Of a stretch of DNA of 64,000 nt, positions 1 to 64,000 are shown one piece after another. Positions within the stretch are counted from its first letter, which is position 1; every line of letters starts with the position of its first letter. The DNA is taken from the sequence record OP557969.1. One strand, given 5' to 3'. The translations under genes were made by a program, and so were the position numbers. The notes beneath the pieces were generated by a model, which had not been told where the DNA came from, did not search any database, and worked only from the letters and a program-made list of their open reading frames with translations.

Positions 1-2
1 AA

Positions 3-380
3 ATAATTACAGAATTTTCACCGTGGAGAACGGTTTCCAAAATAGTCAATAGGCCATTTAAAGTGGATCTCCCACAAAATCAAGATAAAATTGAAGTTAT
101 TCTTGATAGTGAGAGTCGAGTCTTTATTGATTATATTGCATATGATGATACTGAAGAGGTTTTAGAATCTGGAACAGTCCAAATTGTGGCGATTGGCTCA
201 AAGGCGATGTTTGCACAGTCTAATAACACAAATCGAAATGATGCGATTATATCTATTACATTTGAAGATCCTGCATATGATCCAACAACTGGAAATATGC
301 AATTCAATATAGTTAACTCGGATTATTTAAATGCAGGATATCATATAGAATTTGTATATCGTGGGTGGGACAAACCTTAA
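3..380 (+). CDS. 3' part of a hypothetical protein, truncated at the window edge
   Basis: The frame of track ORF 63..380 is open back to position 3, so the real start probably lies upstream of the window; stop TAA at 380. Confidence 0.7.
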   Translation: MITEFSPWRTVSKIVNRPFKVDLPQNQDKIEVILDSESRVFIDYIAYDDTEEVLESGTVQIVAIGSKAMFAQSNNTNRNDAIISITFEDPAYDPTTGNMQFNIVNSDYLNAGYHIEFVYRGWDKP

Positions 381-400
381 AAGGCGTCCCGCCTTTTTCT
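381..400 (+). terminator. Probable intrinsic terminator
   Basis: AAGGCG-TCC-CGCCTT followed by a T tract. Confidence 0.55.
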
Positions 401-443
401 TCCACTAAAAAAGTAATTTACATCAAAAAAACAAGGATGACAT

Positions 444-2762
444 ATGATTAACGTAACCAAGCGTAATGGAATGAAAGAACCGTTATCATTGGATAAGATC
501 CATCAGATTTTATTTTTCGCTGCTGAAGGTCTAAGTGGTATTTCAGTTTCTGAAATTGAACTTCGTGCACAACTTCAGTTTTATGAAGGTATTGAAACCA
601 GTACTATTCATGATATTCTGATTAAAGCAGCCGCAGAACTTATTTCAGAAGATACACCAAATTACCAATATGTTGCTGGTAGATTATTAAACTATAGTAT
701 TCGTAAGCAAGTATATGGGCAGTATGACCCGATTAAATATGCTGCTCATCTTCAAGAAATGGTTGATATCAAAATATATGATCCTGAAATTCTTGAAAAA
801 TATACTCTTCAAGAAATAGAAGAGCTTGGGCGTTATATCAAACATAAACGTGACGATAAATTTACTTATGTTGCAATGCGACAATGGGAAGGAAAATACC
901 TTTACAAAAACCGCGTTACTAAGAAAATTTATGAAACTCCACAAATGGCATATATGACTATTGCCGCAATCATTTTTATGGAGTATGATCGTTCCGTTCG
1001 TATGTCATATGTTAAAAAGTTTTATGATGCAGTAAGTAACTTTGACATTAGTCTTCCTACACCTATTATGGCTGGTCTACGTACAAACACACGTCAGTTT
1101 AGCTCTTGTGTAGTTCTAAATGTTGGTGACAGCTTGGATAGTATTGGTTCATCTAACCACGCCATTCTACGTTATATTTCACGTAAAGCTGGTCTTGGTA
1201 TTAATATGGGCCGCATTCGTGCCCTAGACTCCGAGATTCGTTCAGGTGATGCAGTACATACTGGATTGATTCCGTTCATTGCAGCTACTGCTAAAACTGT
1301 TAAAAGCTGTTCACAAGGTGGTGTTCGTGGTGGAGCAGCAACTGTTCACTTCCCATTGTGGCATTTGGAATTTGATAACTTGGTAGTTCTTAAAAACAAC
1401 AAAGGAACTGAGTTTAACCGTGTACGTCAACTGGACTATTGTTTCCAAGTAAACAAAACTTTGTATCAACGTTTGGTTGATGGAAAGAATATCACGTTCT
1501 TTAGTCCTAATGAAGTTCCTGGGTTATATGATGCATTTTGCTCTGATCAAAAAGAATTTGAAAAGCTATATAAAAAATACGAATCTGACCAAAGCATCCG
1601 TAAAAAATCCGTACCTGCTGTTGAAGTATTCAGTACTCTAATGACTGAGCGTGCAGAAACTGGTCGCATTTATATTCAAAATATTGACCATGCAAACACA
1701 CACTCAACCTTTATTGAATCAATTGCACCAATTGAACAATCCAACTTGTGCCAAGAAATTGCACTACCATCTGTACCATTTGATGATATTAATACAGGTG
1801 AAGGTTTGATTAGTCTATGTACTTTGAGTGCAATCAACTGGGGTAACTTTGATCGCCCAGAAGATATGGAAACTGCATGTGATCTTTCTGTACGTGCACT
1901 TGATTCTCTATTGGACTATCAAGACTATCCAGTGGTTCATGCGGATCGTGCAACAAAAATGTACCGCCCGTTGGGTGTTGGTATCATTAACTTTGCATAC
2001 TTCCTAGCCAAACGTGGGTTACGTTATAATGAGGAAGCATTAGAAACAGTTAACGAGTGGGCTGAAGCATGGTCTTATTATCTAATTAAATCTTCTGTAC
2101 AGCTTGCCAAAGAAAAAGGTAAGTGTGAAGGTTTTGACACATTAAAATATGCTAAAGGTATCCTTCCAATTGATACTTATAAATCTGATATGGATGAATT
2201 AGTAACTAAAGAGCTAAAACAAGATTGGAAATCTTTGCGTGAAGATATCAAACAATATGGTATTCGTAATGCTACAACTATGGCTCTAATGCCAGCAGAA
2301 ACAAGTGCACAAATCAGTAACAGTACTAACGGTATTGAAAAACCTCGTTCTCTTGTAACAAAGAAACTATCAAAAGATGGTATTCTGAAACAAGTAGTTC
2401 CTGAAATCAATAAGTTGAAAAACAAATATGATTTACTATGGGAACAAAAAGATAACATTGGCTATCTACAAATTTGTGGTGTTCTACAAAAATACATTGA
2501 TCAAAGTATCAGCGTTAATACCAGTTACAATCCAGTACATTTCCCTGATGGAAAGTTACCAATGTCAACTCTCCTAACTGAGCTTATGTATGCATATAAA
2601 GTAGGGCTTAAGAACCTGTACTATCATAATACCAATGACGGTTCGGATGAAGTAGATGTTGAAAAAGTACTCAAAGAAGCATCTAAACCAGAATCAGGGC
2701 AGTTTGTGTTACCTACATTACCTGACTTGGATGAAGGTGATTGTGATAGTTGTAAAATCTAA
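444..2762 (+). CDS. nrdA: Ribonucleoside-diphosphate reductase class Ia, alpha subunit
   Basis: N-terminal ATP cone (VTKRNG), SSCVV, QSNLCQEI thiyl-radical motif, GLKNLYY, C-terminal CDSCKI; uninterrupted. Confidence 0.98.
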   Translation: MINVTKRNGMKEPLSLDKIHQILFFAAEGLSGISVSEIELRAQLQFYEGIETSTIHDILIKAAAELISEDTPNYQYVAGRLLNYSIRKQVYGQYDPIKYAAHLQEMVDIKIYDPEILEKYTLQEIEELGRYIKHKRDDKFTYVAMRQWEGKYLYKNRVTKKIYETPQMAYMTIAAIIFMEYDRSVRMSYVKKFYDAVSNFDISLPTPIMAGLRTNTRQFSSCVVLNVGDSLDSIGSSNHAILRYISRKAGLGINMGRIRALDSEIRSGDAVHTGLIPFIAATAKTVKSCSQGGVRGGAATVHFPLWHLEFDNLVVLKNNKGTEFNRVRQLDYCFQVNKTLYQRLVDGKNITFFSPNEVPGLYDAFCSDQKEFEKLYKKYESDQSIRKKSVPAVEVFSTLMTERAETGRIYIQNIDHANTHSTFIESIAPIEQSNLCQEIALPSVPFDDINTGEGLISLCTLSAINWGNFDRPEDMETACDLSVRALDSLLDYQDYPVVHADRATKMYRPLGVGIINFAYFLAKRGLRYNEEALETVNEWAEAWSYYLIKSSVQLAKEKGKCEGFDTLKYAKGILPIDTYKSDMDELVTKELKQDWKSLREDIKQYGIRNATTMALMPAETSAQISNSTNGIEKPRSLVTKKLSKDGILKQVVPEINKLKNKYDLLWEQKDNIGYLQICGVLQKYIDQSISVNTSYNPVHFPDGKLPMSTLLTELMYAYKVGLKNLYYHNTNDGSDEVDVEKVLKEASKPESGQFVLPTLPDLDEGDCDSCKI

Positions 2763-2767
2763 ATAAA

Positions 2768-2787
2768 AATCCCGCTTCGGCGGGATT
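2768..2787 (+). terminator. cUUCGg-capped hairpin between nrdA and nrdB (terminator or mRNA-stabilising)
   Basis: AATCCCGC-TTCG-GCGGGATT. Confidence 0.6.
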
Positions 2788-2816
2788 AATCTTTCCGAAT
2801 ATTTAAAGGAATATAT

Positions 2817-3941
2817 ATGTCAGTTTTTAAAATTAATGAGAAATCTCACCTAGAAAAAAATATGTTTTTTGATGAAAGTGTTGACATTCAACGATTTGAA
2901 AGTGTGAAATATTCAGCACTAGAGAAACTAACTGAACAACAGAAAAGTTTCTTCTGGACCCCTGGTGAAGTTGATGTATCCAAGGATAAAATTGATTTTG
3001 CCAACCTTAATGATTCAGAGAAGCACATTTTTACCTCTAACTTGAAACGTCAAATTCTTCTTGATTCTGTACAAGGTCGTGGTCCAAACCTAATGCTACT
3101 ACCATATGCATCACTACCTGAATTAGAGAACTTTATTGAGACATGGGCATTCTTTGAAGGTGCTATTCATAGTAAATCATATACTCATATTATTCGTAAC
3201 ATTTACCCTAATCCATCTGAAGTGTTTGATACTATGTTGGACATTCCAGAAATCACAGATTGTGCGGCTGATGTGTCTAAGTATTATGATGAACTGGATG
3301 AGCTAGGTACATGGTATAAAGTACTGGGTGAAGGAACTCACAATGTCAATGGTAAAACTATTGTTGTTGATATGTACGAACTTAAAAAGAAAATGTGGTT
3401 GTGTCTGAATAGTATTAACATCCTTGAGGGTGTGCGTTTTTACGCTAGTTTTGCCTGTTCGTGGGCCTACGCCGAAAACAAGCTTATGGAAGGTAATGCC
3501 AAAATTATTCGTCTAATTTGTCGTGATGAAAATTTACACTTAGCGGCAACACAAATGATTCTTCGCCTACTTAAGAAAGAAGATCTAGACTTTGCAAAAA
3601 TTGCAGAAGAGTGTTATGATGAAGTACTGGAAATGTTTATGTCTGCTATTCGCCAAGAAGAAGCTTGGGCAGATTTCCTCTTTAAAGATGGTTCTATTAT
3701 TGGATTGAACTCTGAAATTCTTAAACAGTATGTTCGCTGGATTGGATCTAAGCGTATGACGGCACTTGGTATCAAATGTCCATATACTGTATCCAAGAGT
3801 AACCCACTACCGTGGACTGAACACTGGGTAAGTGGTAGTTCTGTACAGGTAGCACCACAAGAAACTGAAATCAGTTCTTATATCATTGGTGGTATTGTGA
3901 ATGATATTCAAGAAGATACATTCACACCATTCAAACTATAA
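2817..3941 (+). CDS. nrdB: Ribonucleoside-diphosphate reductase class Ia, beta subunit
   Basis: FFWTPGEVD, LLDSVQG, EGAIHSKSY, LEGVRFY, RDENLH, VAPQETEISSY. Confidence 0.98.
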   Translation: MSVFKINEKSHLEKNMFFDESVDIQRFESVKYSALEKLTEQQKSFFWTPGEVDVSKDKIDFANLNDSEKHIFTSNLKRQILLDSVQGRGPNLMLLPYASLPELENFIETWAFFEGAIHSKSYTHIIRNIYPNPSEVFDTMLDIPEITDCAADVSKYYDELDELGTWYKVLGEGTHNVNGKTIVVDMYELKKKMWLCLNSINILEGVRFYASFACSWAYAENKLMEGNAKIIRLICRDENLHLAATQMILRLLKKEDLDFAKIAEECYDEVLEMFMSAIRQEEAWADFLFKDGSIIGLNSEILKQYVRWIGSKRMTALGIKCPYTVSKSNPLPWTEHWVSGSSVQVAPQETEISSYIIGGIVNDIQEDTFTPFKL

Positions 3942-3954
3942 AATAAAACTAACA

Positions 3955-3977
3955 GGGATTCATAGAATCCCTTTTCT
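3955..3977 (+). terminator. Intrinsic terminator after nrdB
   Basis: GGGATTC-ATA-GAATCCC-TTTT. Confidence 0.65.
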
Positions 3978-3989
3978 TATGGAATTTTT

Positions 3990-4157
3990 ATGAGTGATAT
4001 TTTTACAATTGAGCGTAATGTTATCTATGACTTCTACCTAACTGGTGGATTTAAGGTAACTGGTGCGGTATCTGATGTTTGTCCAAATGGACTTGTACTG
4101 GTCGATGGTACTAGAGTTGTTCAGGCACATATTGTTATGTTTGTACCAACCAAATAA
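3990..4157 (+). CDS. 55-aa Sm/Hfq-like protein (below the ORF-track cutoff)
   Basis: MSDIFTIERNVIYDFYLTGGFKVTGAVSDVCPNGLVLVDGTRVVQAHIVMFVPTK; resembles Hfq Sm1 (IYLVNGIKLQG) and Sm2 (VYKHAISTVVP); GGA RBS. Confidence 0.55.
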   Translation: MSDIFTIERNVIYDFYLTGGFKVTGAVSDVCPNGLVLVDGTRVVQAHIVMFVPTK

Positions 4158-4163
4158 AAATTT

Positions 4164-5593
<1,430 letters not shown>

Positions 5594-5597
5594 TAAA

Positions 5598-5624
5598 AAA
5601 GGAGCAACATATTGTTGCTCCTTT
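5598..5624. terminator. Bidirectional terminator between convergent genes
   Basis: AAAGGAGCAACA-TAT-TGTTGCTCCTTT. Confidence 0.8.
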
Positions 5625-5627
5625 AAC

Positions 5628-9791
<4,164 letters not shown>

Positions 9792-9853
9792 AAAAACTAA
9801 ATGCTATACATAAATATTTTTTTGATTTTTAATAATAAATAATCAAGAGTGTT

Positions 9854-10444
9854 TTGTATTATGGAGAAGAATATACAATGAACAATTTACTACAAGTATT
9901 TAAAATTGAAGTTGCAGGGACAAATCTAGATAATATTCCATATTATATGTATGGTGATTATGATTCGTCTTCCACTACGACTGCACCGACAGATCAGCAG
10001 ACAATTGATAAGTCAGTTGCATTATTGCGTTACCTACAGCTATCTCGTCTGTTATCTACTTATACTGTACCAGTATACAGTACTGTTGAATTTGAGATCC
10101 CAGGAACTGCAAAAACAATCCCAACTGGTGCGACAATTACTGTTGGTTACATTAGTTACGAGCCATTTCTTAGTACACTAAGTGCCACCGAGCAAGCAGC
10201 ATTAAGTACTGAAGAAATGAAAACAGCAAAAGCCGCTGAGATTATCCAAACACTAATCAATGATTCATTGAAAGGTGATGGCACTAATGCAATGGTAAAT
10301 GAAGAGATCACCGTACAGAAAACTATCAATCGCAGTAAGGACGCACTTAGTACAAGTACTGTTGATTTTATTGAATATGAGAACGTGTATCTAGATGTTC
10401 CGTCTGTTACTGACGCATCGGTAGTATCTTACGTTAAACTATAA
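9854..10444 (+). CDS. Hypothetical protein, possibly virion-associated (likely start 9878)
   Basis: ORF track; GGAG RBS before ATG 9878; TAAATA motifs upstream. Confidence 0.7.
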   Translation: MYYGEEYTMNNLLQVFKIEVAGTNLDNIPYYMYGDYDSSSTTTAPTDQQTIDKSVALLRYLQLSRLLSTYTVPVYSTVEFEIPGTAKTIPTGATITVGYISYEPFLSTLSATEQAALSTEEMKTAKAAEIIQTLINDSLKGDGTNAMVNEEITVQKTINRSKDALSTSTVDFIEYENVYLDVPSVTDASVVSYVKL

Positions 10445-10467
10445 TTTTATAACATGGAGTTCTTGAC

Positions 10468-10662
10468 ATGACTAACAAAACATTTTATGATCGTATTATT
10501 GAAGACAAGGGAGTTTTTGATAAGGTAGTTTATGACTTAGAACTTATGATCAAAGACGCACCGAATCCAAGAGTACGAACCCAAGCAGAGTTTGCAAAAA
10601 CTTATCTTGTTCAAGTACAAGCAATTTGTGAAGCAATCAAAAAACATAATGATAGTGCTTGA
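10468..10662 (+). CDS. Hypothetical protein
   Basis: ORF track; GGAG RBS. Confidence 0.7.
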   Translation: MTNKTFYDRIIEDKGVFDKVVYDLELMIKDAPNPRVRTQAEFAKTYLVQVQAICEAIKKHNDSA

Positions 10663-10687
10663 CAGAACAAAAGTTCTATCCTATAAT
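10659..10687 (+). promoter_or_regulatory. Consensus sigma70 promoter driving the IF3 gene
   Basis: TTGACA-N17-TATAAT. Confidence 0.85.
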
Positions 10688-10731
10688 TACTATCGAACAA
10701 CACATTAAAATCATATTGGAGTTTTTATTAC

Positions 10732-11794
<1,063 letters not shown>

Positions 11795-11805
11795 AATATA
11801 AACTT

Positions 11806-13973
<2,168 letters not shown>

Positions 13974-13974
<1 letters not shown>

Positions 13975-14765
13975 TGCCTAGTAAAAGCAAAAGTCAAGCC
14001 AAATTCTTTGCTATCGCAGCACATGATCCAGAATTTGCAAAGAAAGCGGGAATTTCACAAAGTACTGCGAAAGAATGGAATACCGCAGATGAAAAGGAAG
14101 GAAATCTTAAAAAAAGTTCTAAACTTCCTAATAAGGTAAAAGAATCAAGTATGCGTGGTTTGGTAGATATAGTAAAAGATGCAGAACTTGCTGATGATAC
14201 AAAAGAAGAACCATGTGATATAATTGATGAATCTGATGATATTGAAAAGTTGGAAGAAATGCCACAACGATTTGATAGTTTTCAAGGTCAAGACCGAGAT
14301 GAGTTTGTCGATAAAACTGCCAAACTAACTGGTAAACATAACATGGTTAAGTTCGCAGAACATAAAGACTATGATGTGTATATTAATAAAAACGGTTCTG
14401 GATTTATCGCTTATGATAAGTCTGGTAAACAGCTTGCTGTCGTTAGTGGTCATTTATCTAATGATGCAGTTCTTGGTGTACAAAATGTATTTGAGATTGC
14501 AGCCACTGCATCTAAAACTGGCACTAAAGGTATCATCTATAACATCTTTATGGATATGGTTGCCCATGGCATTAAAGTGCTAAGCGATAGTTTACACACA
14601 GATGATGCAATTAAATTCTGGACGCGATTGATTGGCTCACATCAAGTTTATGTTGTTGGTGGTGGAGAAGTTCTTTCAAAGGCGAGTCCAGATAAGATTC
14701 ATAAGTACTGGAGTGATGATGAGTCAAGTCCAAGTGCTGAACTTCAACTTATGTTAGTGAAATAA
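13974..14765 (+). CDS. Hypothetical protein, possible C-terminal GNAT-like fold
   Basis: ORF track; C-terminal pattern GIIYNIF..VLSDSLHTDDAIKFWTRL. Confidence 0.7.
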
Positions 14766-14858
14766 TACATCGGGGCATTTTGTCCCGATATTTTTTGAGA
14801 CAATAATCACATTGGTGATACAATGTTTTGTGACAAAGAGACATGATAAGGAATTCAA

Positions 14859-16823
14859 ATGGCTAAGAAAGAAAGTGCTGTCCTACAGGAACATGATGTT
14901 CAACGACTAAACGATTATCAACATGCTCGTTTACGTACTGAGATGTATCTCGGTTCTCGTTCAGTACATGAAAGTCAAGTACTGATTTTTGGTGAATCAG
15001 GATATGAAGTTAAGAACGTAGAATGGGTTCCTGCAATTCTTACTGCTACGCGTGAAATTATTGATAATAGCTTGGATGAATTTAAAAAAGCTGGAACTAA
15101 AGAACCTGTTTTGAAAGTTGATTTCAATGAAGAAGAACTATCATTTGAGATTAGTGATAATGGTCGTGGTATTCCGATTGATTATGTTCCAGAGTATCAA
15201 AAAAACCTATGTACAATGGTAATGACTGAAACAAAAACAGGTCGTAACTTTGACGATTCAAAACGTGATGAAACTATTGGTCAGAATGGTTTGGGTGGTT
15301 CAGTTGCGATGATTGTTAGTTCTAAGGCAGAATTGGAAATTCATCGTCAAGGTCGTCCATATAAAACACAAAGCAGTAATGATGGTTATGATGGGTTTTA
15401 TAAGTTCAATCAGAAGTTCGAAGAAGGAACTATTATGTTCCCTGAACTTCATGTACATGAACCTACAATTAGAAAGGTACAAACCGATAAAACTGGAACA
15501 ACAATTCGTTTTACATTGAGCAAAGAAGTTTTTCCAAATAGAAAATTACCTACTGAATTACTTTACAGTATTCTTAAAGAAATGGCAGCCGCAAACCCGA
15601 CTTATAAAATATTTTTGAATGGTAAACGTATTGTCATTAAAGGTAATACAGAGAAAGCATTGTTCAATGCATCGAAATTAATGCAGTTGCATGTTAAAGA
15701 TGATTCATTCAATTTTAACAGTACTTTTTATATTGTTCCTAATGCAGTATCTAACATGAACACCAACTTTCATATGCATGGTTTGGTTAACAATGCACCT
15801 GCTTTTGATGGCGGTACACATCTTGACACATTTAAAAAATTCTTTTCTTTGGGTGTAGGAGCAGCACTAGAGAAAGAATCCAAGAAACGTAGAATGAAAC
15901 CAAACCGTTCTGACATTGAAGAAGGATTGTTGATTTATAACGTCACGACTATGAAAGCACCTTCATTCAACTCACAGATTAAATCTAAACTAACAAATGA
16001 AAATGTAATTCGTCCTATTCAACAAGCAATGAGTTCTGAGTGGTTTGATGAATTGGTTAAGAAGAATAAAGAGTGGGTTGATGAAATTTTTGAACGCTGT
16101 GCGGCCCGTACTAATAAGAAAGATGCTGAAGAAGATCGCCGTTTGGCTAAAAAGCTTCTAAAAGGTAAGGTTGCAAAATTACTTGATAGTACTGGTACTG
16201 ATCGTTCACAGTGTATTTTATTGATTGCAGAAGGTGACTCTGCTATTTCCAACATGGCAAGTGCTCGTATACCAAGTATTCATGGGATTCTACCATTGCG
16301 TGGAAAGATTATGAACGTCAGTGGTTCTGAAAAGACCAAAGAATTAATGGATTCGATGGCATTGCATGACATAATGGCTAGTATCAATTTAGTACCAGGA
16401 GTTAAAGCTGAACGAGCAGACCTGAACTATGGTAAGCTTTATATTTGTGCAGATGAAGATGAAGATGGTAAGAATATCGGAGCATTAGTGTGTAACTTCC
16501 TGTTCAAATTCTGGCCTGAATTGTTCCAAGATCCAGAAAATCCATTTGTGTACATATTCAAAACTCCATTTATCATTCTAGAGAAAGGTAAGGAAACAAA
16601 ATACTACTATGGTCATGACGTACATGAATACAATCCTGACGATTGGAAAGGTTGGAAAGCAACTCGTGCAAAAGGGCTTGGTACGTTAGAAAAATCAAAC
16701 TTCCGCGACGCATTCACACATAGTGTTGCAGTAGCAATCACGGATGATGGACGTCTTGGTGAAACTCTTGATTTGATTTTCAACAAGAAACGTGCAGATG
16801 ACCGCAAGAACTGGATGGAATAA
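14859..16823 (+). CDS. Type II DNA topoisomerase large subunit (gp39+60 / GyrB-like)
   Basis: GHKL motifs EIIDNSLDE, DNGRGIP, GQNGLGG; Toprim motifs AEGDSA, PLRGKIMN, DEDEDG. Confidence 0.95.
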   Translation: MAKKESAVLQEHDVQRLNDYQHARLRTEMYLGSRSVHESQVLIFGESGYEVKNVEWVPAILTATREIIDNSLDEFKKAGTKEPVLKVDFNEEELSFEISDNGRGIPIDYVPEYQKNLCTMVMTETKTGRNFDDSKRDETIGQNGLGGSVAMIVSSKAELEIHRQGRPYKTQSSNDGYDGFYKFNQKFEEGTIMFPELHVHEPTIRKVQTDKTGTTIRFTLSKEVFPNRKLPTELLYSILKEMAAANPTYKIFLNGKRIVIKGNTEKALFNASKLMQLHVKDDSFNFNSTFYIVPNAVSNMNTNFHMHGLVNNAPAFDGGTHLDTFKKFFSLGVGAALEKESKKRRMKPNRSDIEEGLLIYNVTTMKAPSFNSQIKSKLTNENVIRPIQQAMSSEWFDELVKKNKEWVDEIFERCAARTNKKDAEEDRRLAKKLLKGKVAKLLDSTGTDRSQCILLIAEGDSAISNMASARIPSIHGILPLRGKIMNVSGSEKTKELMDSMALHDIMASINLVPGVKAERADLNYGKLYICADEDEDGKNIGALVCNFLFKFWPELFQDPENPFVYIFKTPFIILEKGKETKYYYGHDVHEYNPDDWKGWKATRAKGLGTLEKSNFRDAFTHSVAVAITDDGRLGETLDLIFNKKRADDRKNWME

Positions 16824-16873
16824 TATAGGCTAATGGGGGACATTGTGTTCCCCTTTTATAAAGAGACAATGGA

Positions 16874-18286
16874 ATGGCTAAAAGTAAAAAAACAGAAAAT
16901 CATAATATCGATAACCAAACGCTAACTCTACTAGATTATAACAGTTCTGATTATGTGAATACCACATCATTAGAGTATTCAATGTACACACTAGATCGTG
17001 CAATTCCAGGCATTGACGGTCTAAAGAGTTCACAACGAAAAGCAATTTTCACATTATCTAAAATCAGTGGTGAAATTAAAACAGTATCATGTGCTGGTAA
17101 AATGATCAGTGATGGTATCTATCTTCATGGTGACACATCTGCATCAGGAACACTTCAGAACTTAGCATCACCAGTAGCCAATAATTATCCACTAATAGGC
17201 AAACGTGGTGGTTTTGGTACACAAGTAAACAGTACACCAGCATCTGCTCGTTACACATACGTGAAGAAGAATAAGAGTACTGAGATGCTTGTTTTGCGTG
17301 ATGTAGATATTATTCCAATGAAAGAGAACTATGACGGTACAACATACGAACCAGTTCATTTCTTGCCTATCATTCCATTATCATTGTTTGGTAATGATAG
17401 TATGTCAGTTGGTTATAAGAGCACAATTCTACCACATAAAATTGAAGATATTATTGATAACTGTATTCGTGCTATTGATAAAAAACCACTAAAAGAAATG
17501 ACCCCATATTATGTTTCATGTGGTGCAAGTGATGTAGTAACCAAGCTGGATGAAAACAAGTACGAGTTCTATGGTAAAGCACAAGTCATTGATGCAAGTA
17601 CTGTTAAAGTAACAGGATTACCACCTAATTATGGTATTGAGAAGTTCATTGAAAAACTGATCAAAATGAGTGATGATGGGGAAATTCGTGATTATGACAA
17701 TAACAGTACTGATGTAATTGATATTACAATTAAACTTCCACGTGGAACTTCAGCTAAATGGACAGAGATGGATGTTATTGAGTATTTTGGTATTAACAAA
17801 AAAATAACTCAACATTTAACTGTTCTTGGTGAAAATGGTAAAGTAAAAGTTTACGATACTACTATGGATTTGATTAAAGACTTCGTGGATTTTCGTTTCA
17901 AATATTATATCAAGCGTTATGAAAAGAAACTTGATGATTGTGCCGCTGAGGTTCGTTATAAAATTCTAATTAAAGAATGTTTCGATAATGATATGATTGC
18001 GAAAGTAAAAGGATTTGCAAACCGTACCGAAATGGTTAATTTTGTTAAGTCGTTAAATACTGAAATTGAAGCATCTGACGAGAATATCCAAAGTATTGTT
18101 AACTTCCCATCATATCGCTGGACACAAGATAACTACCAATCAGTACTGCAAGATATTCAAGACAATCTAGAATTGATGGATAAGTACAATGAATTACTAT
18201 CCAACCATGATCTGATTTGGGATATTTATAAATCCGAACTTAAAGAACTAAAAAAGATTGATTTCACACCTAAATCTGATAATTGA
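16874..18286 (+). CDS. Type II DNA topoisomerase medium subunit (gp52 / GyrA-like)
   Basis: RAIPGIDGLKSSQRK, YLHGDTS, catalytic ASARYT. Confidence 0.95.
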   Translation: MAKSKKTENHNIDNQTLTLLDYNSSDYVNTTSLEYSMYTLDRAIPGIDGLKSSQRKAIFTLSKISGEIKTVSCAGKMISDGIYLHGDTSASGTLQNLASPVANNYPLIGKRGGFGTQVNSTPASARYTYVKKNKSTEMLVLRDVDIIPMKENYDGTTYEPVHFLPIIPLSLFGNDSMSVGYKSTILPHKIEDIIDNCIRAIDKKPLKEMTPYYVSCGASDVVTKLDENKYEFYGKAQVIDASTVKVTGLPPNYGIEKFIEKLIKMSDDGEIRDYDNNSTDVIDITIKLPRGTSAKWTEMDVIEYFGINKKITQHLTVLGENGKVKVYDTTMDLIKDFVDFRFKYYIKRYEKKLDDCAAEVRYKILIKECFDNDMIAKVKGFANRTEMVNFVKSLNTEIEASDENIQSIVNFPSYRWTQDNYQSVLQDIQDNLELMDKYNELLSNHDLIWDIYKSELKELKKIDFTPKSDN

Positions 18287-18327
18287 TATATTTAATGGAA
18301 GACCCAATGGGTCTTCCTTGTCCTTTA

Positions 18328-18335
18328 TATAAATA
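18328..18335 (+). promoter_or_regulatory. T4-type late promoter
   Basis: TATAAATA upstream of a large structural-type gene. Confidence 0.6.
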
Positions 18336-18346
18336 ATCTATAGATA

Positions 18347-20767
18347 ATGGTAGCTTGGCTATGGAGAATTACAATGACAACTTTTACCCCACGTTGGGAT
18401 ATAAAAGCCGATGCTCGATATATACAAGAAGGACAAGACATTCTTTTGCGTTTGAGTATCAACAAAAATAGCACAACAGATGCTAGTTATGTATTAAATG
18501 AAGATGAATACTTAGAGATGATTCTTACAATACAATGCTTGGATAGTTCAGGTGCAGTATTTGAGCCAGAATCACATTATACTTTTTTTGTGGGTAATGA
18601 TGAAAACAGTTTTATACCCATTTCTGAAGGAACTACTGGAAATAAATTGGTAAATGGGAAACATAAATGTAAAATTAGTAAAACACAATTTAACTTATCA
18701 GGCAGTACTAATAGTGAAGATATATATTTTATAAAAATTCATTGTAAAAATAACGGAACATTCAACAATACCGAAATTATCAATTTTTATTTACAGGCAG
18801 TAAATGTGATGTATTTTGGTAATATTGCACCTAGTGGTGTGTTGGGAACAACTGACGCATCAGTAACATATGATAGCCAGGAAGTTTGGGTTACACCTGG
18901 TGTAGAGATTGGTGATGATAAAAAACCATACTGCATCGGGGATGTTGATTATGGTTCTAACAGTACATTGTTTGTACAAGGATTTGGAAGAAGACGACCT
19001 TTTATATTTGGGACTGACACTACTCTTGATTTCACCCCACGAGTATTCTACCCAGCTTATAGATTGCTTGATATGGATATATCGGAAGTTCCACAGAATC
19101 ACATCACAAAGGATTATGCCGTTTTTAAACCAGCACAAACTGTATGGCCTATTTCGGGTATAAACAAAGAAGTTAAAGTTAACATTCAAAACAAAAACGG
19201 AAGCACAATTGATACTGGAATGATTTTCAACCCAAATGGTCAATTACTTCAAACATTTTTATACGAATCTGAAGCATGTGACGCATATTTTAAGGTTGAG
19301 ATTGTAGACATTTTAAGTACTTATGTAGATGATAGTGAGAGATTTGCAATAAATCAACGTTACAAAGCATATCAAATGTGGGTATGTCCAGAAGACATAG
19401 ACACTATATATTCAATCTCTGATAAACCATTACCAAATCATTTGTACCAATTAAAAGATAATATAGTTTATCCATATGTAATTAGTGGTGAGTATGACGA
19501 TGGCACACTTAAGCCTGTATATGATAGTAGTGATTGGATAGATTTAGGTTATTACGATCCAACTCTTGGTGAAAATATCATTGGAATGCAAAAAATATTC
19601 AGGGTATTAGTTAATGCAGAAGAAGGGAATAACATAAACTTCATAACTGAGAGTGACTTAGGAACCATTCATGTTGGTGAATACTTTGGGAATAGCGTCT
19701 ATCCTAAGATAGAAACTGATAGTACAAGTCAGGTTTCTTATATATTAGATGGTGGTGATGATATTAGAAAATATGGAATGGACTTAACACCAGATGGTTA
19801 TCTAGTAGGAACTGCATTTGCTAAAAGTGTGGATTTTAGTGCTAATGATGATATTAAACTTTCATTTTACGTTAAAGCATTCAGTTCTGAAGGTGGTGAG
19901 GCAAGAAAATTATTTAATCTTAAAATCATAAGAGGTTTTGGGCAAAATTATTTAAGTGCACATGTTCTACCATCTGTTTCTTTTGAAAGAGATTGGTTTA
20001 AATGTATTAGTACTTCATCATTTACTAACCAATTATTTTTCCGTCAATCCGATGATAGATATGGTCTTCAAAAAGTACCAAAAATGCTATTGAAAGAAAA
20101 TTTTCTAAGTCAAACGTACCCATACACCAATCTTTCTGATATTAAGAAAGTATTACGAAAGAGTATTGTTGATACAAACGGAACCACTATTCCGAATGGT
20201 AAATTTAAAATGGTAATGGGTAATTATAAATTGTTATCAGCACTTGACAATCAAGGAAATTTACAATATGATTTATTGTATCGTGAAGTTTTACCTGAAG
20301 GTTCGTTGGTGTCAGTGTCTAAAAATCCACGCCAGTACACACAAATTGACAATGGCCTACTGGGTGAACTGTTTGGTTTACGACAAAACATATTCAAAGC
20401 AATTGGTGAAGATACAACCAACTTGGTCAAAGATCCTACAGATTTACAAAACCGTGGTATGTATGTTGATGCTATACCTAGTGTTAGTGATGAGATGCTT
20501 GATACTGTTCCTAGGTTTATGAATCATCCCTATATTGAAAATAACCTACAGAAAAAATTCATGCCTATAATTCCAGTTGCATATTGTCTGCCAGGCAAAG
20601 GTGAAGCATTTTTCAACACTTTACTACAGAATAATGAACATGGTACAATGGTCGGTCTAGAATTTGAAATTACATCGGTGGAGTTTGGGTATTTTTCACA
20701 TGAATCAGATAATTATGTACCTGATACATTTGTAATTACATTACCAAACAATAACATAGGAGTTTAA
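18347..20767 (+). CDS. Large protein, probably virion structural (likely start 18374)
   Basis: ~800 aa, beta-rich composition, preceded by TATAAATA and GGAGA RBS. Confidence 0.65.
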   Translation: MVAWLWRITMTTFTPRWDIKADARYIQEGQDILLRLSINKNSTTDASYVLNEDEYLEMILTIQCLDSSGAVFEPESHYTFFVGNDENSFIPISEGTTGNKLVNGKHKCKISKTQFNLSGSTNSEDIYFIKIHCKNNGTFNNTEIINFYLQAVNVMYFGNIAPSGVLGTTDASVTYDSQEVWVTPGVEIGDDKKPYCIGDVDYGSNSTLFVQGFGRRRPFIFGTDTTLDFTPRVFYPAYRLLDMDISEVPQNHITKDYAVFKPAQTVWPISGINKEVKVNIQNKNGSTIDTGMIFNPNGQLLQTFLYESEACDAYFKVEIVDILSTYVDDSERFAINQRYKAYQMWVCPEDIDTIYSISDKPLPNHLYQLKDNIVYPYVISGEYDDGTLKPVYDSSDWIDLGYYDPTLGENIIGMQKIFRVLVNAEEGNNINFITESDLGTIHVGEYFGNSVYPKIETDSTSQVSYILDGGDDIRKYGMDLTPDGYLVGTAFAKSVDFSANDDIKLSFYVKAFSSEGGEARKLFNLKIIRGFGQNYLSAHVLPSVSFERDWFKCISTSSFTNQLFFRQSDDRYGLQKVPKMLLKENFLSQTYPYTNLSDIKKVLRKSIVDTNGTTIPNGKFKMVMGNYKLLSALDNQGNLQYDLLYREVLPEGSLVSVSKNPRQYTQIDNGLLGELFGLRQNIFKAIGEDTTNLVKDPTDLQNRGMYVDAIPSVSDEMLDTVPRFMNHPYIENNLQKKFMPIIPVAYCLPGKGEAFFNTLLQNNEHGTMVGLEFEITSVEFGYFSHESDNYVPDTFVITLPNNNIGV

Positions 20768-20768
20768 T

Positions 20769-21080
20769 ATGTTTAATCCATTTTTTGACCCGTCTGGGAT
20801 GACGGATAAAGAATTACAGTTAAAAATCAACGAGCAATCATTACGTTTGACATCTGCACGTGCGGCTGGTATGAGTGATATGATTATTGGTAATATGCAA
20901 ATGGTGCTAAATCAATGTTATGCTGAACTAGAACTTCGCCAGGGACATAAAGAGAAAAATGTTTATGATGAAGAAGACCCGTGTATCTTCGACATGGACT
21001 CGTATCTAACTGACAACGAAGAGGCTCAGAAGAAGAAAAATGAAAGTACAAGGAAACAGATTTATAAGTCCCAATGGTGA
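20769..21080 (+). CDS. Hypothetical protein
   Basis: ORF track; AGGAG RBS. Confidence 0.75.
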   Translation: MFNPFFDPSGMTDKELQLKINEQSLRLTSARAAGMSDMIIGNMQMVLNQCYAELELRQGHKEKNVYDEEDPCIFDMDSYLTDNEEAQKKKNESTRKQIYKSQW

Positions 21081-21558
21081 TGTGAAATGTAATCTTAATG
21101 CAGTTGTTTATGCAATCAACTGTGGTGCAGATATCCAGTACTTACAATTACAGGAAATCGATGAACCTGAAAGGTTAAAATTCAATGATAACTGTAAAAA
21201 ATTTGGTTTAGAGCAACGTATGCTGGATTATACCATTGAACATGATAAAAATCATGAACTTTGGCGTTATGATCCAGTATATGATAATATAAATCTACGT
21301 GACTTTTTTTTACAAAAGTGTACATCTGATGAAGCACGAACACGTGTTGAGTATGAGCTTGAATTATATGAATATTATAATATGACAAAACTATTAAGAT
21401 GTATGATCTGGCTCGTTGATTACATGGAAGAACATGAAATCTTTTGGGGTCTGGGGCGTGGAAGCTCTGTTGCATCATATTGCTTATACTTGATTGGACT
21501 ACATATGGTAGATTCATTGAAGTATGACCTTGATGTGAACGAATTTTTGAAATGGTAG
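21040..21558 (+). CDS. Truncated DNA polymerase III alpha (DnaE)-like protein
   Basis: RVEYELELY, GLGRGSSVASYCLYLIGLHMVDSLKYDL..EFLK matches DnaE [35 protein letters not shown]; the protein ends before the catalytic PDxDxD. Confidence 0.8.
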   Translation: MKVQGNRFISPNGDVKCNLNAVVYAINCGADIQYLQLQEIDEPERLKFNDNCKKFGLEQRMLDYTIEHDKNHELWRYDPVYDNINLRDFFLQKCTSDEARTRVEYELELYEYYNMTKLLRCMIWLVDYMEEHEIFWGLGRGSSVASYCLYLIGLHMVDSLKYDLDVNEFLKW

Positions 21559-21622
21559 ATAAACATGTGATATAATGTGTATTGTAGTTATTATATCACA
21601 CATAAAATAAAAGGATTTTGAT

Positions 21623-21967
21623 ATGTCTAAACATACAACTTATCGTGGTACAACAATTGACATGGATATGCTCAAGTACCAAAATCAACACCAGGTAGCA
21701 TTGGGTAATGCAAATCTAAATGCACGTGGTGATAAAATTGGCTCAGGTGGAACAATTATCAAAACTCGTGAAGAGTTACTTCAAGAAAAAGAACGTGAAA
21801 TGCAAATTCCTGATTTTATTCCTGAACATCAACTTCATAGTACTGAACATAGTACTGAAGAAGTATGGGATGATGAAAGCTTTGAAGTTATGCCCGAAGT
21901 AAAAGAAGCTGAGGTTTCTGAAGAAAAGAAAGCCCCACGTCGAGCAAGAACTAAAGAACAGGAGTGA
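21623..21967 (+). CDS. Conserved-type hypothetical protein of large myoviruses
   Basis: ORF track; ALGNANLNARGDKIG..G.IIK motif; acidic tail. Confidence 0.75.
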   Translation: MSKHTTYRGTTIDMDMLKYQNQHQVALGNANLNARGDKIGSGGTIIKTREELLQEKEREMQIPDFIPEHQLHSTEHSTEEVWDDESFEVMPEVKEAEVSEEKKAPRRARTKEQE

Positions 21968-22302
21968 TGTGTCAAATGACTAATAAAGTAATGACTGCAT
22001 GTAAAGGTAAAGTTCTAGTAACTGATCTGGAACATGGTGAACGTAAAACAGCAGGTGGGATCGTTTTAACGAACGATGATGGCAAAATCAGGGGCATTCG
22101 TTCTCGCTGGGCAAAAGTCTATTCGGTCGGTGAAGACATTACTGATATTAAAGAAGGACAATGGATTTTAATCGATCACGGTCGATGGTCAAGAACTATT
22201 GAAGTTGATGGCATTGAATTGAACTTGGTTGATTACCCTGCTGCTGTTAGTTTAGTATCAGATGAAGATCCAAGAACAAAAATGCTAACCTTTGGACGTT
22301 AA
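21964..22302 (+). CDS. groES: GroES/Cpn10-like co-chaperonin
   Basis: KVLV..ERKTAGGIVL..AKVYSVGE..DIKEGQWIL. Confidence 0.85.
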   Translation: MMCQMTNKVMTACKGKVLVTDLEHGERKTAGGIVLTNDDGKIRGIRSRWAKVYSVGEDITDIKEGQWILIDHGRWSRTIEVDGIELNLVDYPAAVSLVSDEDPRTKMLTFGR

Positions 22303-22359
22303 CAAAAAATCAATTGAAGCTCGGATAGAAATCTGGGCTTTTTATTTGGACAAAAAATA

Positions 22360-22629
22360 ATGATAACTGATGATGGTAAATTTAGTTTCAAAGATGTAAC
22401 ATTAGTGTCAAAGAATGGAAGATTCATGTTTGAGGATAGAAAAAATACCAAATATGTATATGAAGTTTCACATGATATGTTTAAAGTTTTATTAGTTGCT
22501 TCAGCACAAGCTGAAAGTACTGGAATTAAAAATAAGGCAAATTCTTTTAATTTTTTATTAAATCAACTTGAGATGACAGAAGAACTTTTCACGGCTTTAT
22601 TATATGATTCAGCCGATTGGATTCTATAA
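22360..22629 (+). CDS. Hypothetical protein
   Basis: ORF track. Confidence 0.65.
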   Translation: MITDDGKFSFKDVTLVSKNGRFMFEDRKNTKYVYEVSHDMFKVLLVASAQAESTGIKNKANSFNFLLNQLEMTEELFTALLYDSADWIL

Positions 22630-22652
22630 CACGTACACAGAAGGAAATACAC

Positions 22653-23606
22653 ATGACCACACTATGGACTGAAAAATATCGCCCACAAACAATGGAAGAT
22701 TATGTATCAAAAAATGATGCTCTACGTCAGAAAATGGAAGAATGGATTAAAACTGGCGACATTCCACATATTGGTTTTTTTGGCCCAGCAGGAACTGGTA
22801 AAACATCTGCAATTAAAGTACTTATTAATGGTTTGGTTCAGAACGGACACCTCGACCCAAGTGACGTAACCACACTTAATATGTCAGATGAAGGTATTGA
22901 TGCTGTGCGTGATAAAATTGATGCCGCAGCAAAACTATCATGCTTTGGACGATATCGTATTTTTGTTCTTGAAGAAATGGAACAAATGAACCATAAAGCA
23001 CAAGGTAGCTTGAAGCGTGTCATGGAAGACTATCATGAAAATGCTCGCTTTATTTTAACAAGTAATGAACCACATAAAATTCAAAAACCTATTATCTCTC
23101 GCGTTCAAGTCATTACAATTGAAAAACATGACATGGAACAGTTCATGACAAGAATTTATAATATCCTTCTCGCTGAAGGTGTTGATCTGAGTAGTGATGA
23201 TAGTGTTGAACAAGTTCAAAAGTACATCAATGCTTCATATCCAGATTTTCGTAAAACGCTAAACGTATTGCAAAGTTCAGTTGTTGATGGTAAACTAGTC
23301 AAACTTGAGGATAGTATTGAAAATTCTGCCGGATATCGCACTGCAATCATTGATGCGTTGAAGGCAGGAAATATCCGTCAAATGCGAGAGCAAATTGTTC
23401 AATCTATCCCTGATGATGAAATGGATGCATTTTTTTCGTACTTGTACCGAAATGCGGAAATGTTCAGTACTGACGAAATCACACTGATGAAGATTAAAGT
23501 TAAAATTCGTGATGCTGTTGTTAAGCAAGCAACAGTATCCGACCGTGAAATGAATCTTAGTGCATTGTTGTGTGAGATTGATCTAATTTGTTCGGGGAAC
23601 ATGTAA
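22653..23606 (+). CDS. Sliding-clamp loader AAA+ subunit (gp44/RFC-like)
   Basis: LWTEKYRP, GPAGTGKT, LEEMEQM, IISR, DFRKTLN; AAGGA RBS before ATG 22653. Confidence 0.92.
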   Translation: MTTLWTEKYRPQTMEDYVSKNDALRQKMEEWIKTGDIPHIGFFGPAGTGKTSAIKVLINGLVQNGHLDPSDVTTLNMSDEGIDAVRDKIDAAAKLSCFGRYRIFVLEEMEQMNHKAQGSLKRVMEDYHENARFILTSNEPHKIQKPIISRVQVITIEKHDMEQFMTRIYNILLAEGVDLSSDDSVEQVQKYINASYPDFRKTLNVLQSSVVDGKLVKLEDSIENSAGYRTAIIDALKAGNIRQMREQIVQSIPDDEMDAFFSYLYRNAEMFSTDEITLMKIKVKIRDAVVKQATVSDREMNLSALLCEIDLICSGNM

Positions 23607-24232
23607 TGAAGCCACGTTGTATTGTTTTTGATTGTGACGAAGTTCTATTAGACCACATCGGTATGCTTTCAGAGTATGTTAAACAAACTTATAACATAAC
23701 CCCATCAACACCATATCCAACAGAATATGACCTATCAGATTGGTTGGGTGTTCCTCAAACTGAAGTTAAAAAAATTCTTGAACGTTTCAATCAACAATCG
23801 TATTTGTTTGGATTGTTAAAACCTGTTGAACCAAATACTGTTGATATTGTTCAAGAATTACGTGACCGTTTTTATAAAGAAAAGTTTGTGGTTCTGACAA
23901 AATGTGGTAAGAAAGGATATGGTGAAGTTTTGCGTAATGTGAATCTCATGCGAGAATTTGGTGAAAATTGTTTTGATGAGATCATCATCATTGAAATGGA
24001 TGAAACAAAGAAAAAGGCATTGGAGGATTTACAAGAGAAGTACGATGTGAAATTGATGATTGATGATTATATCAACAACATTGAAACTGCATTGGAGCTT
24101 GGTATTCCTTCAGTTATGATGGGATGCTCACATAATACTGCATACAGGAACAGTCGTGATTTTGAATATATCGAGAACTGGACCGAGCTTAGACTGAAAA
24201 TTTATTCAGTTCTGGGTAAATATTATAAATAA
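23606..24232 (+). CDS. HAD-family phosphatase (5'-nucleotidase-like)
   Basis: VFDCDEVL (DxD motif I), LTK, KK, MIDDYINN. Confidence 0.85.
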   Translation: MKPRCIVFDCDEVLLDHIGMLSEYVKQTYNITPSTPYPTEYDLSDWLGVPQTEVKKILERFNQQSYLFGLLKPVEPNTVDIVQELRDRFYKEKFVVLTKCGKKGYGEVLRNVNLMREFGENCFDEIIIIEMDETKKKALEDLQEKYDVKLMIDDYINNIETALELGIPSVMMGCSHNTAYRNSRDFEYIENWTELRLKIYSVLGKYYK

Positions 24233-24246
24233 TACTTTTTAAATTA

Positions 24247-24270
24247 AGGGGTTTGTTTCAAACCCCTTTT
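24247..24270 (+). terminator. Intrinsic terminator
   Basis: AAGGGGTTTG-TTT-CAAACCCCTTTT. Confidence 0.7.
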
Positions 24271-24331
24271 GTTGTATTTTAAAAGTAGTAAATAGTATTA
24301 TATGTGCTAGTTTTTGAGGATAATATAAAAT

Positions 24332-24898
24332 ATGGAAGATTTAGATTATACAGATAATGCTATTCAGCAGTTGTATGATAATAGTGGTATGTTAGATATA
24401 CTTCTTGCTGTTGAGAAATACTTCGATGATAATGATTTATACGCTTATAAAGGTATCATCGAGGGTGAATTAGTTGAGGGACCAATTGTAAGTAAATATT
24501 GGTGTACAGTTACATTTAAATATTATCGTGAAAACTTTCCCGATCCTACAGCGTTCTCAATATTGGAGAAACATGGCACTAAAGTATACGTCAAAGCGGA
24601 TTATGAAATAACACCAATTGAAGAACCAAATCGACAAGCAGATATGAAAAGTATTGCAACACAGACTGGTTCTGTGCGTATACCAAAAAATGAACGAATT
24701 CCGGTTCTATTGGTTAGAGTTCAAATACCACGAAATTTAATTAATCCAGAAAGTTTTGATGAATATAAACTTATGGCATCTGAATTTAATAGTAACCCAA
24801 TGAATTCTCCTGAAAATATTGAAGAACCCGTTACTGGGGATGATGTTGACTTAGATGTTGATGTAACTGACAATACACAAGAAGGTGGAATGCAATGA
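24332..24898 (+). CDS. Conserved-type hypothetical protein
   Basis: ORF track; GELVEGPIVSKYW..FPDP motif; acidic tail. Confidence 0.75.
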   Translation: MEDLDYTDNAIQQLYDNSGMLDILLAVEKYFDDNDLYAYKGIIEGELVEGPIVSKYWCTVTFKYYRENFPDPTAFSILEKHGTKVYVKADYEITPIEEPNRQADMKSIATQTGSVRIPKNERIPVLLVRVQIPRNLINPESFDEYKLMASEFNSNPMNSPENIEEPVTGDDVDLDVDVTDNTQEGGMQ

Positions 24899-25575
24899 AA
24901 ACTAAATTAAATGAGCAAGGATTACGTCCCCAGGTTCTTAAAGATTTGATTCATCCTATTATTAGTGTTGATGAATATACTCCTAAAATTGAAGATAGTA
25001 ATATTGTAATTATGTTTCAGGTTCTGAATAATTTCGATGCTGCATATGATTTATCTTCTTTCATCGAAAAATCACCGATTGATGCGATTGACACTGAGGC
25101 GGCAGAAACTCCTAATTTGGATGGTCGCTATCAAGTTTATGTGGAAATGGAACGAAATGCGGAGTTTCCTGAAAAACTTTTACGTTTAATTAAAACTATC
25201 GAAAATATTTGTCCTGATCCTGGTTGGAAAATCCAACTATATGGTGTCAATGATCCAATTGATGTTGATTTCGATGAAATACAACAAAGAATTGACTTGG
25301 GTATCCCAAGTTCAATTAGTGAGTTTCTTGACTATGCTGGTGTTTCGGTGATTAAAGAAGGTAATATGTTGACATTGAAAACTGCATATGGTAAATTGCA
25401 TTATAGTTCAGGGAGTGGTTTTGTTTCTGAATCATATGTTAAGAAACTATTAAAAAATGATACACAGTTGGATACATCACGTCTTAGTTCTATCTTGGGT
25501 GAAAGCTATACAGTACTACGCAGTGGTGATCAATACGTGATTGGAAGAAATGGGAAATATTTGGTGTTACGATGA
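24895..25575 (+). CDS. Conserved-type hypothetical protein
   Basis: ORF track; ISVDEYTPKI..AAYDLSSFIEK. Confidence 0.75.
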   Translation: MKTKLNEQGLRPQVLKDLIHPIISVDEYTPKIEDSNIVIMFQVLNNFDAAYDLSSFIEKSPIDAIDTEAAETPNLDGRYQVYVEMERNAEFPEKLLRLIKTIENICPDPGWKIQLYGVNDPIDVDFDEIQQRIDLGIPSSISEFLDYAGVSVIKEGNMLTLKTAYGKLHYSSGSGFVSESYVKKLLKNDTQLDTSRLSSILGESYTVLRSGDQYVIGRNGKYLVLR

Positions 25576-26390
25576 GAATTTTAAATATGCTTAAATCTCT
25601 TCACGAAACGACGAAATTGGTTCAGGATGAAAAATATCGTCGAAGTATTACAAAAGATTTAGCATGTCGAATGTATATGCGTAGATTCGAAATTTCTCGA
25701 ATTGGTAAAAAATGGGATAATATAAATCGTGAAGACATTGACCCAGATGCTATTTTTAAAGCATACATGGCAAGAAAAGTTTTCATAAATGAAAAAACTT
25801 TTTATATAGATAGTGATAGAGTTCTAGAAGATAAATTCACTAAAGGTTTATGGAATATATGGTGTATTGAAATATTTGGAGAAGTTCTCCCTGAACCACC
25901 TGTTCCTAAAACGTATAAAGAATTAAAAAATATTTTTGATAATGAACACATACATTCAAACTTCTCATTATATGACACTGTATCAGAAGCTGTATTTTAT
26001 GGTGAGTTGCATGGTCATAACAAATATTTTGATAGTATGGTTAGTTTTGATTTGTTTTGCCACTTACCAGGTGTGTCTAGCTGGACCAGTGATCAACACC
26101 GAGCTAGTAAGGTTGATAAACGTAAATTCTCTGCTCAAAGATTTATGCAAGTTGCAATGAGTATGTATAAACTTGATTATCTTGGTTGTCCAGAACCATA
26201 TACTCATTTCTGGAAAGAAAAAGCACAAAAATGCTTAAACTACTGTATAGTTCGTTTGATGGACACATACATTCTTAAGTTTAGGAATGCAACAGTATAT
26301 GACATGCCAGAACCACCAGAGAATGAAAAGTATCCACCAGTCAAAACATTTGTATGGTACAGGGATAAAAGTAACAAAAGGATGCACTAA
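25572..26390 (+). CDS. Hypothetical protein
   Basis: ORF track; translationally coupled (ATGA overlap). Confidence 0.7.
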   Translation: MRILNMLKSLHETTKLVQDEKYRRSITKDLACRMYMRRFEISRIGKKWDNINREDIDPDAIFKAYMARKVFINEKTFYIDSDRVLEDKFTKGLWNIWCIEIFGEVLPEPPVPKTYKELKNIFDNEHIHSNFSLYDTVSEAVFYGELHGHNKYFDSMVSFDLFCHLPGVSSWTSDQHRASKVDKRKFSAQRFMQVAMSMYKLDYLGCPEPYTHFWKEKAQKCLNYCIVRLMDTYILKFRNATVYDMPEPPENEKYPPVKTFVWYRDKSNKRMH

Positions 26391-26416
26391 TGTGTATCCT
26401 TTTTTCGTTTCATGTA

Positions 26417-26445
26417 TTGACATATGGTGTACCAGTATGTATAAT
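26417..26445 (+). promoter_or_regulatory. Consensus sigma70 promoter
   Basis: TTGACA-N17-TATAAT. Confidence 0.85.
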
Positions 26446-26486
26446 ACCCACGTTATTTAAATTTTAATTGATTACGAGGTTTTATA

Positions 26487-27614
26487 ATGAAAGGTAAATA
26501 TTTTTTTGTTGAAAATGGGAAAGAAGTCGAAATTCAAGAATTCAACTATAATTATGTACTGAACTCTTTATTAAAACAATATGACCGTTCATCAAACAAA
26601 AAATACATTTACAATGTGATTGTACGCCGTACTTATGATTCGTTAGGTAATCCATCATTCGATGTAAAATCATTGTCATTGGATGAAATCTATTTTGATA
26701 ATAGACGCTTAAATGTATTTGATTTAATGAAAGATAAAATTCATTTTAGTAATGTTAGAATTGACCCTAACATGCCAGTACCACCATTGGAGCGTGAGTA
26801 TCGTGAATGGAAAGAAGGTCGTGCAAAACCGCGTCTGGATTTGGTAAAAACATCACCCGACGTTCCTGCACCTATTGTTCTTAAGAAAAAACCAATCAGC
26901 CCAGACGATACCCGAATTAAGGATATTGAATGTGTTGTTGAATTCCCAGATACTATTGAAAAGAACCCAGTCAAAGTGTTAGATTGGTTTATCAACTTAC
27001 CAGTTTGTGCACAAGAAATTGGAACTAAGATTCAACAAGTTTCAGAACGACAACTGGAACTCAGTTCTGCATTACAACAGCATAGTGATTATATCAGAAT
27101 GCTCATGGATAACTTAACAGTAGCTTTGGAAACCTTGTTCCCACTGAAACCGACATTCACCCAGAAATTATTTGGTAAAACTGATATCAAAGTACAACCG
27201 TCTGATTTACCAAAAGTGATGAAAAAACTCAATGAAGCTGTAAAGTATGATACCAACAAGTTTAGTGGTTTAAATTCTATGTTTTCTGAAATCAGAAAAG
27301 AAGTTAACGAAATCAAAAATGAACTTGAATATGGTAAGTTGGGCTGTGAATACGCACTATGCAGTGTGGATGATGCATTTGAATATGAATTAACATTAGA
27401 ACGTATTATGAAAATGAGCATTACCACGTCTATGACAGAAACAAGTATTATTGCTACAAACAAACAATATCAAGTTGATATGAATCGTATGATTGACATT
27501 CAAACTATCACTATTCCTTTGATTATCAATCGTTTACAGTCACAGGTAGGTAAGGCAGTAGATACAAGTACTGTTGAGATTATTCGCAACCTTGCATATG
27601 GTAACAAAGAATAA
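26487..27614 (+). CDS. Hypothetical coiled-coil protein, C-terminal half possibly TelA-related
   Basis: ORF track; helical C-terminal ~200 aa including FTQKLFGK; adjacent to TelA. Confidence 0.65.
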   Translation: MKGKYFFVENGKEVEIQEFNYNYVLNSLLKQYDRSSNKKYIYNVIVRRTYDSLGNPSFDVKSLSLDEIYFDNRRLNVFDLMKDKIHFSNVRIDPNMPVPPLEREYREWKEGRAKPRLDLVKTSPDVPAPIVLKKKPISPDDTRIKDIECVVEFPDTIEKNPVKVLDWFINLPVCAQEIGTKIQQVSERQLELSSALQQHSDYIRMLMDNLTVALETLFPLKPTFTQKLFGKTDIKVQPSDLPKVMKKLNEAVKYDTNKFSGLNSMFSEIRKEVNEIKNELEYGKLGCEYALCSVDDAFEYELTLERIMKMSITTSMTETSIIATNKQYQVDMNRMIDIQTITIPLIINRLQSQVGKAVDTSTVEIIRNLAYGNKE

Positions 27615-27623
27615 AAAAAACAC

Positions 27624-27652
27624 TTGACTTGGATATGTGCTGAACGTATAAT
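27624..27652 (+). promoter_or_regulatory. Sigma70 promoter
   Basis: TTGACT-N17-TATAAT. Confidence 0.8.
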
Positions 27653-27700
27653 GTTTATCACTGAGCAGCACATCATATTAACTTAAACGAGGAACTCTCA

Positions 27701-28837
27701 ATGGCAGAGAAAGAAATCAATCCAAAAAAATCGTCAACAGTCACTAAAAACACCAAACGTTCTTCCAAAACTGCGACGAAGGGTCACACAATTGATGCAA
27801 GTGATATTTTCAACCAAACAACAAAGTCACTCCCAGTTCTAAAAGATGTAAAGGGTAATACCATGTCACTAACAGTTCAAAACATCAACACTGTTGGTAC
27901 AACTGCTGGTGCGGCGGTTGGTCGTTTGGCTGATGAAATTATGTCTAAGGTTAACGTAACCGATGACAATACCGAGTTTGGTAAATCAATCACTACAATT
28001 CTCACATTGACCCGTGCGGTTGATATTGATAGTCTTCAGGAAGATAAATCAATTGTTGGTCGCATTAAGAAATTCTTTGTTAATGCCCAACAGAAAGTTG
28101 GCGATCAATACAAAAATAGTAAAGAACAAATTGATGAAATTATGAAAACTCTACAAACTGGCATCAATCGCCAACATGGAGAGTGTGAGTGGCTTGATAA
28201 AGCATATAATGAAAACAAAGAATATTTGTTCGAATTACGTGATACATTAGTTGGTTTAGAAGAAGTAACTAAAGCACAAGATGCAGTACTGGCAGAAATG
28301 CAAGCAAACAAAGATGTGGACTCTTTTGCTATTCAAGAACAAAAGATGATTTGTGAAGCACTTTCTAAGCAAGAAGACAAGATTCGCCGACTTATCATGA
28401 TGTGTGAACTGAGTGGTCCACGATTGATGAGTATGAAAAAAGTAAACTTAAACACTGTTTCTAAGTTTGAAGATTTGAAATCAGTAGTAATTCCCGCATG
28501 GAAATCGCAATTGGCTGAACAGCTAATCTCTGAGCGTCAACGTAAGGATAATGAATTGGGAAATCTAATTGACAATGAAACAAATCGTTTATTAGAGACT
28601 AACTCTAAGATGGTTGCAGCTAATATGCTGGATGCTGCAAAGGCAAACAATCGTGGTATTGTGGATATTAAAACCTTGCGTAATGTACATAAAACAATGA
28701 TTGACAGCATTGAAGCTGTTATTGAAGAAGAGAAAAAAGGTAAAATGGAACGTGAACGTGCGAAACAAGAAATCGCACAACTTTCACACGAACTCGAAGA
28801 CACACTTCGTGAAATTGCAGAAAAAGCTAACAAGTAA
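27701..28837 (+). CDS. telA: Toxic anion resistance protein TelA-like
   Basis: SIVGRIKKFF, EQIDEI..L, YNENKEY..EL, VVIPAWKSQL, NETNRLLETNS, GIVDIKTL. Confidence 0.8.
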   Translation: MAEKEINPKKSSTVTKNTKRSSKTATKGHTIDASDIFNQTTKSLPVLKDVKGNTMSLTVQNINTVGTTAGAAVGRLADEIMSKVNVTDDNTEFGKSITTILTLTRAVDIDSLQEDKSIVGRIKKFFVNAQQKVGDQYKNSKEQIDEIMKTLQTGINRQHGECEWLDKAYNENKEYLFELRDTLVGLEEVTKAQDAVLAEMQANKDVDSFAIQEQKMICEALSKQEDKIRRLIMMCELSGPRLMSMKKVNLNTVSKFEDLKSVVIPAWKSQLAEQLISERQRKDNELGNLIDNETNRLLETNSKMVAANMLDAAKANNRGIVDIKTLRNVHKTMIDSIEAVIEEEKKGKMERERAKQEIAQLSHELEDTLREIAEKANK

Positions 28838-28840
28838 TAG

Positions 28841-28870
28841 TTGACACATGGGTGCGTTTTTCAATATAAT
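28841..28870 (+). promoter_or_regulatory. Sigma70 promoter
   Basis: TTGACA-N18-TATAAT. Confidence 0.7.
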
Positions 28871-28922
28871 ATTATTATTGAAAACGCACTCTTTTTAATA
28901 TACAGATAAGGAACAAATATAT

Positions 28923-29612
28923 ATGAAGCGTAGGCATATTAGTGTTGATATTGAGTCTCTTGGTACTCCTGAAAATTCAGGATATGATATTATTATTCCA
29001 AATTACGCAGCAGTTGTTGTTCCAAATAAACCTGAAAATGATATCAGGAATTTTATATATGTTAAGTTGCCATACCAAGCACAAGTTAACGCTGGACTGA
29101 AATCAGATTCAGGTGCAATGGATTTCTGGATGAATACGTGTCAGAAAGAATATCCTAATGCATATGCAGAAGTTGCCAGTACTATGACTCTTCGTGCACC
29201 AGAATTGTACGGACCTAATGGTAAATCCAAACAAATCTTTACATCTAATAGTATTGTCGATTTCTGGAAAGATATCCGTTATGATATCTATGGTAAAGAG
29301 GTTGAACATTCAATTTGGGGAAATGGTTGTAACTTCGACTGTAGTATTTTACAAGCTAATCACTTAAAACTATTGAATGTTGGTGATTTATGGAAATATG
29401 ATGCACCAGAAAATGCACGAACATTAAAACGTTTATTGAATGAAGATGCTCGTACCGAAATGGATGAGATTGTGTCAGTGCAGTTAGCTAAATTCGTGAA
29501 GTATGCAGAACAATGTGGTATTAATGGTTTGGAATTACATCACCCTCTGTATGATGCAGCACGTGAAGCTATCCAAATCTCCTACTGTCTCAATAAACTT
29601 AAACTGGACTAA
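28923..29612 (+). CDS. DEDDh 3'-5' exonuclease (RNase AS / DUF5051-like)
   Basis: ISVDIESLG, WGNGCNFDCSIL, HHPLYDA. Confidence 0.8.
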   Translation: MKRRHISVDIESLGTPENSGYDIIIPNYAAVVVPNKPENDIRNFIYVKLPYQAQVNAGLKSDSGAMDFWMNTCQKEYPNAYAEVASTMTLRAPELYGPNGKSKQIFTSNSIVDFWKDIRYDIYGKEVEHSIWGNGCNFDCSILQANHLKLLNVGDLWKYDAPENARTLKRLLNEDARTEMDEIVSVQLAKFVKYAEQCGINGLELHHPLYDAAREAIQISYCLNKLKLD

Positions 29613-29615
29613 TAC

Positions 29616-30710
29616 ATGAATTTTATTATTCTGTTGATTCCTTCACTTATCGTTGTATTTGTTATGAAATACATGTATGATAAGCATATCAGTACTAAAG
29701 AACTGTTGATTCATATTGGTTGTTGTATAGTTGGGGCTGCTCTTGTGCTTGGTATCTCATATGCAATCAACTACAGCCAATTGTACGATGTAGAGATTCT
29801 AAATGGGCAGGTAACATCCAAATATAATCACAAGGAGTTTTGTACACAATCAAGCTCATGTAAGCATTACACGTGGCACGAGAAATGCAGAACTCGTTAT
29901 GATAGTAAGGGGAAATCCCATCGTGAATGTGAGTCCTATAAGGTATTTGATTATTCATACGAAGTTGACTGGTATGTAAAAAGTACTGTAGGGAAGTTTG
30001 AGATTGAGCGAGTAAACCGTCAGGGTACAATGACCCCTCCACGCTGGCAACAGGTTAACATTGGGGATTATGCTGCCGCAGAAAGTTCTTATATTAACTA
30101 TCTGTTCGCTGATAAAAACTCATTGTTTAGTCCTGATGAATTACATGAAATGTATGATGAGAAATATCTTAGTTCTTTACCAGAATATCCAAGTATTAAT
30201 GATTATTACATAACACATCATGTTATTAACAAAACAAATTATAATGTATATGGATATGAAGAATATTTACGTAACGTTTTGAAAACTATGGGTTCACGTA
30301 AAGAAGTCAATATCTTAGTTATTGTATACAATTATAAAGACAGTGATTTTGTTGATGCTACCTTAGCAAAGTGGCGTGGTGGTAAGAAGAATGATGTTAT
30401 TATGTTCTTTGGTATTGATGGTGATGGTAATATTATTAAATTTAACAGCACATCATTTGCCCAGGGAATGAAAAATGAAGGATTACATGCAAAGATGCGT
30501 ATGGACGCATTAAATGAAAAATTAACGATTGACTTATTAGCAATAGAAGTGCATAATATTGATACACAGTTCGTGAGACTCTCTAATAAAGAGTTTGAGT
30601 ACTTGTCTATTAAAATGGAACCACGCAAAGATGTTCTCATCGGTGCTTCTATTTTATTACTAATTATTTCTATTTTTATTGGCCTTTATATGAGGGATAA
30701 CGAATTATGA
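29616..30710 (+). CDS. Membrane protein with a TPM-like extracytoplasmic domain
   Basis: Two N-terminal TMs and one C-terminal TM; KWRGGKKNDVIMFFGID. Confidence 0.65.
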   Translation: MNFIILLIPSLIVVFVMKYMYDKHISTKELLIHIGCCIVGAALVLGISYAINYSQLYDVEILNGQVTSKYNHKEFCTQSSSCKHYTWHEKCRTRYDSKGKSHRECESYKVFDYSYEVDWYVKSTVGKFEIERVNRQGTMTPPRWQQVNIGDYAAAESSYINYLFADKNSLFSPDELHEMYDEKYLSSLPEYPSINDYYITHHVINKTNYNVYGYEEYLRNVLKTMGSRKEVNILVIVYNYKDSDFVDATLAKWRGGKKNDVIMFFGIDGDGNIIKFNSTSFAQGMKNEGLHAKMRMDALNEKLTIDLLAIEVHNIDTQFVRLSNKEFEYLSIKMEPRKDVLIGASILLLIISIFIGLYMRDNEL

Positions 30711-31261
30711 ATGGTAAAGTTTTTGCATTAATTGGTATTATTGTTGTATTTGGTCTTATGGTAATTGGGTCTATTAGCATGTATGTAGGAACATATGATC
30801 GTGCGGTGGAATTTGAAGGTAATATTCAAAAGTATTACGATGCTTCAGAAAGTCAATTAAGTACTTATACCCTTACAATCCAAGAAAAGGTTCAAGTATC
30901 AGATAAGTATAAAGATGCATTGAAAGAAACAATTGAATCGTATTTCAAAGGACGTGAAGGTGTTGACCAGAAATTTGTAATGTCACAGATTCAACAGCAG
31001 GTTCCAAATCTTGATCCTAAAATTTACCAGGAGCTTATGGTAACAATTGAATCAGGACGTACAAAGTTCAACAATCTTCAAAAAATGAAAATCGACCAAT
31101 GTACAGAATATTCCAAATTCCGCAAAGGATTCTGGAATTCCAAAATTCTTGATGTTAACACGTTTCCAAGTGAAAATATTGCACATCTTTGCACGGTAGT
31201 ATCAGATACCCGCACAAAGAAAGCAATGGATACTGGTATTCAAGAAGTAATTAAACTATAA
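30707..31261 (+). CDS. LemA-like membrane-anchored helical protein
   Basis: N-terminal TM followed by YDRAVEFEGNIQ and a helical bundle; coupled to the TPM-like gene. Confidence 0.55.
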   Translation: MNGKVFALIGIIVVFGLMVIGSISMYVGTYDRAVEFEGNIQKYYDASESQLSTYTLTIQEKVQVSDKYKDALKETIESYFKGREGVDQKFVMSQIQQQVPNLDPKIYQELMVTIESGRTKFNNLQKMKIDQCTEYSKFRKGFWNSKILDVNTFPSENIAHLCTVVSDTRTKKAMDTGIQEVIKL

Positions 31262-31310
31262 TCTAAATCTGGGAGTACAAAACGTACTCCCATTTTCTAT
31301 AGGGTTTATT

Positions 31311-31883
31311 ATGTTTTTAAAAAATACTTATGAATTAATTAAAATGCTTCAAAATATGAATTCTGGTGGTCTATTTCCGTATCATTCAGAGGATAAAACA
31401 CATCGTTTAGTTTTGAAATTGGATGAAACTGGACGTATTGCATCACTAAGAACGGTTATTCCCAATATGGAGCAAGTAATCACACAAACAACTCCGAAGT
31501 CAGGCACTGCTGTTAATACACCACAAACATATAATCCACAGATATATACTATTAGTTCTCCACCTATTACACGAGTTGCCTGTATTGTGAATATAAAAGT
31601 ATCTAAGGACTATCGTGACTTAATATCAGTTGAATGGTCAGAAATAACATCATCATTGGTAGCAAATGGGTTTGTAGTAACAAATACAGGTCTAGCACAA
31701 AATGTGAAAGAAGGACAGCAGATCATGAGTGCATTGTATATTAGTAATGGTTGTGTTATCATCAATGGCAAGTTGTATAGAGATACTGAACCTGATGCAT
31801 TCACTGAAGATTTGGTTGGTGAAAAAGAATACAGCATTCTGGAAATTATGAATTTGAAAAAGGTATATGAAAACGGTGTTTAG
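31311..31883 (+). CDS. Hypothetical protein
   Basis: ORF track. Confidence 0.65.
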   Translation: MFLKNTYELIKMLQNMNSGGLFPYHSEDKTHRLVLKLDETGRIASLRTVIPNMEQVITQTTPKSGTAVNTPQTYNPQIYTISSPPITRVACIVNIKVSKDYRDLISVEWSEITSSLVANGFVVTNTGLAQNVKEGQQIMSALYISNGCVIINGKLYRDTEPDAFTEDLVGEKEYSILEIMNLKKVYENGV

Positions 31884-32448
31884 ATTTCATCAAGATGATT
31901 TACCATTTATCCAAGAACTTGAGGAACTGGTAATAAGTACTATGGATGAAATTAGTACTTGGGATATAACCGTTTTTCGAAATGTATATGATAAAGTGGT
32001 GAATTTTAAAAATGTTAATATTGAAGTAAAGCATAATAATTTTTACTTAACGAAGCAATTCATTCTAACTCGTCCAGGACACAAACCTGTTAAGCGTAAT
32101 TTGTCATTCGGACACATCATTGGTACTGAAAAGGTATATGATGAATGGGTTGATTCAATCTATTCGTATACAAAAGAACTTATTCCAGATATTGAGAAAA
32201 GATATTATCTAAGTATCACATTAGATGAAAACGGAAATCTTAATGCGTATTCAATAAATTCTTCATCAAATGTTCCATTACATTCGGTGACGATTGGTGA
32301 TAAAAAATTACTAATAAATTCTGAAACATGGTATAATAGAGAAAATTTCGCAGCAGAAACATTTCAGTACTCTGTATCAGAACCAAAGTCACCTTTTGAC
32401 TTAGTTTTTGTTAATAATATTATTATACGTTATGGCGTAGGAGTGTAA
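31867..32448 (+). CDS. Hypothetical protein
   Basis: ORF track. Confidence 0.65.
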   Translation: MKTVFRFHQDDLPFIQELEELVISTMDEISTWDITVFRNVYDKVVNFKNVNIEVKHNNFYLTKQFILTRPGHKPVKRNLSFGHIIGTEKVYDEWVDSIYSYTKELIPDIEKRYYLSITLDENGNLNAYSINSSSNVPLHSVTIGDKKLLINSETWYNRENFAAETFQYSVSEPKSPFDLVFVNNIIIRYGVGV

Positions 32449-32450
32449 TT

Positions 32451-32801
32451 ATGCTAATATATTTAAGTGTGCTTGTTTTTTCGTTACTGTTGTCACTGAT
32501 TATTTTAAAAATTATTGCTATTGTTCGAAGTAAGATTGATTGTTCTGAAACTGGTTCAGTTATTGACTTGGTTCTTGATTATCCAAAGCGATGTGGTGTT
32601 ATTGTGTTAATTGTTCTCCTTATGAATACATACATCGTCAGAGAACATTTATATAATATGTATGATTGTAGTGTTCGTTCATTTTCACAAGGTGTGGACA
32701 CGGACTATAGTTGGTACTATAAGAAATGTCGATTTAAAAACCAACACGGTATTTGGGTTGATTTTGATAAATTACGTGGAACCCCTACTGGAGAAGAATA
32801 A
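32451..32801 (+). CDS. Hypothetical membrane protein
   Basis: ORF track; two hydrophobic segments; AGGAG RBS. Confidence 0.7.
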   Translation: MLIYLSVLVFSLLLSLIILKIIAIVRSKIDCSETGSVIDLVLDYPKRCGVIVLIVLLMNTYIVREHLYNMYDCSVRSFSQGVDTDYSWYYKKCRFKNQHGIWVDFDKLRGTPTGEE

Positions 32802-32803
32802 TT

Positions 32804-33295
32804 ATGTTTGTCTTCCCTGAAGAGTCATTTAATTTCATTGATCCTACAGATGATGGGTATAGACATATTAACATTTATAGTAAAGCCAGAACTAAGCTAG
32901 GTAGAGATCTATCTAATTTTTCTTCGTATAGCTTCACACTGGAACCATATGGGTGGTTCCCATCAGTTGAAACGTTTTACTTTTGGTTTTTAACTGGTCA
33001 AAAACATGATGATCTTAGAAAAGTATCTGGTGCAGCAGCAAAGGCTGCTGCTAACAAATATATGCATGATAGAATTATAATGACTGATGATTGTATCTCT
33101 ATTATTCAAGATGCAATTTGTGCTAAGATAATTCAAAACCCAGAGTTATCTGAAAGATTAAGAAAAAGCAAATTACCATTTTACCATTACTATGTTTATG
33201 GTGGGAAGGTTGTTGATGTATCTGATGAGCATGACTGGTTTGTTAAAACATTCGAAGATATAAGAATTGTTTTAAAGGAGAATCACAATGACTAA
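32804..33295 (+). CDS. NADAR-like (T4 gp30.3/YbiA-type) protein
   Basis: INIYSK..LGRDLSNF..F..FPSVETFY..SGAAAK..AKIIQNPELSERL. Confidence 0.6.
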   Translation: MFVFPEESFNFIDPTDDGYRHINIYSKARTKLGRDLSNFSSYSFTLEPYGWFPSVETFYFWFLTGQKHDDLRKVSGAAAKAAANKYMHDRIIMTDDCISIIQDAICAKIIQNPELSERLRKSKLPFYHYYVYGGKVVDVSDEHDWFVKTFEDIRIVLKENHND

Positions 33296-33566
33296 ATGTT
33301 GGGTATGTTGTAAGCATTTCGATGAAGAATATGATATTTCTTTGGATGTATACCATCAGCAATACATGATATCATCGGGAAAATATAAACTAGATACCTT
33401 CCCAACTCCTAAGTATATGGGGATTTGTCCATTGTGTAATGGGAATGGTGTATTAGACATTGTTATTGAATTCACAAATACACAAACTACTGATTGTGTT
33501 GCCGCATATATAAGAGATAATCTTGATTTTTTCACTAGGAGATTATATGAACGAGAAAATATTTAA
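33288..33566 (+). CDS. Small Zn-binding protein
   Basis: CWVC and CPLC. Confidence 0.65.
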   Translation: MTKCWVCCKHFDEEYDISLDVYHQQYMISSGKYKLDTFPTPKYMGICPLCNGNGVLDIVIEFTNTQTTDCVAAYIRDNLDFFTRRLYERENI

Positions 33567-33783
33567 TTCATATAATATGGAAGATTTACTAATACCATCC
33601 GAGAACAGTACTGTTAAGATGCAAATGTATTGGTTAGTAAAAGATGGTAAAGTATTTCAACACAAAGTTACAAAAGTATGGCAATGTAACAAAAACAAGT
33701 CAATAGTTGATACACTAGCAACTGCATTTCCAGGGGTGGAGGTTGTATTTTTACCAGTTGCTTATATTAAGGAAATAAAATGA
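33523..33783 (+). CDS. Hypothetical protein (likely start 33547)
   Basis: ORF track. Confidence 0.65.
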   Translation: MIFSLGDYMNEKIFNSYNMEDLLIPSENSTVKMQMYWLVKDGKVFQHKVTKVWQCNKNKSIVDTLATAFPGVEVVFLPVAYIKEIK

Positions 33784-33943
33784 AAAAAACATGGACAATA
33801 TTCGTAATACCTATTATAATGTTGTTATTGGTAATCACGGTTCCACAAGTATACGTTGTTGCTTTGAATGTGGTGGAAATTATTCTTCTTGTAATTCATT
33901 GCCTTGTGTGTTATTACTACGTAAAATGGGATGATAAAAAAAT

Positions 33944-34366
33944 ATGAAGTACTATCGAATTCGAGTTGGTGTAAGCTCAGGTTTTAGTAATTGGGTATAT
34001 TATGATTTGCCTGATAGCTATACCGTAGAAGATGTAATTAACTTATATTATGAAGAAGAGACATGGGTACTCAGTACTGAAACACATAGTGTAGTGTGTG
34101 AAGAGCTATGTGCCGAAGATTACAAGCACTGTGTCCAAGCAATGAAGTATTACAGTAAAGAAGTGAAGATGTTATCTGAAAACATTTTTCCGGTAAAAGA
34201 ATGGGCAATTTTACTTGCAAATCCTAACAAACCTGTTAGAATTGGTTATCCAAACAATCATATGGTTTATCGAATGAATAACAAACGTGAGCTAAGTTAT
34301 CAGTATGATTACAGTGCTTCTAAGTTTGGAGTTCTACCACAATTTAAAAAGGCTTATCCAGTATGA
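33944..34366 (+). CDS. Hypothetical protein
   Basis: ORF track. Confidence 0.65.
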   Translation: MKYYRIRVGVSSGFSNWVYYDLPDSYTVEDVINLYYEEETWVLSTETHSVVCEELCAEDYKHCVQAMKYYSKEVKMLSENIFPVKEWAILLANPNKPVRIGYPNNHMVYRMNNKRELSYQYDYSASKFGVLPQFKKAYPV

Positions 34367-34698
34367 GCAATGACAGCAAAGAATTTATAGTACGTTGTAG
34401 TTGTGGTGATAATACTGAACATTGTATTCACATTGCACAATATGACTTGACACAAGAAGATGGAGATGGTAAACTTGGTCAATGTTTGGTGAGTATGCGT
34501 TTGAATCCTTTCTTAAAATGGCACAAACGTATATTGGTTGGGTTGAAGTATATTTTCGGTGTAAACGATTTTCAATACAAAGAAGCAATGATTGATGTTG
34601 ACATTCTGAAAGAAGTTGTGTTACAATTAGAAGACACCCGTCCCGATGAGGTAAAGAAAGAAGAAAGAGATAAACGTAGTGATGTGAAGGTTTTATGA
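34363..34698 (+). CDS. Hypothetical protein
   Basis: ORF track; ATGA coupling; CSC..HC motif. Confidence 0.7.
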   Translation: MSNDSKEFIVRCSCGDNTEHCIHIAQYDLTQEDGDGKLGQCLVSMRLNPFLKWHKRILVGLKYIFGVNDFQYKEAMIDVDILKEVVLQLEDTRPDEVKKEERDKRSDVKVL

Positions 34699-34889
34699 GT
34701 ACTGAACTTTATGAAAAAAAGTACTGTACAAATTGCTCAACTGAGTATACAATACAAGGTATGTTAATTTGTACAATATGTAAGTCAAAAGAATCAGCTA
34801 CATTCATAGTTGATGATAGATTTAGTGATTTAAAACAGTTTAAAGCAAACCGCAATCTTCGTATTTTTAGCAATCTAAATAAGGAATAA
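34695..34889 (+). CDS. Small Zn-ribbon protein
   Basis: CTNC and CTIC. Confidence 0.65.
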   Translation: MSTELYEKKYCTNCSTEYTIQGMLICTICKSKESATFIVDDRFSDLKQFKANRNLRIFSNLNKE

Positions 34890-34895
34890 CATTTT

Positions 34896-35324
34896 ATGAA
34901 TATCGAACAAATCATCCGTAATCATTCTTTCTTCGCCCCAGAGACTGGTCGTGTAATTGAGAATGTCAAAATCGAAGAACTTATGGTGAATGTTAAATAC
35001 AAAGAACCAAATGATGAGATTAGTAGCACTTTTTGTGCACTTCGTGCACCATTCCGCAATGAAAAAGCAAAAAAACCAGCATATGTTCTTGCAATTGCTT
35101 TAGGATGTGTTGTTAAACTTGCAGTTGATGAAAATATTATTAATATCAAAGTCGCCCCTACCAATGACGAAGAAAACATTGATTTGAACTTTGATGGTAA
35201 TCTCGACGAAGATGTATTTTTTCAACAGTCACTTGTTTATGACTTCCGTACCGTGACATATTCACATATTAACTTCGTCAATGAAATGGTTGATATTGTA
35301 GCCAAATATGAAGAATCTCTATAA
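34896..35324 (+). CDS. EExxFQxS-family paralog
   Basis: DEDVFFQQSLVYD. Confidence 0.75.
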   Translation: MNIEQIIRNHSFFAPETGRVIENVKIEELMVNVKYKEPNDEISSTFCALRAPFRNEKAKKPAYVLAIALGCVVKLAVDENIINIKVAPTNDEENIDLNFDGNLDEDVFFQQSLVYDFRTVTYSHINFVNEMVDIVAKYEESL

Positions 35325-35381
35325 TTAAATCATAAAAGCCTCCATGTTGGAGGCTTTTCTCACATAAGGAAATGAAGAAAT

Positions 35382-35933
35382 ATGATTGAACAAATTAATA
35401 TTCTCACACAACAAATTACCGACTTTCTCTCAGATAAAGAAGGTTTCAAAACTGAAGTGAAAATGCACGGCGTTAGTCTTGATGTAATTTCACCAGATGG
35501 AAATGTTACAAATTATGATATGTACGAATTGTTTCTTTACACTTTAGCAGTACGTAAACTAGGAAGTGACATTGAACTAAACATTAACACTGATAGTGAT
35601 GGAAATAAAATTTTTGCAATCAATACAAGTGCTAAGTATGATGTTAGTGCAGAAATTAAAAAAATTAACGATAGCTTTGTTGGTTTCACCCATGATTCAA
35701 TTCAAGGTGTTTTTGTAGGTAAACAAACTTCATCAAGTCAATGTCCATTTTGTATTATGACTTTATATAAAAATGGTGATTGGATGCGACAAGACTTGGT
35801 ATATGCTGAAATGTTGTATGCATTTACACATGGTCTAGAAATTGAATTAGATGATAGTGCTTTTTGCTTTAAGAAAATCCGAAAACTCACAAATGATATT
35901 CAAAAGCAACTTAAAGAATTAAATGATAAATAA
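35382..35933 (+). CDS. Hypothetical protein
   Basis: ORF track; follows the terminator at 35335-35360. Confidence 0.7.
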   Translation: MIEQINILTQQITDFLSDKEGFKTEVKMHGVSLDVISPDGNVTNYDMYELFLYTLAVRKLGSDIELNINTDSDGNKIFAINTSAKYDVSAEIKKINDSFVGFTHDSIQGVFVGKQTSSSQCPFCIMTLYKNGDWMRQDLVYAEMLYAFTHGLEIELDDSAFCFKKIRKLTNDIQKQLKELNDK

Positions 35934-36090
35934 ATGTACCAGAAGTGGTTAACATATCATGTTATTTTCCTCCCTTACATAATAATGATGCGTTATTAGA
36001 TTTTCATTTTATTATTTCTTTTTTGTACAAAATCATATTAGTACTGCCCCGTATATCGGGGCATTTTATTATCTAAAATATGGTGATTTT

Positions 36091-36482
36091 ATGAAAAACA
36101 TTGGCTCTTCTATACAAAAAGACCTTTCATTTTACCTTAATAAATTCAGAAGTATAAATGGTAATAAATTTAATAGTATCTATCAGTTCACACATAAAGA
36201 ATATATTACTATTGATCCCTTTTCAAAAAACTGATGTATGTTAATGATAATAATTATAGTGTTAAATTATCATTCGATATTGTGTTGGATAAATTAACAT
36301 TTACGGAATACACTACCAATAAAACTTCATTTTTACACAAGTATAATAGAAAGGTATATAATCATATTTCTAGTTATTTAAATGAAGAATATTACTTTCA
36401 ACAATCTACAATAGAAAAAGTATTATTCAGTACTGAAGAATTAAAAGAATTATATTATTGGTATGAGAAATTTACATCTTGA
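36091..36482 (+). pseudogene. EExxFQxS-family paralog split by a -1 frameshift at A-AAA-AAC-TGA (36225-36234)
   Basis: 47-aa ORF from 36091 stops at 36234; the -1 frame (track ORF 36234..36482) carries NEEYYFQQSTIE; the joined product is ~130 aa like its paralogs. Confidence 0.55.
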
Positions 36483-36537
36483 CATTATGGTGGTTTCATC
36501 TTACAATACAAGATAATGATGCGTTGAGGACAAATTC

Positions 36538-36948
36538 ATGAGTATAGATTTACACAATGAACTACAATATTTTTTTGATTTGGATATATCACGTTTGAAC
36601 AGACATGTCAATCATATATCCAGAACTATATGGTGGTCTGATGAGGCTGATGAACCAAGGATTCAGATTTGTGATAATTTGTCAGTTTTAAGATTGTATG
36701 TTCTTGATACCGAAATGAATATTATGATAACATACGTACCACCCACAAACAAACTTCTAATCAACACACTAAACCCAGATACAGTACTGAAAATTTTTGA
36801 TTTGGATACGATACAGTCAAGCGAAACACTATTCCAACGTTCATTGGTTGATGATCTAGGGGGTATTTCTTTTGACGATATATTAAAATTGAAGAAGATG
36901 TATAATGAATTATTAGAGATTAAAAATACCGTTCTAATGGGGATTTAA
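36538..36948 (+). CDS. EExxFQxS-family paralog
   Basis: SSETLFQRSLVDD. Confidence 0.75.
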   Translation: MSIDLHNELQYFFDLDISRLNRHVNHISRTIWWSDEADEPRIQICDNLSVLRLYVLDTEMNIMITYVPPTNKLLINTLNPDTVLKIFDLDTIQSSETLFQRSLVDDLGGISFDDILKLKKMYNELLEIKNTVLMGI

Positions 36949-36949
36949 T

Positions 36950-37354
36950 ATGGTAAGTTTATTAGATATTGATAATACTAGTCTGGTTCTGGTGAAAAAA
37001 GGATTAATTCCAAATTCTAACAAGATTGATTATGCTGTTATTGAAACAAATATTGGGAATATCTGGTACGACTCTGAAAGAGACATTGTGTTTAGCTGTG
37101 TAGATAGTGATCGTTCTGAGTGCTGTAGGGTTGGGCATGACGGACAATTTATTTTCGAATTTCGTTTCTGGAAAGATTCCAGATTTCACCAGGAGCATGT
37201 TTCAATTACAAATGTAAATTGTAATGAAGAATCATTCTTCATGGAAAGTACTATTAATGATTTTGGCTCAGTTACTTTTGAGTACTATAAAAAAGTATAT
37301 AACTTGTACAGAGAAGTAATTCGAATCATAAGAACCTCTGAGGGTCAAGATTAA
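36950..37354 (+). CDS. EExxFQxS-family paralog
   Basis: NEESFFMESTIND. Confidence 0.75.
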   Translation: MVSLLDIDNTSLVLVKKGLIPNSNKIDYAVIETNIGNIWYDSERDIVFSCVDSDRSECCRVGHDGQFIFEFRFWKDSRFHQEHVSITNVNCNEESFFMESTINDFGSVTFEYYKKVYNLYREVIRIIRTSEGQD

Positions 37355-37355
37355 T

Positions 37356-37733
37356 ATGACTACTACCATATATAATATTTTAGGTAACTTGAATAAAAAC
37401 ATAGATAATGATTTTGTTATAGTTGAAAACACTAAAAATATAATTCATCTACCATTGGGTACACCAGATAGGTTAATTTTTAACATATACGCTAACACAC
37501 TGACATACATACACGATGGTATGGTTATCGTTGTGCTTGATATTAAAGAAAATACAATACGATATGCATATGACTTTAACGTTTATTGGTCAAGAACTCA
37601 TAGTATTGATATTGAGGAAGATGAACTTTTTCAATTATCGTTAATTGAGAAAAATGTAATAGGAGTTACCGAGATTGGTATTGTTAAAAAAGCTTTGGAA
37701 TATGCAAATAAAAAAATAAATGGCGAACTATGA
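37356..37733 (+). CDS. EExxFQxS-family paralog
   Basis: EEDELFQLSLIE. Confidence 0.75.
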   Translation: MTTTIYNILGNLNKNIDNDFVIVENTKNIIHLPLGTPDRLIFNIYANTLTYIHDGMVIVVLDIKENTIRYAYDFNVYWSRTHSIDIEEDELFQLSLIEKNVIGVTEIGIVKKALEYANKKINGEL

Positions 37734-38194
37734 TGAACATTGAGGAAATAAAAAATCATTTTGAAATTGCATTGTCTTGTGATTTTGATAGTTGTTATGT
37801 TACTGAACCAGAAGATATAATTAGAATTTCCACATCGTTTTCAGAAGAATACAATATACTCATTGAGAAATCATATGACAGAACCGAACTCTCATTTTAC
37901 AATAAGGATTTACGAACAACATCATTTATATTATTATATAACACAACATCGGATATAATAGAGATTATAACAAGTAAAACAGGTAAAACAAGTAAAGATG
38001 TACATTATGAGACTATACCAAATGTAAGTTATTGTTCAACAGAAGAAGGATACTTCCAGGAATCACTTATTAAAAATTTATCAGTTAGCTATTCTGATTT
38101 AAGCATTATAGTCAATTATGTGGAAAAGTTAAATGATTTCGTTCTATCGATGTTTGATATCACTGAGCAAAAACCAAAGGAAATCAAATGTTAA
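37730..38194 (+). CDS. EExxFQxS-family paralog
   Basis: TEEGYFQESLIK. Confidence 0.75.
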   Translation: MMNIEEIKNHFEIALSCDFDSCYVTEPEDIIRISTSFSEEYNILIEKSYDRTELSFYNKDLRTTSFILLYNTTSDIIEIITSKTGKTSKDVHYETIPNVSYCSTEEGYFQESLIKNLSVSYSDLSIIVNYVEKLNDFVLSMFDITEQKPKEIKC

Positions 38195-38643
38195 ATCCTG
38201 GACATTTTTTTCATTTACTGGACATTACACCTATACCCGATTTGATCAGCGAGACTAATCATTATCGTGATATTGGAATTGTATCAATGGAATATGATTC
38301 ACCTGACTTTAAATGTTACGTAACATACGATCAGGTGGCTTATGAGTCAGAGCCTGAGATTAAAAAACCATCATATATTTTTGTGTTCATATATAATGAT
38401 TATAGTGGTGATGTACTGAATGATGTTCATATTGACACATTTGAAATATGTGGTAATATTATATCAGATGATTCAGCATCCACATTTGATTTGGAATTAA
38501 ACAGTACTGAAGAGTCACTTTTTCAGTTGAGTACTATATGTGATACTATATTAACTCTAGATGACATTGAGAAATTTAAAGAACAGCTTGACGCAGTTCG
38601 TGAGATGTTCTATAATCATTATCCAGAAGTAGAGTTCAATTAA
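38188..38643 (+). CDS. EExxFQxS-family paralog
   Basis: TEESLFQLSTICD. Confidence 0.75.
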   Translation: MLNPGHFFHLLDITPIPDLISETNHYRDIGIVSMEYDSPDFKCYVTYDQVAYESEPEIKKPSYIFVFIYNDYSGDVLNDVHIDTFEICGNIISDDSASTFDLELNSTEESLFQLSTICDTILTLDDIEKFKEQLDAVREMFYNHYPEVEFN

Positions 38644-38657
38644 CTAAAGGTAATAAA

Positions 38658-38918
38658 ATGACAAAAGTAGTTCGTAAACGCCACATGATGAATATGGATG
38701 AATTTCGTACATTTGACAAATATCGTACTATGTTTCGTATGCTGTCACAGGGTCGCCCAATCGTCATTGTAACAGAGAATTACATGTCACCTGAGATTAT
38801 GTTTGGTAATTACGAAAAGGTCTTCATGTTGTACGTGAAGCGTGGATTGCTTACAATCAAGACATTAGCTGAAGCAACTGATGATGATATGGATGGAGAT
38901 AATACCTTTACCATGTGA
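38658..38918 (+). CDS. Hypothetical protein
   Basis: ORF track; AAGG RBS. Confidence 0.7.
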   Translation: MTKVVRKRHMMNMDEFRTFDKYRTMFRMLSQGRPIVIVTENYMSPEIMFGNYEKVFMLYVKRGLLTIKTLAEATDDDMDGDNTFTM

Positions 38919-38926
38919 GGAAATAT

Positions 38927-39004
38927 ATGTCTGAAAAACCAAAAGAACCTTTAGATCGTGATGATGATTTTTATGACGAACGATATGGAGATGATAATGA
39001 GTAA
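38927..39004 (+). CDS. 25-aa acidic microprotein
   Basis: GAGG RBS; MSEKPKEPLDRDDDFYDERYGDDNE. Confidence 0.5.
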   Translation: MSEKPKEPLDRDDDFYDERYGDDNE

Positions 39005-39248
39005 AAATAGTGCGGTGCTTAAAAAGATTTTAAAGGAAATTGATGGTGAATTTAATGTCACAGAAGAAGAATATCAGCATTGGAAGAAAGATTTCGAACA
39101 ACTAACCGAGTATGATAAAGTGTTCAATATGATTGGCGTAATTAGCCAGTACTTACTTGGTGGAGGACGTGCAAGTGCTTCAATTCTGGCATCTGCAATC
39201 ATCTGCACATCACGATGGTGTGATGAAAAAAGTTTGGAAGATTTCTAA
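38997..39248 (+). CDS. Hypothetical protein
   Basis: Track ORF 38958..39248; GGAG RBS favours ATG 38997. Confidence 0.65.
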   Translation: MSKNSAVLKKILKEIDGEFNVTEEEYQHWKKDFEQLTEYDKVFNMIGVISQYLLGGGRASASILASAIICTSRWCDEKSLEDF

Positions 39249-39300
39249 ATAAGATGCTATAATATATCAGAGTACCTTAACAATATAAAAAGGATTTTAT

Positions 39301-41181
39301 ATGAAACCTATCCGAGTACTATCTCTTTTTAATGGAATGAGTGTAGGATACATGGCATTAAAAGATGCTGGTATCCCTGTTGAAAAATATTATTCATCCG
39401 AAATTGACAAATTTGCTATAGCTGAATCCCAAGCTAACTTCCCCGATATAATCCAATTGGGTGATGTAACTAAGTGGAGAGAATGGGATATTGAATGGGA
39501 CAAGATAGATCTACTGATGGGTGGTTTTCCATGCTTCCCAGCAGGAACTATGATAATGACAAATAAAGGTCATAAAGATATAAAAGATATAAAAATTGGT
39601 GATATGGTTCTTACACACACTGGACAGTACCAAAAAGTATTGAGTACTGGTGTTAAAAAGGCTCCCACTCGTATTATTACGGGTCAAGGTCACCTTCCAA
39701 TTGAATGTACCGATAATCATCCATTTTGGAGTAGGGAACGTCTAGCCAATAAATGGAATAATCAACGCCGAAGATATGATTCTGTGTTTTCTGAACCGCA
39801 ATGGGTAAATGCTATAGATCTTACTAAACAAAGTTATATTTGTAATGTTAAAAATATTACACATAATACTGTAAGTGATAAAGATGAAAAATATTGGTAT
39901 TTTGTTGGTCGTTTTATGGGTGATGGATGTGCTAGTGTATCTAATAACAAATACAGTATTACTATTGTAGATTCATTAGATAAAGTTGATGAATTGAAAA
40001 AATGCTTTGATGATTTTGGATACAAATACACATTAGCTATTAAAGATAATCATGTAAGATGTGATATATATAGCAAAAAGCTTTATGATGAATTAATATG
40101 TATTGGGCATAAATCACAAAACAAATGTTTACCACCTGAAATATTCAATGAAACTATCAATAACAAAGAAGCATTTATTAAAGGATACATGGATGCAGAT
40201 GGTTGTGAGGATAAACACAATAAAAAATACAAATTTACCACCACAAGTTATAAAATAGTTCTTGGTATGCAACAGTTAATCTTAGATACTTATCAAAGTC
40301 ATTGTACTATTAGCCAAACTGTTCCAAAAACAAAAAAATATATAAAAAATAAGTTGGTTAATCAGCTTCCGTATTGGAATGTTCATTTTAGCTATAATAA
40401 AATTAAAAGAGATGATGTAATATATGATGAAATTTATATATGGAATCGTGGTGTAAAAAGTAATGTACCAACCGGAGAATGGAAAACCGTTTACAATATT
40501 GAAGTTGCAGTAGATAACACATATACAGCGAACAATATTGTAGTTCATAACTGCCAAGCGTGGTCAGTTGCAGGTAAACAGGGTGGAATAAATGATCCTC
40601 GTGGTATGTTATTCCATACAATGGTTGATATTTACCAGCACATAAAAAGTCTCAATCCAGACTTGAAAGTACTGTTCGAGAATGTTAAAATGAAAGAAGA
40701 TTTCAAGCAATACATTAATAGTGTTCTTGAGATGACACCAGTACTGATAAATTCCCAGCATTATACGCCTCACTTCAGGCAGCGATATTACTGGTACAGT
40801 ACTGATAAACTTTTTATACCACCTGCATTATCCAATGCACCTAAACTTCAAGATATTATTGAAGATGGTTGGTACACTGACAGAACCGCTTCGTACTGTA
40901 TAGATGCTAACTATTTTAAGGGTGGTGATTGTAACCAGTACTTTAATAAATCAAGAAGACAAATTGTTTTCAAAGAACCTGATATCGATAGGGATTTCCT
41001 TCTTGAACATGGTAAGCGAAATGTGGACTATCGTCATTTAACAGTACAAGAGTGTTGCATGTTGCAAGGAATTGATGTAAACTACTTCAAAGTTAGTAGT
41101 TCAACACAAGCATACAAAATGCTTGGGAATGGATGGACTATGCCAGTTATATCACACTTACTACGAGATATATTCTTTTGA
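39301..41181 (+). CDS. DNA (cytosine-5) methyltransferase containing an intein
   Basis: Motif I SLFNG, motif IV GGFP/C split by the intein, VI FENVK, VIII RQRYYW, IX RHLTVQEC, X LGNGW; 286-aa extein. Confidence 0.93.
   Translation: MKPIRVLSLFNGMSVGYMALKDAGIPVEKYYSSEIDKFAIAESQANFPDIIQLGDVTKWREWDIEWDKIDLLMGGFPCFPAGTMIMTNKGHKDIKDIKIGDMVLTHTGQYQKVLSTGVKKAPTRIITGQGHLPIECTDNHPFWSRERLANKWNNQRRRYDSVFSEPQWVNAIDLTKQSYICNVKNITHNTVSDKDEKYWYFVGRFMGDGCASVSNNKYSITIVDSLDKVDELKKCFDDFGYKYTLAIKDNHVRCDIYSKKLYDELICIGHKSQNKCLPPEIFNETINNKEAFIKGYMDADGCEDKHNKKYKFTTTSYKIVLGMQQLILDTYQSHCTISQTVPKTKKYIKNKLVNQLPYWNVHFSYNKIKRDDVIYDEIYIWNRGVKSNVPTGEWKTVYNIEVAVDNTYTANNIVVHNCQAWSVAGKQGGINDPRGMLFHTMVDIYQHIKSLNPDLKVLFENVKMKEDFKQYINSVLEMTPVLINSQHYTPHFRQRYYWYSTDKLFIPPALSNAPKLQDIIEDGWYTDRTASYCIDANYFKGGDCNQYFNKSRRQIVFKEPDIDRDFLLEHGKRNVDYRHLTVQECCMLQGIDVNYFKVSSSTQAYKMLGNGWTMPVISHLLRDIFF
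39532..40551 (+). mobile_element. 340-aa intein with LAGLIDADG homing endonuclease
   Basis: Block A CFPAGT, block B CTDNH, LAGLIDADG boxes VGRFMGDG and IKGYMDADG, block F VYNIEV, terminal VHN followed by Cys. Confidence 0.93.
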
Positions 41182-41663
41182 ACATGAACAACTACCCCAC
41201 TTATACAGAACGTGCAATGGAATTTAAACGTCAGTTAGCCAAGGATGAATTAGAATTTAATTTGTATTATCCTAATATTGGTGATGAGGTATTGTATAGT
41301 TCTCATGCTAAGAATGGAACTTTACTTCATTCCGGTAAAGGTATTGTTGTGGATATGATTAGTACGTTTAAAGGAAAACTTAATGTAATGTACAAAGTAC
41401 AAGATTCAAGTACTAAGTGTATTCATGAAGTGATGCATAATATACCTACATACCCAAAAGATTTTGTTGAGCTAATATCTCGAAGGGAGAAACCTATGTT
41501 CTATTGTGGTTACGACAAATTAACCAAACAAATTATTCCTAATACTATGGGAAAATTTAAAAGTGATGTAAAATCTGAACTTAATAAGAAATTAGGTTCT
41601 TCATGGGAAACTGAAAACGAGTTTATCGAAATTCGTTTAATTGAAGTTACTATTCTTGATTAA
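41133..41663 (+). CDS. Hypothetical protein (likely start 41184)
   Basis: ORF track. Confidence 0.65.
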   Translation: MDYASYITLTTRYILLNMNNYPTYTERAMEFKRQLAKDELEFNLYYPNIGDEVLYSSHAKNGTLLHSGKGIVVDMISTFKGKLNVMYKVQDSSTKCIHEVMHNIPTYPKDFVELISRREKPMFYCGYDKLTKQIIPNTMGKFKSDVKSELNKKLGSSWETENEFIEIRLIEVTILD

Positions 41664-42222
41664 TTATAAATCCACGCATTGCGTGGATTTTTTCATAGGT
41701 GCATATATGACAGTTCCGTATGTTAAAATTATTAACAATATCCTTGATTTATGGGAAGATGTTATTACCGGTAAAAAGAATCCAATACCAGTACACGTAC
41801 TAACTGGAAGACTACAATTCAGAATGTCTAACAAAACTGAAACGTTTAATAATCATGATATTTGTATTACATTAAAAACACCTGTTAGTATTGTAATTAA
41901 AAAAAATAAAGATGATGAATTGTCATTATCTATTGGTCGTGATAAAATTATTTTAAGTAATTTGTCTGAAGAAGAATTCTTTCAAAGAAGTACTATCATC
42001 GACATGAAAGATTTCACATATGAATCATTAGTAGAACTCAATACACGTTTTGATGATATTCAGGAACGATTGCGACCAATACTCCGTAGAGAAGAAGAAG
42101 CCTGGATTGAAAGTATGAAGAAGATGCAAGAAATGTTAAAAGAAAATATTAACAATCTTGGTAAAACAACAATGGAAATTGGTAAAACTTTAAAACTCAA
42201 CTTTTCAAAGGATCGTAAATGA
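41641..42222 (+). CDS. EExxFQxS-family paralog (likely start ~41707)
   Basis: SEEEFFQRSTIID. Confidence 0.75.
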   Translation: MKLLFLINYKSTHCVDFFIGAYMTVPYVKIINNILDLWEDVITGKKNPIPVHVLTGRLQFRMSNKTETFNNHDICITLKTPVSIVIKKNKDDELSLSIGRDKIILSNLSEEEFFQRSTIIDMKDFTYESLVELNTRFDDIQERLRPILRREEEAWIESMKKMQEMLKENINNLGKTTMEIGKTLKLNFSKDRK

Positions 42223-42671
42223 AAATCGATGAACTGATTTATATTTTAGGTAACTTGCACAAAATATTGTTACATCGCAACGAGATGAATAAACTAGGGT
42301 ATAATATAACTAATTTAAATGAAACATCATTTAAATATAACTCAATCACTGGTGGAAATTATAATATTGTGTATTGTCATGAAACTGACCCTGACTGCTA
42401 TCAACTTACGTTATACTTTTATCCAACAAACCCTACCATTGTTCAAGACATATCATCAATATCACTTGACCCAGATGGTGAAATGAGTATAGAATATAGC
42501 TATGATTCTAAAAAAGAATGTTACGTTGAAGATATGAAAAATATGTTTAACGATGCATATGTGTTCCAGCTAAGTACTGTACATGATGTTGGAAGTACTA
42601 ATGGGCAATTTTGGAATACATGCTATTATCATATGATTGGAATTTGTAAATTACTAAAAGGCGATGATTAA
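42219..42671 (+). CDS. EExxFQxS-family paralog
   Basis: NDAYVFQLSTVHD. Confidence 0.7.
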   Translation: MKIDELIYILGNLHKILLHRNEMNKLGYNITNLNETSFKYNSITGGNYNIVYCHETDPDCYQLTLYFYPTNPTIVQDISSISLDPDGEMSIEYSYDSKKECYVEDMKNMFNDAYVFQLSTVHDVGSTNGQFWNTCYYHMIGICKLLKGDD

Positions 42672-43054
42672 TGAAATACAGCATTGAAGTACATTACACT
42701 ACTGGTGATACTGAAAATCAATATAACATAGTTAAGACCATTGATGTTCAATGGGATACTAAAGAGGAAGCAGTTGCTGCTTTACAGTGTCTAAAAGAGC
42801 ATTGGGTGTTTTATATGAAGCAAGATAATTGCCATACAAAAGAACGCGAAACTATCGTTAAAAATGCTAAACAAAAAGAGTGGTTTGACCCAATTTCACC
42901 AGAATATTCATTTTTGGTTAAAGTTGGTGGCGTGACAGTACCCTTACGAACACCGTGGAACGGCTACTTTGAAACTCTTCATAATGCACGAGTTGTCGCT
43001 GTTGACAATCCTGAACAAATCGATTTTGATTCATTGGACTGGAAAAAATTATGA
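42671..43054 (+). CDS. Hypothetical protein
   Basis: ORF track. Confidence 0.7.
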   Translation: MKYSIEVHYTTGDTENQYNIVKTIDVQWDTKEEAVAALQCLKEHWVFYMKQDNCHTKERETIVKNAKQKEWFDPISPEYSFLVKVGGVTVPLRTPWNGYFETLHNARVVAVDNPEQIDFDSLDWKKL

Positions 43055-43494
43055 CAGTACTGCACCAATTGAAGAAGGTTAAGCATCCAGTTGTATATGA
43101 GGACTGGAAACGTCAGAAGCTGATGGGTGACTTTTATTACCCAAAATCTAAAGTTCTTGCGAATTCAAGATGTACATATATCAAACATAACGATAAAGAT
43201 ACAGTATTTGTTGAAATGGGGTTCAATCCATCAAATACAATGTTCAGTACTAACCAAACATTTTACAAATTTCATATCCAAAAAGATGTATTTTCTATTA
43301 AAATTATAAAACATTTAGTTGAAGATCTGGTATACAGTGAAGAAAGAGTTCCTTTATCATTAGTGGATATTCCTTATAATAATTTAGAGGAAATGTACTT
43401 CCAACAGTTGACAGTACAAGAAAACTTTGGTATGATAGGACTTCAAGAGTTAGAGATGATTAAGCAAATTCGTGATATCTACTTTAAGGGGTAA
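43051..43494 (+). CDS. EExxFQxS-family paralog
   Basis: LEEMYFQQLTVQE. Confidence 0.7.
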   Translation: MTVLHQLKKVKHPVVYEDWKRQKLMGDFYYPKSKVLANSRCTYIKHNDKDTVFVEMGFNPSNTMFSTNQTFYKFHIQKDVFSIKIIKHLVEDLVYSEERVPLSLVDIPYNNLEEMYFQQLTVQENFGMIGLQELEMIKQIRDIYFKG

Positions 43495-43496
43495 CT

Positions 43497-43640
43497 ATGC
43501 CAGTACGTAACAGTACTTCACGCTTTACGCTTCAACAGAAAGCAGATCTTTTGAATATGGCAAACAAAGATTCTAATTATTACTATCTAGTACTCGGTGG
43601 TTCAGTTGAAAAGATTGACCTACGTGCGTGTATGAAATAA
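43497..43640 (+). CDS. 47-aa microprotein
   Basis: GGGG RBS; MPVRNSTSRFTLQQKADLLNM... Confidence 0.5.
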   Translation: MPVRNSTSRFTLQQKADLLNMANKDSNYYYLVLGGSVEKIDLRACMK

Positions 43641-43963
43641 CAAAGGGGATAAAATGAGCTTACGTGAATCATGGGAACAATTTAAAGAAGAGATTGGTTA
43701 TCGTGGTGTTAAGATTGAACAAATCAATCGTACTGAAAGCATCAAAGCTAGTACTAATGGAACTACCTATGATCGTTATGATGAAAAGTATGGTTTACAT
43801 TCTAAACCAAAGGATACTGAATAATGGTGTATACTAACATTTTTACTGGTATTATGCGTAAGTTTGTTAATGGTATTGGATATGTATCCAATGACAACGG
43901 TAGTACATGGGTAAAAAATAATACGTCCGAATCTTTAGTGAAAAGTCTTCCGTATTATAAAGC

Positions 43964-43992
43964 TTGACACATGAAAATGGAGTATGTATAAT
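43964..43992 (+). promoter_or_regulatory. Consensus sigma70 promoter
   Basis: TTGACA-N17-TATAAT. Confidence 0.85.
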
Positions 43993-44009
43993 ACTCCAAT
44001 ATTAATCAA

Positions 44010-44597
44010 ATGAGGATATGCGAAATGGCTGGTGTTGATAAAATTTGTGAATTCAGTGGCGATTATGAAGGTTACGAAATGTACAAGTCCAAGCGTAATC
44101 ACATTCAAGTACTGTCAAAATATCGAAAACATTTTCGTGGACATAAAGCAACATTGTATATTTTTGAGAATGGATATTCTGAAGTTTTCACAAGTGGTGG
44201 GTACAGTACAGCTAATATGGCACATATCAACCCAAACCCAACTGAAGATGATTGGAATAGTGGTAATGCTTTTCGTATTTCAATTTTGAATAAAATGAAT
44301 CGATACGACCGTTATTGTACATTCTTTGAAAATATTTCAGAATACAAGCAAGCATTAAAGAAATATAATCAACGCTTACTAATGAATTATGATTACATTC
44401 TTCATGTACCTACTGTTCCAGGTCAGGTTAATGGTCTGTACACGAACAGTACACATGATTTAACTGCGGTGAAGCGTCGTCTTAAACGTATGTTGGGTCA
44501 TGGAAAACTAACTATCAAGATTATGCGTAATGAATCTATGTATAACTTTTTAAATGTTCTTCATTACACATTAAAGGATAAAAATGGAAGCGATTAA
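44010..44597 (+). CDS. Hypothetical protein (likely start 44025)
   Basis: ORF track; GAGGA RBS. Confidence 0.7.
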   Translation: MRICEMAGVDKICEFSGDYEGYEMYKSKRNHIQVLSKYRKHFRGHKATLYIFENGYSEVFTSGGYSTANMAHINPNPTEDDWNSGNAFRISILNKMNRYDRYCTFFENISEYKQALKKYNQRLLMNYDYILHVPTVPGQVNGLYTNSTHDLTAVKRRLKRMLGHGKLTIKIMRNESMYNFLNVLHYTLKDKNGSD

Positions 44598-44781
44598 GTT
44601 TATTTTTGAGGTACTTATTGCATTCATCGTATGTACTGTATCTATTGCTATTTCTTTAATCCCAGTCATCATTTACCAAGTCTATGGTGGCACAGACCAA
44701 ACAATTGATATGCTTCTTCGTTGTTTTGGTTTCTGTATATGGTTGATTATGTTTATGTACTATATGCATATTGAGGACTGA
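44584..44781 (+). CDS. Small two-TM membrane protein
   Basis: ORF track; two hydrophobic segments. Confidence 0.65.
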   Translation: MEAIKFIFEVLIAFIVCTVSIAISLIPVIIYQVYGGTDQTIDMLLRCFGFCIWLIMFMYYMHIED

Positions 44782-44783
44782 TT

Positions 44784-45614
44784 ATGTCATTGGAAAAATT
44801 AATCATTTCCGAATTCCGAAAGTACATCATGGATTGTGATAGAGATATCCAGCGTAAATTCAATGAGTATCTTGACAAATATCCATATTTGATGTTTAAT
44901 CCATTTGAAACTCAAACCGATGTTAAACTTGGATTTTACATTGGGTTTACTCAACGAATTCTACAACAATATGAGATGAAACAGGCAGAGGTTTGGGTAG
45001 AAACTGATTCGAATGAGACGAATGTTTTTTACCTGTACTCTTATTATGCGGAAATTGTTAGTTCAATGACACTAGAAGGGTATCTATTCGTCAAAACATC
45101 TGATATTGAAAAAATATACATAGAACCTGTATCTTTGGATATGGTTGCCCAGCTTCCGACTATCCAGCAAATGGATGCGAATGAATTGACATATTCAGTA
45201 TTTGAGTACCTTAATAGAGATGATTTAACTCAAGAAATTGAGAATATGGTTGCATCATATACTTCAACTCTTATATCTAATGGTTCACTTAGAATAGAAC
45301 TGATTTACGACGATACTAGTACTAATGCAGTACGAGGTACTCGAATTGGAAAAGTTACTATACGTGTTGTCCACAATGATGTAGTACTTGGTTATATTTC
45401 GAAACGTGGTCATGACTTGTGTATGATTAACGCATATGTTATTGACCGAAAAGAATGGAACGATTTAATGCAAAAAATCGTAGACGGAAGTGGAATTCGT
45501 GATATAATGAGTAATGAAACAGTGATAATTAATCCTGATATTGACTGTGATGTATATTTTCCAGTTCCTGGATTTACACTACGTAATTTTGGTAAATTAA
45601 AGGATACAAAATGA
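44784..45614 (+). CDS. Hypothetical protein
   Basis: ORF track; GAGG RBS. Confidence 0.7.
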   Translation: MSLEKLIISEFRKYIMDCDRDIQRKFNEYLDKYPYLMFNPFETQTDVKLGFYIGFTQRILQQYEMKQAEVWVETDSNETNVFYLYSYYAEIVSSMTLEGYLFVKTSDIEKIYIEPVSLDMVAQLPTIQQMDANELTYSVFEYLNRDDLTQEIENMVASYTSTLISNGSLRIELIYDDTSTNAVRGTRIGKVTIRVVHNDVVLGYISKRGHDLCMINAYVIDRKEWNDLMQKIVDGSGIRDIMSNETVIINPDIDCDVYFPVPGFTLRNFGKLKDTK

Positions 45615-45901
45615 AAATTTTAGAAGTTTTACTTGAAAAAGATGCATCTGGTACTCTTTATGTTGGTAATGATTTCAGTCCTGATCCAATTGATATGATA
45701 CAGCGTATTCAATCACTGACCCAATCAATTTCAGTTAAACAACCTTTCCTAAAAGAATTGGAAATTCATTGCGATAAAGACATGGAGCAGCATGATAATG
45801 TTATTTCTGATATCAAAAATCTGTTGACAAAGAATGGATATGTGGAGTATAATCCTCCTATCGTAATCGTTATCCCTGACTTCATGAGAGGAACATTGTA
45901 A
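45611..45901 (+). CDS. Hypothetical protein
   Basis: ORF track; N-terminus MKILEVLLE. Confidence 0.65.
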   Translation: MKILEVLLEKDASGTLYVGNDFSPDPIDMIQRIQSLTQSISVKQPFLKELEIHCDKDMEQHDNVISDIKNLLTKNGYVEYNPPIVIVIPDFMRGTL

Positions 45902-46170
45902 TGACGAAAGAAGAAATGAAATCTCGCTTAAGCGAACTGAAGAAAGAACGCAAACTAGTCCGTTTGGACTGGGACATTCTTAACAAAAAAGATGAGCAAT
46001 CATATGCTAACTGGAGTTCTGATAAAGTTCGCAATGAACGTAGTAAAGAAGACAACAAACAGTTTATGGCACTGTCCAAGCGTTTATCTTCATTGAACAG
46101 TGAGATTACTGGTCTTCAAAAGGAAATTATTTCAATTCTTCGAGCGGAAATTAACTCACTATATGAATAA
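45901..46170 (+). CDS. Hypothetical coiled-coil protein
   Basis: ORF track. Confidence 0.7.
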   Translation: MTKEEMKSRLSELKKERKLVRLDWDILNKKDEQSYANWSSDKVRNERSKEDNKQFMALSKRLSSLNSEITGLQKEIISILRAEINSLYE

Positions 46171-46459
46171 ACATGAAGTATTAGTATTAGATAATAAATT
46201 CTATGTACCAAATGATGATAGTACTGAAACATATTATCTAATTAATAAAATTATGACTGAAACTAATACTTGTTGTCGTCAAATCCCAGGAAAATATGAG
46301 TTCAGTCAGTCTATTGGCTATTATCGTTATAATCCATTGGAATCATTTACAATTGACGTGTTGAAAATCATTGACATTCTTGTACAGAATGGGTATAATG
46401 AAAAACATGTAAATAACTCAGAGTTACCAGTTTCAAAAATCGTTATTTCTAATAATTAG
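46163..46459 (+). CDS. Hypothetical protein
   Basis: Track ORF 46100..46459; ATG 46163 overlaps the upstream stop. Confidence 0.6.
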   Translation: MNKHEVLVLDNKFYVPNDDSTETYYLINKIMTETNTCCRQIPGKYEFSQSIGYYRYNPLESFTIDVLKIIDILVQNGYNEKHVNNSELPVSKIVISNN

Positions 46460-46573
46460 AATTGGATAATAACAGATGATGTGATATAATGTTTTTATCG
46501 GCAGATGTTAAAATGCAAACCATTCCTCAATGATGAGGGTTTTTTCATTAAAAAGAAATAAAAGGGTATTAAA

Positions 46574-46783
46574 ATGGCTAAAGAAATTCACGCACAAGTA
46601 CTAGATATCACCGACTTCGACCGCACTGTGAACTACATTCAATTCCAGATTCATCAAGCTGAAGAAGCTCTTGCTGCATTCCATGGTACTGGTGCAAGGC
46701 CAATCCGTTTTGCTCACCTAGTTGCATGGAAGAAAAGTCTACAAGAAGAACTGTCTGAAATGCGTAAAGCAAATCGTAAGTAA
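46574..46783 (+). CDS. Hypothetical protein with its own promoter and terminator
   Basis: ORF track; TGATATAAT upstream; hairpin GCCCCA..TGGGGC downstream. Confidence 0.75.
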   Translation: MAKEIHAQVLDITDFDRTVNYIQFQIHQAEEALAAFHGTGARPIRFAHLVAWKKSLQEELSEMRKANRK

Positions 46784-46846
46784 TCTGTTTTCGCCCCATC
46801 AATTTTGGTGGGGCATTTTAATCACATAAATCAAGAGGATTAACAC

Positions 46847-47353
46847 ATGAGTATCGAGTATTGGTTTTTGTTTGTGTGTATTGGAACACTTGCATTAATT
46901 ACAATTGGATTAATTTTTAATACAATGATTACTGGAAGTAAGTACTTTAAAACATTCCAGCTTTTAATGTCAGCTATGCCATATAGTGCAGAAGCCGAAA
47001 AAACAATTTCTCTAATTTTAGATAAGTTCGATGCAAATCTGTTAGTTGCGAAAATTTCGGATTGTAATACAAATATGGTATTTTATTCTACCGTCGATGA
47101 ATCAGGTACAAAATATGACAAATGTACATCTCCTATAGTTGCTGAAATTTTTATTGGTTCAAAATATTATGCTTACGGGTATGTAAGAAAATATTATTCT
47201 GAAGCAAAAGCTGAGTTAACGAAGAAACGCCCATCGGTAAAAACATTAAAACGTATCATTGCGTTGGAAAATAAACTTCGTGGCGAAATTAATACAAATG
47301 AACCACCATCAGTAATTAAATCAAAAAATAATATTGTCGTGGAGTTAGAATGA
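46847..47353 (+). CDS. Membrane-anchored hypothetical protein
   Basis: N-terminal TM; GAGG RBS. Confidence 0.7.
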   Translation: MSIEYWFLFVCIGTLALITIGLIFNTMITGSKYFKTFQLLMSAMPYSAEAEKTISLILDKFDANLLVAKISDCNTNMVFYSTVDESGTKYDKCTSPIVAEIFIGSKYYAYGYVRKYYSEAKAELTKKRPSVKTLKRIIALENKLRGEINTNEPPSVIKSKNNIVVELE

Positions 47354-47354
47354 G

Positions 47355-47642
47355 ATGCACCCTGAAAAATCAAAACAAATCCTTATTGATGTACAAGCTA
47401 AATTATTAGATGTTATGAAAATCATCGATGAGTTACCACAGGGTTATAAGTACAAAGTTCGTGAGATGTTATCGTGTGCCGAAACTGTTGTTTCTATGTA
47501 TGATGATGTACAGAACGGAATTATTCCTGATATTTTAAACGATGATGTTAATAATACCGAAGTGAAAGAGACTATCACAGAAACAGAAAATGTATCTAAT
47601 AAAAAAGTTCTTGATATTAGTGGTATAAAAATTAATATCTAA
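47355..47642 (+). CDS. Hypothetical protein
   Basis: ORF track. Confidence 0.65.
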   Translation: MHPEKSKQILIDVQAKLLDVMKIIDELPQGYKYKVREMLSCAETVVSMYDDVQNGIIPDILNDDVNNTEVKETITETENVSNKKVLDISGIKINI

Positions 47643-47770
47643 AATATTCAATAAGAGAATTAATGAATTATTAAATAGTTAGATATCAAAACACATACAT
47701 TCGTAGTTACGTCCAAAAAATCACTTTATGTTACCCAGTCATGTACTGGGTATTTTTTTAAGGAAATAAA

Positions 47771-48163
47771 ATGACTGAATCAGAACTACATGAAATGATA
47801 GATTTCATTTATGAAATGATACAAGATAAAAATATCATTAATACAATTACTTCTGGTCCAAGACAAATTGGTAATCAAATGACATATTCTTTATCTTTAT
47901 GGATAAACCAGAACTACAAAGTTGATTGTTTGTATTTCCGTCCTGATATTGATGCTTATTATTTTGTCAATCATGATGCATTAATGAAACCACATAAGCG
48001 TCCAGTTGATGATAACTTTGTGACACACCCATTTTACCTTGCTGAATCAGAGGAAGATGAGTTTCAAAAGAACACAACGTTAAGCCCAGGTGAAATTTGC
48101 ATCCCTTACACACTAAAAGATAAAATGATTTACATCACAGAAGTTATGAAAACATGCTGGTAA
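47771..48163 (+). CDS. EExxFQxS-family paralog
   Basis: SEEDEFQKNTTL. Confidence 0.7.
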   Translation: MTESELHEMIDFIYEMIQDKNIINTITSGPRQIGNQMTYSLSLWINQNYKVDCLYFRPDIDAYYFVNHDALMKPHKRPVDDNFVTHPFYLAESEEDEFQKNTTLSPGEICIPYTLKDKMIYITEVMKTCW

Positions 48164-48210
48164 GTGCAATGAAACTCAGATATAATACTATGACTTACTA
48201 AGGAGAACAT

Positions 48211-48780
48211 ATGAACTTTATTAAATTCAACACATCTGAGTCAGAAGCATACTTTAATACAAATAATAAATTTAATATTATTCTTAAAGACGGAACGGTT
48301 GTTATCGGAGTATCATTGCTTTCATTTGATGGCGAAAAACTCGAAACTGTTTATAAATTCACCAATCTTGATGGTGATTATTGGGATACATCAGATGTAT
48401 CTAAAATTTGCACACATTATGTATTTGAATCTATTGAAGTTGGTGATGGCTGGGCATTGACCTGCAATGGTAATAAAGTATTTTCTGGTAACATATTTGG
48501 GGTAATTTCCAGTAAAGAAATAGTAGACCATCATCTTCATGTTCTCAATAATAACGCCAACACTTATACACCTGATAATATCAAAATTCACGATATTGTA
48601 ACATATATTGATTATAATGGTTTCAGACATAAAGCAATTGTAACTGAAATTAAAAAACCAAAAAATTATTTCGATCACGGTTTGATTGAAGTATATATGG
48701 TAGGTGGCGAAAAACAATACTTTGAACATTTCACTTATACTGGTTGGGATAGATTCCTAACCGTTATTGAGGAATACTAA
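48211..48780 (+). CDS. Hypothetical protein
   Basis: ORF track; AAGGAG RBS. Confidence 0.75.
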   Translation: MNFIKFNTSESEAYFNTNNKFNIILKDGTVVIGVSLLSFDGEKLETVYKFTNLDGDYWDTSDVSKICTHYVFESIEVGDGWALTCNGNKVFSGNIFGVISSKEIVDHHLHVLNNNANTYTPDNIKIHDIVTYIDYNGFRHKAIVTEIKKPKNYFDHGLIEVYMVGGEKQYFEHFTYTGWDRFLTVIEEY

Positions 48781-49270
48781 CATGCCGATTCGTGGTGTAC
48801 CAGACCCAATACGTGAAATTCTTAAGCACATTCGCATTGAAACACTAGAAGTTAACATGCGTCGTTATAATATATATTACTTTAAAACTTCCGAAATGAG
48901 TTCTGTACAGATTGTCATTGGTACATCTATTAAGATTACTCGTGTACTTGATGGCAGTACTGACTTTGTTGAATACAACGTACTTACTAATAAAGTAACA
49001 CATACATATAAATGGAGTGGATATAAAACTATTAAATATGAGTTTGACTTAGCTAGAACCGAAGAAGAACGATTCATGTTGAGTACTATAAATCCAGAAA
49101 ACTATCCTGACATTGATACATTTTTGCTAATTTTAAAATTGTATAATAAAGCAAATGAGAAAGCTAAAGAGTACAATAGAATCATGTATGAACGCAAAAA
49201 AGAACGTGTACAAAAAAGTTATGATCTGTATGATAACCCATACGTGAAATATAGTAAGGGAAAGAAATGA
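48767..49270 (+). CDS. EExxFQxS-family paralog (likely start 48782)
   Basis: TEEERFMLSTIN. Confidence 0.7.
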   Translation: MRNTNMPIRGVPDPIREILKHIRIETLEVNMRRYNIYYFKTSEMSSVQIVIGTSIKITRVLDGSTDFVEYNVLTNKVTHTYKWSGYKTIKYEFDLARTEEERFMLSTINPENYPDIDTFLLILKLYNKANEKAKEYNRIMYERKKERVQKSYDLYDNPYVKYSKGKK

Positions 49271-49671
49271 ATAATGAAGTTCAAATTATCATTACTCCAC
49301 CTATACAAAGTCTGGATGTAACCATTAGCGATTTTTTGGAAAAATACTATGAATGGTTTAATGAAGATTCAGTCATTTATAACCATTCATTAACGGATGG
49401 TTTTGTTGAGCTTATTGAATTAAATTCCAAATCGCTATATTTCTGTGTCGAATACAATGATTATATGACCGATGAAGCATATCGCTTTCGTTGTACATTA
49501 TATCCTAACCATTTTTCTATTGGTTATAAAGACTATCAGTACTGTACCACTAACTATAGTGAAGAGGAAGAATTTCAGTACAATTTACTTTATCCAGATT
49601 TGGATTATACTATCGCAGTACTGTTGTCTAAAATCATGGATTTTTATAAAGGTAAATGTAATGCAACCTAA
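49267..49671 (+). CDS. EExxFQxS-family paralog
   Basis: SEEEEFQYNLLY. Confidence 0.7.
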   Translation: MNNEVQIIITPPIQSLDVTISDFLEKYYEWFNEDSVIYNHSLTDGFVELIELNSKSLYFCVEYNDYMTDEAYRFRCTLYPNHFSIGYKDYQYCTTNYSEEEEFQYNLLYPDLDYTIAVLLSKIMDFYKGKCNAT

Positions 49672-49846
49672 AACATTCGATGAGTGGTATCAAATACATT
49701 ACAATATAAATGCAGCAGATATATACTATTTTAAGCTTGAATTGTATATATCATTGCGTGACCCAGTTGAGTACTATAACAACATTATCAATTGTGATGA
49801 TTTTGGTACATATTTTAGCATTGCAGTTATGGATAAAATAAGATGA
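49661..49846 (+). CDS. 61-aa microprotein, loosely related to the MTHxEW family
   Basis: MQPKTFDEWY...; AAGGT RBS; track ORF 49472..49846 is over-extended. Confidence 0.55.
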   Translation: MQPKTFDEWYQIHYNINAADIYYFKLELYISLRDPVEYYNNIINCDDFGTYFSIAVMDKIR

Positions 49847-50025
49847 CACACAAAGAATGGTTAGATGAACTAAAGTTCAAACATGATCATTTTGGTCTTG
49901 GTATACGCCAGGGTCATTATGATGTGTTAAAAGATAAACAACTTTTCAAATCATTTGTACTTGATGAGGATAGTAATCACTGGTACATCTATGAGCTTGC
50001 GGTTAGAGACAAAAAAATTGACTAG
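49843..50025 (+). CDS. MTHxEW-family microprotein
   Basis: MTHKEWLDEL..FGLGIRQGHYDVLKDK..VLDED..WYIYELA. Confidence 0.7.
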   Translation: MTHKEWLDELKFKHDHFGLGIRQGHYDVLKDKQLFKSFVLDEDSNHWYIYELAVRDKKID

Positions 50026-50070
50026 TACTGATATATATGCTATTGTTTTGTTTTAAACAGGAGAACAATA

Positions 50071-50574
50071 ATGCTCATTACGCATGTACCGGAAAGTATT
50101 ACTGAGATTTTAAGTAAAATTAATGTTAATGAATTTGAACGAACAGTTCGAAAACAAGGTACTTATCACTATAAGCACAAAGATGGTGAACATCAAATAA
50201 GCTTAGATCAGAATTATCAAACTCTAACAATTAAAATGGTTACTCGCTGGAATTTTATTCGTAAAGATACTATTATCTGTGATTTTGGTAAAAGACTACT
50301 TAGAAAATGTTTCTCTGAAACAAATGGTATCTATCCAAACCCGAATAGAATTTTCACATATAAATACATCACAGATGAAGATGTACATTTTCAAGAGAGT
50401 TTGGTATGTGATAATAAGTACTTTCCCGCATTTTCAGATAATTTGAAGTTAAAAGAACTATATAACTATTTCTTAAACGACAATATTCAGTGGGATGAAG
50501 AATTAAAACAACGACAGATAGAACGTGAAAAGAAAAAAGTCTGGACTGGTTCACATTGGATGCAACGTAAATGA
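50071..50574 (+). CDS. EExxFQxS-family paralog
   Basis: DEDVHFQESLVCD. Confidence 0.75.
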   Translation: MLITHVPESITEILSKINVNEFERTVRKQGTYHYKHKDGEHQISLDQNYQTLTIKMVTRWNFIRKDTIICDFGKRLLRKCFSETNGIYPNPNRIFTYKYITDEDVHFQESLVCDNKYFPAFSDNLKLKELYNYFLNDNIQWDEELKQRQIEREKKKVWTGSHWMQRK

Positions 50575-50741
50575 CACATGAAGAATGGATGTCTATTATG
50601 AAAGAACGATATGATCTGTTTGGGAATGGATTTCGTGATGGTCATTACGATATTTTACGAGACAAACAACAGTTCGATTTATATGTACTAGATGAGGATG
50701 GAAATCGATGGTTCATATATGAGCTTGCATTTAGGGAATAG
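50571..50741 (+). CDS. MTHxEW-family microprotein (56 aa)
   Basis: MTHEEWMSIMKERYDLFGNGFRDGHYDILRDKQQFDLYVLDEDGNRWFIYELAFRE; close paralog of 49843..50025. Confidence 0.7.
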   Translation: MTHEEWMSIMKERYDLFGNGFRDGHYDILRDKQQFDLYVLDEDGNRWFIYELAFRE

Positions 50742-50751
50742 AAGATATATT

Positions 50752-51044
<293 letters not shown>

Positions 51045-51051
51045 TTTTTCA

Positions 51052-51079
51052 TTGACAACCTCAGTATATTTGCTATAAT
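51052..51079 (+). promoter_or_regulatory. Sigma70 promoter
   Basis: TTGACA-N16-TATAAT, with TG upstream of the -10. Confidence 0.75.
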
Positions 51080-51087
51080 CACTTCAG

Positions 51088-51315
51088 ATGAATAAATCCA
51101 CGAGGTATCCAAAAATGACCAAAGCAGAACTTGTTGCATTATTGGAATCATACCCTGATGATGCATGTATTGAAGTTGTACATACTGCACGACATTTTGA
51201 CATTGAAGATGTAGTACGTTATAATGATAAAGGTGTACCAATAATGGAACTGTGTATTGGTGAAGTGAAAACTGTACCTGAATCGGAAAAACGTAAAAAA
51301 ATTAATCAGGAGTAA
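51088..51315 (+). CDS. Hypothetical protein (start possibly 51115)
   Basis: ORF track; MTKAELVALLESYPDD. Confidence 0.65.
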   Translation: MNKSTRYPKMTKAELVALLESYPDDACIEVVHTARHFDIEDVVRYNDKGVPIMELCIGEVKTVPESEKRKKINQE

Positions 51316-51319
51316 TATT

Positions 51320-51592
51320 ATGCATTTTGAAAAATTCAACACAAGTCGTGACACACGCATTGATGCTCTTTATGAAACCCAAGACTCAATTAGTATTCGT
51401 ACATGTAGTGGTGATGTATATCATGACTGTACTATTGGTTGGGAACAGGGAAGAACACGTAGTGCAGAATTCGATAACTATCGCTTCTACCAAGGGGACA
51501 CCACAATCTGGCCTGAAGACGTAGAAGATATTGCAATTGAAGATGAACATAAAGATGAATTTATCAAATTTAATCCCGAAACCGAATCATAA
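51320..51592 (+). CDS. Hypothetical protein
   Basis: ORF track; AGGAG RBS; N-terminus MHFEKFNTS resembles that of 48211 (MNFIKFNTS). Confidence 0.7.
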   Translation: MHFEKFNTSRDTRIDALYETQDSISIRTCSGDVYHDCTIGWEQGRTRSAEFDNYRFYQGDTTIWPEDVEDIAIEDEHKDEFIKFNPETES

Positions 51593-51606
51593 ATAACGGG
51601 ACAACA

Positions 51607-51722
<116 letters not shown>

Positions 51723-51729
51723 CAAAAGA

Positions 51730-51803
51730 CGGGGTATAGCACAATTGGATAGTGCAAGAGAATTCTAATCTCTAGGTTGGGGGTTCAAGTCCCTCTACCT
51801 CGG
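51730..51803 (+). tRNA. tRNA-Arg(TCT), CCA not encoded
   Basis: CGGGGTA/TACCTCG, AGAGA-ATTCTAA-TCTCT, GGTTCAAGT. Confidence 0.88.
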
Positions 51804-51827
51804 CCTACTTTAATTAAAGGTTAAACC

Positions 51828-51992
51828 ATGACGCATGAAGAATGGATGAATGACATTAATTTTAGATATGCAGGTATCGGTAACTGGAGAAAGTATCATT
51901 GGGAAATCATATCAGACCCAGCAGAATACGATAAACTTATGAATCATGAAGTGTATCCGTGGTTCTTTATTGAAATAATGGTACGATTATGA
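51828..51992 (+). CDS. MTHxEW-family microprotein (54 aa), tandem copy 1
   Basis: MTHEEWMNDINFRYAGIGNWRKYHWEIISDPAEYDKLMNHEVYPWFFIEIMVRL. Confidence 0.7.
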   Translation: MTHEEWMNDINFRYAGIGNWRKYHWEIISDPAEYDKLMNHEVYPWFFIEIMVRL

Positions 51993-52149
51993 CACATGAA
52001 GAATGGATGAATGACATTAATTTTAGATATTCGGGTATCGGTAAATGGCTAAAGTATCATTGGGAATTCATTTCAGAGCCACATCTGTATGATAAACTTA
52101 TCAACGATTCTGCATATAAAATGTACTTAATTGAACTACTGGTACGAAT

Positions 52150-52153
<4 letters not shown>
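51989..52153 (+). CDS. MTHxEW-family microprotein (54 aa), tandem copy 2
   Basis: MTHEEWMNDINFRYSGIGKWLKYHWEFISEPHLYDKLINDSAYKMYLIELLVRI. Confidence 0.7.
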
Positions 52154-52322
<169 letters not shown>

Positions 52323-52325
52323 AAG

Positions 52326-52770
<445 letters not shown>

Positions 52771-52798
52771 GTATCTTAATAACAGAAGGTATATTGAA

Positions 52799-53038
52799 AT
52801 GAGTAAGTATTTTGTGAGTTATAGTTATAATGTATCACGAAAGATTCCACGTGGTGACGGAATGGGATGGTCTTATGATGCATATACTTTAAATGAGTCA
52901 TGTATCATCGAATTAAAAGAAAAAGACCTTGACATTTTAAAAATCAAACAATATATTCTTGATGTTGAATTGGCACATCGTACTGATATCTATCCAGATG
53001 TAAATAACATCAGCATCTTAGTACTAACCAAAGTATAA
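52799..53038 (+). CDS. Hypothetical protein
   Basis: Track ORF 52769..53038; GAAGG RBS before ATG 52799. Confidence 0.65.
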   Translation: MSKYFVSYSYNVSRKIPRGDGMGWSYDAYTLNESCIIELKEKDLDILKIKQYILDVELAHRTDIYPDVNNISILVLTKV

Positions 53039-53044
53039 GATAAA

Positions 53045-53078
<34 letters not shown>

Positions 53079-53084
53079 GAATTC

Positions 53085-53425
53085 CACAATCAGACGTATA
53101 TGGTGTAAGTTACGTCGATGCAATCCAGAACAAGATCTCTGGTACTCTAGGAAGTGGTTAATGTTAACCTAGACGGGTTTGATAATTGGACGATAGGCAA
53201 TTATTACTTGACTAGCAGGTTTAAACTAGAGGTGACTATCCTTCACCAAACTGGAAAACCGGATGGACTTTTATTTAAAAGGGTAAGGCGTGGAAATATG
53301 TTTACAGTAGTTGCTTTTAGTAGCCTGTACGCCCCACGTCAAGGTAGCCGAAAGGCAAGTTAAAACGGGTGGTTATAAAGCTGAATTAACAGCGGCGTTT
53401 AAAAGCGTCACCATCCATTTTTTTT
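53085..53425 (+). ncRNA. Candidate ~340-nt structured ncRNA
   Basis: Own promoter, at least ten helices, GAAA tetraloop, possible kissing loops, terminal three-way junction and U tract, no RBS-backed ORF. Confidence 0.65.
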
Positions 53426-53441
53426 AATTAAAGTTGGTGAT

Positions 53442-54080
<639 letters not shown>

Positions 54081-54153
54081 CTTTTTAATTTAAAAGTACT
54101 TTACTGTAGTGTTTAGTACCGTATAATGTAAACAAAAGGATAAAATAAAACTC

Positions 54154-54678
<525 letters not shown>

Positions 54679-54700
54679 TTAAAAAATCAGTACTTTATTA

Positions 54701-54914
<214 letters not shown>

Positions 54915-54917
54915 TCA

Positions 54918-55085
<168 letters not shown>

Positions 55086-55106
55086 TTCACATGATATAGG
55101 GTACAC

Positions 55107-55364
<258 letters not shown>

Positions 55365-55380
55365 ATAAAAAGAACGAAAA

Positions 55381-55645
<265 letters not shown>

Positions 55646-55653
55646 AATTGACG

Positions 55654-55704
<51 letters not shown>

Positions 55705-55721
55705 TACAACCGACAATGACT

Positions 55722-55788
<67 letters not shown>

Positions 55789-55963
55789 GAAGAAACTGCT
55801 AAACAGCTTGAAGAACTTTGTAGTGCTGCACCGATGCCGACTCTTGGCTTAATCAAGTTGATGCGTCGAAATAAGAAAAATTTAAAATAATACAGTAAGA
55901 TGGCCTCCCCTCCATATCATGAGAGTATAGAGACTTGTTGGTTATCTTACTTTTAAACAAACT

Positions 55964-56037
55964 GCCTCAATAGCAAAATTGGTAATGCACACGTTTTGTA
56001 AGCGTGAGATTTTTCCGTTCGAGTCGGAATTGGGGCA
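55964..56037 (+). tRNA. tRNA-Thr(TGT), CCA not encoded
   Basis: GCCTCAA/TTGGGGC, CACGT-TTTGTAA-GCGTG, TTCCG-TTCGAGT-CGGAA. Confidence 0.88.
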
Positions 56038-56054
56038 CAAAATAAAGGCACACT

Positions 56055-56471
56055 ATGACATACAATATTGTTAAAATGGTGAACTATGTATTAAAAAACA
56101 ACTCATGGTCACTGCATGATGTACAATTAGAAGATATTGGTGAAGTTAGAGTATTTTGCTATGATGAAGAATTGAATGAAACCACTGATTTGAATAAATG
56201 TTTTAATATTTTTCTTGGTTATGAAATCAATGATCATTTTTATTCATTTGATGTGTATTTTGAAAAAGTTAAAATCAGAATTTCTAATGTAAATAGTGAT
56301 TATTTTGACACTAGAATTGAATTGAATTTTGACGATATTGATACTGAAGAAAAATTCTTTCAGTACTGCCTCGTAAACGACCTAAATGGCTTGACATTTG
56401 AGGACATTAGTGCTATACTTAAAGTTCAAAGATTGATTCCAGAAGAGGTTTCAAATCCGTTTAATGACTAG
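56055..56471 (+). CDS. EExxFQxS-family paralog
   Basis: TEEKFFQYCLVND. Confidence 0.75.
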   Translation: MTYNIVKMVNYVLKNNSWSLHDVQLEDIGEVRVFCYDEELNETTDLNKCFNIFLGYEINDHFYSFDVYFEKVKIRISNVNSDYFDTRIELNFDDIDTEEKFFQYCLVNDLNGLTFEDISAILKVQRLIPEEVSNPFND

Positions 56472-56829
56472 TTTAATAACTCGTATAATGCAAGATGTTC
56501 ATAGGAATCTTTATACTGGTAATTTTGATGATCCTAACATAAAAATATTATGTTATGATGGGTTCACACTAGTACACCCATTAGAATCTAATAATATATA
56601 CATAGCATATAATTCACCTAATCTTTTGTATCAATTTGATTTATATAGTACATTAGCGAAAGTAATCTTAGATGTTTCTAAGGAGCCATTTTTTATTGCA
56701 GTACGTGATTTTGAGTACACAGAAGAATCATTATTCCAGTACTCGATGATAAATGATATTGGTGACTTGACATTAGAAGAAATAAATGCAATAGTTGGTG
56801 TGTGTCGTTTGATTAATACCCACAATTAG
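56464..56829 (+). CDS. EExxFQxS-family paralog
   Basis: TEESLFQYSMIND; close paralog of 56055. Confidence 0.75.
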   Translation: MTSLITRIMQDVHRNLYTGNFDDPNIKILCYDGFTLVHPLESNNIYIAYNSPNLLYQFDLYSTLAKVILDVSKEPFFIAVRDFEYTEESLFQYSMINDIGDLTLEEINAIVGVCRLINTHN

Positions 56830-56838
56830 GAGATTCAT

Positions 56839-57030
56839 ATGTTCTGGAATTTATTATGCTTGTTTGGTCGTACATTAGTTCTTGCAATTATTCATACACC
56901 TGGCATTCGTAATTATGTTTCTTATGAATTTAAGAAAAATTATCACAACAATACTGAAGATCGTGCAACTAAGATGTGCAAAGACTTCAATGTAGATGTT
57001 CCACCATTCAAGAAGTACGAGGATGAATAA
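56839..57030 (+). CDS. Hypothetical protein
   Basis: ORF track; AGGAG RBS. Confidence 0.65.
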   Translation: MFWNLLCLFGRTLVLAIIHTPGIRNYVSYEFKKNYHNNTEDRATKMCKDFNVDVPPFKKYEDE

Positions 57031-57314
57031 TGGAATTTATTGTTGCACCTGATGAACTAAAAACATTCACGTTCCGAGACAATAACAATTATCCTTATAC
57101 AAATCATTCATTGAATTCATTACATGTTATTTCAATCATTGCATCTGAATACAGAGACAATCCATGTATTGATTTTAAAACCACTGATGGTGAATATACA
57201 TGGGTGATCCCAAAAGATAAATATAGTTATCAAGGGGCAGTAGAAATTCGCGACTCGATTCTACAGCAAATTGAAGATGGACATACTCATCCTAAACTAA
57301 ACATTCAGTACTGA
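57030..57314 (+). CDS. Hypothetical protein
   Basis: ORF track; GAGG RBS. Confidence 0.7.
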   Translation: MEFIVAPDELKTFTFRDNNNYPYTNHSLNSLHVISIIASEYRDNPCIDFKTTDGEYTWVIPKDKYSYQGAVEIRDSILQQIEDGHTHPKLNIQY

Positions 57315-57464
57315 AATCGCTTATCAGAATAACTTCTAATAATAATTATTTTTCTCTACTATCTAACAGTATTTTACAAGAATTCTGTATTTTTGAAGTT
57401 GATTTTTGAACTTCTTATATGTTATACTTACGGCTGATTCAATTATGAATCAGCCTTTTTTCTT

Positions 57465-57896
57465 ATGAGGATTAATATAATGAATAGAGAAGTTATTAGT
57501 TTAATGGATGAGTATATAAACCAAACGCATCGTTTGATATTTTTAAATGAATTCGAGTCCAGAACAACGTATTATTCTGGAGAATATGAGATAACGACTG
57601 GTTCATTTCTGAACGGATATATGGAGTTTTTTGAACAAAGCGATAATGTTTTTATTTCCATATCTGAAAAACATGGTGATGGTTGTGTTATTGATGTATG
57701 GCCCAATAAAGTAGAGATTGATACTTCACACAAAATTGTAATTGATGTAGACGAATCATTATATGATTTAACTGAAGATATGTATATGCAGCTAAATTTT
57801 GTATATGACCTAACTAATATAAGTTATTGTAATTTAAGTAAATTATTTTATATTTGTGGCGTATTACATAATAATACACAACAAAATAAAGGATAA
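57465..57896 (+). CDS. EExxFQxS-family paralog (likely start 57480)
   Basis: TEDMYMQLNFVYD. Confidence 0.65.
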   Translation: MRINIMNREVISLMDEYINQTHRLIFLNEFESRTTYYSGEYEITTGSFLNGYMEFFEQSDNVFISISEKHGDGCVIDVWPNKVEIDTSHKIVIDVDESLYDLTEDMYMQLNFVYDLTNISYCNLSKLFYICGVLHNNTQQNKG

Positions 57897-57904
57897 ACAT
57901 TTAA

Positions 57905-58309
57905 ATGTTGAAAATTCCACAACAGGCATTATCTATACTAATTGAAAATGGTGTAATATTTTCTGAAGGATGTAGTTCATTCTATACATGTGATGTGGAC
58001 CAGTACACATTTGAATACCGTTCATTTAAAAATACATTGAGTGTTTCATGTGAAGCTTCTGACAACATTGTACTTGTCGTTTCTTTCTATGGTGTACCAA
58101 AATTCTTCATTGATATATATTATGATTCTTTTAAGATACAAACATACGACCATTTTCTTGGTGAAGTGCTCTTGCAAATGCCAATTGAACATGTTACTAT
58201 AAATGAAGATATGTTCTTTCAGCTATCTACTGTATATGATATGTGTGGTTTGACATTTGACAACATTAATGGTATTTTTGAAATTGCCAGAACCCTACGA
58301 GGAAGATGA
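57905..58309 (+). CDS. EExxFQxS-family paralog
   Basis: NEDMFFQLSTVYD. Confidence 0.75.
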   Translation: MLKIPQQALSILIENGVIFSEGCSSFYTCDVDQYTFEYRSFKNTLSVSCEASDNIVLVVSFYGVPKFFIDIYYDSFKIQTYDHFLGEVLLQMPIEHVTINEDMFFQLSTVYDMCGLTFDNINGIFEIARTLRGR

Positions 58310-58718
58310 TATGGTCAAAATTTTAAGTGACAATACAGTTGATATTGTTATTGATGTACTTGAAAACAGTAATACATTTGAGAAGAAACACAGTACTGTA
58401 TACTTCGGTAAAGATTGTTGGCTGAACTATACATCTGATAGTTCATTTATAATTCATGTTGAAAAGGGTGATATTGGATTAACGATACATGCTTCCTATA
58501 ATAAAACAATCACTGTTATTGCCAACAAGCCAAGTACTTCTGATTTCTGGGATATAATTGATGATTGTGATCATTTCATGTCAACATTCTATAAAACAGA
58601 AGAAGAACATTTCATGGATAGTACTGTTCGAGAATTACAAATTCCATTTAAATTAATGAAAGCGGTAAGGGATTTTATTTCAAAATACAAAAAAACAGGA
58701 GTATGTGATGCAATTTAA
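58257..58718 (+). CDS. EExxFQxS-family paralog (likely start 58311)
   Basis: TEEEHFMDSTVRE. Confidence 0.7.
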   Translation: MTTLMVFLKLPEPYEEDDMVKILSDNTVDIVIDVLENSNTFEKKHSTVYFGKDCWLNYTSDSSFIIHVEKGDIGLTIHASYNKTITVIANKPSTSDFWDIIDDCDHFMSTFYKTEEEHFMDSTVRELQIPFKLMKAVRDFISKYKKTGVCDAI

Positions 58719-59169
58719 TGGTAATGTTTCTAAAGTTGCTTTAGTATTTGAAAATTGTGAGTGTGTGTATATTGATGTAAAAGATGTTTTATGGATGCAT
58801 ATTGGTGATGAGAAGACACTTTGTAGTCGTTTTTCGAATGGGCTGACAATTAGTACTGGTATTGGTGAGTTTGGTATTGCGTTGCGTAGTAATACCCCAG
58901 CGGATTTCATGGACAACACCACACTGTTGGAACGTTTAAAAATGCGTGACGTTACACATGTTTATCTATATGATAATCAAGACGTAGAACGTCATTATGT
59001 TGTTGAATGGTCAGATTATAACATGAATGGGCAATATTCAGTAAACCAGCGTGTACAAATTACGCCAGGTGGTAATATTGTATTTGTTAGTACAACAGGT
59101 AAATTAATCAACGTAGATGATAAAAATATCGATCTATTTACATCATACGATAGTTATAATTTGAGGTGA
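58705..59169 (+). CDS. Hypothetical protein
   Basis: ORF track; AGGAG RBS. Confidence 0.7.
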   Translation: MMQFNGNVSKVALVFENCECVYIDVKDVLWMHIGDEKTLCSRFSNGLTISTGIGEFGIALRSNTPADFMDNTTLLERLKMRDVTHVYLYDNQDVERHYVVEWSDYNMNGQYSVNQRVQITPGGNIVFVSTTGKLINVDDKNIDLFTSYDSYNLR

Positions 59170-59173
59170 TATT

Positions 59174-59536
59174 ATGAACTTGTGGATATTTACACTTATT
59201 TGTTGTATTACTATTGTACTTTGTCGTCTAATTCATGTATACTCATATCATAAAGCGTTACGTATTGAGCAAGAGACTTACTTAAAAAAACAGCCACCGA
59301 AGAAGTTACCATCACCGTATGGGTTGAAACGTGAAATGCACTCCAAAAGCAAAGAGTGGGGATATGCAATCACAAAAAATGGGTATATTTACACAGCGAG
59401 TAATGGTTATTTTCAAATTCACCACAAATTAGAGGTAGCAGTTAAGATTTTGTGGGAAATGGAGGATATTGGTGGTTATGAGCGTACTAAGTTTGAATAC
59501 ATATCAGATGATCCAGGAACTTCACGAGAAACATGA
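59174..59536 (+). CDS. Membrane-anchored hypothetical protein
   Basis: N-terminal TM; GAGGT RBS. Confidence 0.7.
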   Translation: MNLWIFTLICCITIVLCRLIHVYSYHKALRIEQETYLKKQPPKKLPSPYGLKREMHSKSKEWGYAITKNGYIYTASNGYFQIHHKLEVAVKILWEMEDIGGYERTKFEYISDDPGTSRET

Positions 59537-59683
59537 TATAATTATCGATGTTAAGAAGAAGGAAGTTGTTATGAAAAAACAAGAATATCGCATATTAGAT
59601 CACTTCCATCTAAAAGCATTTATAATGAAGTTCTGTACAGATGAACATCTTACTGGACGAGTAATACGTAAGGAGTTGTAAAA

Positions 59684-60025
59684 ATGAACTTAAGTTCAAC
59701 AATTCAGTTTTTGAGCAATAACTTTGATAGGATCATATCTCGCGGTGGGATGATTGTACATCCTGATACAGACGAAATGTACATCATTGGATTTGATAAA
59801 AATTCTTATGATCAAGTGCTTGTAATTTCAAAGTTAGAAAGTTATAATGAAGTCGTTCAGTTTTGTTGTACCGAATTTGGTATATACATTAAAGATGCTG
59901 AAACAAATACGATTTCACATTATTTTTATCACACACTGATGGGTACTAAAGACTTCGGATTAAAGTTTGATGATTTAGTACAATGTCATTATATGTTTAA
60001 AACCTTCCCTGTTAGTGGTCACTAA
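59684..60025 (+). CDS. Hypothetical protein
   Basis: ORF track; AAGGAG RBS. Confidence 0.7.
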   Translation: MNLSSTIQFLSNNFDRIISRGGMIVHPDTDEMYIIGFDKNSYDQVLVISKLESYNEVVQFCCTEFGIYIKDAETNTISHYFYHTLMGTKDFGLKFDDLVQCHYMFKTFPVSGH

Positions 60026-60039
60026 GGAGTGTATCAAAT

Positions 60040-60825
60040 ATGAACAACATTTTCTTCAAAACTATTTCTTTCAAAAAAGAATCTTACTCATATTCCTATG
60101 TTGATGGTAATGTGCTTAATATTGTTCTGAATGGGGTAGATGTTCCTGTGAAATTCGACTCACATGAAGAAGCAGTCGATGGGGCAAAAGAATTGAATTC
60201 AATTCTCAATGGTGAAGATAGTCAAAAACAAAAGGTAAAATCAGATTTAGATGCACTTTTGGAAAAAATCAAAAGTGGTGAAGTTCTTGAAATTTTAGAA
60301 AACTGTAATGAAAAACTACGTAAAGTAGTCAATGATGTTCATGACCAGATTCAAGAAAAAGCACTAGACCAAGCCTTTAAGCATGTATCTAAAAAAGCTG
60401 AATCACGTATTGATAATATGGTCAAAAACATTGATGATGTACTTTCACATCTCTTTACCAAAGAATACGAATGTGACACAGACGAGCCAGTTACTGAATC
60501 TAAAAAAGAAAAACGCAACTTTGGTTCAAGTGATGATGTATTTGGTTTTTCTAATGTACGAACAAGTGCAGATGAACCAAAGGAAATCAGTGAGATGCTC
60601 ATTGGTGACATGACAACAAAGCAACTTCGTAATGAAATTGACAAGTTTGTTACTACATCTATCAAATCTGAACGTGCACAAAATATGTTCAAAAGTATCA
60701 GTGCTAATTTTGGTACTGAAGCCACCGAACAAGCACTAAATGCATTTAAAGAATTGATTTATAATGTTGCCATTCGCAATCCAGAAAAAACACTCGAAGA
60801 AGTCCTACGAGAAAATTTCAAATAA
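60040..60825 (+). CDS. Hypothetical coiled-coil protein
   Basis: ORF track; AAGGAG RBS. Confidence 0.75.
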   Translation: MNNIFFKTISFKKESYSYSYVDGNVLNIVLNGVDVPVKFDSHEEAVDGAKELNSILNGEDSQKQKVKSDLDALLEKIKSGEVLEILENCNEKLRKVVNDVHDQIQEKALDQAFKHVSKKAESRIDNMVKNIDDVLSHLFTKEYECDTDEPVTESKKEKRNFGSSDDVFGFSNVRTSADEPKEISEMLIGDMTTKQLRNEIDKFVTTSIKSERAQNMFKSISANFGTEATEQALNAFKELIYNVAIRNPEKTLEEVLRENFK

Positions 60826-60837
60826 TTAGATAAAAGT

Positions 60838-60866
60838 AAAGCCACTACACTGTAGTGGCTTTTTTT
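60838..60866 (+). terminator. Intrinsic terminator
   Basis: AAAGCCACTAC-ACT-GTAGTGGCTTTTTT. Confidence 0.8.
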
Positions 60867-60970
60867 ATTATTCGTTGTAACCATCAAATACAGGTGAAAT
60901 AATATTATCTATATCATAAACGATAATACTACATCCACTAAGCTTATATCTTCCCCCGATATAATTGTTC

Positions 60971-60998
60971 TTGACATTTATTCCACCATTGGTATAAT
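60971..60998 (+). promoter_or_regulatory. Sigma70 promoter
   Basis: TTGACA-N16-TATAAT. Confidence 0.65.
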
Positions 60999-61079
60999 TA
61001 TTATAACATATTTATTAGGTATAACAAAAAAGTGCTTGACTGGTGCATGACAAAATGCTACTATATAGTGAATGAATAA

Positions 61080-61679
61080 ATGAGGTGTTTTTTTATGAAT
61101 GTTATTGACGATAGACTAGTACTGAAAAATGGAAAAATGACTGTTAAGTTATATAAAGACGAAGCTGATTCATTCATGGCAAAAGCTATTGAAAAATCAG
61201 AACGATATAAATTATTAGCACCTGCTAGTAAATCACCGTATGGTTTTAATCATGCCCATAGTCATTTTGTAGGAATGGTTTGTGAACATGCATCTTTAGT
61301 TCTTTTTAATGAAATTGAAAATAATACTGGTATTAAACTTAATATTGATCCTGCATTTCAAAATGATGCACGCGATGGGGAGTGTGATATTAAGGTAAAC
61401 AACCTTCGTATCGAAGTCAAAGGTATTAAGTATAAATCATGGACCGACTTTGGACCATGTGTCAGTACTCGACAGTTGAAAAATATCCAAAAAAAAGCTG
61501 ACGTAATATTATGGGTATTGTATAATGAGAAAAAACAAGAGTTCACTTTTGAGGGTTTCAACTATGTGAAAGATATTAGTTCTATCCCAGTTGTACTCAC
61601 GGGTGTCCCAGGCAGACCAATGATTGAAAATCATCCAGTACTGAGTATTATCAAACCACTTCAGGAGTTACCGTTATGA
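61080..61679 (+). CDS. PD-(D/E)xK-like nuclease (likely start 61095)
   Basis: GMVCE..CDIKVNNLRIEVKG. Confidence 0.6.
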   Translation: MRCFFMNVIDDRLVLKNGKMTVKLYKDEADSFMAKAIEKSERYKLLAPASKSPYGFNHAHSHFVGMVCEHASLVLFNEIENNTGIKLNIDPAFQNDARDGECDIKVNNLRIEVKGIKYKSWTDFGPCVSTRQLKNIQKKADVILWVLYNEKKQEFTFEGFNYVKDISSIPVVLTGVPGRPMIENHPVLSIIKPLQELPL

Positions 61680-61903
61680 TTACAGCCACTGTATACCAAG
61701 ATATCAATGAAAAGTTTAATTCCAAAATTGCATTTTTACAATTCCCAGTTATCCCACCAGTTGGGGCAACATTAAATCTAACCATTTGTGGGTTTGAAAA
61801 ATATTACGAAATTCTAGATATTGAGTACTGTGCTGATGTGTATTCATGTAATAGTGAATTTGCCATTCCGGTATCAATCGATATTATCGTTAAAGAGGTT
61901 TAA
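61676..61903 (+). CDS. Hypothetical protein
   Basis: ORF track. Confidence 0.65.
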   Translation: MITATVYQDINEKFNSKIAFLQFPVIPPVGATLNLTICGFEKYYEILDIEYCADVYSCNSEFAIPVSIDIIVKEV

Positions 61904-61906
61904 AAT

Positions 61907-62362
61907 ATGTTTAAAAATTTTATTGTTATTGTAGCAGTACTGTTTGGTGCATCATGTTTTATTACACCAGTACATGCAGAAGAACAACGTCAAACTATTA
62001 AAACTATTGGTACTGGTAAAACACCACCTAAACGTACTGCGGAAGAATACATGCCGGAAATCCGTGAGCGTTATCGTCAGACATACAGGGAAAAACATGC
62101 AAATGACAAACCAATCAAAAAGCACAAATGGGAAGTAGTTAAATCCCCTTCATTTTGTGCTGGTTATGCAAAGGTAAAGGTTGAACAACACAACAACCAG
62201 TACTATAAGGATATGTATTACTTCTATGACTCCAGAATTTCTGACACTGATTTGATGGCAGGGAAGGTTGATAAAGAAGAATTTCTTCAAGGTTATGATA
62301 TGATGGATGATGCTAAGATCATGGAATGTGTAGATGTGTATGAAAAATATAGAGGGTTCTAA
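61907..62362 (+). CDS. Secreted or periplasmic hypothetical protein
   Basis: Signal-peptide-like N-terminus ending VHA-E. Confidence 0.7.
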   Translation: MFKNFIVIVAVLFGASCFITPVHAEEQRQTIKTIGTGKTPPKRTAEEYMPEIRERYRQTYREKHANDKPIKKHKWEVVKSPSFCAGYAKVKVEQHNNQYYKDMYYFYDSRISDTDLMAGKVDKEEFLQGYDMMDDAKIMECVDVYEKYRGF

Positions 62363-62823
62363 TGATACTACTAGTATTATTATCAAGCCCGTTTGCTTAT
62401 TTTATTCTGTATAATATTTTTAGTAATGCTCATCATTTTAAATACGCACAAACAATTGCAAAACATGAAGGATGGTGGCATTATTTTCCAGCACTACTGT
62501 GTTCATATATGTTCAATGAACGCTATTTTATTTTTCCAGAATATACAAAGCACTATTATGATACTAAAATAAATGGCATAATTGAGTACTGTCTACGTAA
62601 TTATCTGAATAATACAGATAATGTTAAAGTGAATTTATTAAATGGAAATTCACCAAGAATAGTCTGTACGTCTTACATAGAAGACCCCATTTACTTATAT
62701 CTATATGATCATAGTATTTCGGTTCGTTGTTCTATGCGTAGTAGTTGTGAGTACTTTATCTTACCACCTACACAAATAAGATTAATAGAAAAATACTTGA
62801 AATTGATTGACAAAAAAGATTAG
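62362..62823 (+). CDS. Hypothetical membrane protein
   Basis: ORF track; hydrophobic N-terminus. Confidence 0.6.
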   Translation: MILLVLLSSPFAYFILYNIFSNAHHFKYAQTIAKHEGWWHYFPALLCSYMFNERYFIFPEYTKHYYDTKINGIIEYCLRNYLNNTDNVKVNLLNGNSPRIVCTSYIEDPIYLYLYDHSISVRCSMRSSCEYFILPPTQIRLIEKYLKLIDKKD

Positions 62824-62835
62824 TAGTGTTATAAT
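62807..62835 (+). promoter_or_regulatory. Consensus sigma70 promoter
   Basis: TTGACA-N17-TATAAT. Confidence 0.85.
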
Positions 62836-62867
62836 CACAAGACCAACCGATAAAAGAGGAACTGAAA

Positions 62868-63326
62868 ATGGACGTATTGGCTACCAATTTCAAACGTAAC
62901 ACAGAAGAGCGTGAAGGATACCTTAGTATTAGTGATGTAGTTGCTGATAACTTCAAACAATACATTTTTAATAGTGCGATTAAGTTAAAATGCACAAAGG
63001 ATGCTCCAGACCGTAGTTTTACTAAATGGATTGCATATTGGGAAGATTCACCAATTGCAATTGAAATGACAGTTATTACAACAGTTCTGGAAACGGGATA
63101 TATCAAAGCTATTGTAGTTGATAAGAAAGTCAGATCTCTTGATGAAATTAACCCATATCCAGCCCGAAATTCTAAAGTTTTTGGGTTTTTGGTTGAAGGT
63201 AAGTTTATGATTGAAAAAGATGCAAAAGAATATGTAATTAATATGCTACAAACACCAACCGAGAAAAAAAAGGTCGTTGACCAGAATGCTATTGATTCAA
63301 TCAAGAAAGCATGGGGACTTAAGTAA
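62868..63326 (+). CDS. Hypothetical protein
   Basis: ORF track; GAGGA RBS. Confidence 0.75.
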   Translation: MDVLATNFKRNTEEREGYLSISDVVADNFKQYIFNSAIKLKCTKDAPDRSFTKWIAYWEDSPIAIEMTVITTVLETGYIKAIVVDKKVRSLDEINPYPARNSKVFGFLVEGKFMIEKDAKEYVINMLQTPTEKKKVVDQNAIDSIKKAWGLK

Positions 63327-63750
63327 CATGTTCACACTAAGTAATACAAAATATCTTTTTCTTATTAGTATTATTGGTTGGGTTATGGCTCCAGTGCTTA
63401 ATGCACTGGGGATTCCAGAGGGACACAAACTTGTCAATATTTCAGGTTTAATCCAAGCTATTTCGTGGTATTCATTAATCATATTTTTTGTGTGTATTAA
63501 CACATTTGCACGCGAGTATCGACGCTTACTTTATTTTAAAGTTTTCGGAACTACATACTATAGTTTTCTTTATACATTTATTTTAGTTCCATGTGTAGTA
63601 TATGCCTTTGTTTATGATTACTATACATATATGTGGGTGTGTAGTACAATGTTTGTTATGTTAGAATATACAAGAACTGTTCAAAACTCATATGCAGAAG
63701 AGTTTCATGATCAAGAAGTTAAACGCAAATTAACGGAGCTAAACAAATGA
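63277..63750 (+). CDS. Multi-pass membrane protein (likely start 63328)
   Basis: ORF track; four hydrophobic segments. Confidence 0.65.
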   Translation: MTRMLLIQSRKHGDLSNMFTLSNTKYLFLISIIGWVMAPVLNALGIPEGHKLVNISGLIQAISWYSLIIFFVCINTFAREYRRLLYFKVFGTTYYSFLYTFILVPCVVYAFVYDYYTYMWVCSTMFVMLEYTRTVQNSYAEEFHDQEVKRKLTELNK

Positions 63751-64000
63751 GAGTATATAATAAAATTTGTATTTTTGTATTTTTAGTTTGTGCGTTCAAT
63801 TCCTTTGGTTATTACTGCAACGAAAACAATATTTCATATGGATTAAATCCTTTGTGGTTTTCAATTTCAAATGTAGTTCAAATTGGTATTGCTATTATGT
63901 CTGCCCTTATGTTCTGTCCAATTGTCACAATGGATACTGATCATGAAAGGCTTGGATTTATCCGTGATACTGGTGACGAACCTTACAGTAGATTGATTGT
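63747..64000 (+). CDS. Membrane protein, truncated at the window end
   Basis: ATG 63747 overlapping the upstream stop (ATGA), GGAG RBS, frame open to 64000. Confidence 0.6.
   Translation, partial: MRVYNKICIFVFLVCAFNSFGYYCNENNISYGLNPLWFSISNVVQIGIAIMSALMFCPIVTMDTDHERLGFIRDTGDEPYSRLI

What the first reader, a model, noticed from the sequence alone, without database searches (positions are those of the whole stretch)
1..64000. Window-wide hyper-abundance of the palindrome AGTACT
Seen: a manual tally gave about 120 copies of AGTACT, against about 22 expected at ~32% GC. It occurs in all three coding frames (AGT-ACT at 600, GTA-CT at 2666, AG-TAC-T at 33948), so it is not protein-driven. It also sits in the spacer of the five-copy promoter and in longer palindromes (TATTCAGTACTGAAT at ~55392 and ~55513). 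Established: phages usually avoid palindromes, and iterated palindromes such as cyanobacterial HIP1 are linked to methyltransferases. Inference: a binding site for a phage DNA-organising protein, or a methylation/repair mark, possibly tied to the C5 methyltransferase at 39301.
Basis: partly seen in the sequence, partly recalled or inferred. Interest (0 to 1): 0.75.

Follow-up and report, generated by a model that had tools for sequence, protein, structure and literature searches.

The report
Hyper-abundant AGTACT palindrome in jumbo phage
AGTACT is the commonest six-letter word in this giant E. coli virus, selection on the DNA itself keeps it there, and it marks a set of unrelated enterobacterial viruses that also contain no GCGC at all, so it looks like a DNA identity mark whose reader is still unknown.

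Summary
The window is Escherichia phage ph0011 (Asteriusvirus, 348 kb), positions 248001-312000. It holds 126 AGTACT, against 15-22 expected. The excess survives synonymous-codon, codon-order and dinucleotide-preserving nulls.

Genome-wide, AGTACT is the most frequent hexamer (748 copies). The full motif is CAGTACTG (168 copies, 50-fold): a strict 6-bp core with a soft outer pair. This genome lacks 21 other hexamer palindromes and every GCGC.

Sites are conserved 1.5- to 3-fold above background, out to other genera.

The link to the C5 methyltransferase at 39301 is not supported. That enzyme is DNMT3-like, a relative is reported CpG-methylated, and AGTACT has no CpG.

A different gene outside the window encodes an orphan gamma-class N6-adenine methyltransferase. 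Its clade occurs only in AGTACT-rich elements, including unrelated temperate prophages. Most Asteriusvirus genomes lack it yet keep the motif, so it follows the motif and probably shields it.

Every strongly AGTACT-rich element sampled has no GCGC (36 of 36 strongly rich IMG/VR loci versus 0 of 39 controls).

The best reading is a selected DNA identity mark. Its reader is unidentified.

The parts
1..64000 (.). Dispersed array of 126 AGTACT sites, about 1 per 508 bp, with Poisson-like spacing. Preferred flanks give CAGTACTG.
   Evidence: positions; and (C at -1 and G at +1 in all three frames and in intergenic DNA, against frame-specific backgrounds; no preferred spacing apart from a weak 20-bp class; nulls).
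2322..2327 (.). AGTACT in the nrdA-like gene, at the homologous codon position in 121Q, A4, GAP32, Munch and XbC2.
8712..8770 (.). Two AGTACT sites (8712 and 8765) in the Dda-like helicase gene. Both are shared with A4, GAP32, Munch and XbC2; 8765 is also shared with 121Q.
9654..9659 (.). Deeply conserved AGTACT in the helicase gene, shared with all five relatives.
14704..14709 (.). Deeply conserved AGTACT, shared with 121Q, GAP32, Munch and XbC2.
15720..15725 (.). Deeply conserved AGTACT in the topoisomerase II large-subunit gene, shared with all five relatives.
17597..17602 (.). Deeply conserved AGTACT in the topoisomerase II medium-subunit gene, shared with A4, GAP32, Munch and XbC2.
52327..52354 (+). 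Sigma-70-type promoter copy 1, with AGTACT (52342) in the spacer next to the -10 element.
52739..52766 (+). Promoter copy 2 (AGTACT at 52754).
53045..53078 (+). Promoter copy 3 with two AGTACT sites. The one at 53045 overlaps the first T of the -35 element. The one at 53065 supplies the TG of the extended -10. They are 20 bp apart.
53804..53837 (+). Promoter copy 4 with two AGTACT sites (53804 and 53824), upstream of tRNA-Ser.
54701..54729 (+). Promoter copy 5 (AGTACT at 54716), upstream of tRNA-Ser.
55393..55406 (.). Intergenic 14-bp perfect palindrome ATTCAGTACTGAAT, the extended form of the motif.
   Evidence: extended forms counted.
55514..55527 (.). Second copy of ATTCAGTACTGAAT, 121 bp downstream of the first.
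39301..41181 (+). C5 cytosine methyltransferase, DNMT3-like, interrupted by an intein. It is judged not to be the enzyme acting on AGTACT.
54154..54678 (+). NUMOD4-HNH endonuclease in the tRNA cluster. Apart from the N6A methyltransferase, it is the only ph0011 protein with homologues (weak, 33-35% identity) in some AGTACT-rich prophage loci. Its relevance is unknown.

Best explanation
AGTACT is a signal in the double-stranded DNA that natural selection keeps at very high density. Its full form is the 8-bp palindrome CAGTACTG, with a strict 6-bp core and a soft outer pair. It is not a by-product of proteins, codons or base composition.

Its two-fold symmetry, strict core and graded symmetric flanks indicate recognition by a symmetric (dimeric) protein or by an enzyme of the restriction-modification type.

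In ph0011 the enzyme most likely to act on the motif is not the C5 methyltransferase in the window. It is an orphan gamma-class N6-adenine methyltransferase encoded at genome positions 334458-335294. I infer that this enzyme methylates AGTACT and so shields about 750 ScaI/Eco255I-type sites. It follows the motif and does not cause it: its clade occurs only in AGTACT-rich elements, but most AGTACT-rich relatives lack it.

I infer the cause as follows. AGTACT-richness is one half of a two-motif identity code, AGTACT-rich and GCGC-free, shared by unrelated AT-rich mobile elements of Enterobacterales. The code is the mirror image of host DNA, which is AGTACT-poor and GCGC-rich. Machinery encoded or recruited by the element could use it to tell its own DNA from host or competitor DNA.

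What is shown: the excess, its selection, its spread across the lineage, the coupling with GCGC absence, and the methyltransferase association.

What is inferred: the methyltransferase's specificity, and the identity-mark function. The reader protein is unidentified.

My sub-estimates are about 0.95 for selection at the DNA level, 0.85 that the C5 enzyme is not involved, 0.6 that the N6A enzyme targets AGTACT, and 0.35 for the identity-mark function.
For: The excess survives every null. Genome-wide there are 748 copies against 118 expected, which makes AGTACT the top hexamer. Density is 1.2-1.5 per kb in late and replication genes and 2.4-4 per kb in early small-gene regions, and it does not depend on gene strand.

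CAGTACTG occurs 168 times, a 50-fold excess. The flank effects are multiplicative and symmetric and hold in all three frames and in intergenic DNA. One-letter deviants are enriched 7- to 11-fold at the two outer positions and only 0- to 7-fold at the inner six.

Selection acts on individual sites. Between ph0011 and 121Q, 61 of 85 sites are kept, against 47.5% of all hexamers. With A4 the figures are 19 of 41 against 23.8%. At about 62% nucleotide identity, 12 of 40 are shared with GAP32 against 10.1%, 9 of 44 with Munch against 11.1%, and 8 of 42 with XbC2 against 9.7%. Synonymous positions inside sites are protected: TAC 12 of 12 against 52% (p = 0.0013), and GTA 16 of 17 against 66% (p = 0.015).

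AGTACT is the top palindrome in 121Q, A4, GAP32, Munch and XbC2. The same genome lacks 21 hexamer palindromes and all GCGC (0 against 282 expected). rV5-like PHB05 avoids AGTACT (0 against 11.9 expected).

The methyltransferase carries motif I (EPxxGxGxF) and motif IV (NPPFG). A profile of the family hits METTL5 and M.TaqI in the PDB. All 13 loci in its clade are AGTACT-rich, 6- to 17-fold. They form one clade with SH-aLRT support of 99. Its nearest sisters have no AGTACT, and 73 loci with homologues at 43% identity or less are not AGTACT-rich.

The clade members sit in unrelated elements: T4-like jumbo phages, temperate prophages with HK97-type capsid and GpA-type terminase, and a 13-kb Citrobacter island. 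By tblastn these share only this gene, plus a weak HNH match, with ph0011.

The coupling with GCGC is clear. The mobile element has no GCGC in any 2-kb bin, apart from one bin of L033, while host flanks switch to no AGTACT and 5-23 GCGC per 2 kb. In a sample chosen without reference to the methyltransferase, 36 of 36 strongly AGTACT-rich loci have no GCGC, against 0 of 39 loci that are not rich. A 50-kb stretch of E. coli K-12 has 3 AGTACT and 342 GCGC.
Against: No methylome data exist for ph0011, so the methyltransferase's target is inferred only from where the gene occurs. The family also resembles RNA m6A methyltransferases such as METTL5.

Only ph0011 and GAP32 among cultured phages carry the clade. 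It is absent at the syntenic place in 121Q. About 20 further AGTACT-rich contigs of roughly 30 kb were not among the methyltransferase hits. Methylation therefore cannot be the general reason for the abundance.

No reader protein and no GCGC-directed nuclease was identified. A GCGC-free genome would need no further self mark to escape a GCGC nuclease, so the function of the AGTACT half of the code is not explained.

The prophages were examined only within 10 kb on each side of the methyltransferase. The host comparison rests on 50 kb of E. coli.
Confidence: 0.45

Rival explanations
1. HIP-type molecular drive. A cognate methyltransferase plus a biased mismatch repair creates and maintains the palindrome, as in Elhai's model for cyanobacterial HIP1, and the sites need have no function of their own.
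For: The 8-mer has a strict inner hexamer, and its one-letter deviants concentrate at the ends. A methyltransferase clade is confined to AGTACT-rich genomes. Other clades of the same family sit in contigs with other hyper-abundant palindromes: TGATCA 35 against 3.6 expected, and TCGCGA. The transition neighbours AATACT (0.90) and AGTATT (1.16) are the least enriched of the transition neighbours.
Against: Most AGTACT-rich genomes lack the methyltransferase clade yet keep both the density and the positions of sites over deep divergence. No Vsr-like gene is annotated in ph0011. The elements replicate with unrelated machinery, T4-like in one case and temperate and host-dependent in the other. An adenine methyltransferase gives no deamination-based drive.
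Confidence: 0.13
2. The motif is a binding or action site for a host protein common to Enterobacterales, such as a nucleoid-occlusion factor, a topoisomerase or another nucleoid protein. Unrelated mobile elements recruit it for their own benefit, and the methyltransferase is only a shield.
For: Unrelated elements share the identical motif and flank preference. Only the methyltransferase is shared between them by sequence search. All named hosts are Enterobacterales. The SlmA site GTGAGTACTCAC has the same AGTACT core (PMC3020112).
Against: SlmA needs G, T and a purine at its positions 1-3. At the position next to the core, the phage sites prefer C and disfavour G. There are no matches to GTRAGYRCTYAC anywhere in the genome. 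No other host factor with this site is known to me. The elements are the compositional opposite of the host for both motifs, which points to discrimination from the host and not mimicry of it.
Confidence: 0.15
3. The motif is an operator or promoter element. A phage regulator binds AGTACT at early promoters, for example to shut off early transcription, and the intragenic copies are incidental or act as decoys.
For: AGTACT lies at -20 to -15 in the five-copy promoter, and in two of the copies a second site lies at -40 to -35. Density is highest, about 6 per kb, in the first 20 kb of early genes. There are 39 plus-strand copies of AGTAC fused to a TTG(A/C) -35 start, 24 of them in the first 25 kb. 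SPO1 TF1 is a precedent, from my own knowledge.
Against: Fewer than about 10% of sites lie in promoter contexts. Intragenic sites are themselves conserved and protected at synonymous positions. Temperate prophages with different regulation carry the same motif throughout their structural genes.
Confidence: 0.08
4. The motif is an action site of a jumbo-phage replication enzyme, such as the T4-type topoisomerase II (a 4-base stagger at CA/GTAC/TG) or the primase.
For: The motif has dyad symmetry around a 4-bp GTAC centre. The phage encodes its own topoisomerase II in the window. The enzymes are highly conserved across the lineage.
Against: Temperate prophages and a 13-kb island with no detected topoisomerase II or T4-type primase in the stretches read show the same or a stronger enrichment with the same flanks. 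Type II topoisomerases do not normally require a strict hexamer.
Confidence: 0.04
5. One reading: AGTACT is a methylation or repair mark written by the C5 methyltransferase at 39301.
For: The gene is present in the window and conserved in the lineage: GAP32 73% and K64-1 64% identity.
Against: The enzyme is DNMT3-like with a short target-recognition region. RaK2 DNA is reported to be m5CpG-methylated, and AGTACT has no CpG. PHB05 has a 51%-identical enzyme and no AGTACT. The AGTACT-rich prophage loci showed no C5 methyltransferase shared with ph0011.
Confidence: 0.03
6. The excess is an artefact of codon, dipeptide or neighbour bias, or a side effect of purging other palindromes.
For: Half of the coding sites are AGT-ACT (Ser-Thr), and both are favoured codons. 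The Markov order-4 expectation is already 94.
Against: The excess is present in all three frames and in intergenic DNA, with z = 8.3 under the strictest null. The order-4 model is inflated because AGTAC and GTACT are enriched mainly through AGTACT itself. The symmetric flank preference, site conservation and recurrence in unrelated elements are not explained this way.
Confidence: 0.02

Closest known systems
HIP1 (GCGATCGC), the highly iterated palindrome of cyanobacteria, and Elhai's alternate HIPs linked to orphan methyltransferases (Life 2015; recalled from my own knowledge, not re-read here)
   Same: Both are 8-bp palindromes at about 1 per 0.3-1 kb, found in all frames and in non-coding DNA, and maintained beyond what coding explains. 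One-letter deviants are concentrated at the first and last letters around a strict inner hexamer. A methyltransferase lineage is confined to genomes rich in the motif.
   Different: The sequence is AT-rich. The carriers are viruses and islands of Enterobacterales, not cellular genomes. The associated enzyme is an N6-adenine methyltransferase, not one acting on C5 or GATC, and it is absent from most carriers. The motif is strictly coupled to total absence of GCGC. It sits in genomes that otherwise purge palindromes.
Restriction-site avoidance in phage genomes, with ScaI/Eco255I-type enzymes that recognise AGTACT
   Same: AGTACT is a genuine type II recognition sequence. The same genome shows extreme palindrome avoidance, with 21 hexamers absent. 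A neighbouring coliphage group, rV5-like PHB05, avoids AGTACT completely.
   Different: Here the site is enriched 6-fold, and the 8-mer 50-fold, and it is under purifying selection. That is the opposite of avoidance.
Over-represented genomic identity words: Chi (GCTGGTGG) for RecBCD, and the USS/DUS uptake sequences
   Same: These are short words at about 1 per kb or denser that let a protein machine tell one kind of DNA from another. They are kept in coding DNA at the expense of codon and amino-acid choice.
   Different: Those words are asymmetric and their orientation matters. They belong to cellular genomes and their readers are known. AGTACT is a palindrome, is independent of strand, belongs to mobile elements, and has no known reader.
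SlmA-binding sequence GTGAGTACTCAC of E. coli nucleoid occlusion (PMC3020112)
   Same: It has the same AGTACT core and is a palindrome read by a dimer. Its copies are dispersed along a chromosome.
   Different: SlmA requires G, T and a purine at its positions 1-3. The phage sites prefer C and disfavour G next to the core. No site in ph0011 fits GTRAGYRCTYAC.

Membership tests
HIP-like highly iterated palindrome | A palindromic octamer at roughly 1 per kb or denser, far above expectation from composition | tested here: met
   CAGTACTG occurs 168 times against 3.35 expected. AGTACT occurs 748 times against 118, or 2.15 per kb.
HIP-like highly iterated palindrome | The excess is independent of coding (all frames and non-coding DNA) and survives nulls that preserve codons and dinucleotides | tested here: met
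HIP-like highly iterated palindrome | One-letter deviants are biased to the first and last positions, with a strict inner hexamer | tested here: met
   Outer positions are enriched 7- to 11-fold and inner positions 0- to 6.7-fold.
HIP-like highly iterated palindrome | A methyltransferase specific for the (inner) motif is present wherever the motif is abundant | tested here: inconclusive
   A gamma-class N6A methyltransferase clade occurs only in AGTACT-rich elements. It is missing from most AGTACT-rich Asteriusvirus genomes and from many AGTACT-rich contigs of about 30 kb. Its specificity has not been measured.
Restriction-avoided palindrome | The site is depleted relative to expectation | tested here: not met
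   The site is enriched 6.35-fold, while 21 other hexamer palindromes are absent.
SlmA-binding site (SBS) | G, T, purine, A and G at positions 1-5 of each half-site (PMC3020112) | tested here: not met
   The position next to the core reads C 43%, A 28%, T 18% and G 10%. The third position out from the core is G in only 16% of sites. GAGTACTC is only 1.19-fold enriched. There are no matches to GTRAGYRCTYAC.
LexA (SOS) box | CTGT-N8-ACAG, which would put paired sites 18 bp apart | tested here: not met
   There is no excess of site pairs at 18 bp: 2 observed against about 1.6 expected. The preferred base after AGTACTG is A, not T.
Sigma-70 promoter element | A fixed position relative to the -35 and -10 hexamers, upstream of genes | tested here: inconclusive
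   This holds for the five-copy promoter and for about 40-60 early promoters. More than 90% of sites are intragenic or lie outside any promoter.
Target of the C5 methyltransferase at 39301 | The motif contains the cytosine context that the enzyme methylates | tested here: not met
   The enzyme is DNMT3-like. Its relative RaK2 is reported to be m5CpG-methylated. AGTACT has no CpG. PHB05, with a homologous enzyme, has no AGTACT.
Gamma-class N6-adenine DNA methyltransferase (for the 278-aa protein at genome 334458-335294) | Motif I (FxGxG type) precedes motif IV ((D/N)PP(Y/F)), with a C-terminal target-recognition region | tested here: met
   E41-P42-x-x-G45-x-G47-x-F49 and N97-P98-P99-F100-G101 are invariant in 20 homologues. 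A family profile hits METTL5 and M.TaqI. PF26055 Mtase_EDM2 is found in homologues.
Gamma-class N6-adenine DNA methyltransferase (for the 278-aa protein at genome 334458-335294) | Demonstrated methylation of DNA at a defined sequence | not testable with these tools
   The public runs that hold this DNA are kept only as assembled contigs, and no methylome was found in the literature searches.

The most novel reading that the evidence does not exclude
A set of unrelated mobile elements of Enterobacterales shares a two-word DNA identity code: AGTACT at 2-7 per kb and no GCGC at all. The set includes RaK2-like jumbo phages, temperate phages of about 33 kb and small integrative islands. The code would underlie a motif-based way of telling self from non-self that the elements themselves run. 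For example, a GCGC-directed nuclease could destroy host and competitor DNA, which carries about 7 GCGC per kb, while AGTACT sites recruit or license an element-friendly factor. In some members those sites would be methylated by a dedicated orphan N6A methyltransferase, which in the jumbo phages is paired with a DUF262/GmrSD_N protein.
Probability: 0.25. Interest if true: 0.9.

Novelty: new variant of a known kind. Interest (0 to 1): 0.8.

Why it matters
Phage genomes are known for avoiding short palindromes. Here a genuine restriction site is the commonest hexamer of a 348-kb genome that has purged a third of all other hexamer palindromes. Selection holds it in place across genera.

The same word, with the same flanks and the same total absence of GCGC, recurs in unrelated temperate phages and islands. 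This points to a recognition system for mobile-element DNA that has not been described.

Several questions become directly testable with ScaI digests, methylomes and pull-downs. What reads the motif? Do jumbo phages tell their DNA from host DNA by sequence words and not by base modification? What are iterated palindromes of the HIP type for?

There are practical uses too. AGTACT density together with GCGC absence sharply marks prophage and island borders in enterobacterial genomes. Phage-therapy candidates of this genus carry about 750 ScaI-type sites, which bears on their host range.

Tried and rejected
1. Codon or dipeptide artefact. Rejected by three coding nulls and by the frame-specific flank analysis.

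2. C5 methyltransferase link. Rejected.

3. SlmA sites. Rejected on flank requirements, with no consensus matches.

4. LexA-like paired half-sites, or any fixed spacing. No peak was found except a weak 20-bp promoter class.

5. Dependence on gene strand, which would suggest an RNA-level motif. Density is the same in genes on either strand, and the flanks are symmetric.

6. The small Dam-like (PF05869) methyltransferase as the AGTACT enzyme. Its only close homologue is in 121Q, and its distant homologues sit in loci that are not AGTACT-rich, so the test is uninformative.

7. Nicks or ends at AGTACT in public reads. Every run that holds this DNA is kept only as assembled contigs.

8. Walking along a prophage contig by exact-match scans. 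This yields only about 1 kb per scan and was abandoned.

9. Origin of GTAC from GCGC by double deamination. This was considered and rejected on numbers: 31 AGCGCT are expected against 748 AGTACT, and the sites show purifying selection.

10. Literature. Searches for AGTACT with phage, for RaK2, 121Q or PBECO4 with promoters, restriction or methyltransferases, and for orphan methyltransferases with over-represented palindromes found no description of this enrichment. One search was uninformative.

Full report
IDENTITY OF THE WINDOW. The window is identical to Escherichia phage ph0011 (OP557969.1), positions 248001-312000. This is a 348,217-bp myovirus of the genus Asteriusvirus, part of the 121Q/PBECO4/RaK2-like group of T4-related jumbo phages. 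The window holds replication and nucleotide-metabolism genes, many small genes of unknown function, a tRNA cluster and a C5 methyltransferase. 92% of it is coding, almost all on the plus strand.

THE OBSERVATION. AGTACT occurs 126 times. Base composition predicts 21.5 copies. Dinucleotide-preserving shuffles give 14.95 +/- 4.05, with a maximum of 26. It is the third commonest hexamer in the window.

Of the 126 sites, 62 are read as AGT-ACT, 22 as xAG-TAC-Txx and 27 as xxA-GTA-CTx. Fourteen are intergenic and one lies on a gene edge.

The 111 sites inside genes compare as follows:
- 29.9 +/- 5.0 after shuffling synonymous codons;
- 18.4 +/- 4.1 after shuffling codon order;
- 68.4 +/- 5.1 (z = 8.3) after a third-position shuffle that keeps protein, codon usage and every dinucleotide.

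Both codon choice and amino-acid choice are therefore bent towards the word.

ANATOMY OF THE MOTIF. In the whole genome AGTACT is the single most frequent hexamer: 748 copies against 118 expected, ahead of AAAAAA.

The enrichment depends on the flanks in a symmetric, multiplicative way. CAGTACTG occurs 168 times, 50-fold over expectation. CAGTACT followed by a letter other than G, and AGTACTG preceded by a letter other than C, are 7- to 11-fold enriched. GAGTACTC is only 1.2-fold enriched. The preference for C before and G after holds in each reading frame and in intergenic DNA against frame-specific backgrounds.

One-letter deviants of the octamer are 7- to 11-fold enriched at the two outer positions but only 0- to 7-fold at the six inner ones. 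So the core is strict and the outer shell is soft. Beyond plus or minus 1 there is only a faint symmetric A/T pattern.

Spacing is Poisson-like, with a coefficient of variation of 1.1, and no preferred distance except a small 20-bp class from promoters. Density does not depend on gene orientation: 1.5 per kb in minus-strand genes and 1.2-1.4 per kb in plus-strand late and replication genes. It is highest in the early small-gene regions, at 2.4-4 per kb, and reaches about 6 per kb in the first 20 kb.

Fewer than about a tenth of the sites lie in sigma-70-type early promoters. There AGTACT lies at -20 to -15 and supplies the TG of an extended -10. Often a second copy overlaps the first T of the -35.

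SELECTION. Against 121Q (87% nucleotide identity), 61 of 85 aligned sites are intact, compared with 47.5% of all hexamers. Against A4 the figures are 19 of 41 and 23.8%. Each genome also has private sites, so there is turnover at constant density.

At about 62% nucleotide identity, 12 of 40 window sites sit at exactly homologous codon positions in Cronobacter phage GAP32, where 10.1% of all hexamers are identical. For Munch the figures are 9 of 44 and 11.1%. For XbC2 they are 8 of 42 and 9.7%.

Synonymous third positions inside sites are protected. TAC is kept in 12 of 12 cases against 52% elsewhere (p = 0.0013). GTA is kept in 16 of 17 against 66% (p = 0.015). The AGT-ACT frame shows no significant effect, because both codons are already favoured.

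In 121Q, A4, GAP32, Munch and XbC2, AGTACT is the most over-represented palindrome (4- to 7-fold). In GAP32, Munch and XbC2 it is also the top hexamer by z-score.

CONTEXT: A GENOME PURGED OF PALINDROMES. ph0011 lacks 21 of the 64 hexamer palindromes outright, and four more occur only once or twice. It has no GCGC in 348 kb, where 282 are expected. The relatives show the same pattern.

The rV5-like coliphage PHB05 has a similar purge, but there AGTACT is among the absent words (0 against 11.9 expected) and GCGC is normal (32 against 40).

fEgEco12, a close relative, is cut as predicted by ten ordinary restriction enzymes, so there is no global hypermodification. It also has 21-kb direct terminal repeats (PMC13070987).

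The gene at 39301-41181 encodes a C5 methyltransferase interrupted by a 340-aa LAGLIDADG intein at the catalytic cysteine. The intein-free orthologue (286 aa) aligns end to end with DNMT3A/B/C catalytic domains. The RaK2 paper reports m5CpG by bisulfite sequencing. AGTACT has no CpG. PHB05 carries a 51%-identical enzyme and has no AGTACT. This link is not supported.

A DIFFERENT METHYLTRANSFERASE THAT TRACKS THE MOTIF. ph0011 encodes two more methyltransferase-like proteins outside the window. One is a small Dam-type enzyme (PF05869). The other is a 278-aa protein at genome positions 334458-335294.

The 278-aa protein has motif I (EPxxGxGxF) followed by motif IV (NPPFG) and a C-terminal variable region, which is the gamma-class N6-adenine layout. 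A profile of the family hits METTL5 and M.TaqI in the PDB. Its homologues carry PF26055 (Mtase_EDM2).

Homologues at 54-71% identity were found in the following places:
- GAP32 and an uncultured jumbo phage;
- a 13-kb, 34% GC integrative island of Citrobacter farmeri;
- temperate prophages with serine recombinase, GpA-type terminase and HK97-type capsid, in Pseudescherichia, Leclercia tamurae and metagenomes.

Every one of these loci is AGTACT-rich. Examples are 55 against 4.0 expected, 89 against 6.3, and 98 against 6.4. CAGTACTG is up to 150-fold enriched. The sites stop at the border with host DNA.

On a tree of 87 homologues, the 13 AGTACT-rich loci form one clade with SH-aLRT support of 99. 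The two nearest outgroups have no AGTACT. None of 73 IMG/VR loci with homologues at 43% identity or less is AGTACT-rich. Some other branches sit in contigs with other hyper-abundant palindromes, such as TGATCA (35 against 3.6 expected) and TCGCGA.

Between these prophage or island loci and the whole ph0011 genome, tblastn finds only this gene and a weak NUMOD4-HNH match.

THE METHYLTRANSFERASE FOLLOWS THE MOTIF AND DOES NOT CAUSE IT. Among 50,697 phage records, only ph0011 and GAP32 have a homologue at 60% identity or more. Asteriusvirus orthologues are normally 84-94% identical.

At the syntenic place, upstream of denV, 121Q has no such gene. In ph0011, GAP32 and one uncultured jumbo phage, the gene is preceded by a DUF262/GmrSD_N-domain protein, forming an accessory two-gene cassette.

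Yet 121Q, A4, Munch and XbC2 are as AGTACT-rich as ph0011. Many AGTACT-rich contigs of about 30 kb were also not among the methyltransferase hits.

The simplest reading is that this clade is useful only where AGTACT is abundant. That would make it an AGTACT-specific protective methylase. It follows that something else selects for the sites.

THE COUPLING WITH GCGC. In all the AGTACT-rich elements, nearly every 2-kb bin has no GCGC. The host flanks switch to no AGTACT and 5-23 GCGC per 2 kb.

I then took a sample that does not depend on the methyltransferase: IMG/VR stretches with two CAGTACTG within 30 bp of each other. All 36 strongly AGTACT-rich loci (at least 7.4-fold and at least 10 sites) have no GCGC, where 1.7-30.6 are expected in each. 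None of the 39 loci that are not AGTACT-rich is free of GCGC. Five weakly rich loci do contain GCGC.

A 50-kb piece of E. coli K-12 has 3 AGTACT (11.6 expected) and 342 GCGC. For both words, the elements are the mirror image of their host.

WHAT IT MOST LIKELY IS. The following points are shown:
- a double-stranded-DNA signal with two-fold symmetry;
- a strict hexamer core;
- positive and purifying selection;
- a range that covers a whole phage lineage and crosses into unrelated elements;
- strict coupling to GCGC absence;
- a dedicated but dispensable N6A methyltransferase clade.

The following points are inferred:
- The methyltransferase methylates AGTACT and shields it from ScaI/Eco255I-type enzymes (my estimate about 0.6).
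- The abundance serves as an identity mark that sets element DNA apart from host DNA, for some element-encoded or recruited machinery (about 0.35).

Because temperate phages and an island share the motif, enzymes specific to jumbo phages are unlikely readers. That covers topoisomerase II, the T4-type primase and the phage sigma factor. Because the elements are the opposite of the host for both words, mimicry of the host is unlikely. SlmA, which shares the AGTACT core, fails on its flank requirements.

COMPARISON WITH KNOWN SYSTEMS. The closest analogue is cyanobacterial HIP1. Both are octameric palindromes at comparable density, with the same deviant pattern and a methyltransferase association.

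The full-text searches found no description of AGTACT enrichment or of total GCGC absence in these phages.

VERDICT. The function remains open. The methylome, ScaI digest, pull-down and recoding experiments listed above would settle it.

Noticed in passing
window 1-64000; whole ph0011 genome; L003, L004, L005, L006, L013: GCGC is completely absent. The window has 0 where about 46 are expected, and the 348-kb genome has 0 against 282. It is also absent from every sampled relative and every strongly AGTACT-rich element. A 50-kb stretch of E. coli has 342. No GCGC-directed nuclease was identified.
   Followed up: partly
whole ph0011 genome (window included): 21 of the 64 hexamer palindromes are absent altogether, among them the BamHI, PstI, KpnI, XhoI, SacI, SphI, NheI, PvuI and StuI sites. 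Four more occur once or twice. This is an unusually thorough purge of restriction sites. rV5-like PHB05 shows a similar purge with a partly different list.
   Followed up: partly
window 39532-40551 (inside the CDS at 39301-41181): A 340-aa LAGLIDADG intein is inserted at the catalytic Cys of motif IV (GFP|C...HN|CQAWS) of the C5 methyltransferase. It is absent from the orthologues in 121Q, PBECO4, GAP32 and K64-1. The host enzyme is DNMT3-like.
   Followed up: partly
ph0011 genome 332994-335294 (outside the window); L028:8641-10825; L027:8643-10825: An accessory two-gene cassette, a DUF262/GmrSD_N-domain protein followed by the gamma-class N6A methyltransferase, is inserted upstream of denV in ph0011. 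It is also present in GAP32 and in one uncultured jumbo phage. It is absent at the syntenic place in 121Q.
   Followed up: partly
ph0011 genome 3978-23321 (outside the window): The E. coli Chi sequence GCTGGTGG occurs 18 times on the plus strand and 6 times on the minus strand, against 1.1 expected for each. Nine of the plus-strand copies lie in the first 24 kb, the probable terminal-repeat and early region. There are none in the window.
   Followed up: no
L109:2000-14900 (Citrobacter farmeri); also L016, L017: A 13-kb integrative island with 34% GC carries two serine-recombinase genes, the methyltransferase and about 20 small ORFs. It has 47 AGTACT and no GCGC between about 2.0 and 14.9 kb. 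It is flanked by an IS element and by host genes of 48-54% GC. It may be a phage satellite or a defence island.
   Followed up: partly
L022 (IMG/Logan contig; methyltransferase homologue at 46% identity): This is a phage with a sister-clade methyltransferase. It has no AGTACT (7.0 expected) and no GCGC (18 expected). It is enriched in GTTCTG (19 against 3.7) and CAGTTCTG (5 against 0.19). These may be ghosts of erased CAGTACTG sites.
   Followed up: no
L063, L049, L059, L071, L072, L066, L035: Other members of the same methyltransferase family lie in viral contigs with other hyper-abundant palindromes: TGATCA (35 against 3.6 expected), TCGCGA, GCCGGC and CGATCG. Many loci with distant homologues are strongly depleted in GTAC, for example 5 against 57 and 0 against 36.
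   Followed up: partly
window 51636-56037: A tRNA cluster (three Ser, plus Arg, Ile, Asn and Thr) is interspersed with five near-identical sigma-70 promoters and a NUMOD4-HNH endonuclease gene (54154-54678).
   Followed up: partly
L015:21310, 28275 and 40280 (E. coli K-12): All three AGTACT sites in the 50-kb host sample have C at position -1, and two of them are CAGTACTG. The sample is too small to interpret.
   Followed up: no

Follow-up and report, generated by a model that had tools for sequence, protein, structure and literature searches.

What kind of proteins are encoded by a series of short phage genes that resemble one another near their C-terminal ends and hardly at all upstream? The question is raised by a window of 64,000 nt (the whole stretch of DNA that was analysed) from the genome of Escherichia phage ph0011 (Asteriusvirus, 348 kb; record OP557969.1), where a first-pass annotation had singled out 21 ORFs. 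Positions are given in window coordinates, that is, record coordinates minus 248,000. All 21 motif-bearing ORFs are present, all lie on the + strand, and every one is labelled "hypothetical protein" in the record; within the window the count of 21 is correct. Their sizes, first put at about 120–170 aa, were measured as 118–171 aa, plus an 82-aa truncated copy. The ORFs exist as located earlier, except that four of them have annotated starts (41707, 48782, 57480 and 58311) that lie downstream of the TTG or ATG codons first used.

The genes are real, and they are part of a much larger undescribed family. Pfam, NCBIfam and PADLOC hold no model for the 21 ORFs, and no delineation of the family was found in the searched literature. 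PHROGs scatters the members among more than 20 groups, each listed as "unknown function", with only a few weak cross-matches between them. Some of these groups (phrog_17453, 24941, 21500, 24321, 22160, 23322 and others) already hold orthologs of single members; unlike in the grouping made here, the superfamily as such is unrecognised there.

Genes of the family and their promoters

Bit scores at each locus are those of the motif HMM in an iterated search of the ph0011 genome. The first member (34896–35324, 142 aa, motif DEDVFFQQSLVYD) scored 33.1 bits (E 1.6e-8; leave-one-out E 4.4e-8), and its positional ortholog in Klebsiella phage RaK2, ORF184, is 45.5% identical. The ORF pair first noted as 36091/36234 is one gene (36097–36482, motif NEEYYFQQSTIEK, 27.6 bits) with a -1 frameshift, one nucleotide being missing from an A-run near 36225–36232. 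Its N-terminal 44 codons, at about 36097–36228, are in a different frame from the motif part, which is borne by the annotated 82-aa ORF 36234–36482. The intact 131-aa ortholog, 121Q gp83, matched two frames of this gene by tblastn, and the nucleotide alignment has a 1-nt gap.

Six genes with overlapping stop and start codons form a run (36538–38643) headed by a member of 136 aa (36538–36948, motif SSETLFQRSLVDD, 32.2 bits, leave-one-out E 2.5e-9). It is followed by members at 36950–37354 (134 aa, NEESFFMESTIND, 35.3 bits, leave-one-out E 1.9e-10), 37356–37733 (125 aa, EEDELFQLSLIEK, 22.5 bits, leave-one-out E 2.8e-5), 37730–38194 (154 aa, TEEGYFQESLIKN, 29.3 bits), only 46% identical to its 121Q ortholog, and 38188–38643 (151 aa, TEESLFQLSTICD, 32.2 bits), which is very acidic (net charge -24, pI 4.05). 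Further on, the product of 41707–42222 (171 aa, SEEEFFQRSTIID, 31.5 bits; start 289707 in the record) has an 80-aa C-terminal extension rich in lysine and glutamate. The motif is degenerate at 42219–42671 (150 aa, NDAYVFQLSTVHD, 30.9 bits with the iterated HMM, leave-one-out E 0.045). The member at 43051–43494 (147 aa, LEEMYFQQLTVQE, 20.3 bits, leave-one-out E 0.006) has RaK2 ORF198 as its positional ortholog (28.6%). The weakest motif is at 47771–48163 (130 aa, SEEDEFQKNTTLS, 22.7 bits, leave-one-out E 0.067), and this protein fits the full-length family profile in a representative search (P0027, E 2e-10).

The product of 48782–49270 (162 aa, TEEERFMLSTINP, 26.4 bits) ends in a basic C-terminal tail (pI 9.35), and its N-terminal part is similar by blastp to the member at 50071–50574 (167 aa, DEDVHFQESLVCD, 27.8 bits). 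The latter also has a basic tail, and tblastn found no match to it in the syntenic 121Q region. Between them lies 49267–49671 (134 aa, SEEEEFQYNLLYP, 21.3 bits, leave-one-out E 8.7e-4). One member sits among tRNA genes (52386–52742, 118 aa, TEEEYFQTSTVQE, 31.1 bits) and precedes those at 53442–53816 (124 aa, DEADEFQKRTVYE, 26.8 bits, leave-one-out E 7.6e-5), 56055–56471 (138 aa, TEEKFFQYCLVND, 36.0 bits) and 56464–56829 (121 aa, TEESLFQYSMIND, 34.3 bits). The member at 57480–57896 (138 aa, TEDMYMQLNFVYD, 35.2 bits) is only 40% identical to its 121Q ortholog. Nearest to the family consensus is 57905–58309 (134 aa, NEDMFFQLSTVYD, 39.6 bits); across Asteriusvirus genomes its orthologs show 100, 91–93, 56 or 28% identity, or another gene takes its place. 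The last member, 58311–58718 (135 aa, TEEEHFMDSTVRE, 25.9 bits), corresponds by position to RaK2 ORF226 (36%).

The arrays had been described as tandem and lying behind σ70 promoters, and this held: they are co-directional, and near-consensus sites are strongly enriched. Between 34000 and 60000, 16 sites with at least 11/12 consensus positions were found on the + strand and none on the - strand. Dinucleotide shuffles gave 1.3 ± 1.2 sites, none of 200 reaching 16 (about 12-fold enrichment). The majority end 31–68 nt ahead of a gene start. One of the 16, a promoter-like site at 36479–36507 (+ strand; TTGACA, 17 nt spacer, TACAAT) occupies the intergenic gap ahead of the six-gene run, ending 31 nt before member 36538. 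Sites matching 11/12 positions end 32 nt before member 52386 (52327–52354, + strand) and 45 nt before member 56464 (56391–56419, + strand). [quoted passage not shown] The many near-consensus σ70 promoters therefore presumably serve early transcription by host RNA polymerase, a timing suggested by promoter sequence.

Conservation, divergence and age of the family

The motif of the window members reads (T/S)-E-E-x-Φ-F-Q-x-S-(T/L)-(V/I)-x-D. A loose regular expression for it, in keeping with the conserved C-terminal motif first proposed, matched all members but one (20 of 21) and not a single one of about 220 other ORFs on both strands of the window. With an HMM of the 38-aa C-terminal block, members scored 34–52 bits, and the best non-member ORF of the window 10 bits. 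When each member was left out in turn, 17 of 21 were recovered at E<1e-3; the weak ones were 42219, 43051 and 47771, and a fourth, 48782 or thereabouts, fell just above the cut-off. The motif was significant against shuffled controls, since the iterated genome-wide search gave no match in 3,036 shuffled decoys, and none in minus-strand ORFs. Among 190 family sequences, the N-cap position is T (53%) or S (20%), followed by E (93%) and E (81%); further on come F (98%), Q (85%, with M 14%), S (88%), T (57%) or L (38%), V (51%) or I (33%), and D (71%). The helix announced after the motif is indeed amphipathic (median hydrophobic moment 0.37 versus 0.23 in shuffles, p = 4.5e-7). The N-termini proved as poorly alignable as claimed, only 7 of 1,035 paralog pairs reaching a blastp E<1e-3. 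Comparison of N-terminal subfamily profiles by hhalign was no better than reversed controls (p = 0.09), and an N-terminal-only profile gave a weak shift over shuffles (p = 4.7e-5) that was individually insignificant. These sequence statistics support genuine paralogy: the C-terminal motif and helix are conserved among the members, and the N-terminal parts diverge fast.

As a count for the genome, 21 was far too low, because it was limited to the window. The genome-wide HMM count that had been proposed as a check gave 46 members in ph0011 with the motif HMM and 59 with a full-length HMM (no decoy matches), mostly concentrated in two arrays. RaK2 has at least 26–32 members (150 kb scanned), in two syntenic arrays with positional orthologs. 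A search of 1.84 billion library proteins found 148 clusters (50% identity, E<=1e-3); the motif was present in 144 of 144 clusters checked, and many align over profile positions 1–128. Relatives occur in Erwinia phage Hallingskeid, Salmonella phages Munch, SE_PL, 7t3 and PHA46, and Klebsiella phage fENko-Kae01, and tandem arrays are also seen on metagenomic contigs. About one gene in ten in RaK2-like jumbo phages of enterobacteria belongs to the family.

A "genomic accordion" had been suggested for these arrays. The nearest ph0011 paralogs are just 47% identical, and single members have positional orthologs kept in 121Q and in RaK2, which belongs to a different genus; this argues for an old, stably retained expansion rather than recent copy-number breathing. 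On these comparisons, the arrays are older than the genus split.

Rates were compared between ph0011 and 121Q for 20 family ortholog pairs, with neighbouring genes as reference. Median ω was 0.26 for the family and 0.16 for neighbours (p = 0.009), and median dN 0.14 versus 0.05 (p = 0.003), about three times faster. Every gene-wide ω was below 1 (range 0.07–0.56). Within the family, dN was 0.166 in the N-terminal part versus 0.092 in the C-terminal part (paired p = 0.0007). Median ortholog identity with 121Q was 76.6% for the family and 88.5% for neighbours; with RaK2, it was 30% and 47%. As estimated from these substitution rates, the family genes are under purifying selection and evolve about threefold faster than their neighbours, mostly N-terminally. 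Relaxed constraint could explain the faster evolution as an alternative to an arms race.

Predicted fold of the members

Two members about 20% identical, 34896 and 57905, have their elements in the same order in AF2 models; support for a common N-terminal fold comes from these two AlphaFold predictions, made from alignments that included the other paralogs. For 34896 (pLDDT 93.4, pTM 0.87) the model has a helix (3–8), seven strands (20–100), the motif helix (105–114) and a last helix (122–141). For 57905 (pLDDT 66), these are a helix (6–14), six strands (24–94), the motif helix (101–110) and a helix at 118–133. BFVD models of the RaK2 family members ORF187 and ORF189 and of other phage proteins aligned over nearly the full length (TM 0.42–0.60). 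Most likely, the modelled fold is one compact domain made of an N-terminal helix, a 6–7-stranded antiparallel meander sheet, the motif helix and a C-terminal amphipathic helix. The segment (T/S)EExΦFQxS(T/L)(V/I)xD would form an N-capped helix and, together with the last helix, a conserved helix-loop-helix "keel" on the sheet, while the sheet and N-terminal surfaces would have diverged past sequence recognition. Three features of the motif suggest packing positions in the models: Q alternates with M, the residue at S is small, and F does not vary. Since the motif helix directly follows the last strand in both AlphaFold models, the motif is predicted to lie inside a single α-β-α-α domain, which argues against the docking helix with separate variable domains envisaged at first.

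No significant structural neighbour of the AlphaFold model was found. Weak likenesses to MAM33/p32 (7te3, Z 6.0; 3rpx, Z 5.2; 3qv0, Z 4.7; 1yqf, Z 4.0) are all under the tool's stated noise level of 7–8; they align 105–119 residues, nearly the whole model, at an rmsd of 4.7–5.5 Å. No MAM33 match, by Pfam or by sequence, was found among members. The acidic protein p32 consists of an N-terminal helix, seven antiparallel strands and two C-terminal helices (α-β7-α-α). MAM33/p32/gC1qBP thus has its secondary-structure order and strong acidity in common with the family; the EExxFQxS motif is without known counterpart there.

Possible functions and comparison with known systems

Members have a median pI of 4.7 and a median net charge of -9, and 45 of 46 are without a TM-like segment. 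The rows covered of the RaK2 virion MS table run gp182, gp233, gp275, gp493, which excludes family ORFs 184–228, 269 and 397–439. This acidic, soluble, apparently non-virion character fits host-interaction proteins. Known anti-defence families gave no match to members, nor was any known anti-defence gene seen in the window's 52 genes outside the family. On one metagenomic contig, a gene for an Acb2/Tad1 hairpin (anti-CBASS/Thoeris sponge) follows a family member, and in ph0011 an annotated ADP-ribosyltransferase lies immediately upstream of one member.

We tentatively favour, with a probability of about 0.45, an early host-interaction repertoire of RaK2-like jumbo phages of Enterobacterales, made up of small proteins that are acidic, soluble and non-virion and that belong to one lineage-specific family, both old and very large. 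Members would be transcribed, presumably early, from the many near-consensus σ70 promoters by host RNA polymerase, and probably interact with the host early in infection. The paralogs would differ in the host component that each binds or inhibits, defence systems being the prime candidates; that each has its own host target is our proposed reason why paralogs are kept across genera yet evolve faster than their neighbours.

Alternatively, the motif helix or helix-loop-helix might dock one common partner, the variable part picking different host targets and delivering them to that partner. The near-invariance of the polar residues (both E, Q, S and D) amid a hyper-divergent family and the lower dN of the C-terminal module speak for such adaptors; a speculative partner is the phage's own ClpP/Clp-ATPase protease, a ClpP-like protease and a Clp ATPase being encoded by both ph0011 and RaK2. 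However, the motif is predicted within a single domain and not on a tether, Q alternates with M, the hydrophobic F, (T/L) and (V/I) are expected of packing positions, and (T/S)-E-E is consistent with a helix N-cap, and we regard adaptors as unlikely. The two glutamates are conserved beyond the need for helix capping alone, so that a ligand or partner common to the members is conceivable. It is quite unlikely that the proteins serve the phage's own processes with no host targets, whether as acidic multi-ligand chaperones of the p32/MAM33 type, as homo- or hetero-oligomeric scaffolds, or by regulating replication, transcription or assembly. Four different MAM33/p32 structures do recur as weak matches over the full model, p32 is similar in element order and acidity, and single paralogs are stably kept across genera; yet the Z-scores are below noise, the Pfam match is missing, and conserved housekeeping partners would not lead one to expect a threefold dN over neighbours or the replacement of orthologs inside a genus.

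A proteolytic processing or packaging signal on virion-internal proteins is highly improbable. The potyvirus NIa/TEV site is E-x-x-Y-x-Q↓S or E-x-x-Y-x-Q↓(S/G), which E-E-x-[YF]-F-Q-x-S superficially resembles, and T4 internal-protein loci are hypervariable too. This reading is disfavoured because the residue after Q is variable, S coming one position later, because the motif is predicted as a packed helix with the highest local confidence, and because no 3C-like protease is annotated in ph0011; the rows covered of the RaK2 virion MS table also include no family member. That the genes are decaying, non-functional duplicates, the motif being a mere remnant of common descent, is hardly tenable, even if member 36097–36482 is frameshifted, one member is missing in 121Q and certain orthologs have been replaced in other genomes. 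The purifying selection seen in all 20 pairs rules this out for the family as a whole; reading frames are intact, positional orthologs are kept between genera, and the motif persists throughout the distinct clusters checked.

The favoured host-interaction repertoire has analogues in the poxvirus Bcl-2-like and ANK/PRANC adaptors, multigene families of host range and immune evasion. There too, highly diverged target-binding surfaces sit on a conserved scaffold or docking element, in numerous paralogs whose genes are clustered and expressed early. The likeness is one of analogy and not of homology; PRANC proteins combine a separate repeat domain with an F-box-like tail, whereas here the conserved element is predicted inside a single domain and there is no ubiquitin-like machinery. 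The hyperplastic early regions of T4 likewise contain small genes that evolve fast, look non-essential and follow σ70-like early promoters, and some T4 early-region or internal proteins are anti-restriction factors. T4 internal proteins IPI-III, which are packaged, have their capsid-targeting sequence at the N-terminus, in contrast to the C-terminal conserved element of the present family. Among jumbo phages, tens of copies of one small-protein family with no assigned function are also found in Bacillus phage G, with a roughly 35-copy zinc-ribbon family (PMC7824862) of different fold and motif, and were touched on for RaK2 in the remark "nearly 10% paralogues" (PMC3622015). Unlike other such expansions, the ph0011/RaK2 family is common to several genera, with positional orthologs.

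The shared motif and the size of the family

By megablast, the window is 100% identical to part of Escherichia phage ph0011 (OP557969.1, Asteriusvirus, 348,217 bp); subtracting 248,000 from a record position gives the window position. All 21 ORFs that the first-pass annotation had assigned to the EExxFQxS family are present in the window on the + strand, and each is annotated as ‘hypothetical protein’ in OP557969.1. The ORFs themselves held, whereas four of their proposed starts (41641, 48767, 57465 and 58257) are upstream TTG or ATG codons, the annotated starts being 41707, 48782, 57480 and 58311. The entry 36091/36234 is a single gene that loses its frame through a 1-nt deletion within a run of A's (about 36225–36232). 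Its intact ortholog in the related phage 121Q (131 aa) matches window 36097–36228 and 36225–36479 in different frames. The split member (36097–36482) may represent a true frameshift or a pseudogene, or else a homopolymer sequencing error.

A loose regular expression for the motif matched 20 of the 21 members and none of about 220 other window ORFs (at least 50 aa, either strand). With an HMM of the 38-residue C-terminal block, members scored 34–52 bits and the next ORF 10 bits; in a leave-one-out analysis 17 of the 21 were recovered at E<1e-3, members 42219, 43051 and 47771 being marginal. An off-frame ORF at 37821–37955, scoring 10–12 bits with the C-terminal HMM, was judged a chance match. 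The logo drawn from 190 family sequences reads T/S(N-cap)-E93-E81-x-[F/Y/L]-F98-Q85(M14)-x-S88-[T57/L38]-[V51/I33]-x-D71, followed by a short loop, a [T/S]-Φ-[E/D]-[D/E] cap and a helix. This last helix is amphipathic, as had been claimed (hydrophobic moment 0.37 versus 0.23 for shuffled sequences, p = 4.5e-7), and upstream of the motif the sequences can, as noted, hardly be aligned: blastp detected only 7 of 1,035 paralog pairs at E<1e-3. The N-termini are the least conserved part of the proteins. C-terminal extensions, basic or charged, are present in three window members (41707, 48782 and 50071).

The family is far larger than the 21 members first counted. When the rest of the ph0011 genome was scanned with a 27-position motif HMM, iterated to convergence, 46 members were found; neither the minus strand nor 3,036 shuffled ORFs gave a match. 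The count rose to 59 at E<0.01, again free of decoys, with a full-length HMM derived from 190 sequences. These 59 represent about 10% of the ph0011 genes, and within the window the full-length model yielded no member past the 21. Most members lie in two arrays, at record 30.7–56.3 kb and 282.9–306.7 kb (the window array), and further small groups are found near record 112, 125, 319 and 324 kb.

Searches with single members returned Asteriusvirus orthologs only. Similarly, a word-indexed protein search gave Asteriusvirus-like contigs only, and an IMG/VR search with a single protein gave no relatives. In a search of 1.84 billion representative proteins, a profile made from the 21 paralogs matched 148 clusters at E≤1e-3. 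Their proteins are all 60–193 aa long, many align across profile positions 1–128, and the motif was present in 144 of the 144 clusters checked. The majority are metagenomic, again in tandem arrays (10 members in 20 kb on one contig, 5 on another). Klebsiella phage RaK2, of the genus Alcyoneusvirus, has 26–32 members within the 150 kb scanned, in two syntenic arrays, and divergent representatives match Erwinia phage Hallingskeid, Klebsiella phage fENko-Kae01 and Salmonella phages Munch, SE_PL, 7t3 and PHA46. Pseudomonas phage PA5oct, for which RNA-seq timing exists, was searched for the family in its early-transcribed terminal repeat, and no member was detected within the first 50 kb. At the DNA level, ph0011 is 84–88% identical to its relatives, which are 121Q, PBECO4 and some 35 further jumbo phages of Escherichia and Salmonella.

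Scans of the 21 members against Pfam, NCBIfam and PADLOC gave no significant match and no model for the family, and none matched a profile of known anti-defence proteins (Acb2/Tad1, Ocr/ArdA-type DNA mimics and others) or of defence components. PHROGs scatters the 21 over more than 20 groups of ‘unknown function’. The RaK2 paper states that nearly 10% of the gene products are paralogues, and says no more (PMC3622015); 22 paralogous ORFs are listed in the CBB paper (PMC5259590). The family is not described in a jumbo-phage comparative survey, nor in recent Asteriusvirus genome papers. Some 10% of the genes in a 350-kb phage belong to a single family unrecognised by databases or searchable literature, and the same holds for relatives infecting Escherichia, Salmonella, Klebsiella and Erwinia.

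Predicted fold and structural neighbours

An AlphaFold model of member 34896, computed from 12 orthologs plus paralogs, reached a pLDDT of 93.4 and a pTM of 0.87. It consists of a helix (residues 3–8), seven strands within residues 20–100, and two further helices (105–114 and 122–141), the first of which is exactly E-D-V-F-F-Q-Q-S-L-V, with D104 as N-cap. Member 57905, about 20% identical to 34896, gave the same element order with lower confidence (pLDDT 66): a helix, six strands, the motif helix at 101–110 and a last helix at 118–133. In both models the motif helix comes directly after the last strand, at local pLDDT values (84 and 92–93) that are the highest of the model. The first-pass annotation had pictured a shared docking helix alongside variable domains; neither predicted model contains the low-confidence linker that a separable, tethered motif would imply. 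The models thus predict an N-capped helix that belongs to a single α/β domain and is no tethered peptide. An invariant F, a small residue at S and the alternation of Q with M are as one expects of packing positions. Helix capping does not fully account for the very strong conservation of E-E and D.

BFVD models of RaK2 ORF187, ORF189 and other phage proteins align with the 57905 model over nearly their full length (TM 0.42–0.60). This lends some independent support to a common fold. That support is limited: both AlphaFold input alignments included the other paralogs, an HMM restricted to the N-terminal parts gave only a weak collective signal (p = 4.7e-5), and hhalign comparisons among eight N-terminal subfamily profiles were indistinguishable from reversed controls. 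With moderate confidence, we regard all members as built on a single α-β-α-α domain whose conserved keel is made up of the motif helix and the last helix.

No convincing structural neighbour was found. Foldseek against PDB, BFVD and AFDB clusters gave no match at E≤0.001 or above noise (best E 0.03–0.13 for PDB, 0.013 for AFDB clusters), and neither did a search of the ESM Atlas by shape (TM ≤0.54). ESM Atlas feature searches with two members scored an uninformative 0.59–0.71. VIA-align, in a wide search and a second look, reached a best Z of 6.8, under its stated noise level of 7–8. A profile search against PDB sequences had Thimet oligopeptidase as sole match (E 0.72). One structural theme recurred, p32/gC1qBP/Mam33, with four entries at Z 4.0–6.0 (noise level 7–8) covering residues 1–142; the Pfam scan of the 21 members gave no match to MAM33 (PF02330) at E≤0.1. 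The p32 family has the same α-β7-α-α order as the models and is likewise very acidic. We treat the likeness as one of architecture only. A doughnut-shaped homotrimer is a further hallmark of MAM33/p32.

Divergence, promoters and genomic setting

Positional orthologs in 121Q were found for 20 of the 21 window members, one being absent. Their median identity is 76.6%, whereas 41 non-family genes nearby stand at 88.5% (p = 0.0025); in three members it falls to 40–54%. All measured ω values (Nei-Gojobori, against 121Q) lie between 0.07 and 0.56, the median being 0.26 for the family and 0.16 for the neighbours (p = 0.009). Similarly, dN is 0.14 versus 0.05 (p = 0.003), and within the proteins it is higher in the N-terminal region than in the C-terminal module (0.166 versus 0.092, paired p = 0.0007). 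Among Asteriusvirus genomes the 57905 ortholog is 100, 91–93, 56 or 28% identical, or replaced. In RaK2, positional orthologs are kept at a median identity of 30%, versus 47% for neighbours. Within ph0011, a paralog that aligns across 60% or more of the member's length exists for only 16 of 46 members.

The first-pass annotation had described a genomic accordion. The near-identical tandem copies this entails are not seen, the closest ph0011 paralog pair being 47% identical, nor is copy-number variation among close relatives through gain or loss of like copies, given the orthologs in 121Q and the many in RaK2, of another genus. Relatives differ by divergence and replacement, plus a single loss and a single frameshift. 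Taken together, ortholog retention, ω, faster divergence and the 47% paralog ceiling indicate an old expansion, not a recent accordion, with individual copies kept by purifying selection while diverging faster than their surroundings. A reading of the members as pseudogenes, to which the interrupted frame at 36097–36482 would lend itself, is disfavoured. Between ph0011 and 121Q, individual genes of window 32000–60000 differ more than 10-fold in dS (0.07–1.5), which suggests a recombination mosaic.

Sites resembling σ70 promoters, as proposed, are strongly enriched. Sixteen sites matching TTGACA-N16-18-TATAAT at 11 or more of 12 positions are present on the + strand of window 34000–60000 and none on the - strand; dinucleotide shuffles gave 1.3 ± 1.2, and 16 was reached in none of 200. 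Most end 31–68 nt ahead of a start codon, including those directly before 36538, 52386 and 56464. In the related phage PA5oct, which is rifampicin-sensitive, such promoters serve early genes (PMC7318152). A search of sequencing runs turned up no usable infection transcriptome.

Several features of the neighbourhood were recorded. Among 52 non-family window genes, a Pfam scan detected one NUMOD4/HNH endonuclease and nothing else. This homing endonuclease (54154–54678) lies among family members and eight annotated tRNA genes (Ser, Arg, Ser, Ser, Ile, Asn, Thr and others) at 51636–56037, a segment where 121Q lacks the endonuclease and several small ORFs. Three consecutive 54-aa ORFs (starts 51828, 51989 and 52150; window 51828–52314), 93–96% conserved in 121Q, may be another small tandem family. 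Directly upstream of the first EExxFQxS array and outside the window, at record 24757–31255, 28 consecutive + strand ORFs of about 70 aa form a second, unrelated tandem family with an invariant T, an ‘LG-TNYQE’ motif near residue 50 and no Pfam match. The DNA cytosine methyltransferase gene at 39301–41181 is 1,881 bp long, versus 861 bp in 121Q; around the extra 1 kb or so, its translation runs from ‘CFPAGT’ to ‘VVHNC’, and tblastn to 121Q covers only 33% of the protein. The extra segment looks like an intein or Hint-type insertion. An annotated ADP-ribosyltransferase lies just upstream of one ph0011 member. A ClpP-like protease subunit and a Clp-type ATPase are encoded at record 84302–84997 and 170840–173128, and RaK2 also carries both. 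On a related phage contig from JGI metagenome 3300007747, a 74-aa gene at 5623–5847 with the Pfam domain Acb2_Tad1_hairpin, an anti-CBASS/Thoeris sponge family, lies directly downstream of a family member; this adjacency, on one contig, is the only anti-defence link of the family.

Possible functions

We conclude with high confidence that this orphan family is real, ancient and very large, and that it consists of small acidic phage proteins located in the cytoplasm. The median pI is 4.7 and the median net charge -9; 83% of members have a pI below 5.5, versus 54% of same-size ORFs, and 45 of 46 lack a TM-like segment. The part of RaK2 virion mass spectrometry Table S3 that was covered runs gp182, gp233, gp275, gp493, with none of the family ORFs (184–228, 269 and 397–439) between them. 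T4-like internal packaged proteins were rejected on this absence from the part covered and on N-termini that are least conserved, not conserved as targeting or cleavage signals. The motif as a processing site is also disfavoured: a TEV-like cleavage site is spaced differently, the models predict a packed helix for the motif, and that portion of the virion table holds no family protein.

The preferred reading, to which we give a probability of about 45%, is that the members are early host-interaction or counter-defence binders, each paralog's diversified sheet and N-terminal surface recognising its own target. The adaptor model of the first-pass annotation, in which the shared helix docks all members onto one common partner, would account for the invariant residues; its modular premise is unsupported by the AlphaFold models, and we regard it as unlikely. 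A role in the phage's own processes, for example as a p32-like acidic chaperone or scaffold, would agree with the recurring, sub-noise p32 theme, and seems more doubtful still. The binder reading can be extended to a combinatorial counter-defence repertoire on an unseen fold, which we consider very improbable as a whole: dozens of paralogs would bind different host immunity or housekeeping proteins, one kind per paralog, and the invariant E-E...F-Q..S...D helix would hand these targets to one shared effector such as the phage-encoded ClpP/Clp-ATPase protease.

The paralogs are kept across genera, evolve fast and lie behind early-type promoters, which makes host takeover or anti-defence a strong candidate role for this large, unexplored protein set. 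Its recognition merges more than 20 ‘unknown’ PHROG groups and about 150 sequence clusters into one object, with a defined motif and a confident structure prediction. The invariant F-Q, S and E-E residues and array deletions offer clear experimental handles and, as several of these phages are under development for therapy, knowing the function of a tenth of their genes would be practically useful. Should the combinatorial repertoire prove true, the poxvirus ANK/PRANC or F-box substrate-receptor families would have an analogue in phages.

Follow-up and report, generated by a model that had tools for sequence, protein, structure and literature searches.

A promoter-to-terminator unit in the tRNA region of a jumbo coliphage joins two separable structured RNA modules

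The DNA analysed here, referred to as the window, is a stretch of 64,000 nucleotides from sequence record OP557969.1, and derives from an E. coli phage, a jumbo myovirus that belongs to the 121Q/PBECO4 group (Asteriusvirus); all coordinates are window positions unless another locus is named. Seven tRNA genes, located between 51636 and 56038 and on the + strand throughout, constitute its tRNA region. Within this region, the stretch 53085-53425 had been characterized in a preliminary description as a promoter-driven and highly structured RNA, and this holds: -35 and -10 elements are found, the fold covaries, and the seven tRNAs lie around it. In BLAST comparisons, the stretch matches Escherichia phage ph0011 at 100% identity and about 25 other isolates at 97-99%. 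Its promoter (Table 1) scores 11/12 and is expected to start transcription at about 53084-86; the tRNA at 53844 starts 7 nt past the -10 of its own promoter copy. The identical 29-mer promoter is found at 53050, at 53809 (before tRNA-Ser) and at 54701 (before tRNA-Ser/Met), and further copies with a 16-nt spacer are located at 52327 and 52739.

The region harbors several other features of note. Each of the five copies of this one strong promoter lies upstream of a single small gene, and in the strain represented by sequencing runs X2 and X13 positions 52738-53048 are absent, corresponding to recombination or deletion between two promoter copies. Three tandem paralogous 54-aa ORFs (51828-52314), which share the start MTHEEWM and give no Pfam match, immediately follow tRNA-Arg. 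A tRNA-Ser call at 54740-54831, equipped with its own copy of the repeated promoter, has the unusual anticodon ACT (A34). Finally, ORF 54154..54678 encodes NUMOD4 and HNH_3 domains of the homing-endonuclease type within the tRNA array, and could plausibly have helped adjoining small-RNA genes to spread laterally.

From promoter to terminator, the flagged stretch forms a single transcription unit composed of two independent non-coding RNA modules, A and B (Table 1). It had previously been taken for a single RNA of ~340 nt, a view that does not survive comparison with relatives, which carry A (~185 nt) and B (~140 nt) separately. Only 53080-53266, corresponding to module A, is common to unrelated phages in BLAST searches, and complete module B is restricted to Asteriusvirus and Alcyoneusvirus records and the metagenomic contig L027. 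In phage EJP2, the promoter is followed by A and then directly by tRNA-Ser, with no B in between; in JNE01, B sits directly downstream of the promoter without A; and in RaK2, L027 and L031 (a RaK2-like metagenomic phage) a full promoter is placed between A and B. Phage phAPEC6 retains the promoter along with the initial 36 nt of A, lacks 53116 to ~53439 and resumes at 53440. The promoter is kept in 8 Asteriusvirus records, phAPEC6 among them, in which A and B are undetectable by BLAST, the deletion itself having been seen in phAPEC6, the one examined. Since there are relatives with just A, with just B and with neither of them, we consider A and B to be separate genes. Both are dispensable: they have been lost naturally while the phages stay viable. 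In the window, the two modules share one promoter and one terminator, and within this phage they may persist as a single 340-nt RNA.

Table 1. Coordinates of the promoter, the two RNA modules and their structural elements in the window
Feature	Position	Strand	Description	Support
Sigma-70-type promoter	53050..53078	+	-35 TTGACT 53050-55, 17-nt spacer, TG-extended -10 TATAAT 53073-78	
Module A	53084..53268	+	~185 nt, seven helices and three pseudoknots	covariance model R1, covariation
PK1	53084..53157	+	5' leader CCAC 53084-87 with GTGG 53154-57 in P3 loop	88% paired
P1 hairpin	53089..53119	+	53089-98/53111-19, A53092 bulged	all 9 pairs change on both sides
P2 hairpin	53125..53142	+	length varies, absent in L015	4/5 pairs covary
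P3 hairpin	53147..53172	+	53147-51/53168-72, loop holds PK1 3' strand	5/5 pairs covary
Conserved junction CGGG	53174..53177	+	CGG invariant, final G nearly so	
P4 hairpin	53181..53205	+	53181-88/53198-205	covariation count
H-type pseudoknot, abuts P4	53206..53229	+	S1 53206-10/53216-20, S2 53212-15/53226-29	
P6 hairpin GGTGA/TCACC	53231..53247	+	7-nt loop	100% paired, 2 pairs covary
PK2	53238..53268	+	P6 loop 53238-41 with 3' tail 53265-68	97% paired
P7 short hairpin CTGG/CCGG	53251..53262	+	weak, lost in Aeromonas copies	86% paired
A/U-rich linker between modules	53269..53283	+	promoter or tRNA at same position in relatives	
Module B	53284..53425	+	~140 nt	own promoter in JNE01, RaK2, L031, L027
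B1 bulged hairpin	53287..53340	+	outer 53287-93/53334-40, then 53300-01/53331-32, 53303-07/53325-29, 53310-14/53320-24	
GNRA (GAAA) tetraloop hairpin	53347..53356	+		near-invariant; one G-C to G-U change
Three-way junction	53367..53416	+	closing stem 53367-73/53410-16; hairpins 53380-83/53390-93, 53394-98/53405-09	
T8 tract	53418..53425	+	presumed transcript end	

Because folding energy alone is weak for module A (z = -0.6 against shuffled sequence, compared with -3.0 for module B and -1.9 for the whole 341 nt), the case for it rests on comparison between phages. Covariance model R1, built on a hand-specified nested structure, finds 23 copies at 123-224 bits and two divergent copies at 23 bits; the 25 matches, 21 of them distinct, were realigned, and 53 proposed pairs were counted. 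Standard pairs occupy 91.9% of cells, compared with 78.1% in column shuffles (none of 500 reaches the observed value) and 22-39% when the 3' partners are slid, bearing in mind that an alignment fitted to the nested helices favours those helices. The pseudoknot helices, which are outside the R1 model, are still 97-100% paired (PK1 88%). Both-sided changes affect 34 of the 53 pairs, against a shuffle mean of 19.0 and 10-16 with the partners slid, and some of these counts repeat inherited changes because the family is small, comprising about ten lineages. Taken together with the evidence on module B given below, A and B are very probably genuine structured RNA genes.

All motifs and helices quoted in the preliminary description are present where it placed them. 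Its GACGTA/TACGTC, CCAGA/TCTGG, CTAGG/CCTAG, ATAATTG/CAATTAT and GGTGA/TCACC helices correspond to P1, P2, P3, P4 and P6, respectively, and gain support from covariation; the three pseudoknots that define module A were absent from its helix list. The kissing interaction that it had proposed between GATAG and CTATC (53192-96/53236-40) is not supported: this pairing is formed in 66% of cases, no better than in shuffles, 58 of 500 of which reach it; the P6 loop changes together with the 3' tail, not with the P4 loop. The latter is a near-invariant 9-nt loop, GACGATAGG (= GACGAUAGG), and the P1 loop carries the motif G-R-Y-G. In the H-type pseudoknot, S1 and S2 are 99% and 100% paired, with two pairs changed on both sides in each, and loop 3 (53221-25) is A-rich. 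PK2 shows the pair types GC 8, AU 6 and UA 14, CG 6; the window itself has an A.C mismatch at 53238/53268, and this pair is restored in the strains of runs X2 and X13, where 53237/38 read A and G. Of the three pseudoknots, PK1 is the weakest. It appears in five sequence forms (CCAC/GTGG, CCTC/GAGG, AGCAC/GTGCT, CTACA/TGTAG and AACTCAT/ATGAGTT), and since the complementarity of leader and loop is not significant in any single sequence, it rests on positional covariation. Both termini of module A thus lie within pseudoknots, the 5' end in PK1 and the 3' end in PK2, and the pseudoknotted core contains about 40 invariant bases.

Several further interactions of module A were considered and discarded. 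A pairing of GTTTG in J3/4 with CAAAC (53247-51) shows no correlated changes in an alignment inspected by eye. The UGGY of the P1 loop does not qualify as a T-box-like partner of the tRNA NCCA end, as Aeromonas copies read GACG; P6 is no mimic of an anticodon arm, given that U33 and a purine at 37 are not kept and that its loop pairs with the tail; and the invariant GAGGU is not a Shine-Dalgarno sequence, being buried in S2 and P6 with no start codon downstream.

Module A is present in Asteriusvirus, Alcyoneusvirus, the T4-like Bragavirus, the T5-like Novosibvirus and one Stephanstirmvirinae phage, as well as in Aeromonas Ishigurovirus phages and metagenomic contigs. Every copy resides inside a tRNA array, on the tRNA strand and in an unannotated gap. 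Where tRNAs flank it, the first conserved bases of A are found 1-5 nt past the tRNA CCA end and the next tRNA follows within 10-90 nt; the remaining copies have a tRNA-type promoter upstream. In BLAST comparisons, identity to the A of the window is ~92% in the Bragaviruses PM2 and Pm5461 and in the unclassified T4-like Morganella phage vB_Mm5, 86% in Bragavirus vB_SdyM_006 and 84% in T5-like Novosibvirus Proteus phages, with weaker matches in Klebsiella phage KP13-16 and Aeromonas phage avDM6. Across the enterobacterial clade, A is 72-97% identical among four unrelated phage taxa and the flanking DNA is unalignable, and it is because of this high identity between taxa whose flanks do not align that we regard A as laterally transferred. 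Deeper lineages are 35-60% identical. Homing endonuclease genes are located near several of the arrays, such as a segD-like gene beside A in vB_SdyM_006 and an HNH gene in RaK2. The metagenomic locus L043 contains two diverged copies on the minus strand (2099-2287 and 2416-2611) that are 70% identical and have a tRNA between them. A copy scoring 23 bits in L015/L019 (a 259-kb viral contig and an 866-kb metagenome contig) directly follows a tRNA and lacks P2 and P6/PK2.

How widely is module A distributed? Exact-pattern scans, run over IMG/VR, JGI/ENA metagenomes and a set of 185,579 genomes and then filtered with the covariance model, yield a family of about ten lineages, so far in phages only; none was detected on bacterial chromosomes in the 185,579 genomes. 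BLAST returned no copy from 5,426 complete E. coli genomes and 72,556 PLSDB plasmids, BLAST with the divergent copies of KP13-16 and L007 revealed no further lineages, and an additional pattern scan of large collections contributed zero new members. Pattern-scan matches on human-gut contigs (L020-L074, an identical recurring sequence), at Pseudomonas loci and in L013, L014 and L018 proved to be false positives. Divergent members have probably been missed, because the large collections were scanned by exact patterns.

Turning to module B, RNAalifold analysis of six copies gives B1, the GAAA hairpin and the three-way junction followed by T8, with compensatory change in five pairs; those in B1 include the L027 copy. 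A B1-like hairpin in Kuraviruses, read by eye, adds three more compensatory changes. One of these phages, vB-EcoP-XT18 (locus L077), has ~650 nt without annotated gene or Rfam match at ~1150-1800, in which the hairpin homologous to B1 occupies 1501-1561. The GGCGT/ACGCC helix of the preliminary description is indeed there, and is better drawn as the 7-bp GGCGTGG/CCACGTC (53287-93/53334-40); its GCC-GAAA-GGC hairpin is present and nearly devoid of variation (Table 1). The three-way junction closed by GGGTGGT/ACCATCC, together with the U tract, stands as described, with 97.5% of cells paired and six pairs changed on both sides among 10 copies. Model R2 finds 12 distinct copies of the junction across the homologous loci examined and the window. 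They are positioned after B1, before A in RaK2-type phages and directly past tRNAs in RaK2, L031 and EJP2, and a T-rich tract lies downstream of most of them. As in a canonical terminator, a U tract (T8, separated by one A) lies directly behind a stable stem (53367-73/53410-16); the element is a branched junction rather than an unbranched hairpin and is not called by a consensus terminator scan. We read the three-way junction as a putative reusable branched terminator or 3'-end cap that may serve several units of the array.

Known RNA families do not account for either module. Against Rfam 15, searched with the gathering score as well as with E up to 10, the window contains only tRNAs and chance matches, in keeping with the earlier remark that no tmRNA, RNase P or group I/II intron motif could be recognized; searches of five to seven homologous loci at E up to 0.1 or 0.05 give nothing for A or B, and among the Rfam models without a match to A or B are those of tmRNA, RNase P RNA, group I/II introns, 6S RNA and Y RNA (YrlA). 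The same runs recovered the tRNAs and also a group I intron (2460-2692, 104 bits) that lies within the L031 tRNA region. The tRNA array of KP13-16 (L004) has a sub-threshold YrlA (Y RNA-like) match at 950-1056 (39.7 bits, E 8.5e-6) and a weak match to the tmRNA model at 1633-1708. R1 does not match PA5oct ncRNA001/002 (L110) or the Kuravirus non-coding gap. Literature searches returned no account of a module A RNA. Neither Rfam nor the literature searched contains the A family, its fold or the reusable junction terminator, and the kind of element, orphan structured RNAs embedded in phage tRNA arrays, is already known.

To our knowledge, the non-tRNA RNAs known in phage tRNA arrays are few: T4 species 1 and 2, ROOL/GOLLD and theta ribozymes. 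The likeness to T4 species, GOLLD and ROOL RNAs drawn in the preliminary description fits with regard to genomic context, but does not extend to homology with any of them. The T4 species 1 and 2 RNAs (rnaC and rnaD) are small stable RNAs which, like A, are encoded inside a phage tRNA cluster, on the tRNA strand and beside a tRNA; yet R1 has zero matches at E up to 1 in the T4 rnaC/rnaD locus (L012), inspection by eye shows no likeness in sequence, and rnaC appears by eye to end in a tRNA-like T-arm, whereas A has three pseudoknots and no tRNA-like domain. ROOL and GOLLD share with A an orphan status, a high degree of structure and a frequent location near phage tRNA genes, but they measure 400-800 nt and are multimeric, whereas A measures ~185 nt and is not matched by their Rfam models; their association with tRNA arrays is mentioned in 10.1101/2024.12.08.627333. 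Non-coding transcripts defined by RNA-seq are also abundant in PA5oct, a jumbo phage related to 121Q/RaK2 (PMC7318152), but these are not homologous to A, lie outside tRNA arrays and have no comparative structure model.

Assembled contigs of public sequencing runs provide a view of expression, with DNA carry-over being possible. Four RNA libraries yield contigs that overlap the unit in part, which shows its presence in RNA libraries and nothing more. One of them covers A and not B, ending at 53261 followed by adapter sequence; we do not take this as a mapped 3' end, as another adapter junction sits at an uninformative site. In L027, the minus strand at ~600-770 holds a third unit with its own promoter, which measures ~170 nt, has no ORF and separates module A from a tRNA; a 20-bp long-range helix closes it, and it may be another structured RNA.

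How might modules A and B act? We lean, if only slightly, towards the view that they are two independent, stable, trans-acting non-coding RNAs. We envision a scenario whereby A is made like a tRNA, either from its own copy of the tRNA promoter or by being cut from a polycistronic tRNA precursor. RNase E prefers A/U-rich sequence, and the RNases of the host that process tRNAs might release A by RNase E-type cuts in the A/U spacer past the CCA end and by RNase P cleavage at the next tRNA. PK1 would then lock the 5' end and PK2 the 3' end, with P4, the H-type pseudoknot and P6 stacking continuously in between, and the resulting RNA would be compact and nuclease-resistant and might accumulate as a stable species. 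Conceivably, those unpaired bases of A that are invariant (CGGG, the loop GACGAUA, and UGAC, GCAG and GAGGU around the pseudoknot) form a binding surface by which A works in trans, as an accessory factor for host takeover or counter-defence that binds a protein or small ligand in the manner of a decoy or sponge. We infer this processing route, the stability, the action in trans and the type of partner from the architecture of the module and its surroundings. A decoy or sponge for a host factor is the most attractive guess, because A has a patchy accessory distribution in translation/counter-defence arrays, and we would place its likelihood somewhere between improbable and, at best, possible. 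It is also conceivable, albeit rather improbable, that A is a highly expressed, tRNA-like-made RNA counter-defence or takeover device which has been moved between unrelated phage families by homing endonucleases and whose pseudoknotted pocket sequesters a host immune signal or effector or has a new catalytic activity on tRNA; a cyclic-nucleotide second messenger and a tRNA-targeting nuclease are examples of candidate targets. B would be a separate small RNA made up of the bulged hairpin, the GNRA hairpin, the reusable three-way junction and the U tract.

Could the stretch instead encode a small protein, or owe its conservation to events at the level of DNA? Two ORFs are open in the window, a GTG ORF of 69 aa (53154..53363) and a 31-aa ORF (53077..53172), and several GenBank records have hypothetical proteins annotated here. 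However, the 31-aa ORF starts within the -10 region, with an ATG that tRNA-flanked copies lack, and in 121Q, where this ORF is annotated as gp129, it has an internal stop. The 69-aa ORF is interrupted in most relatives, by stops in PM2, RaK2 and others and by frameshifts in several more, and it bridges two modules that occur apart; conservation does not follow this frame, as had been considered in the preliminary description. Moreover, substitutions in stems are compensatory. Judged by these comparisons of reading frames, the stretch is non-coding, and a protein product is hardly credible. Very improbable, too, is the notion that conservation reflects nothing but DNA mobility, that is, hitchhiking with homing endonucleases or a recombination hot spot devoid of RNA function. 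Homing endonuclease genes do reside nearby (54154..54678 in the window; also in vB_SdyM_006 and RaK2), and 90% identity between unrelated phage families suggests recent lateral transfer, but hitchhiking does not yield both-sided compensatory changes in 34 pairs, nor does it explain why three pseudoknots are kept at 35-60% identity.

For A, the chief competing explanation is a ribozyme acting in cis. By self-cleavage or processing, it might release the upstream tRNA at its 3' end or generate the 5' end of A itself, a role that has been proposed for the HDV-like theta ribozymes of gut phages. The strand of PK1 begins 1-5 nt past the CCA in every tRNA-flanked copy of A, and theta ribozymes, which like A are structured RNAs starting a few nt past a phage tRNA 3' end, are classed as tRNA-associated if that end is at most 5 nt from the cleavage site (PMC10879173); the pseudoknotted core with its ~40 invariant bases is ribozyme-like as well. 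This spacing holds for tRNA-flanked A, whereas Asteriusvirus (including the window), EJP2 and L027 have a promoter and no tRNA upstream and yet keep the full core. In addition, A does not have the HDV-like topology, a nested double pseudoknot of P1, P1.1, P2 and P3 with a catalytic C, but places the 3' strand of PK1 inside the P3 loop; there is no match to an HDV-type Rfam model, nor to any Rfam ribozyme model at E up to 10. At 185 nt, A is three times the length of a theta ribozyme, and the RNases of the host already trim tRNA trailers; theta ribozymes are found in phages of Bacteroidota and Bacillota, A in those of gamma-proteobacteria. On this analysis, a ribozyme appears unlikely. Alternatively, B or the A-B unit may be a cis-regulatory leader or attenuator, in which the junction terminator controls read-through into ORF 53442..53816, a proposal that we consider doubtful. 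B closes with a terminator-like stem and T8 positioned 16 nt upstream of this ORF, and an ORF is close behind B in the window, JNE01, RaK2 and L027. But although an ORF always follows B, these ORFs are mutually unrelated, and for this reason we favour a stand-alone small RNA over a leader. The same junction also follows tRNAs and precedes A with no ORF behind it, phAPEC6 expresses the same ORF without A or B, and no conserved antiterminator pairing is seen. A conserved class of downstream genes, as would be expected of a riboswitch or attenuator, is not observed for either module: A is followed by tRNAs or promoters in other phages and B by the unrelated ORFs.

Stable RNAs acting in trans thus remain our preferred reading of A and B, and they place the finding in a wider context. 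Phage tRNA arrays are increasingly viewed as counter-defence islands, and the T4 species 1 and 2 RNAs have, as far as we know, gone unexplained for 50 years. With A, the RNAs of such arrays gain a family that is compact, has a fold with good support and has clearly been transferred laterally among jumbo, T4-like and T5-like phages infecting enterobacteria and Aeromonas. The junction terminator and the layout of one promoter per RNA aid annotation where the region is now left blank or filled with hypothetical proteins, and the fold of A is a good target for structure determination. Since culture collections hold strains with A (121Q, PBECO4 and ph0011) and without it (phAPEC6 and G17), its function is directly testable.
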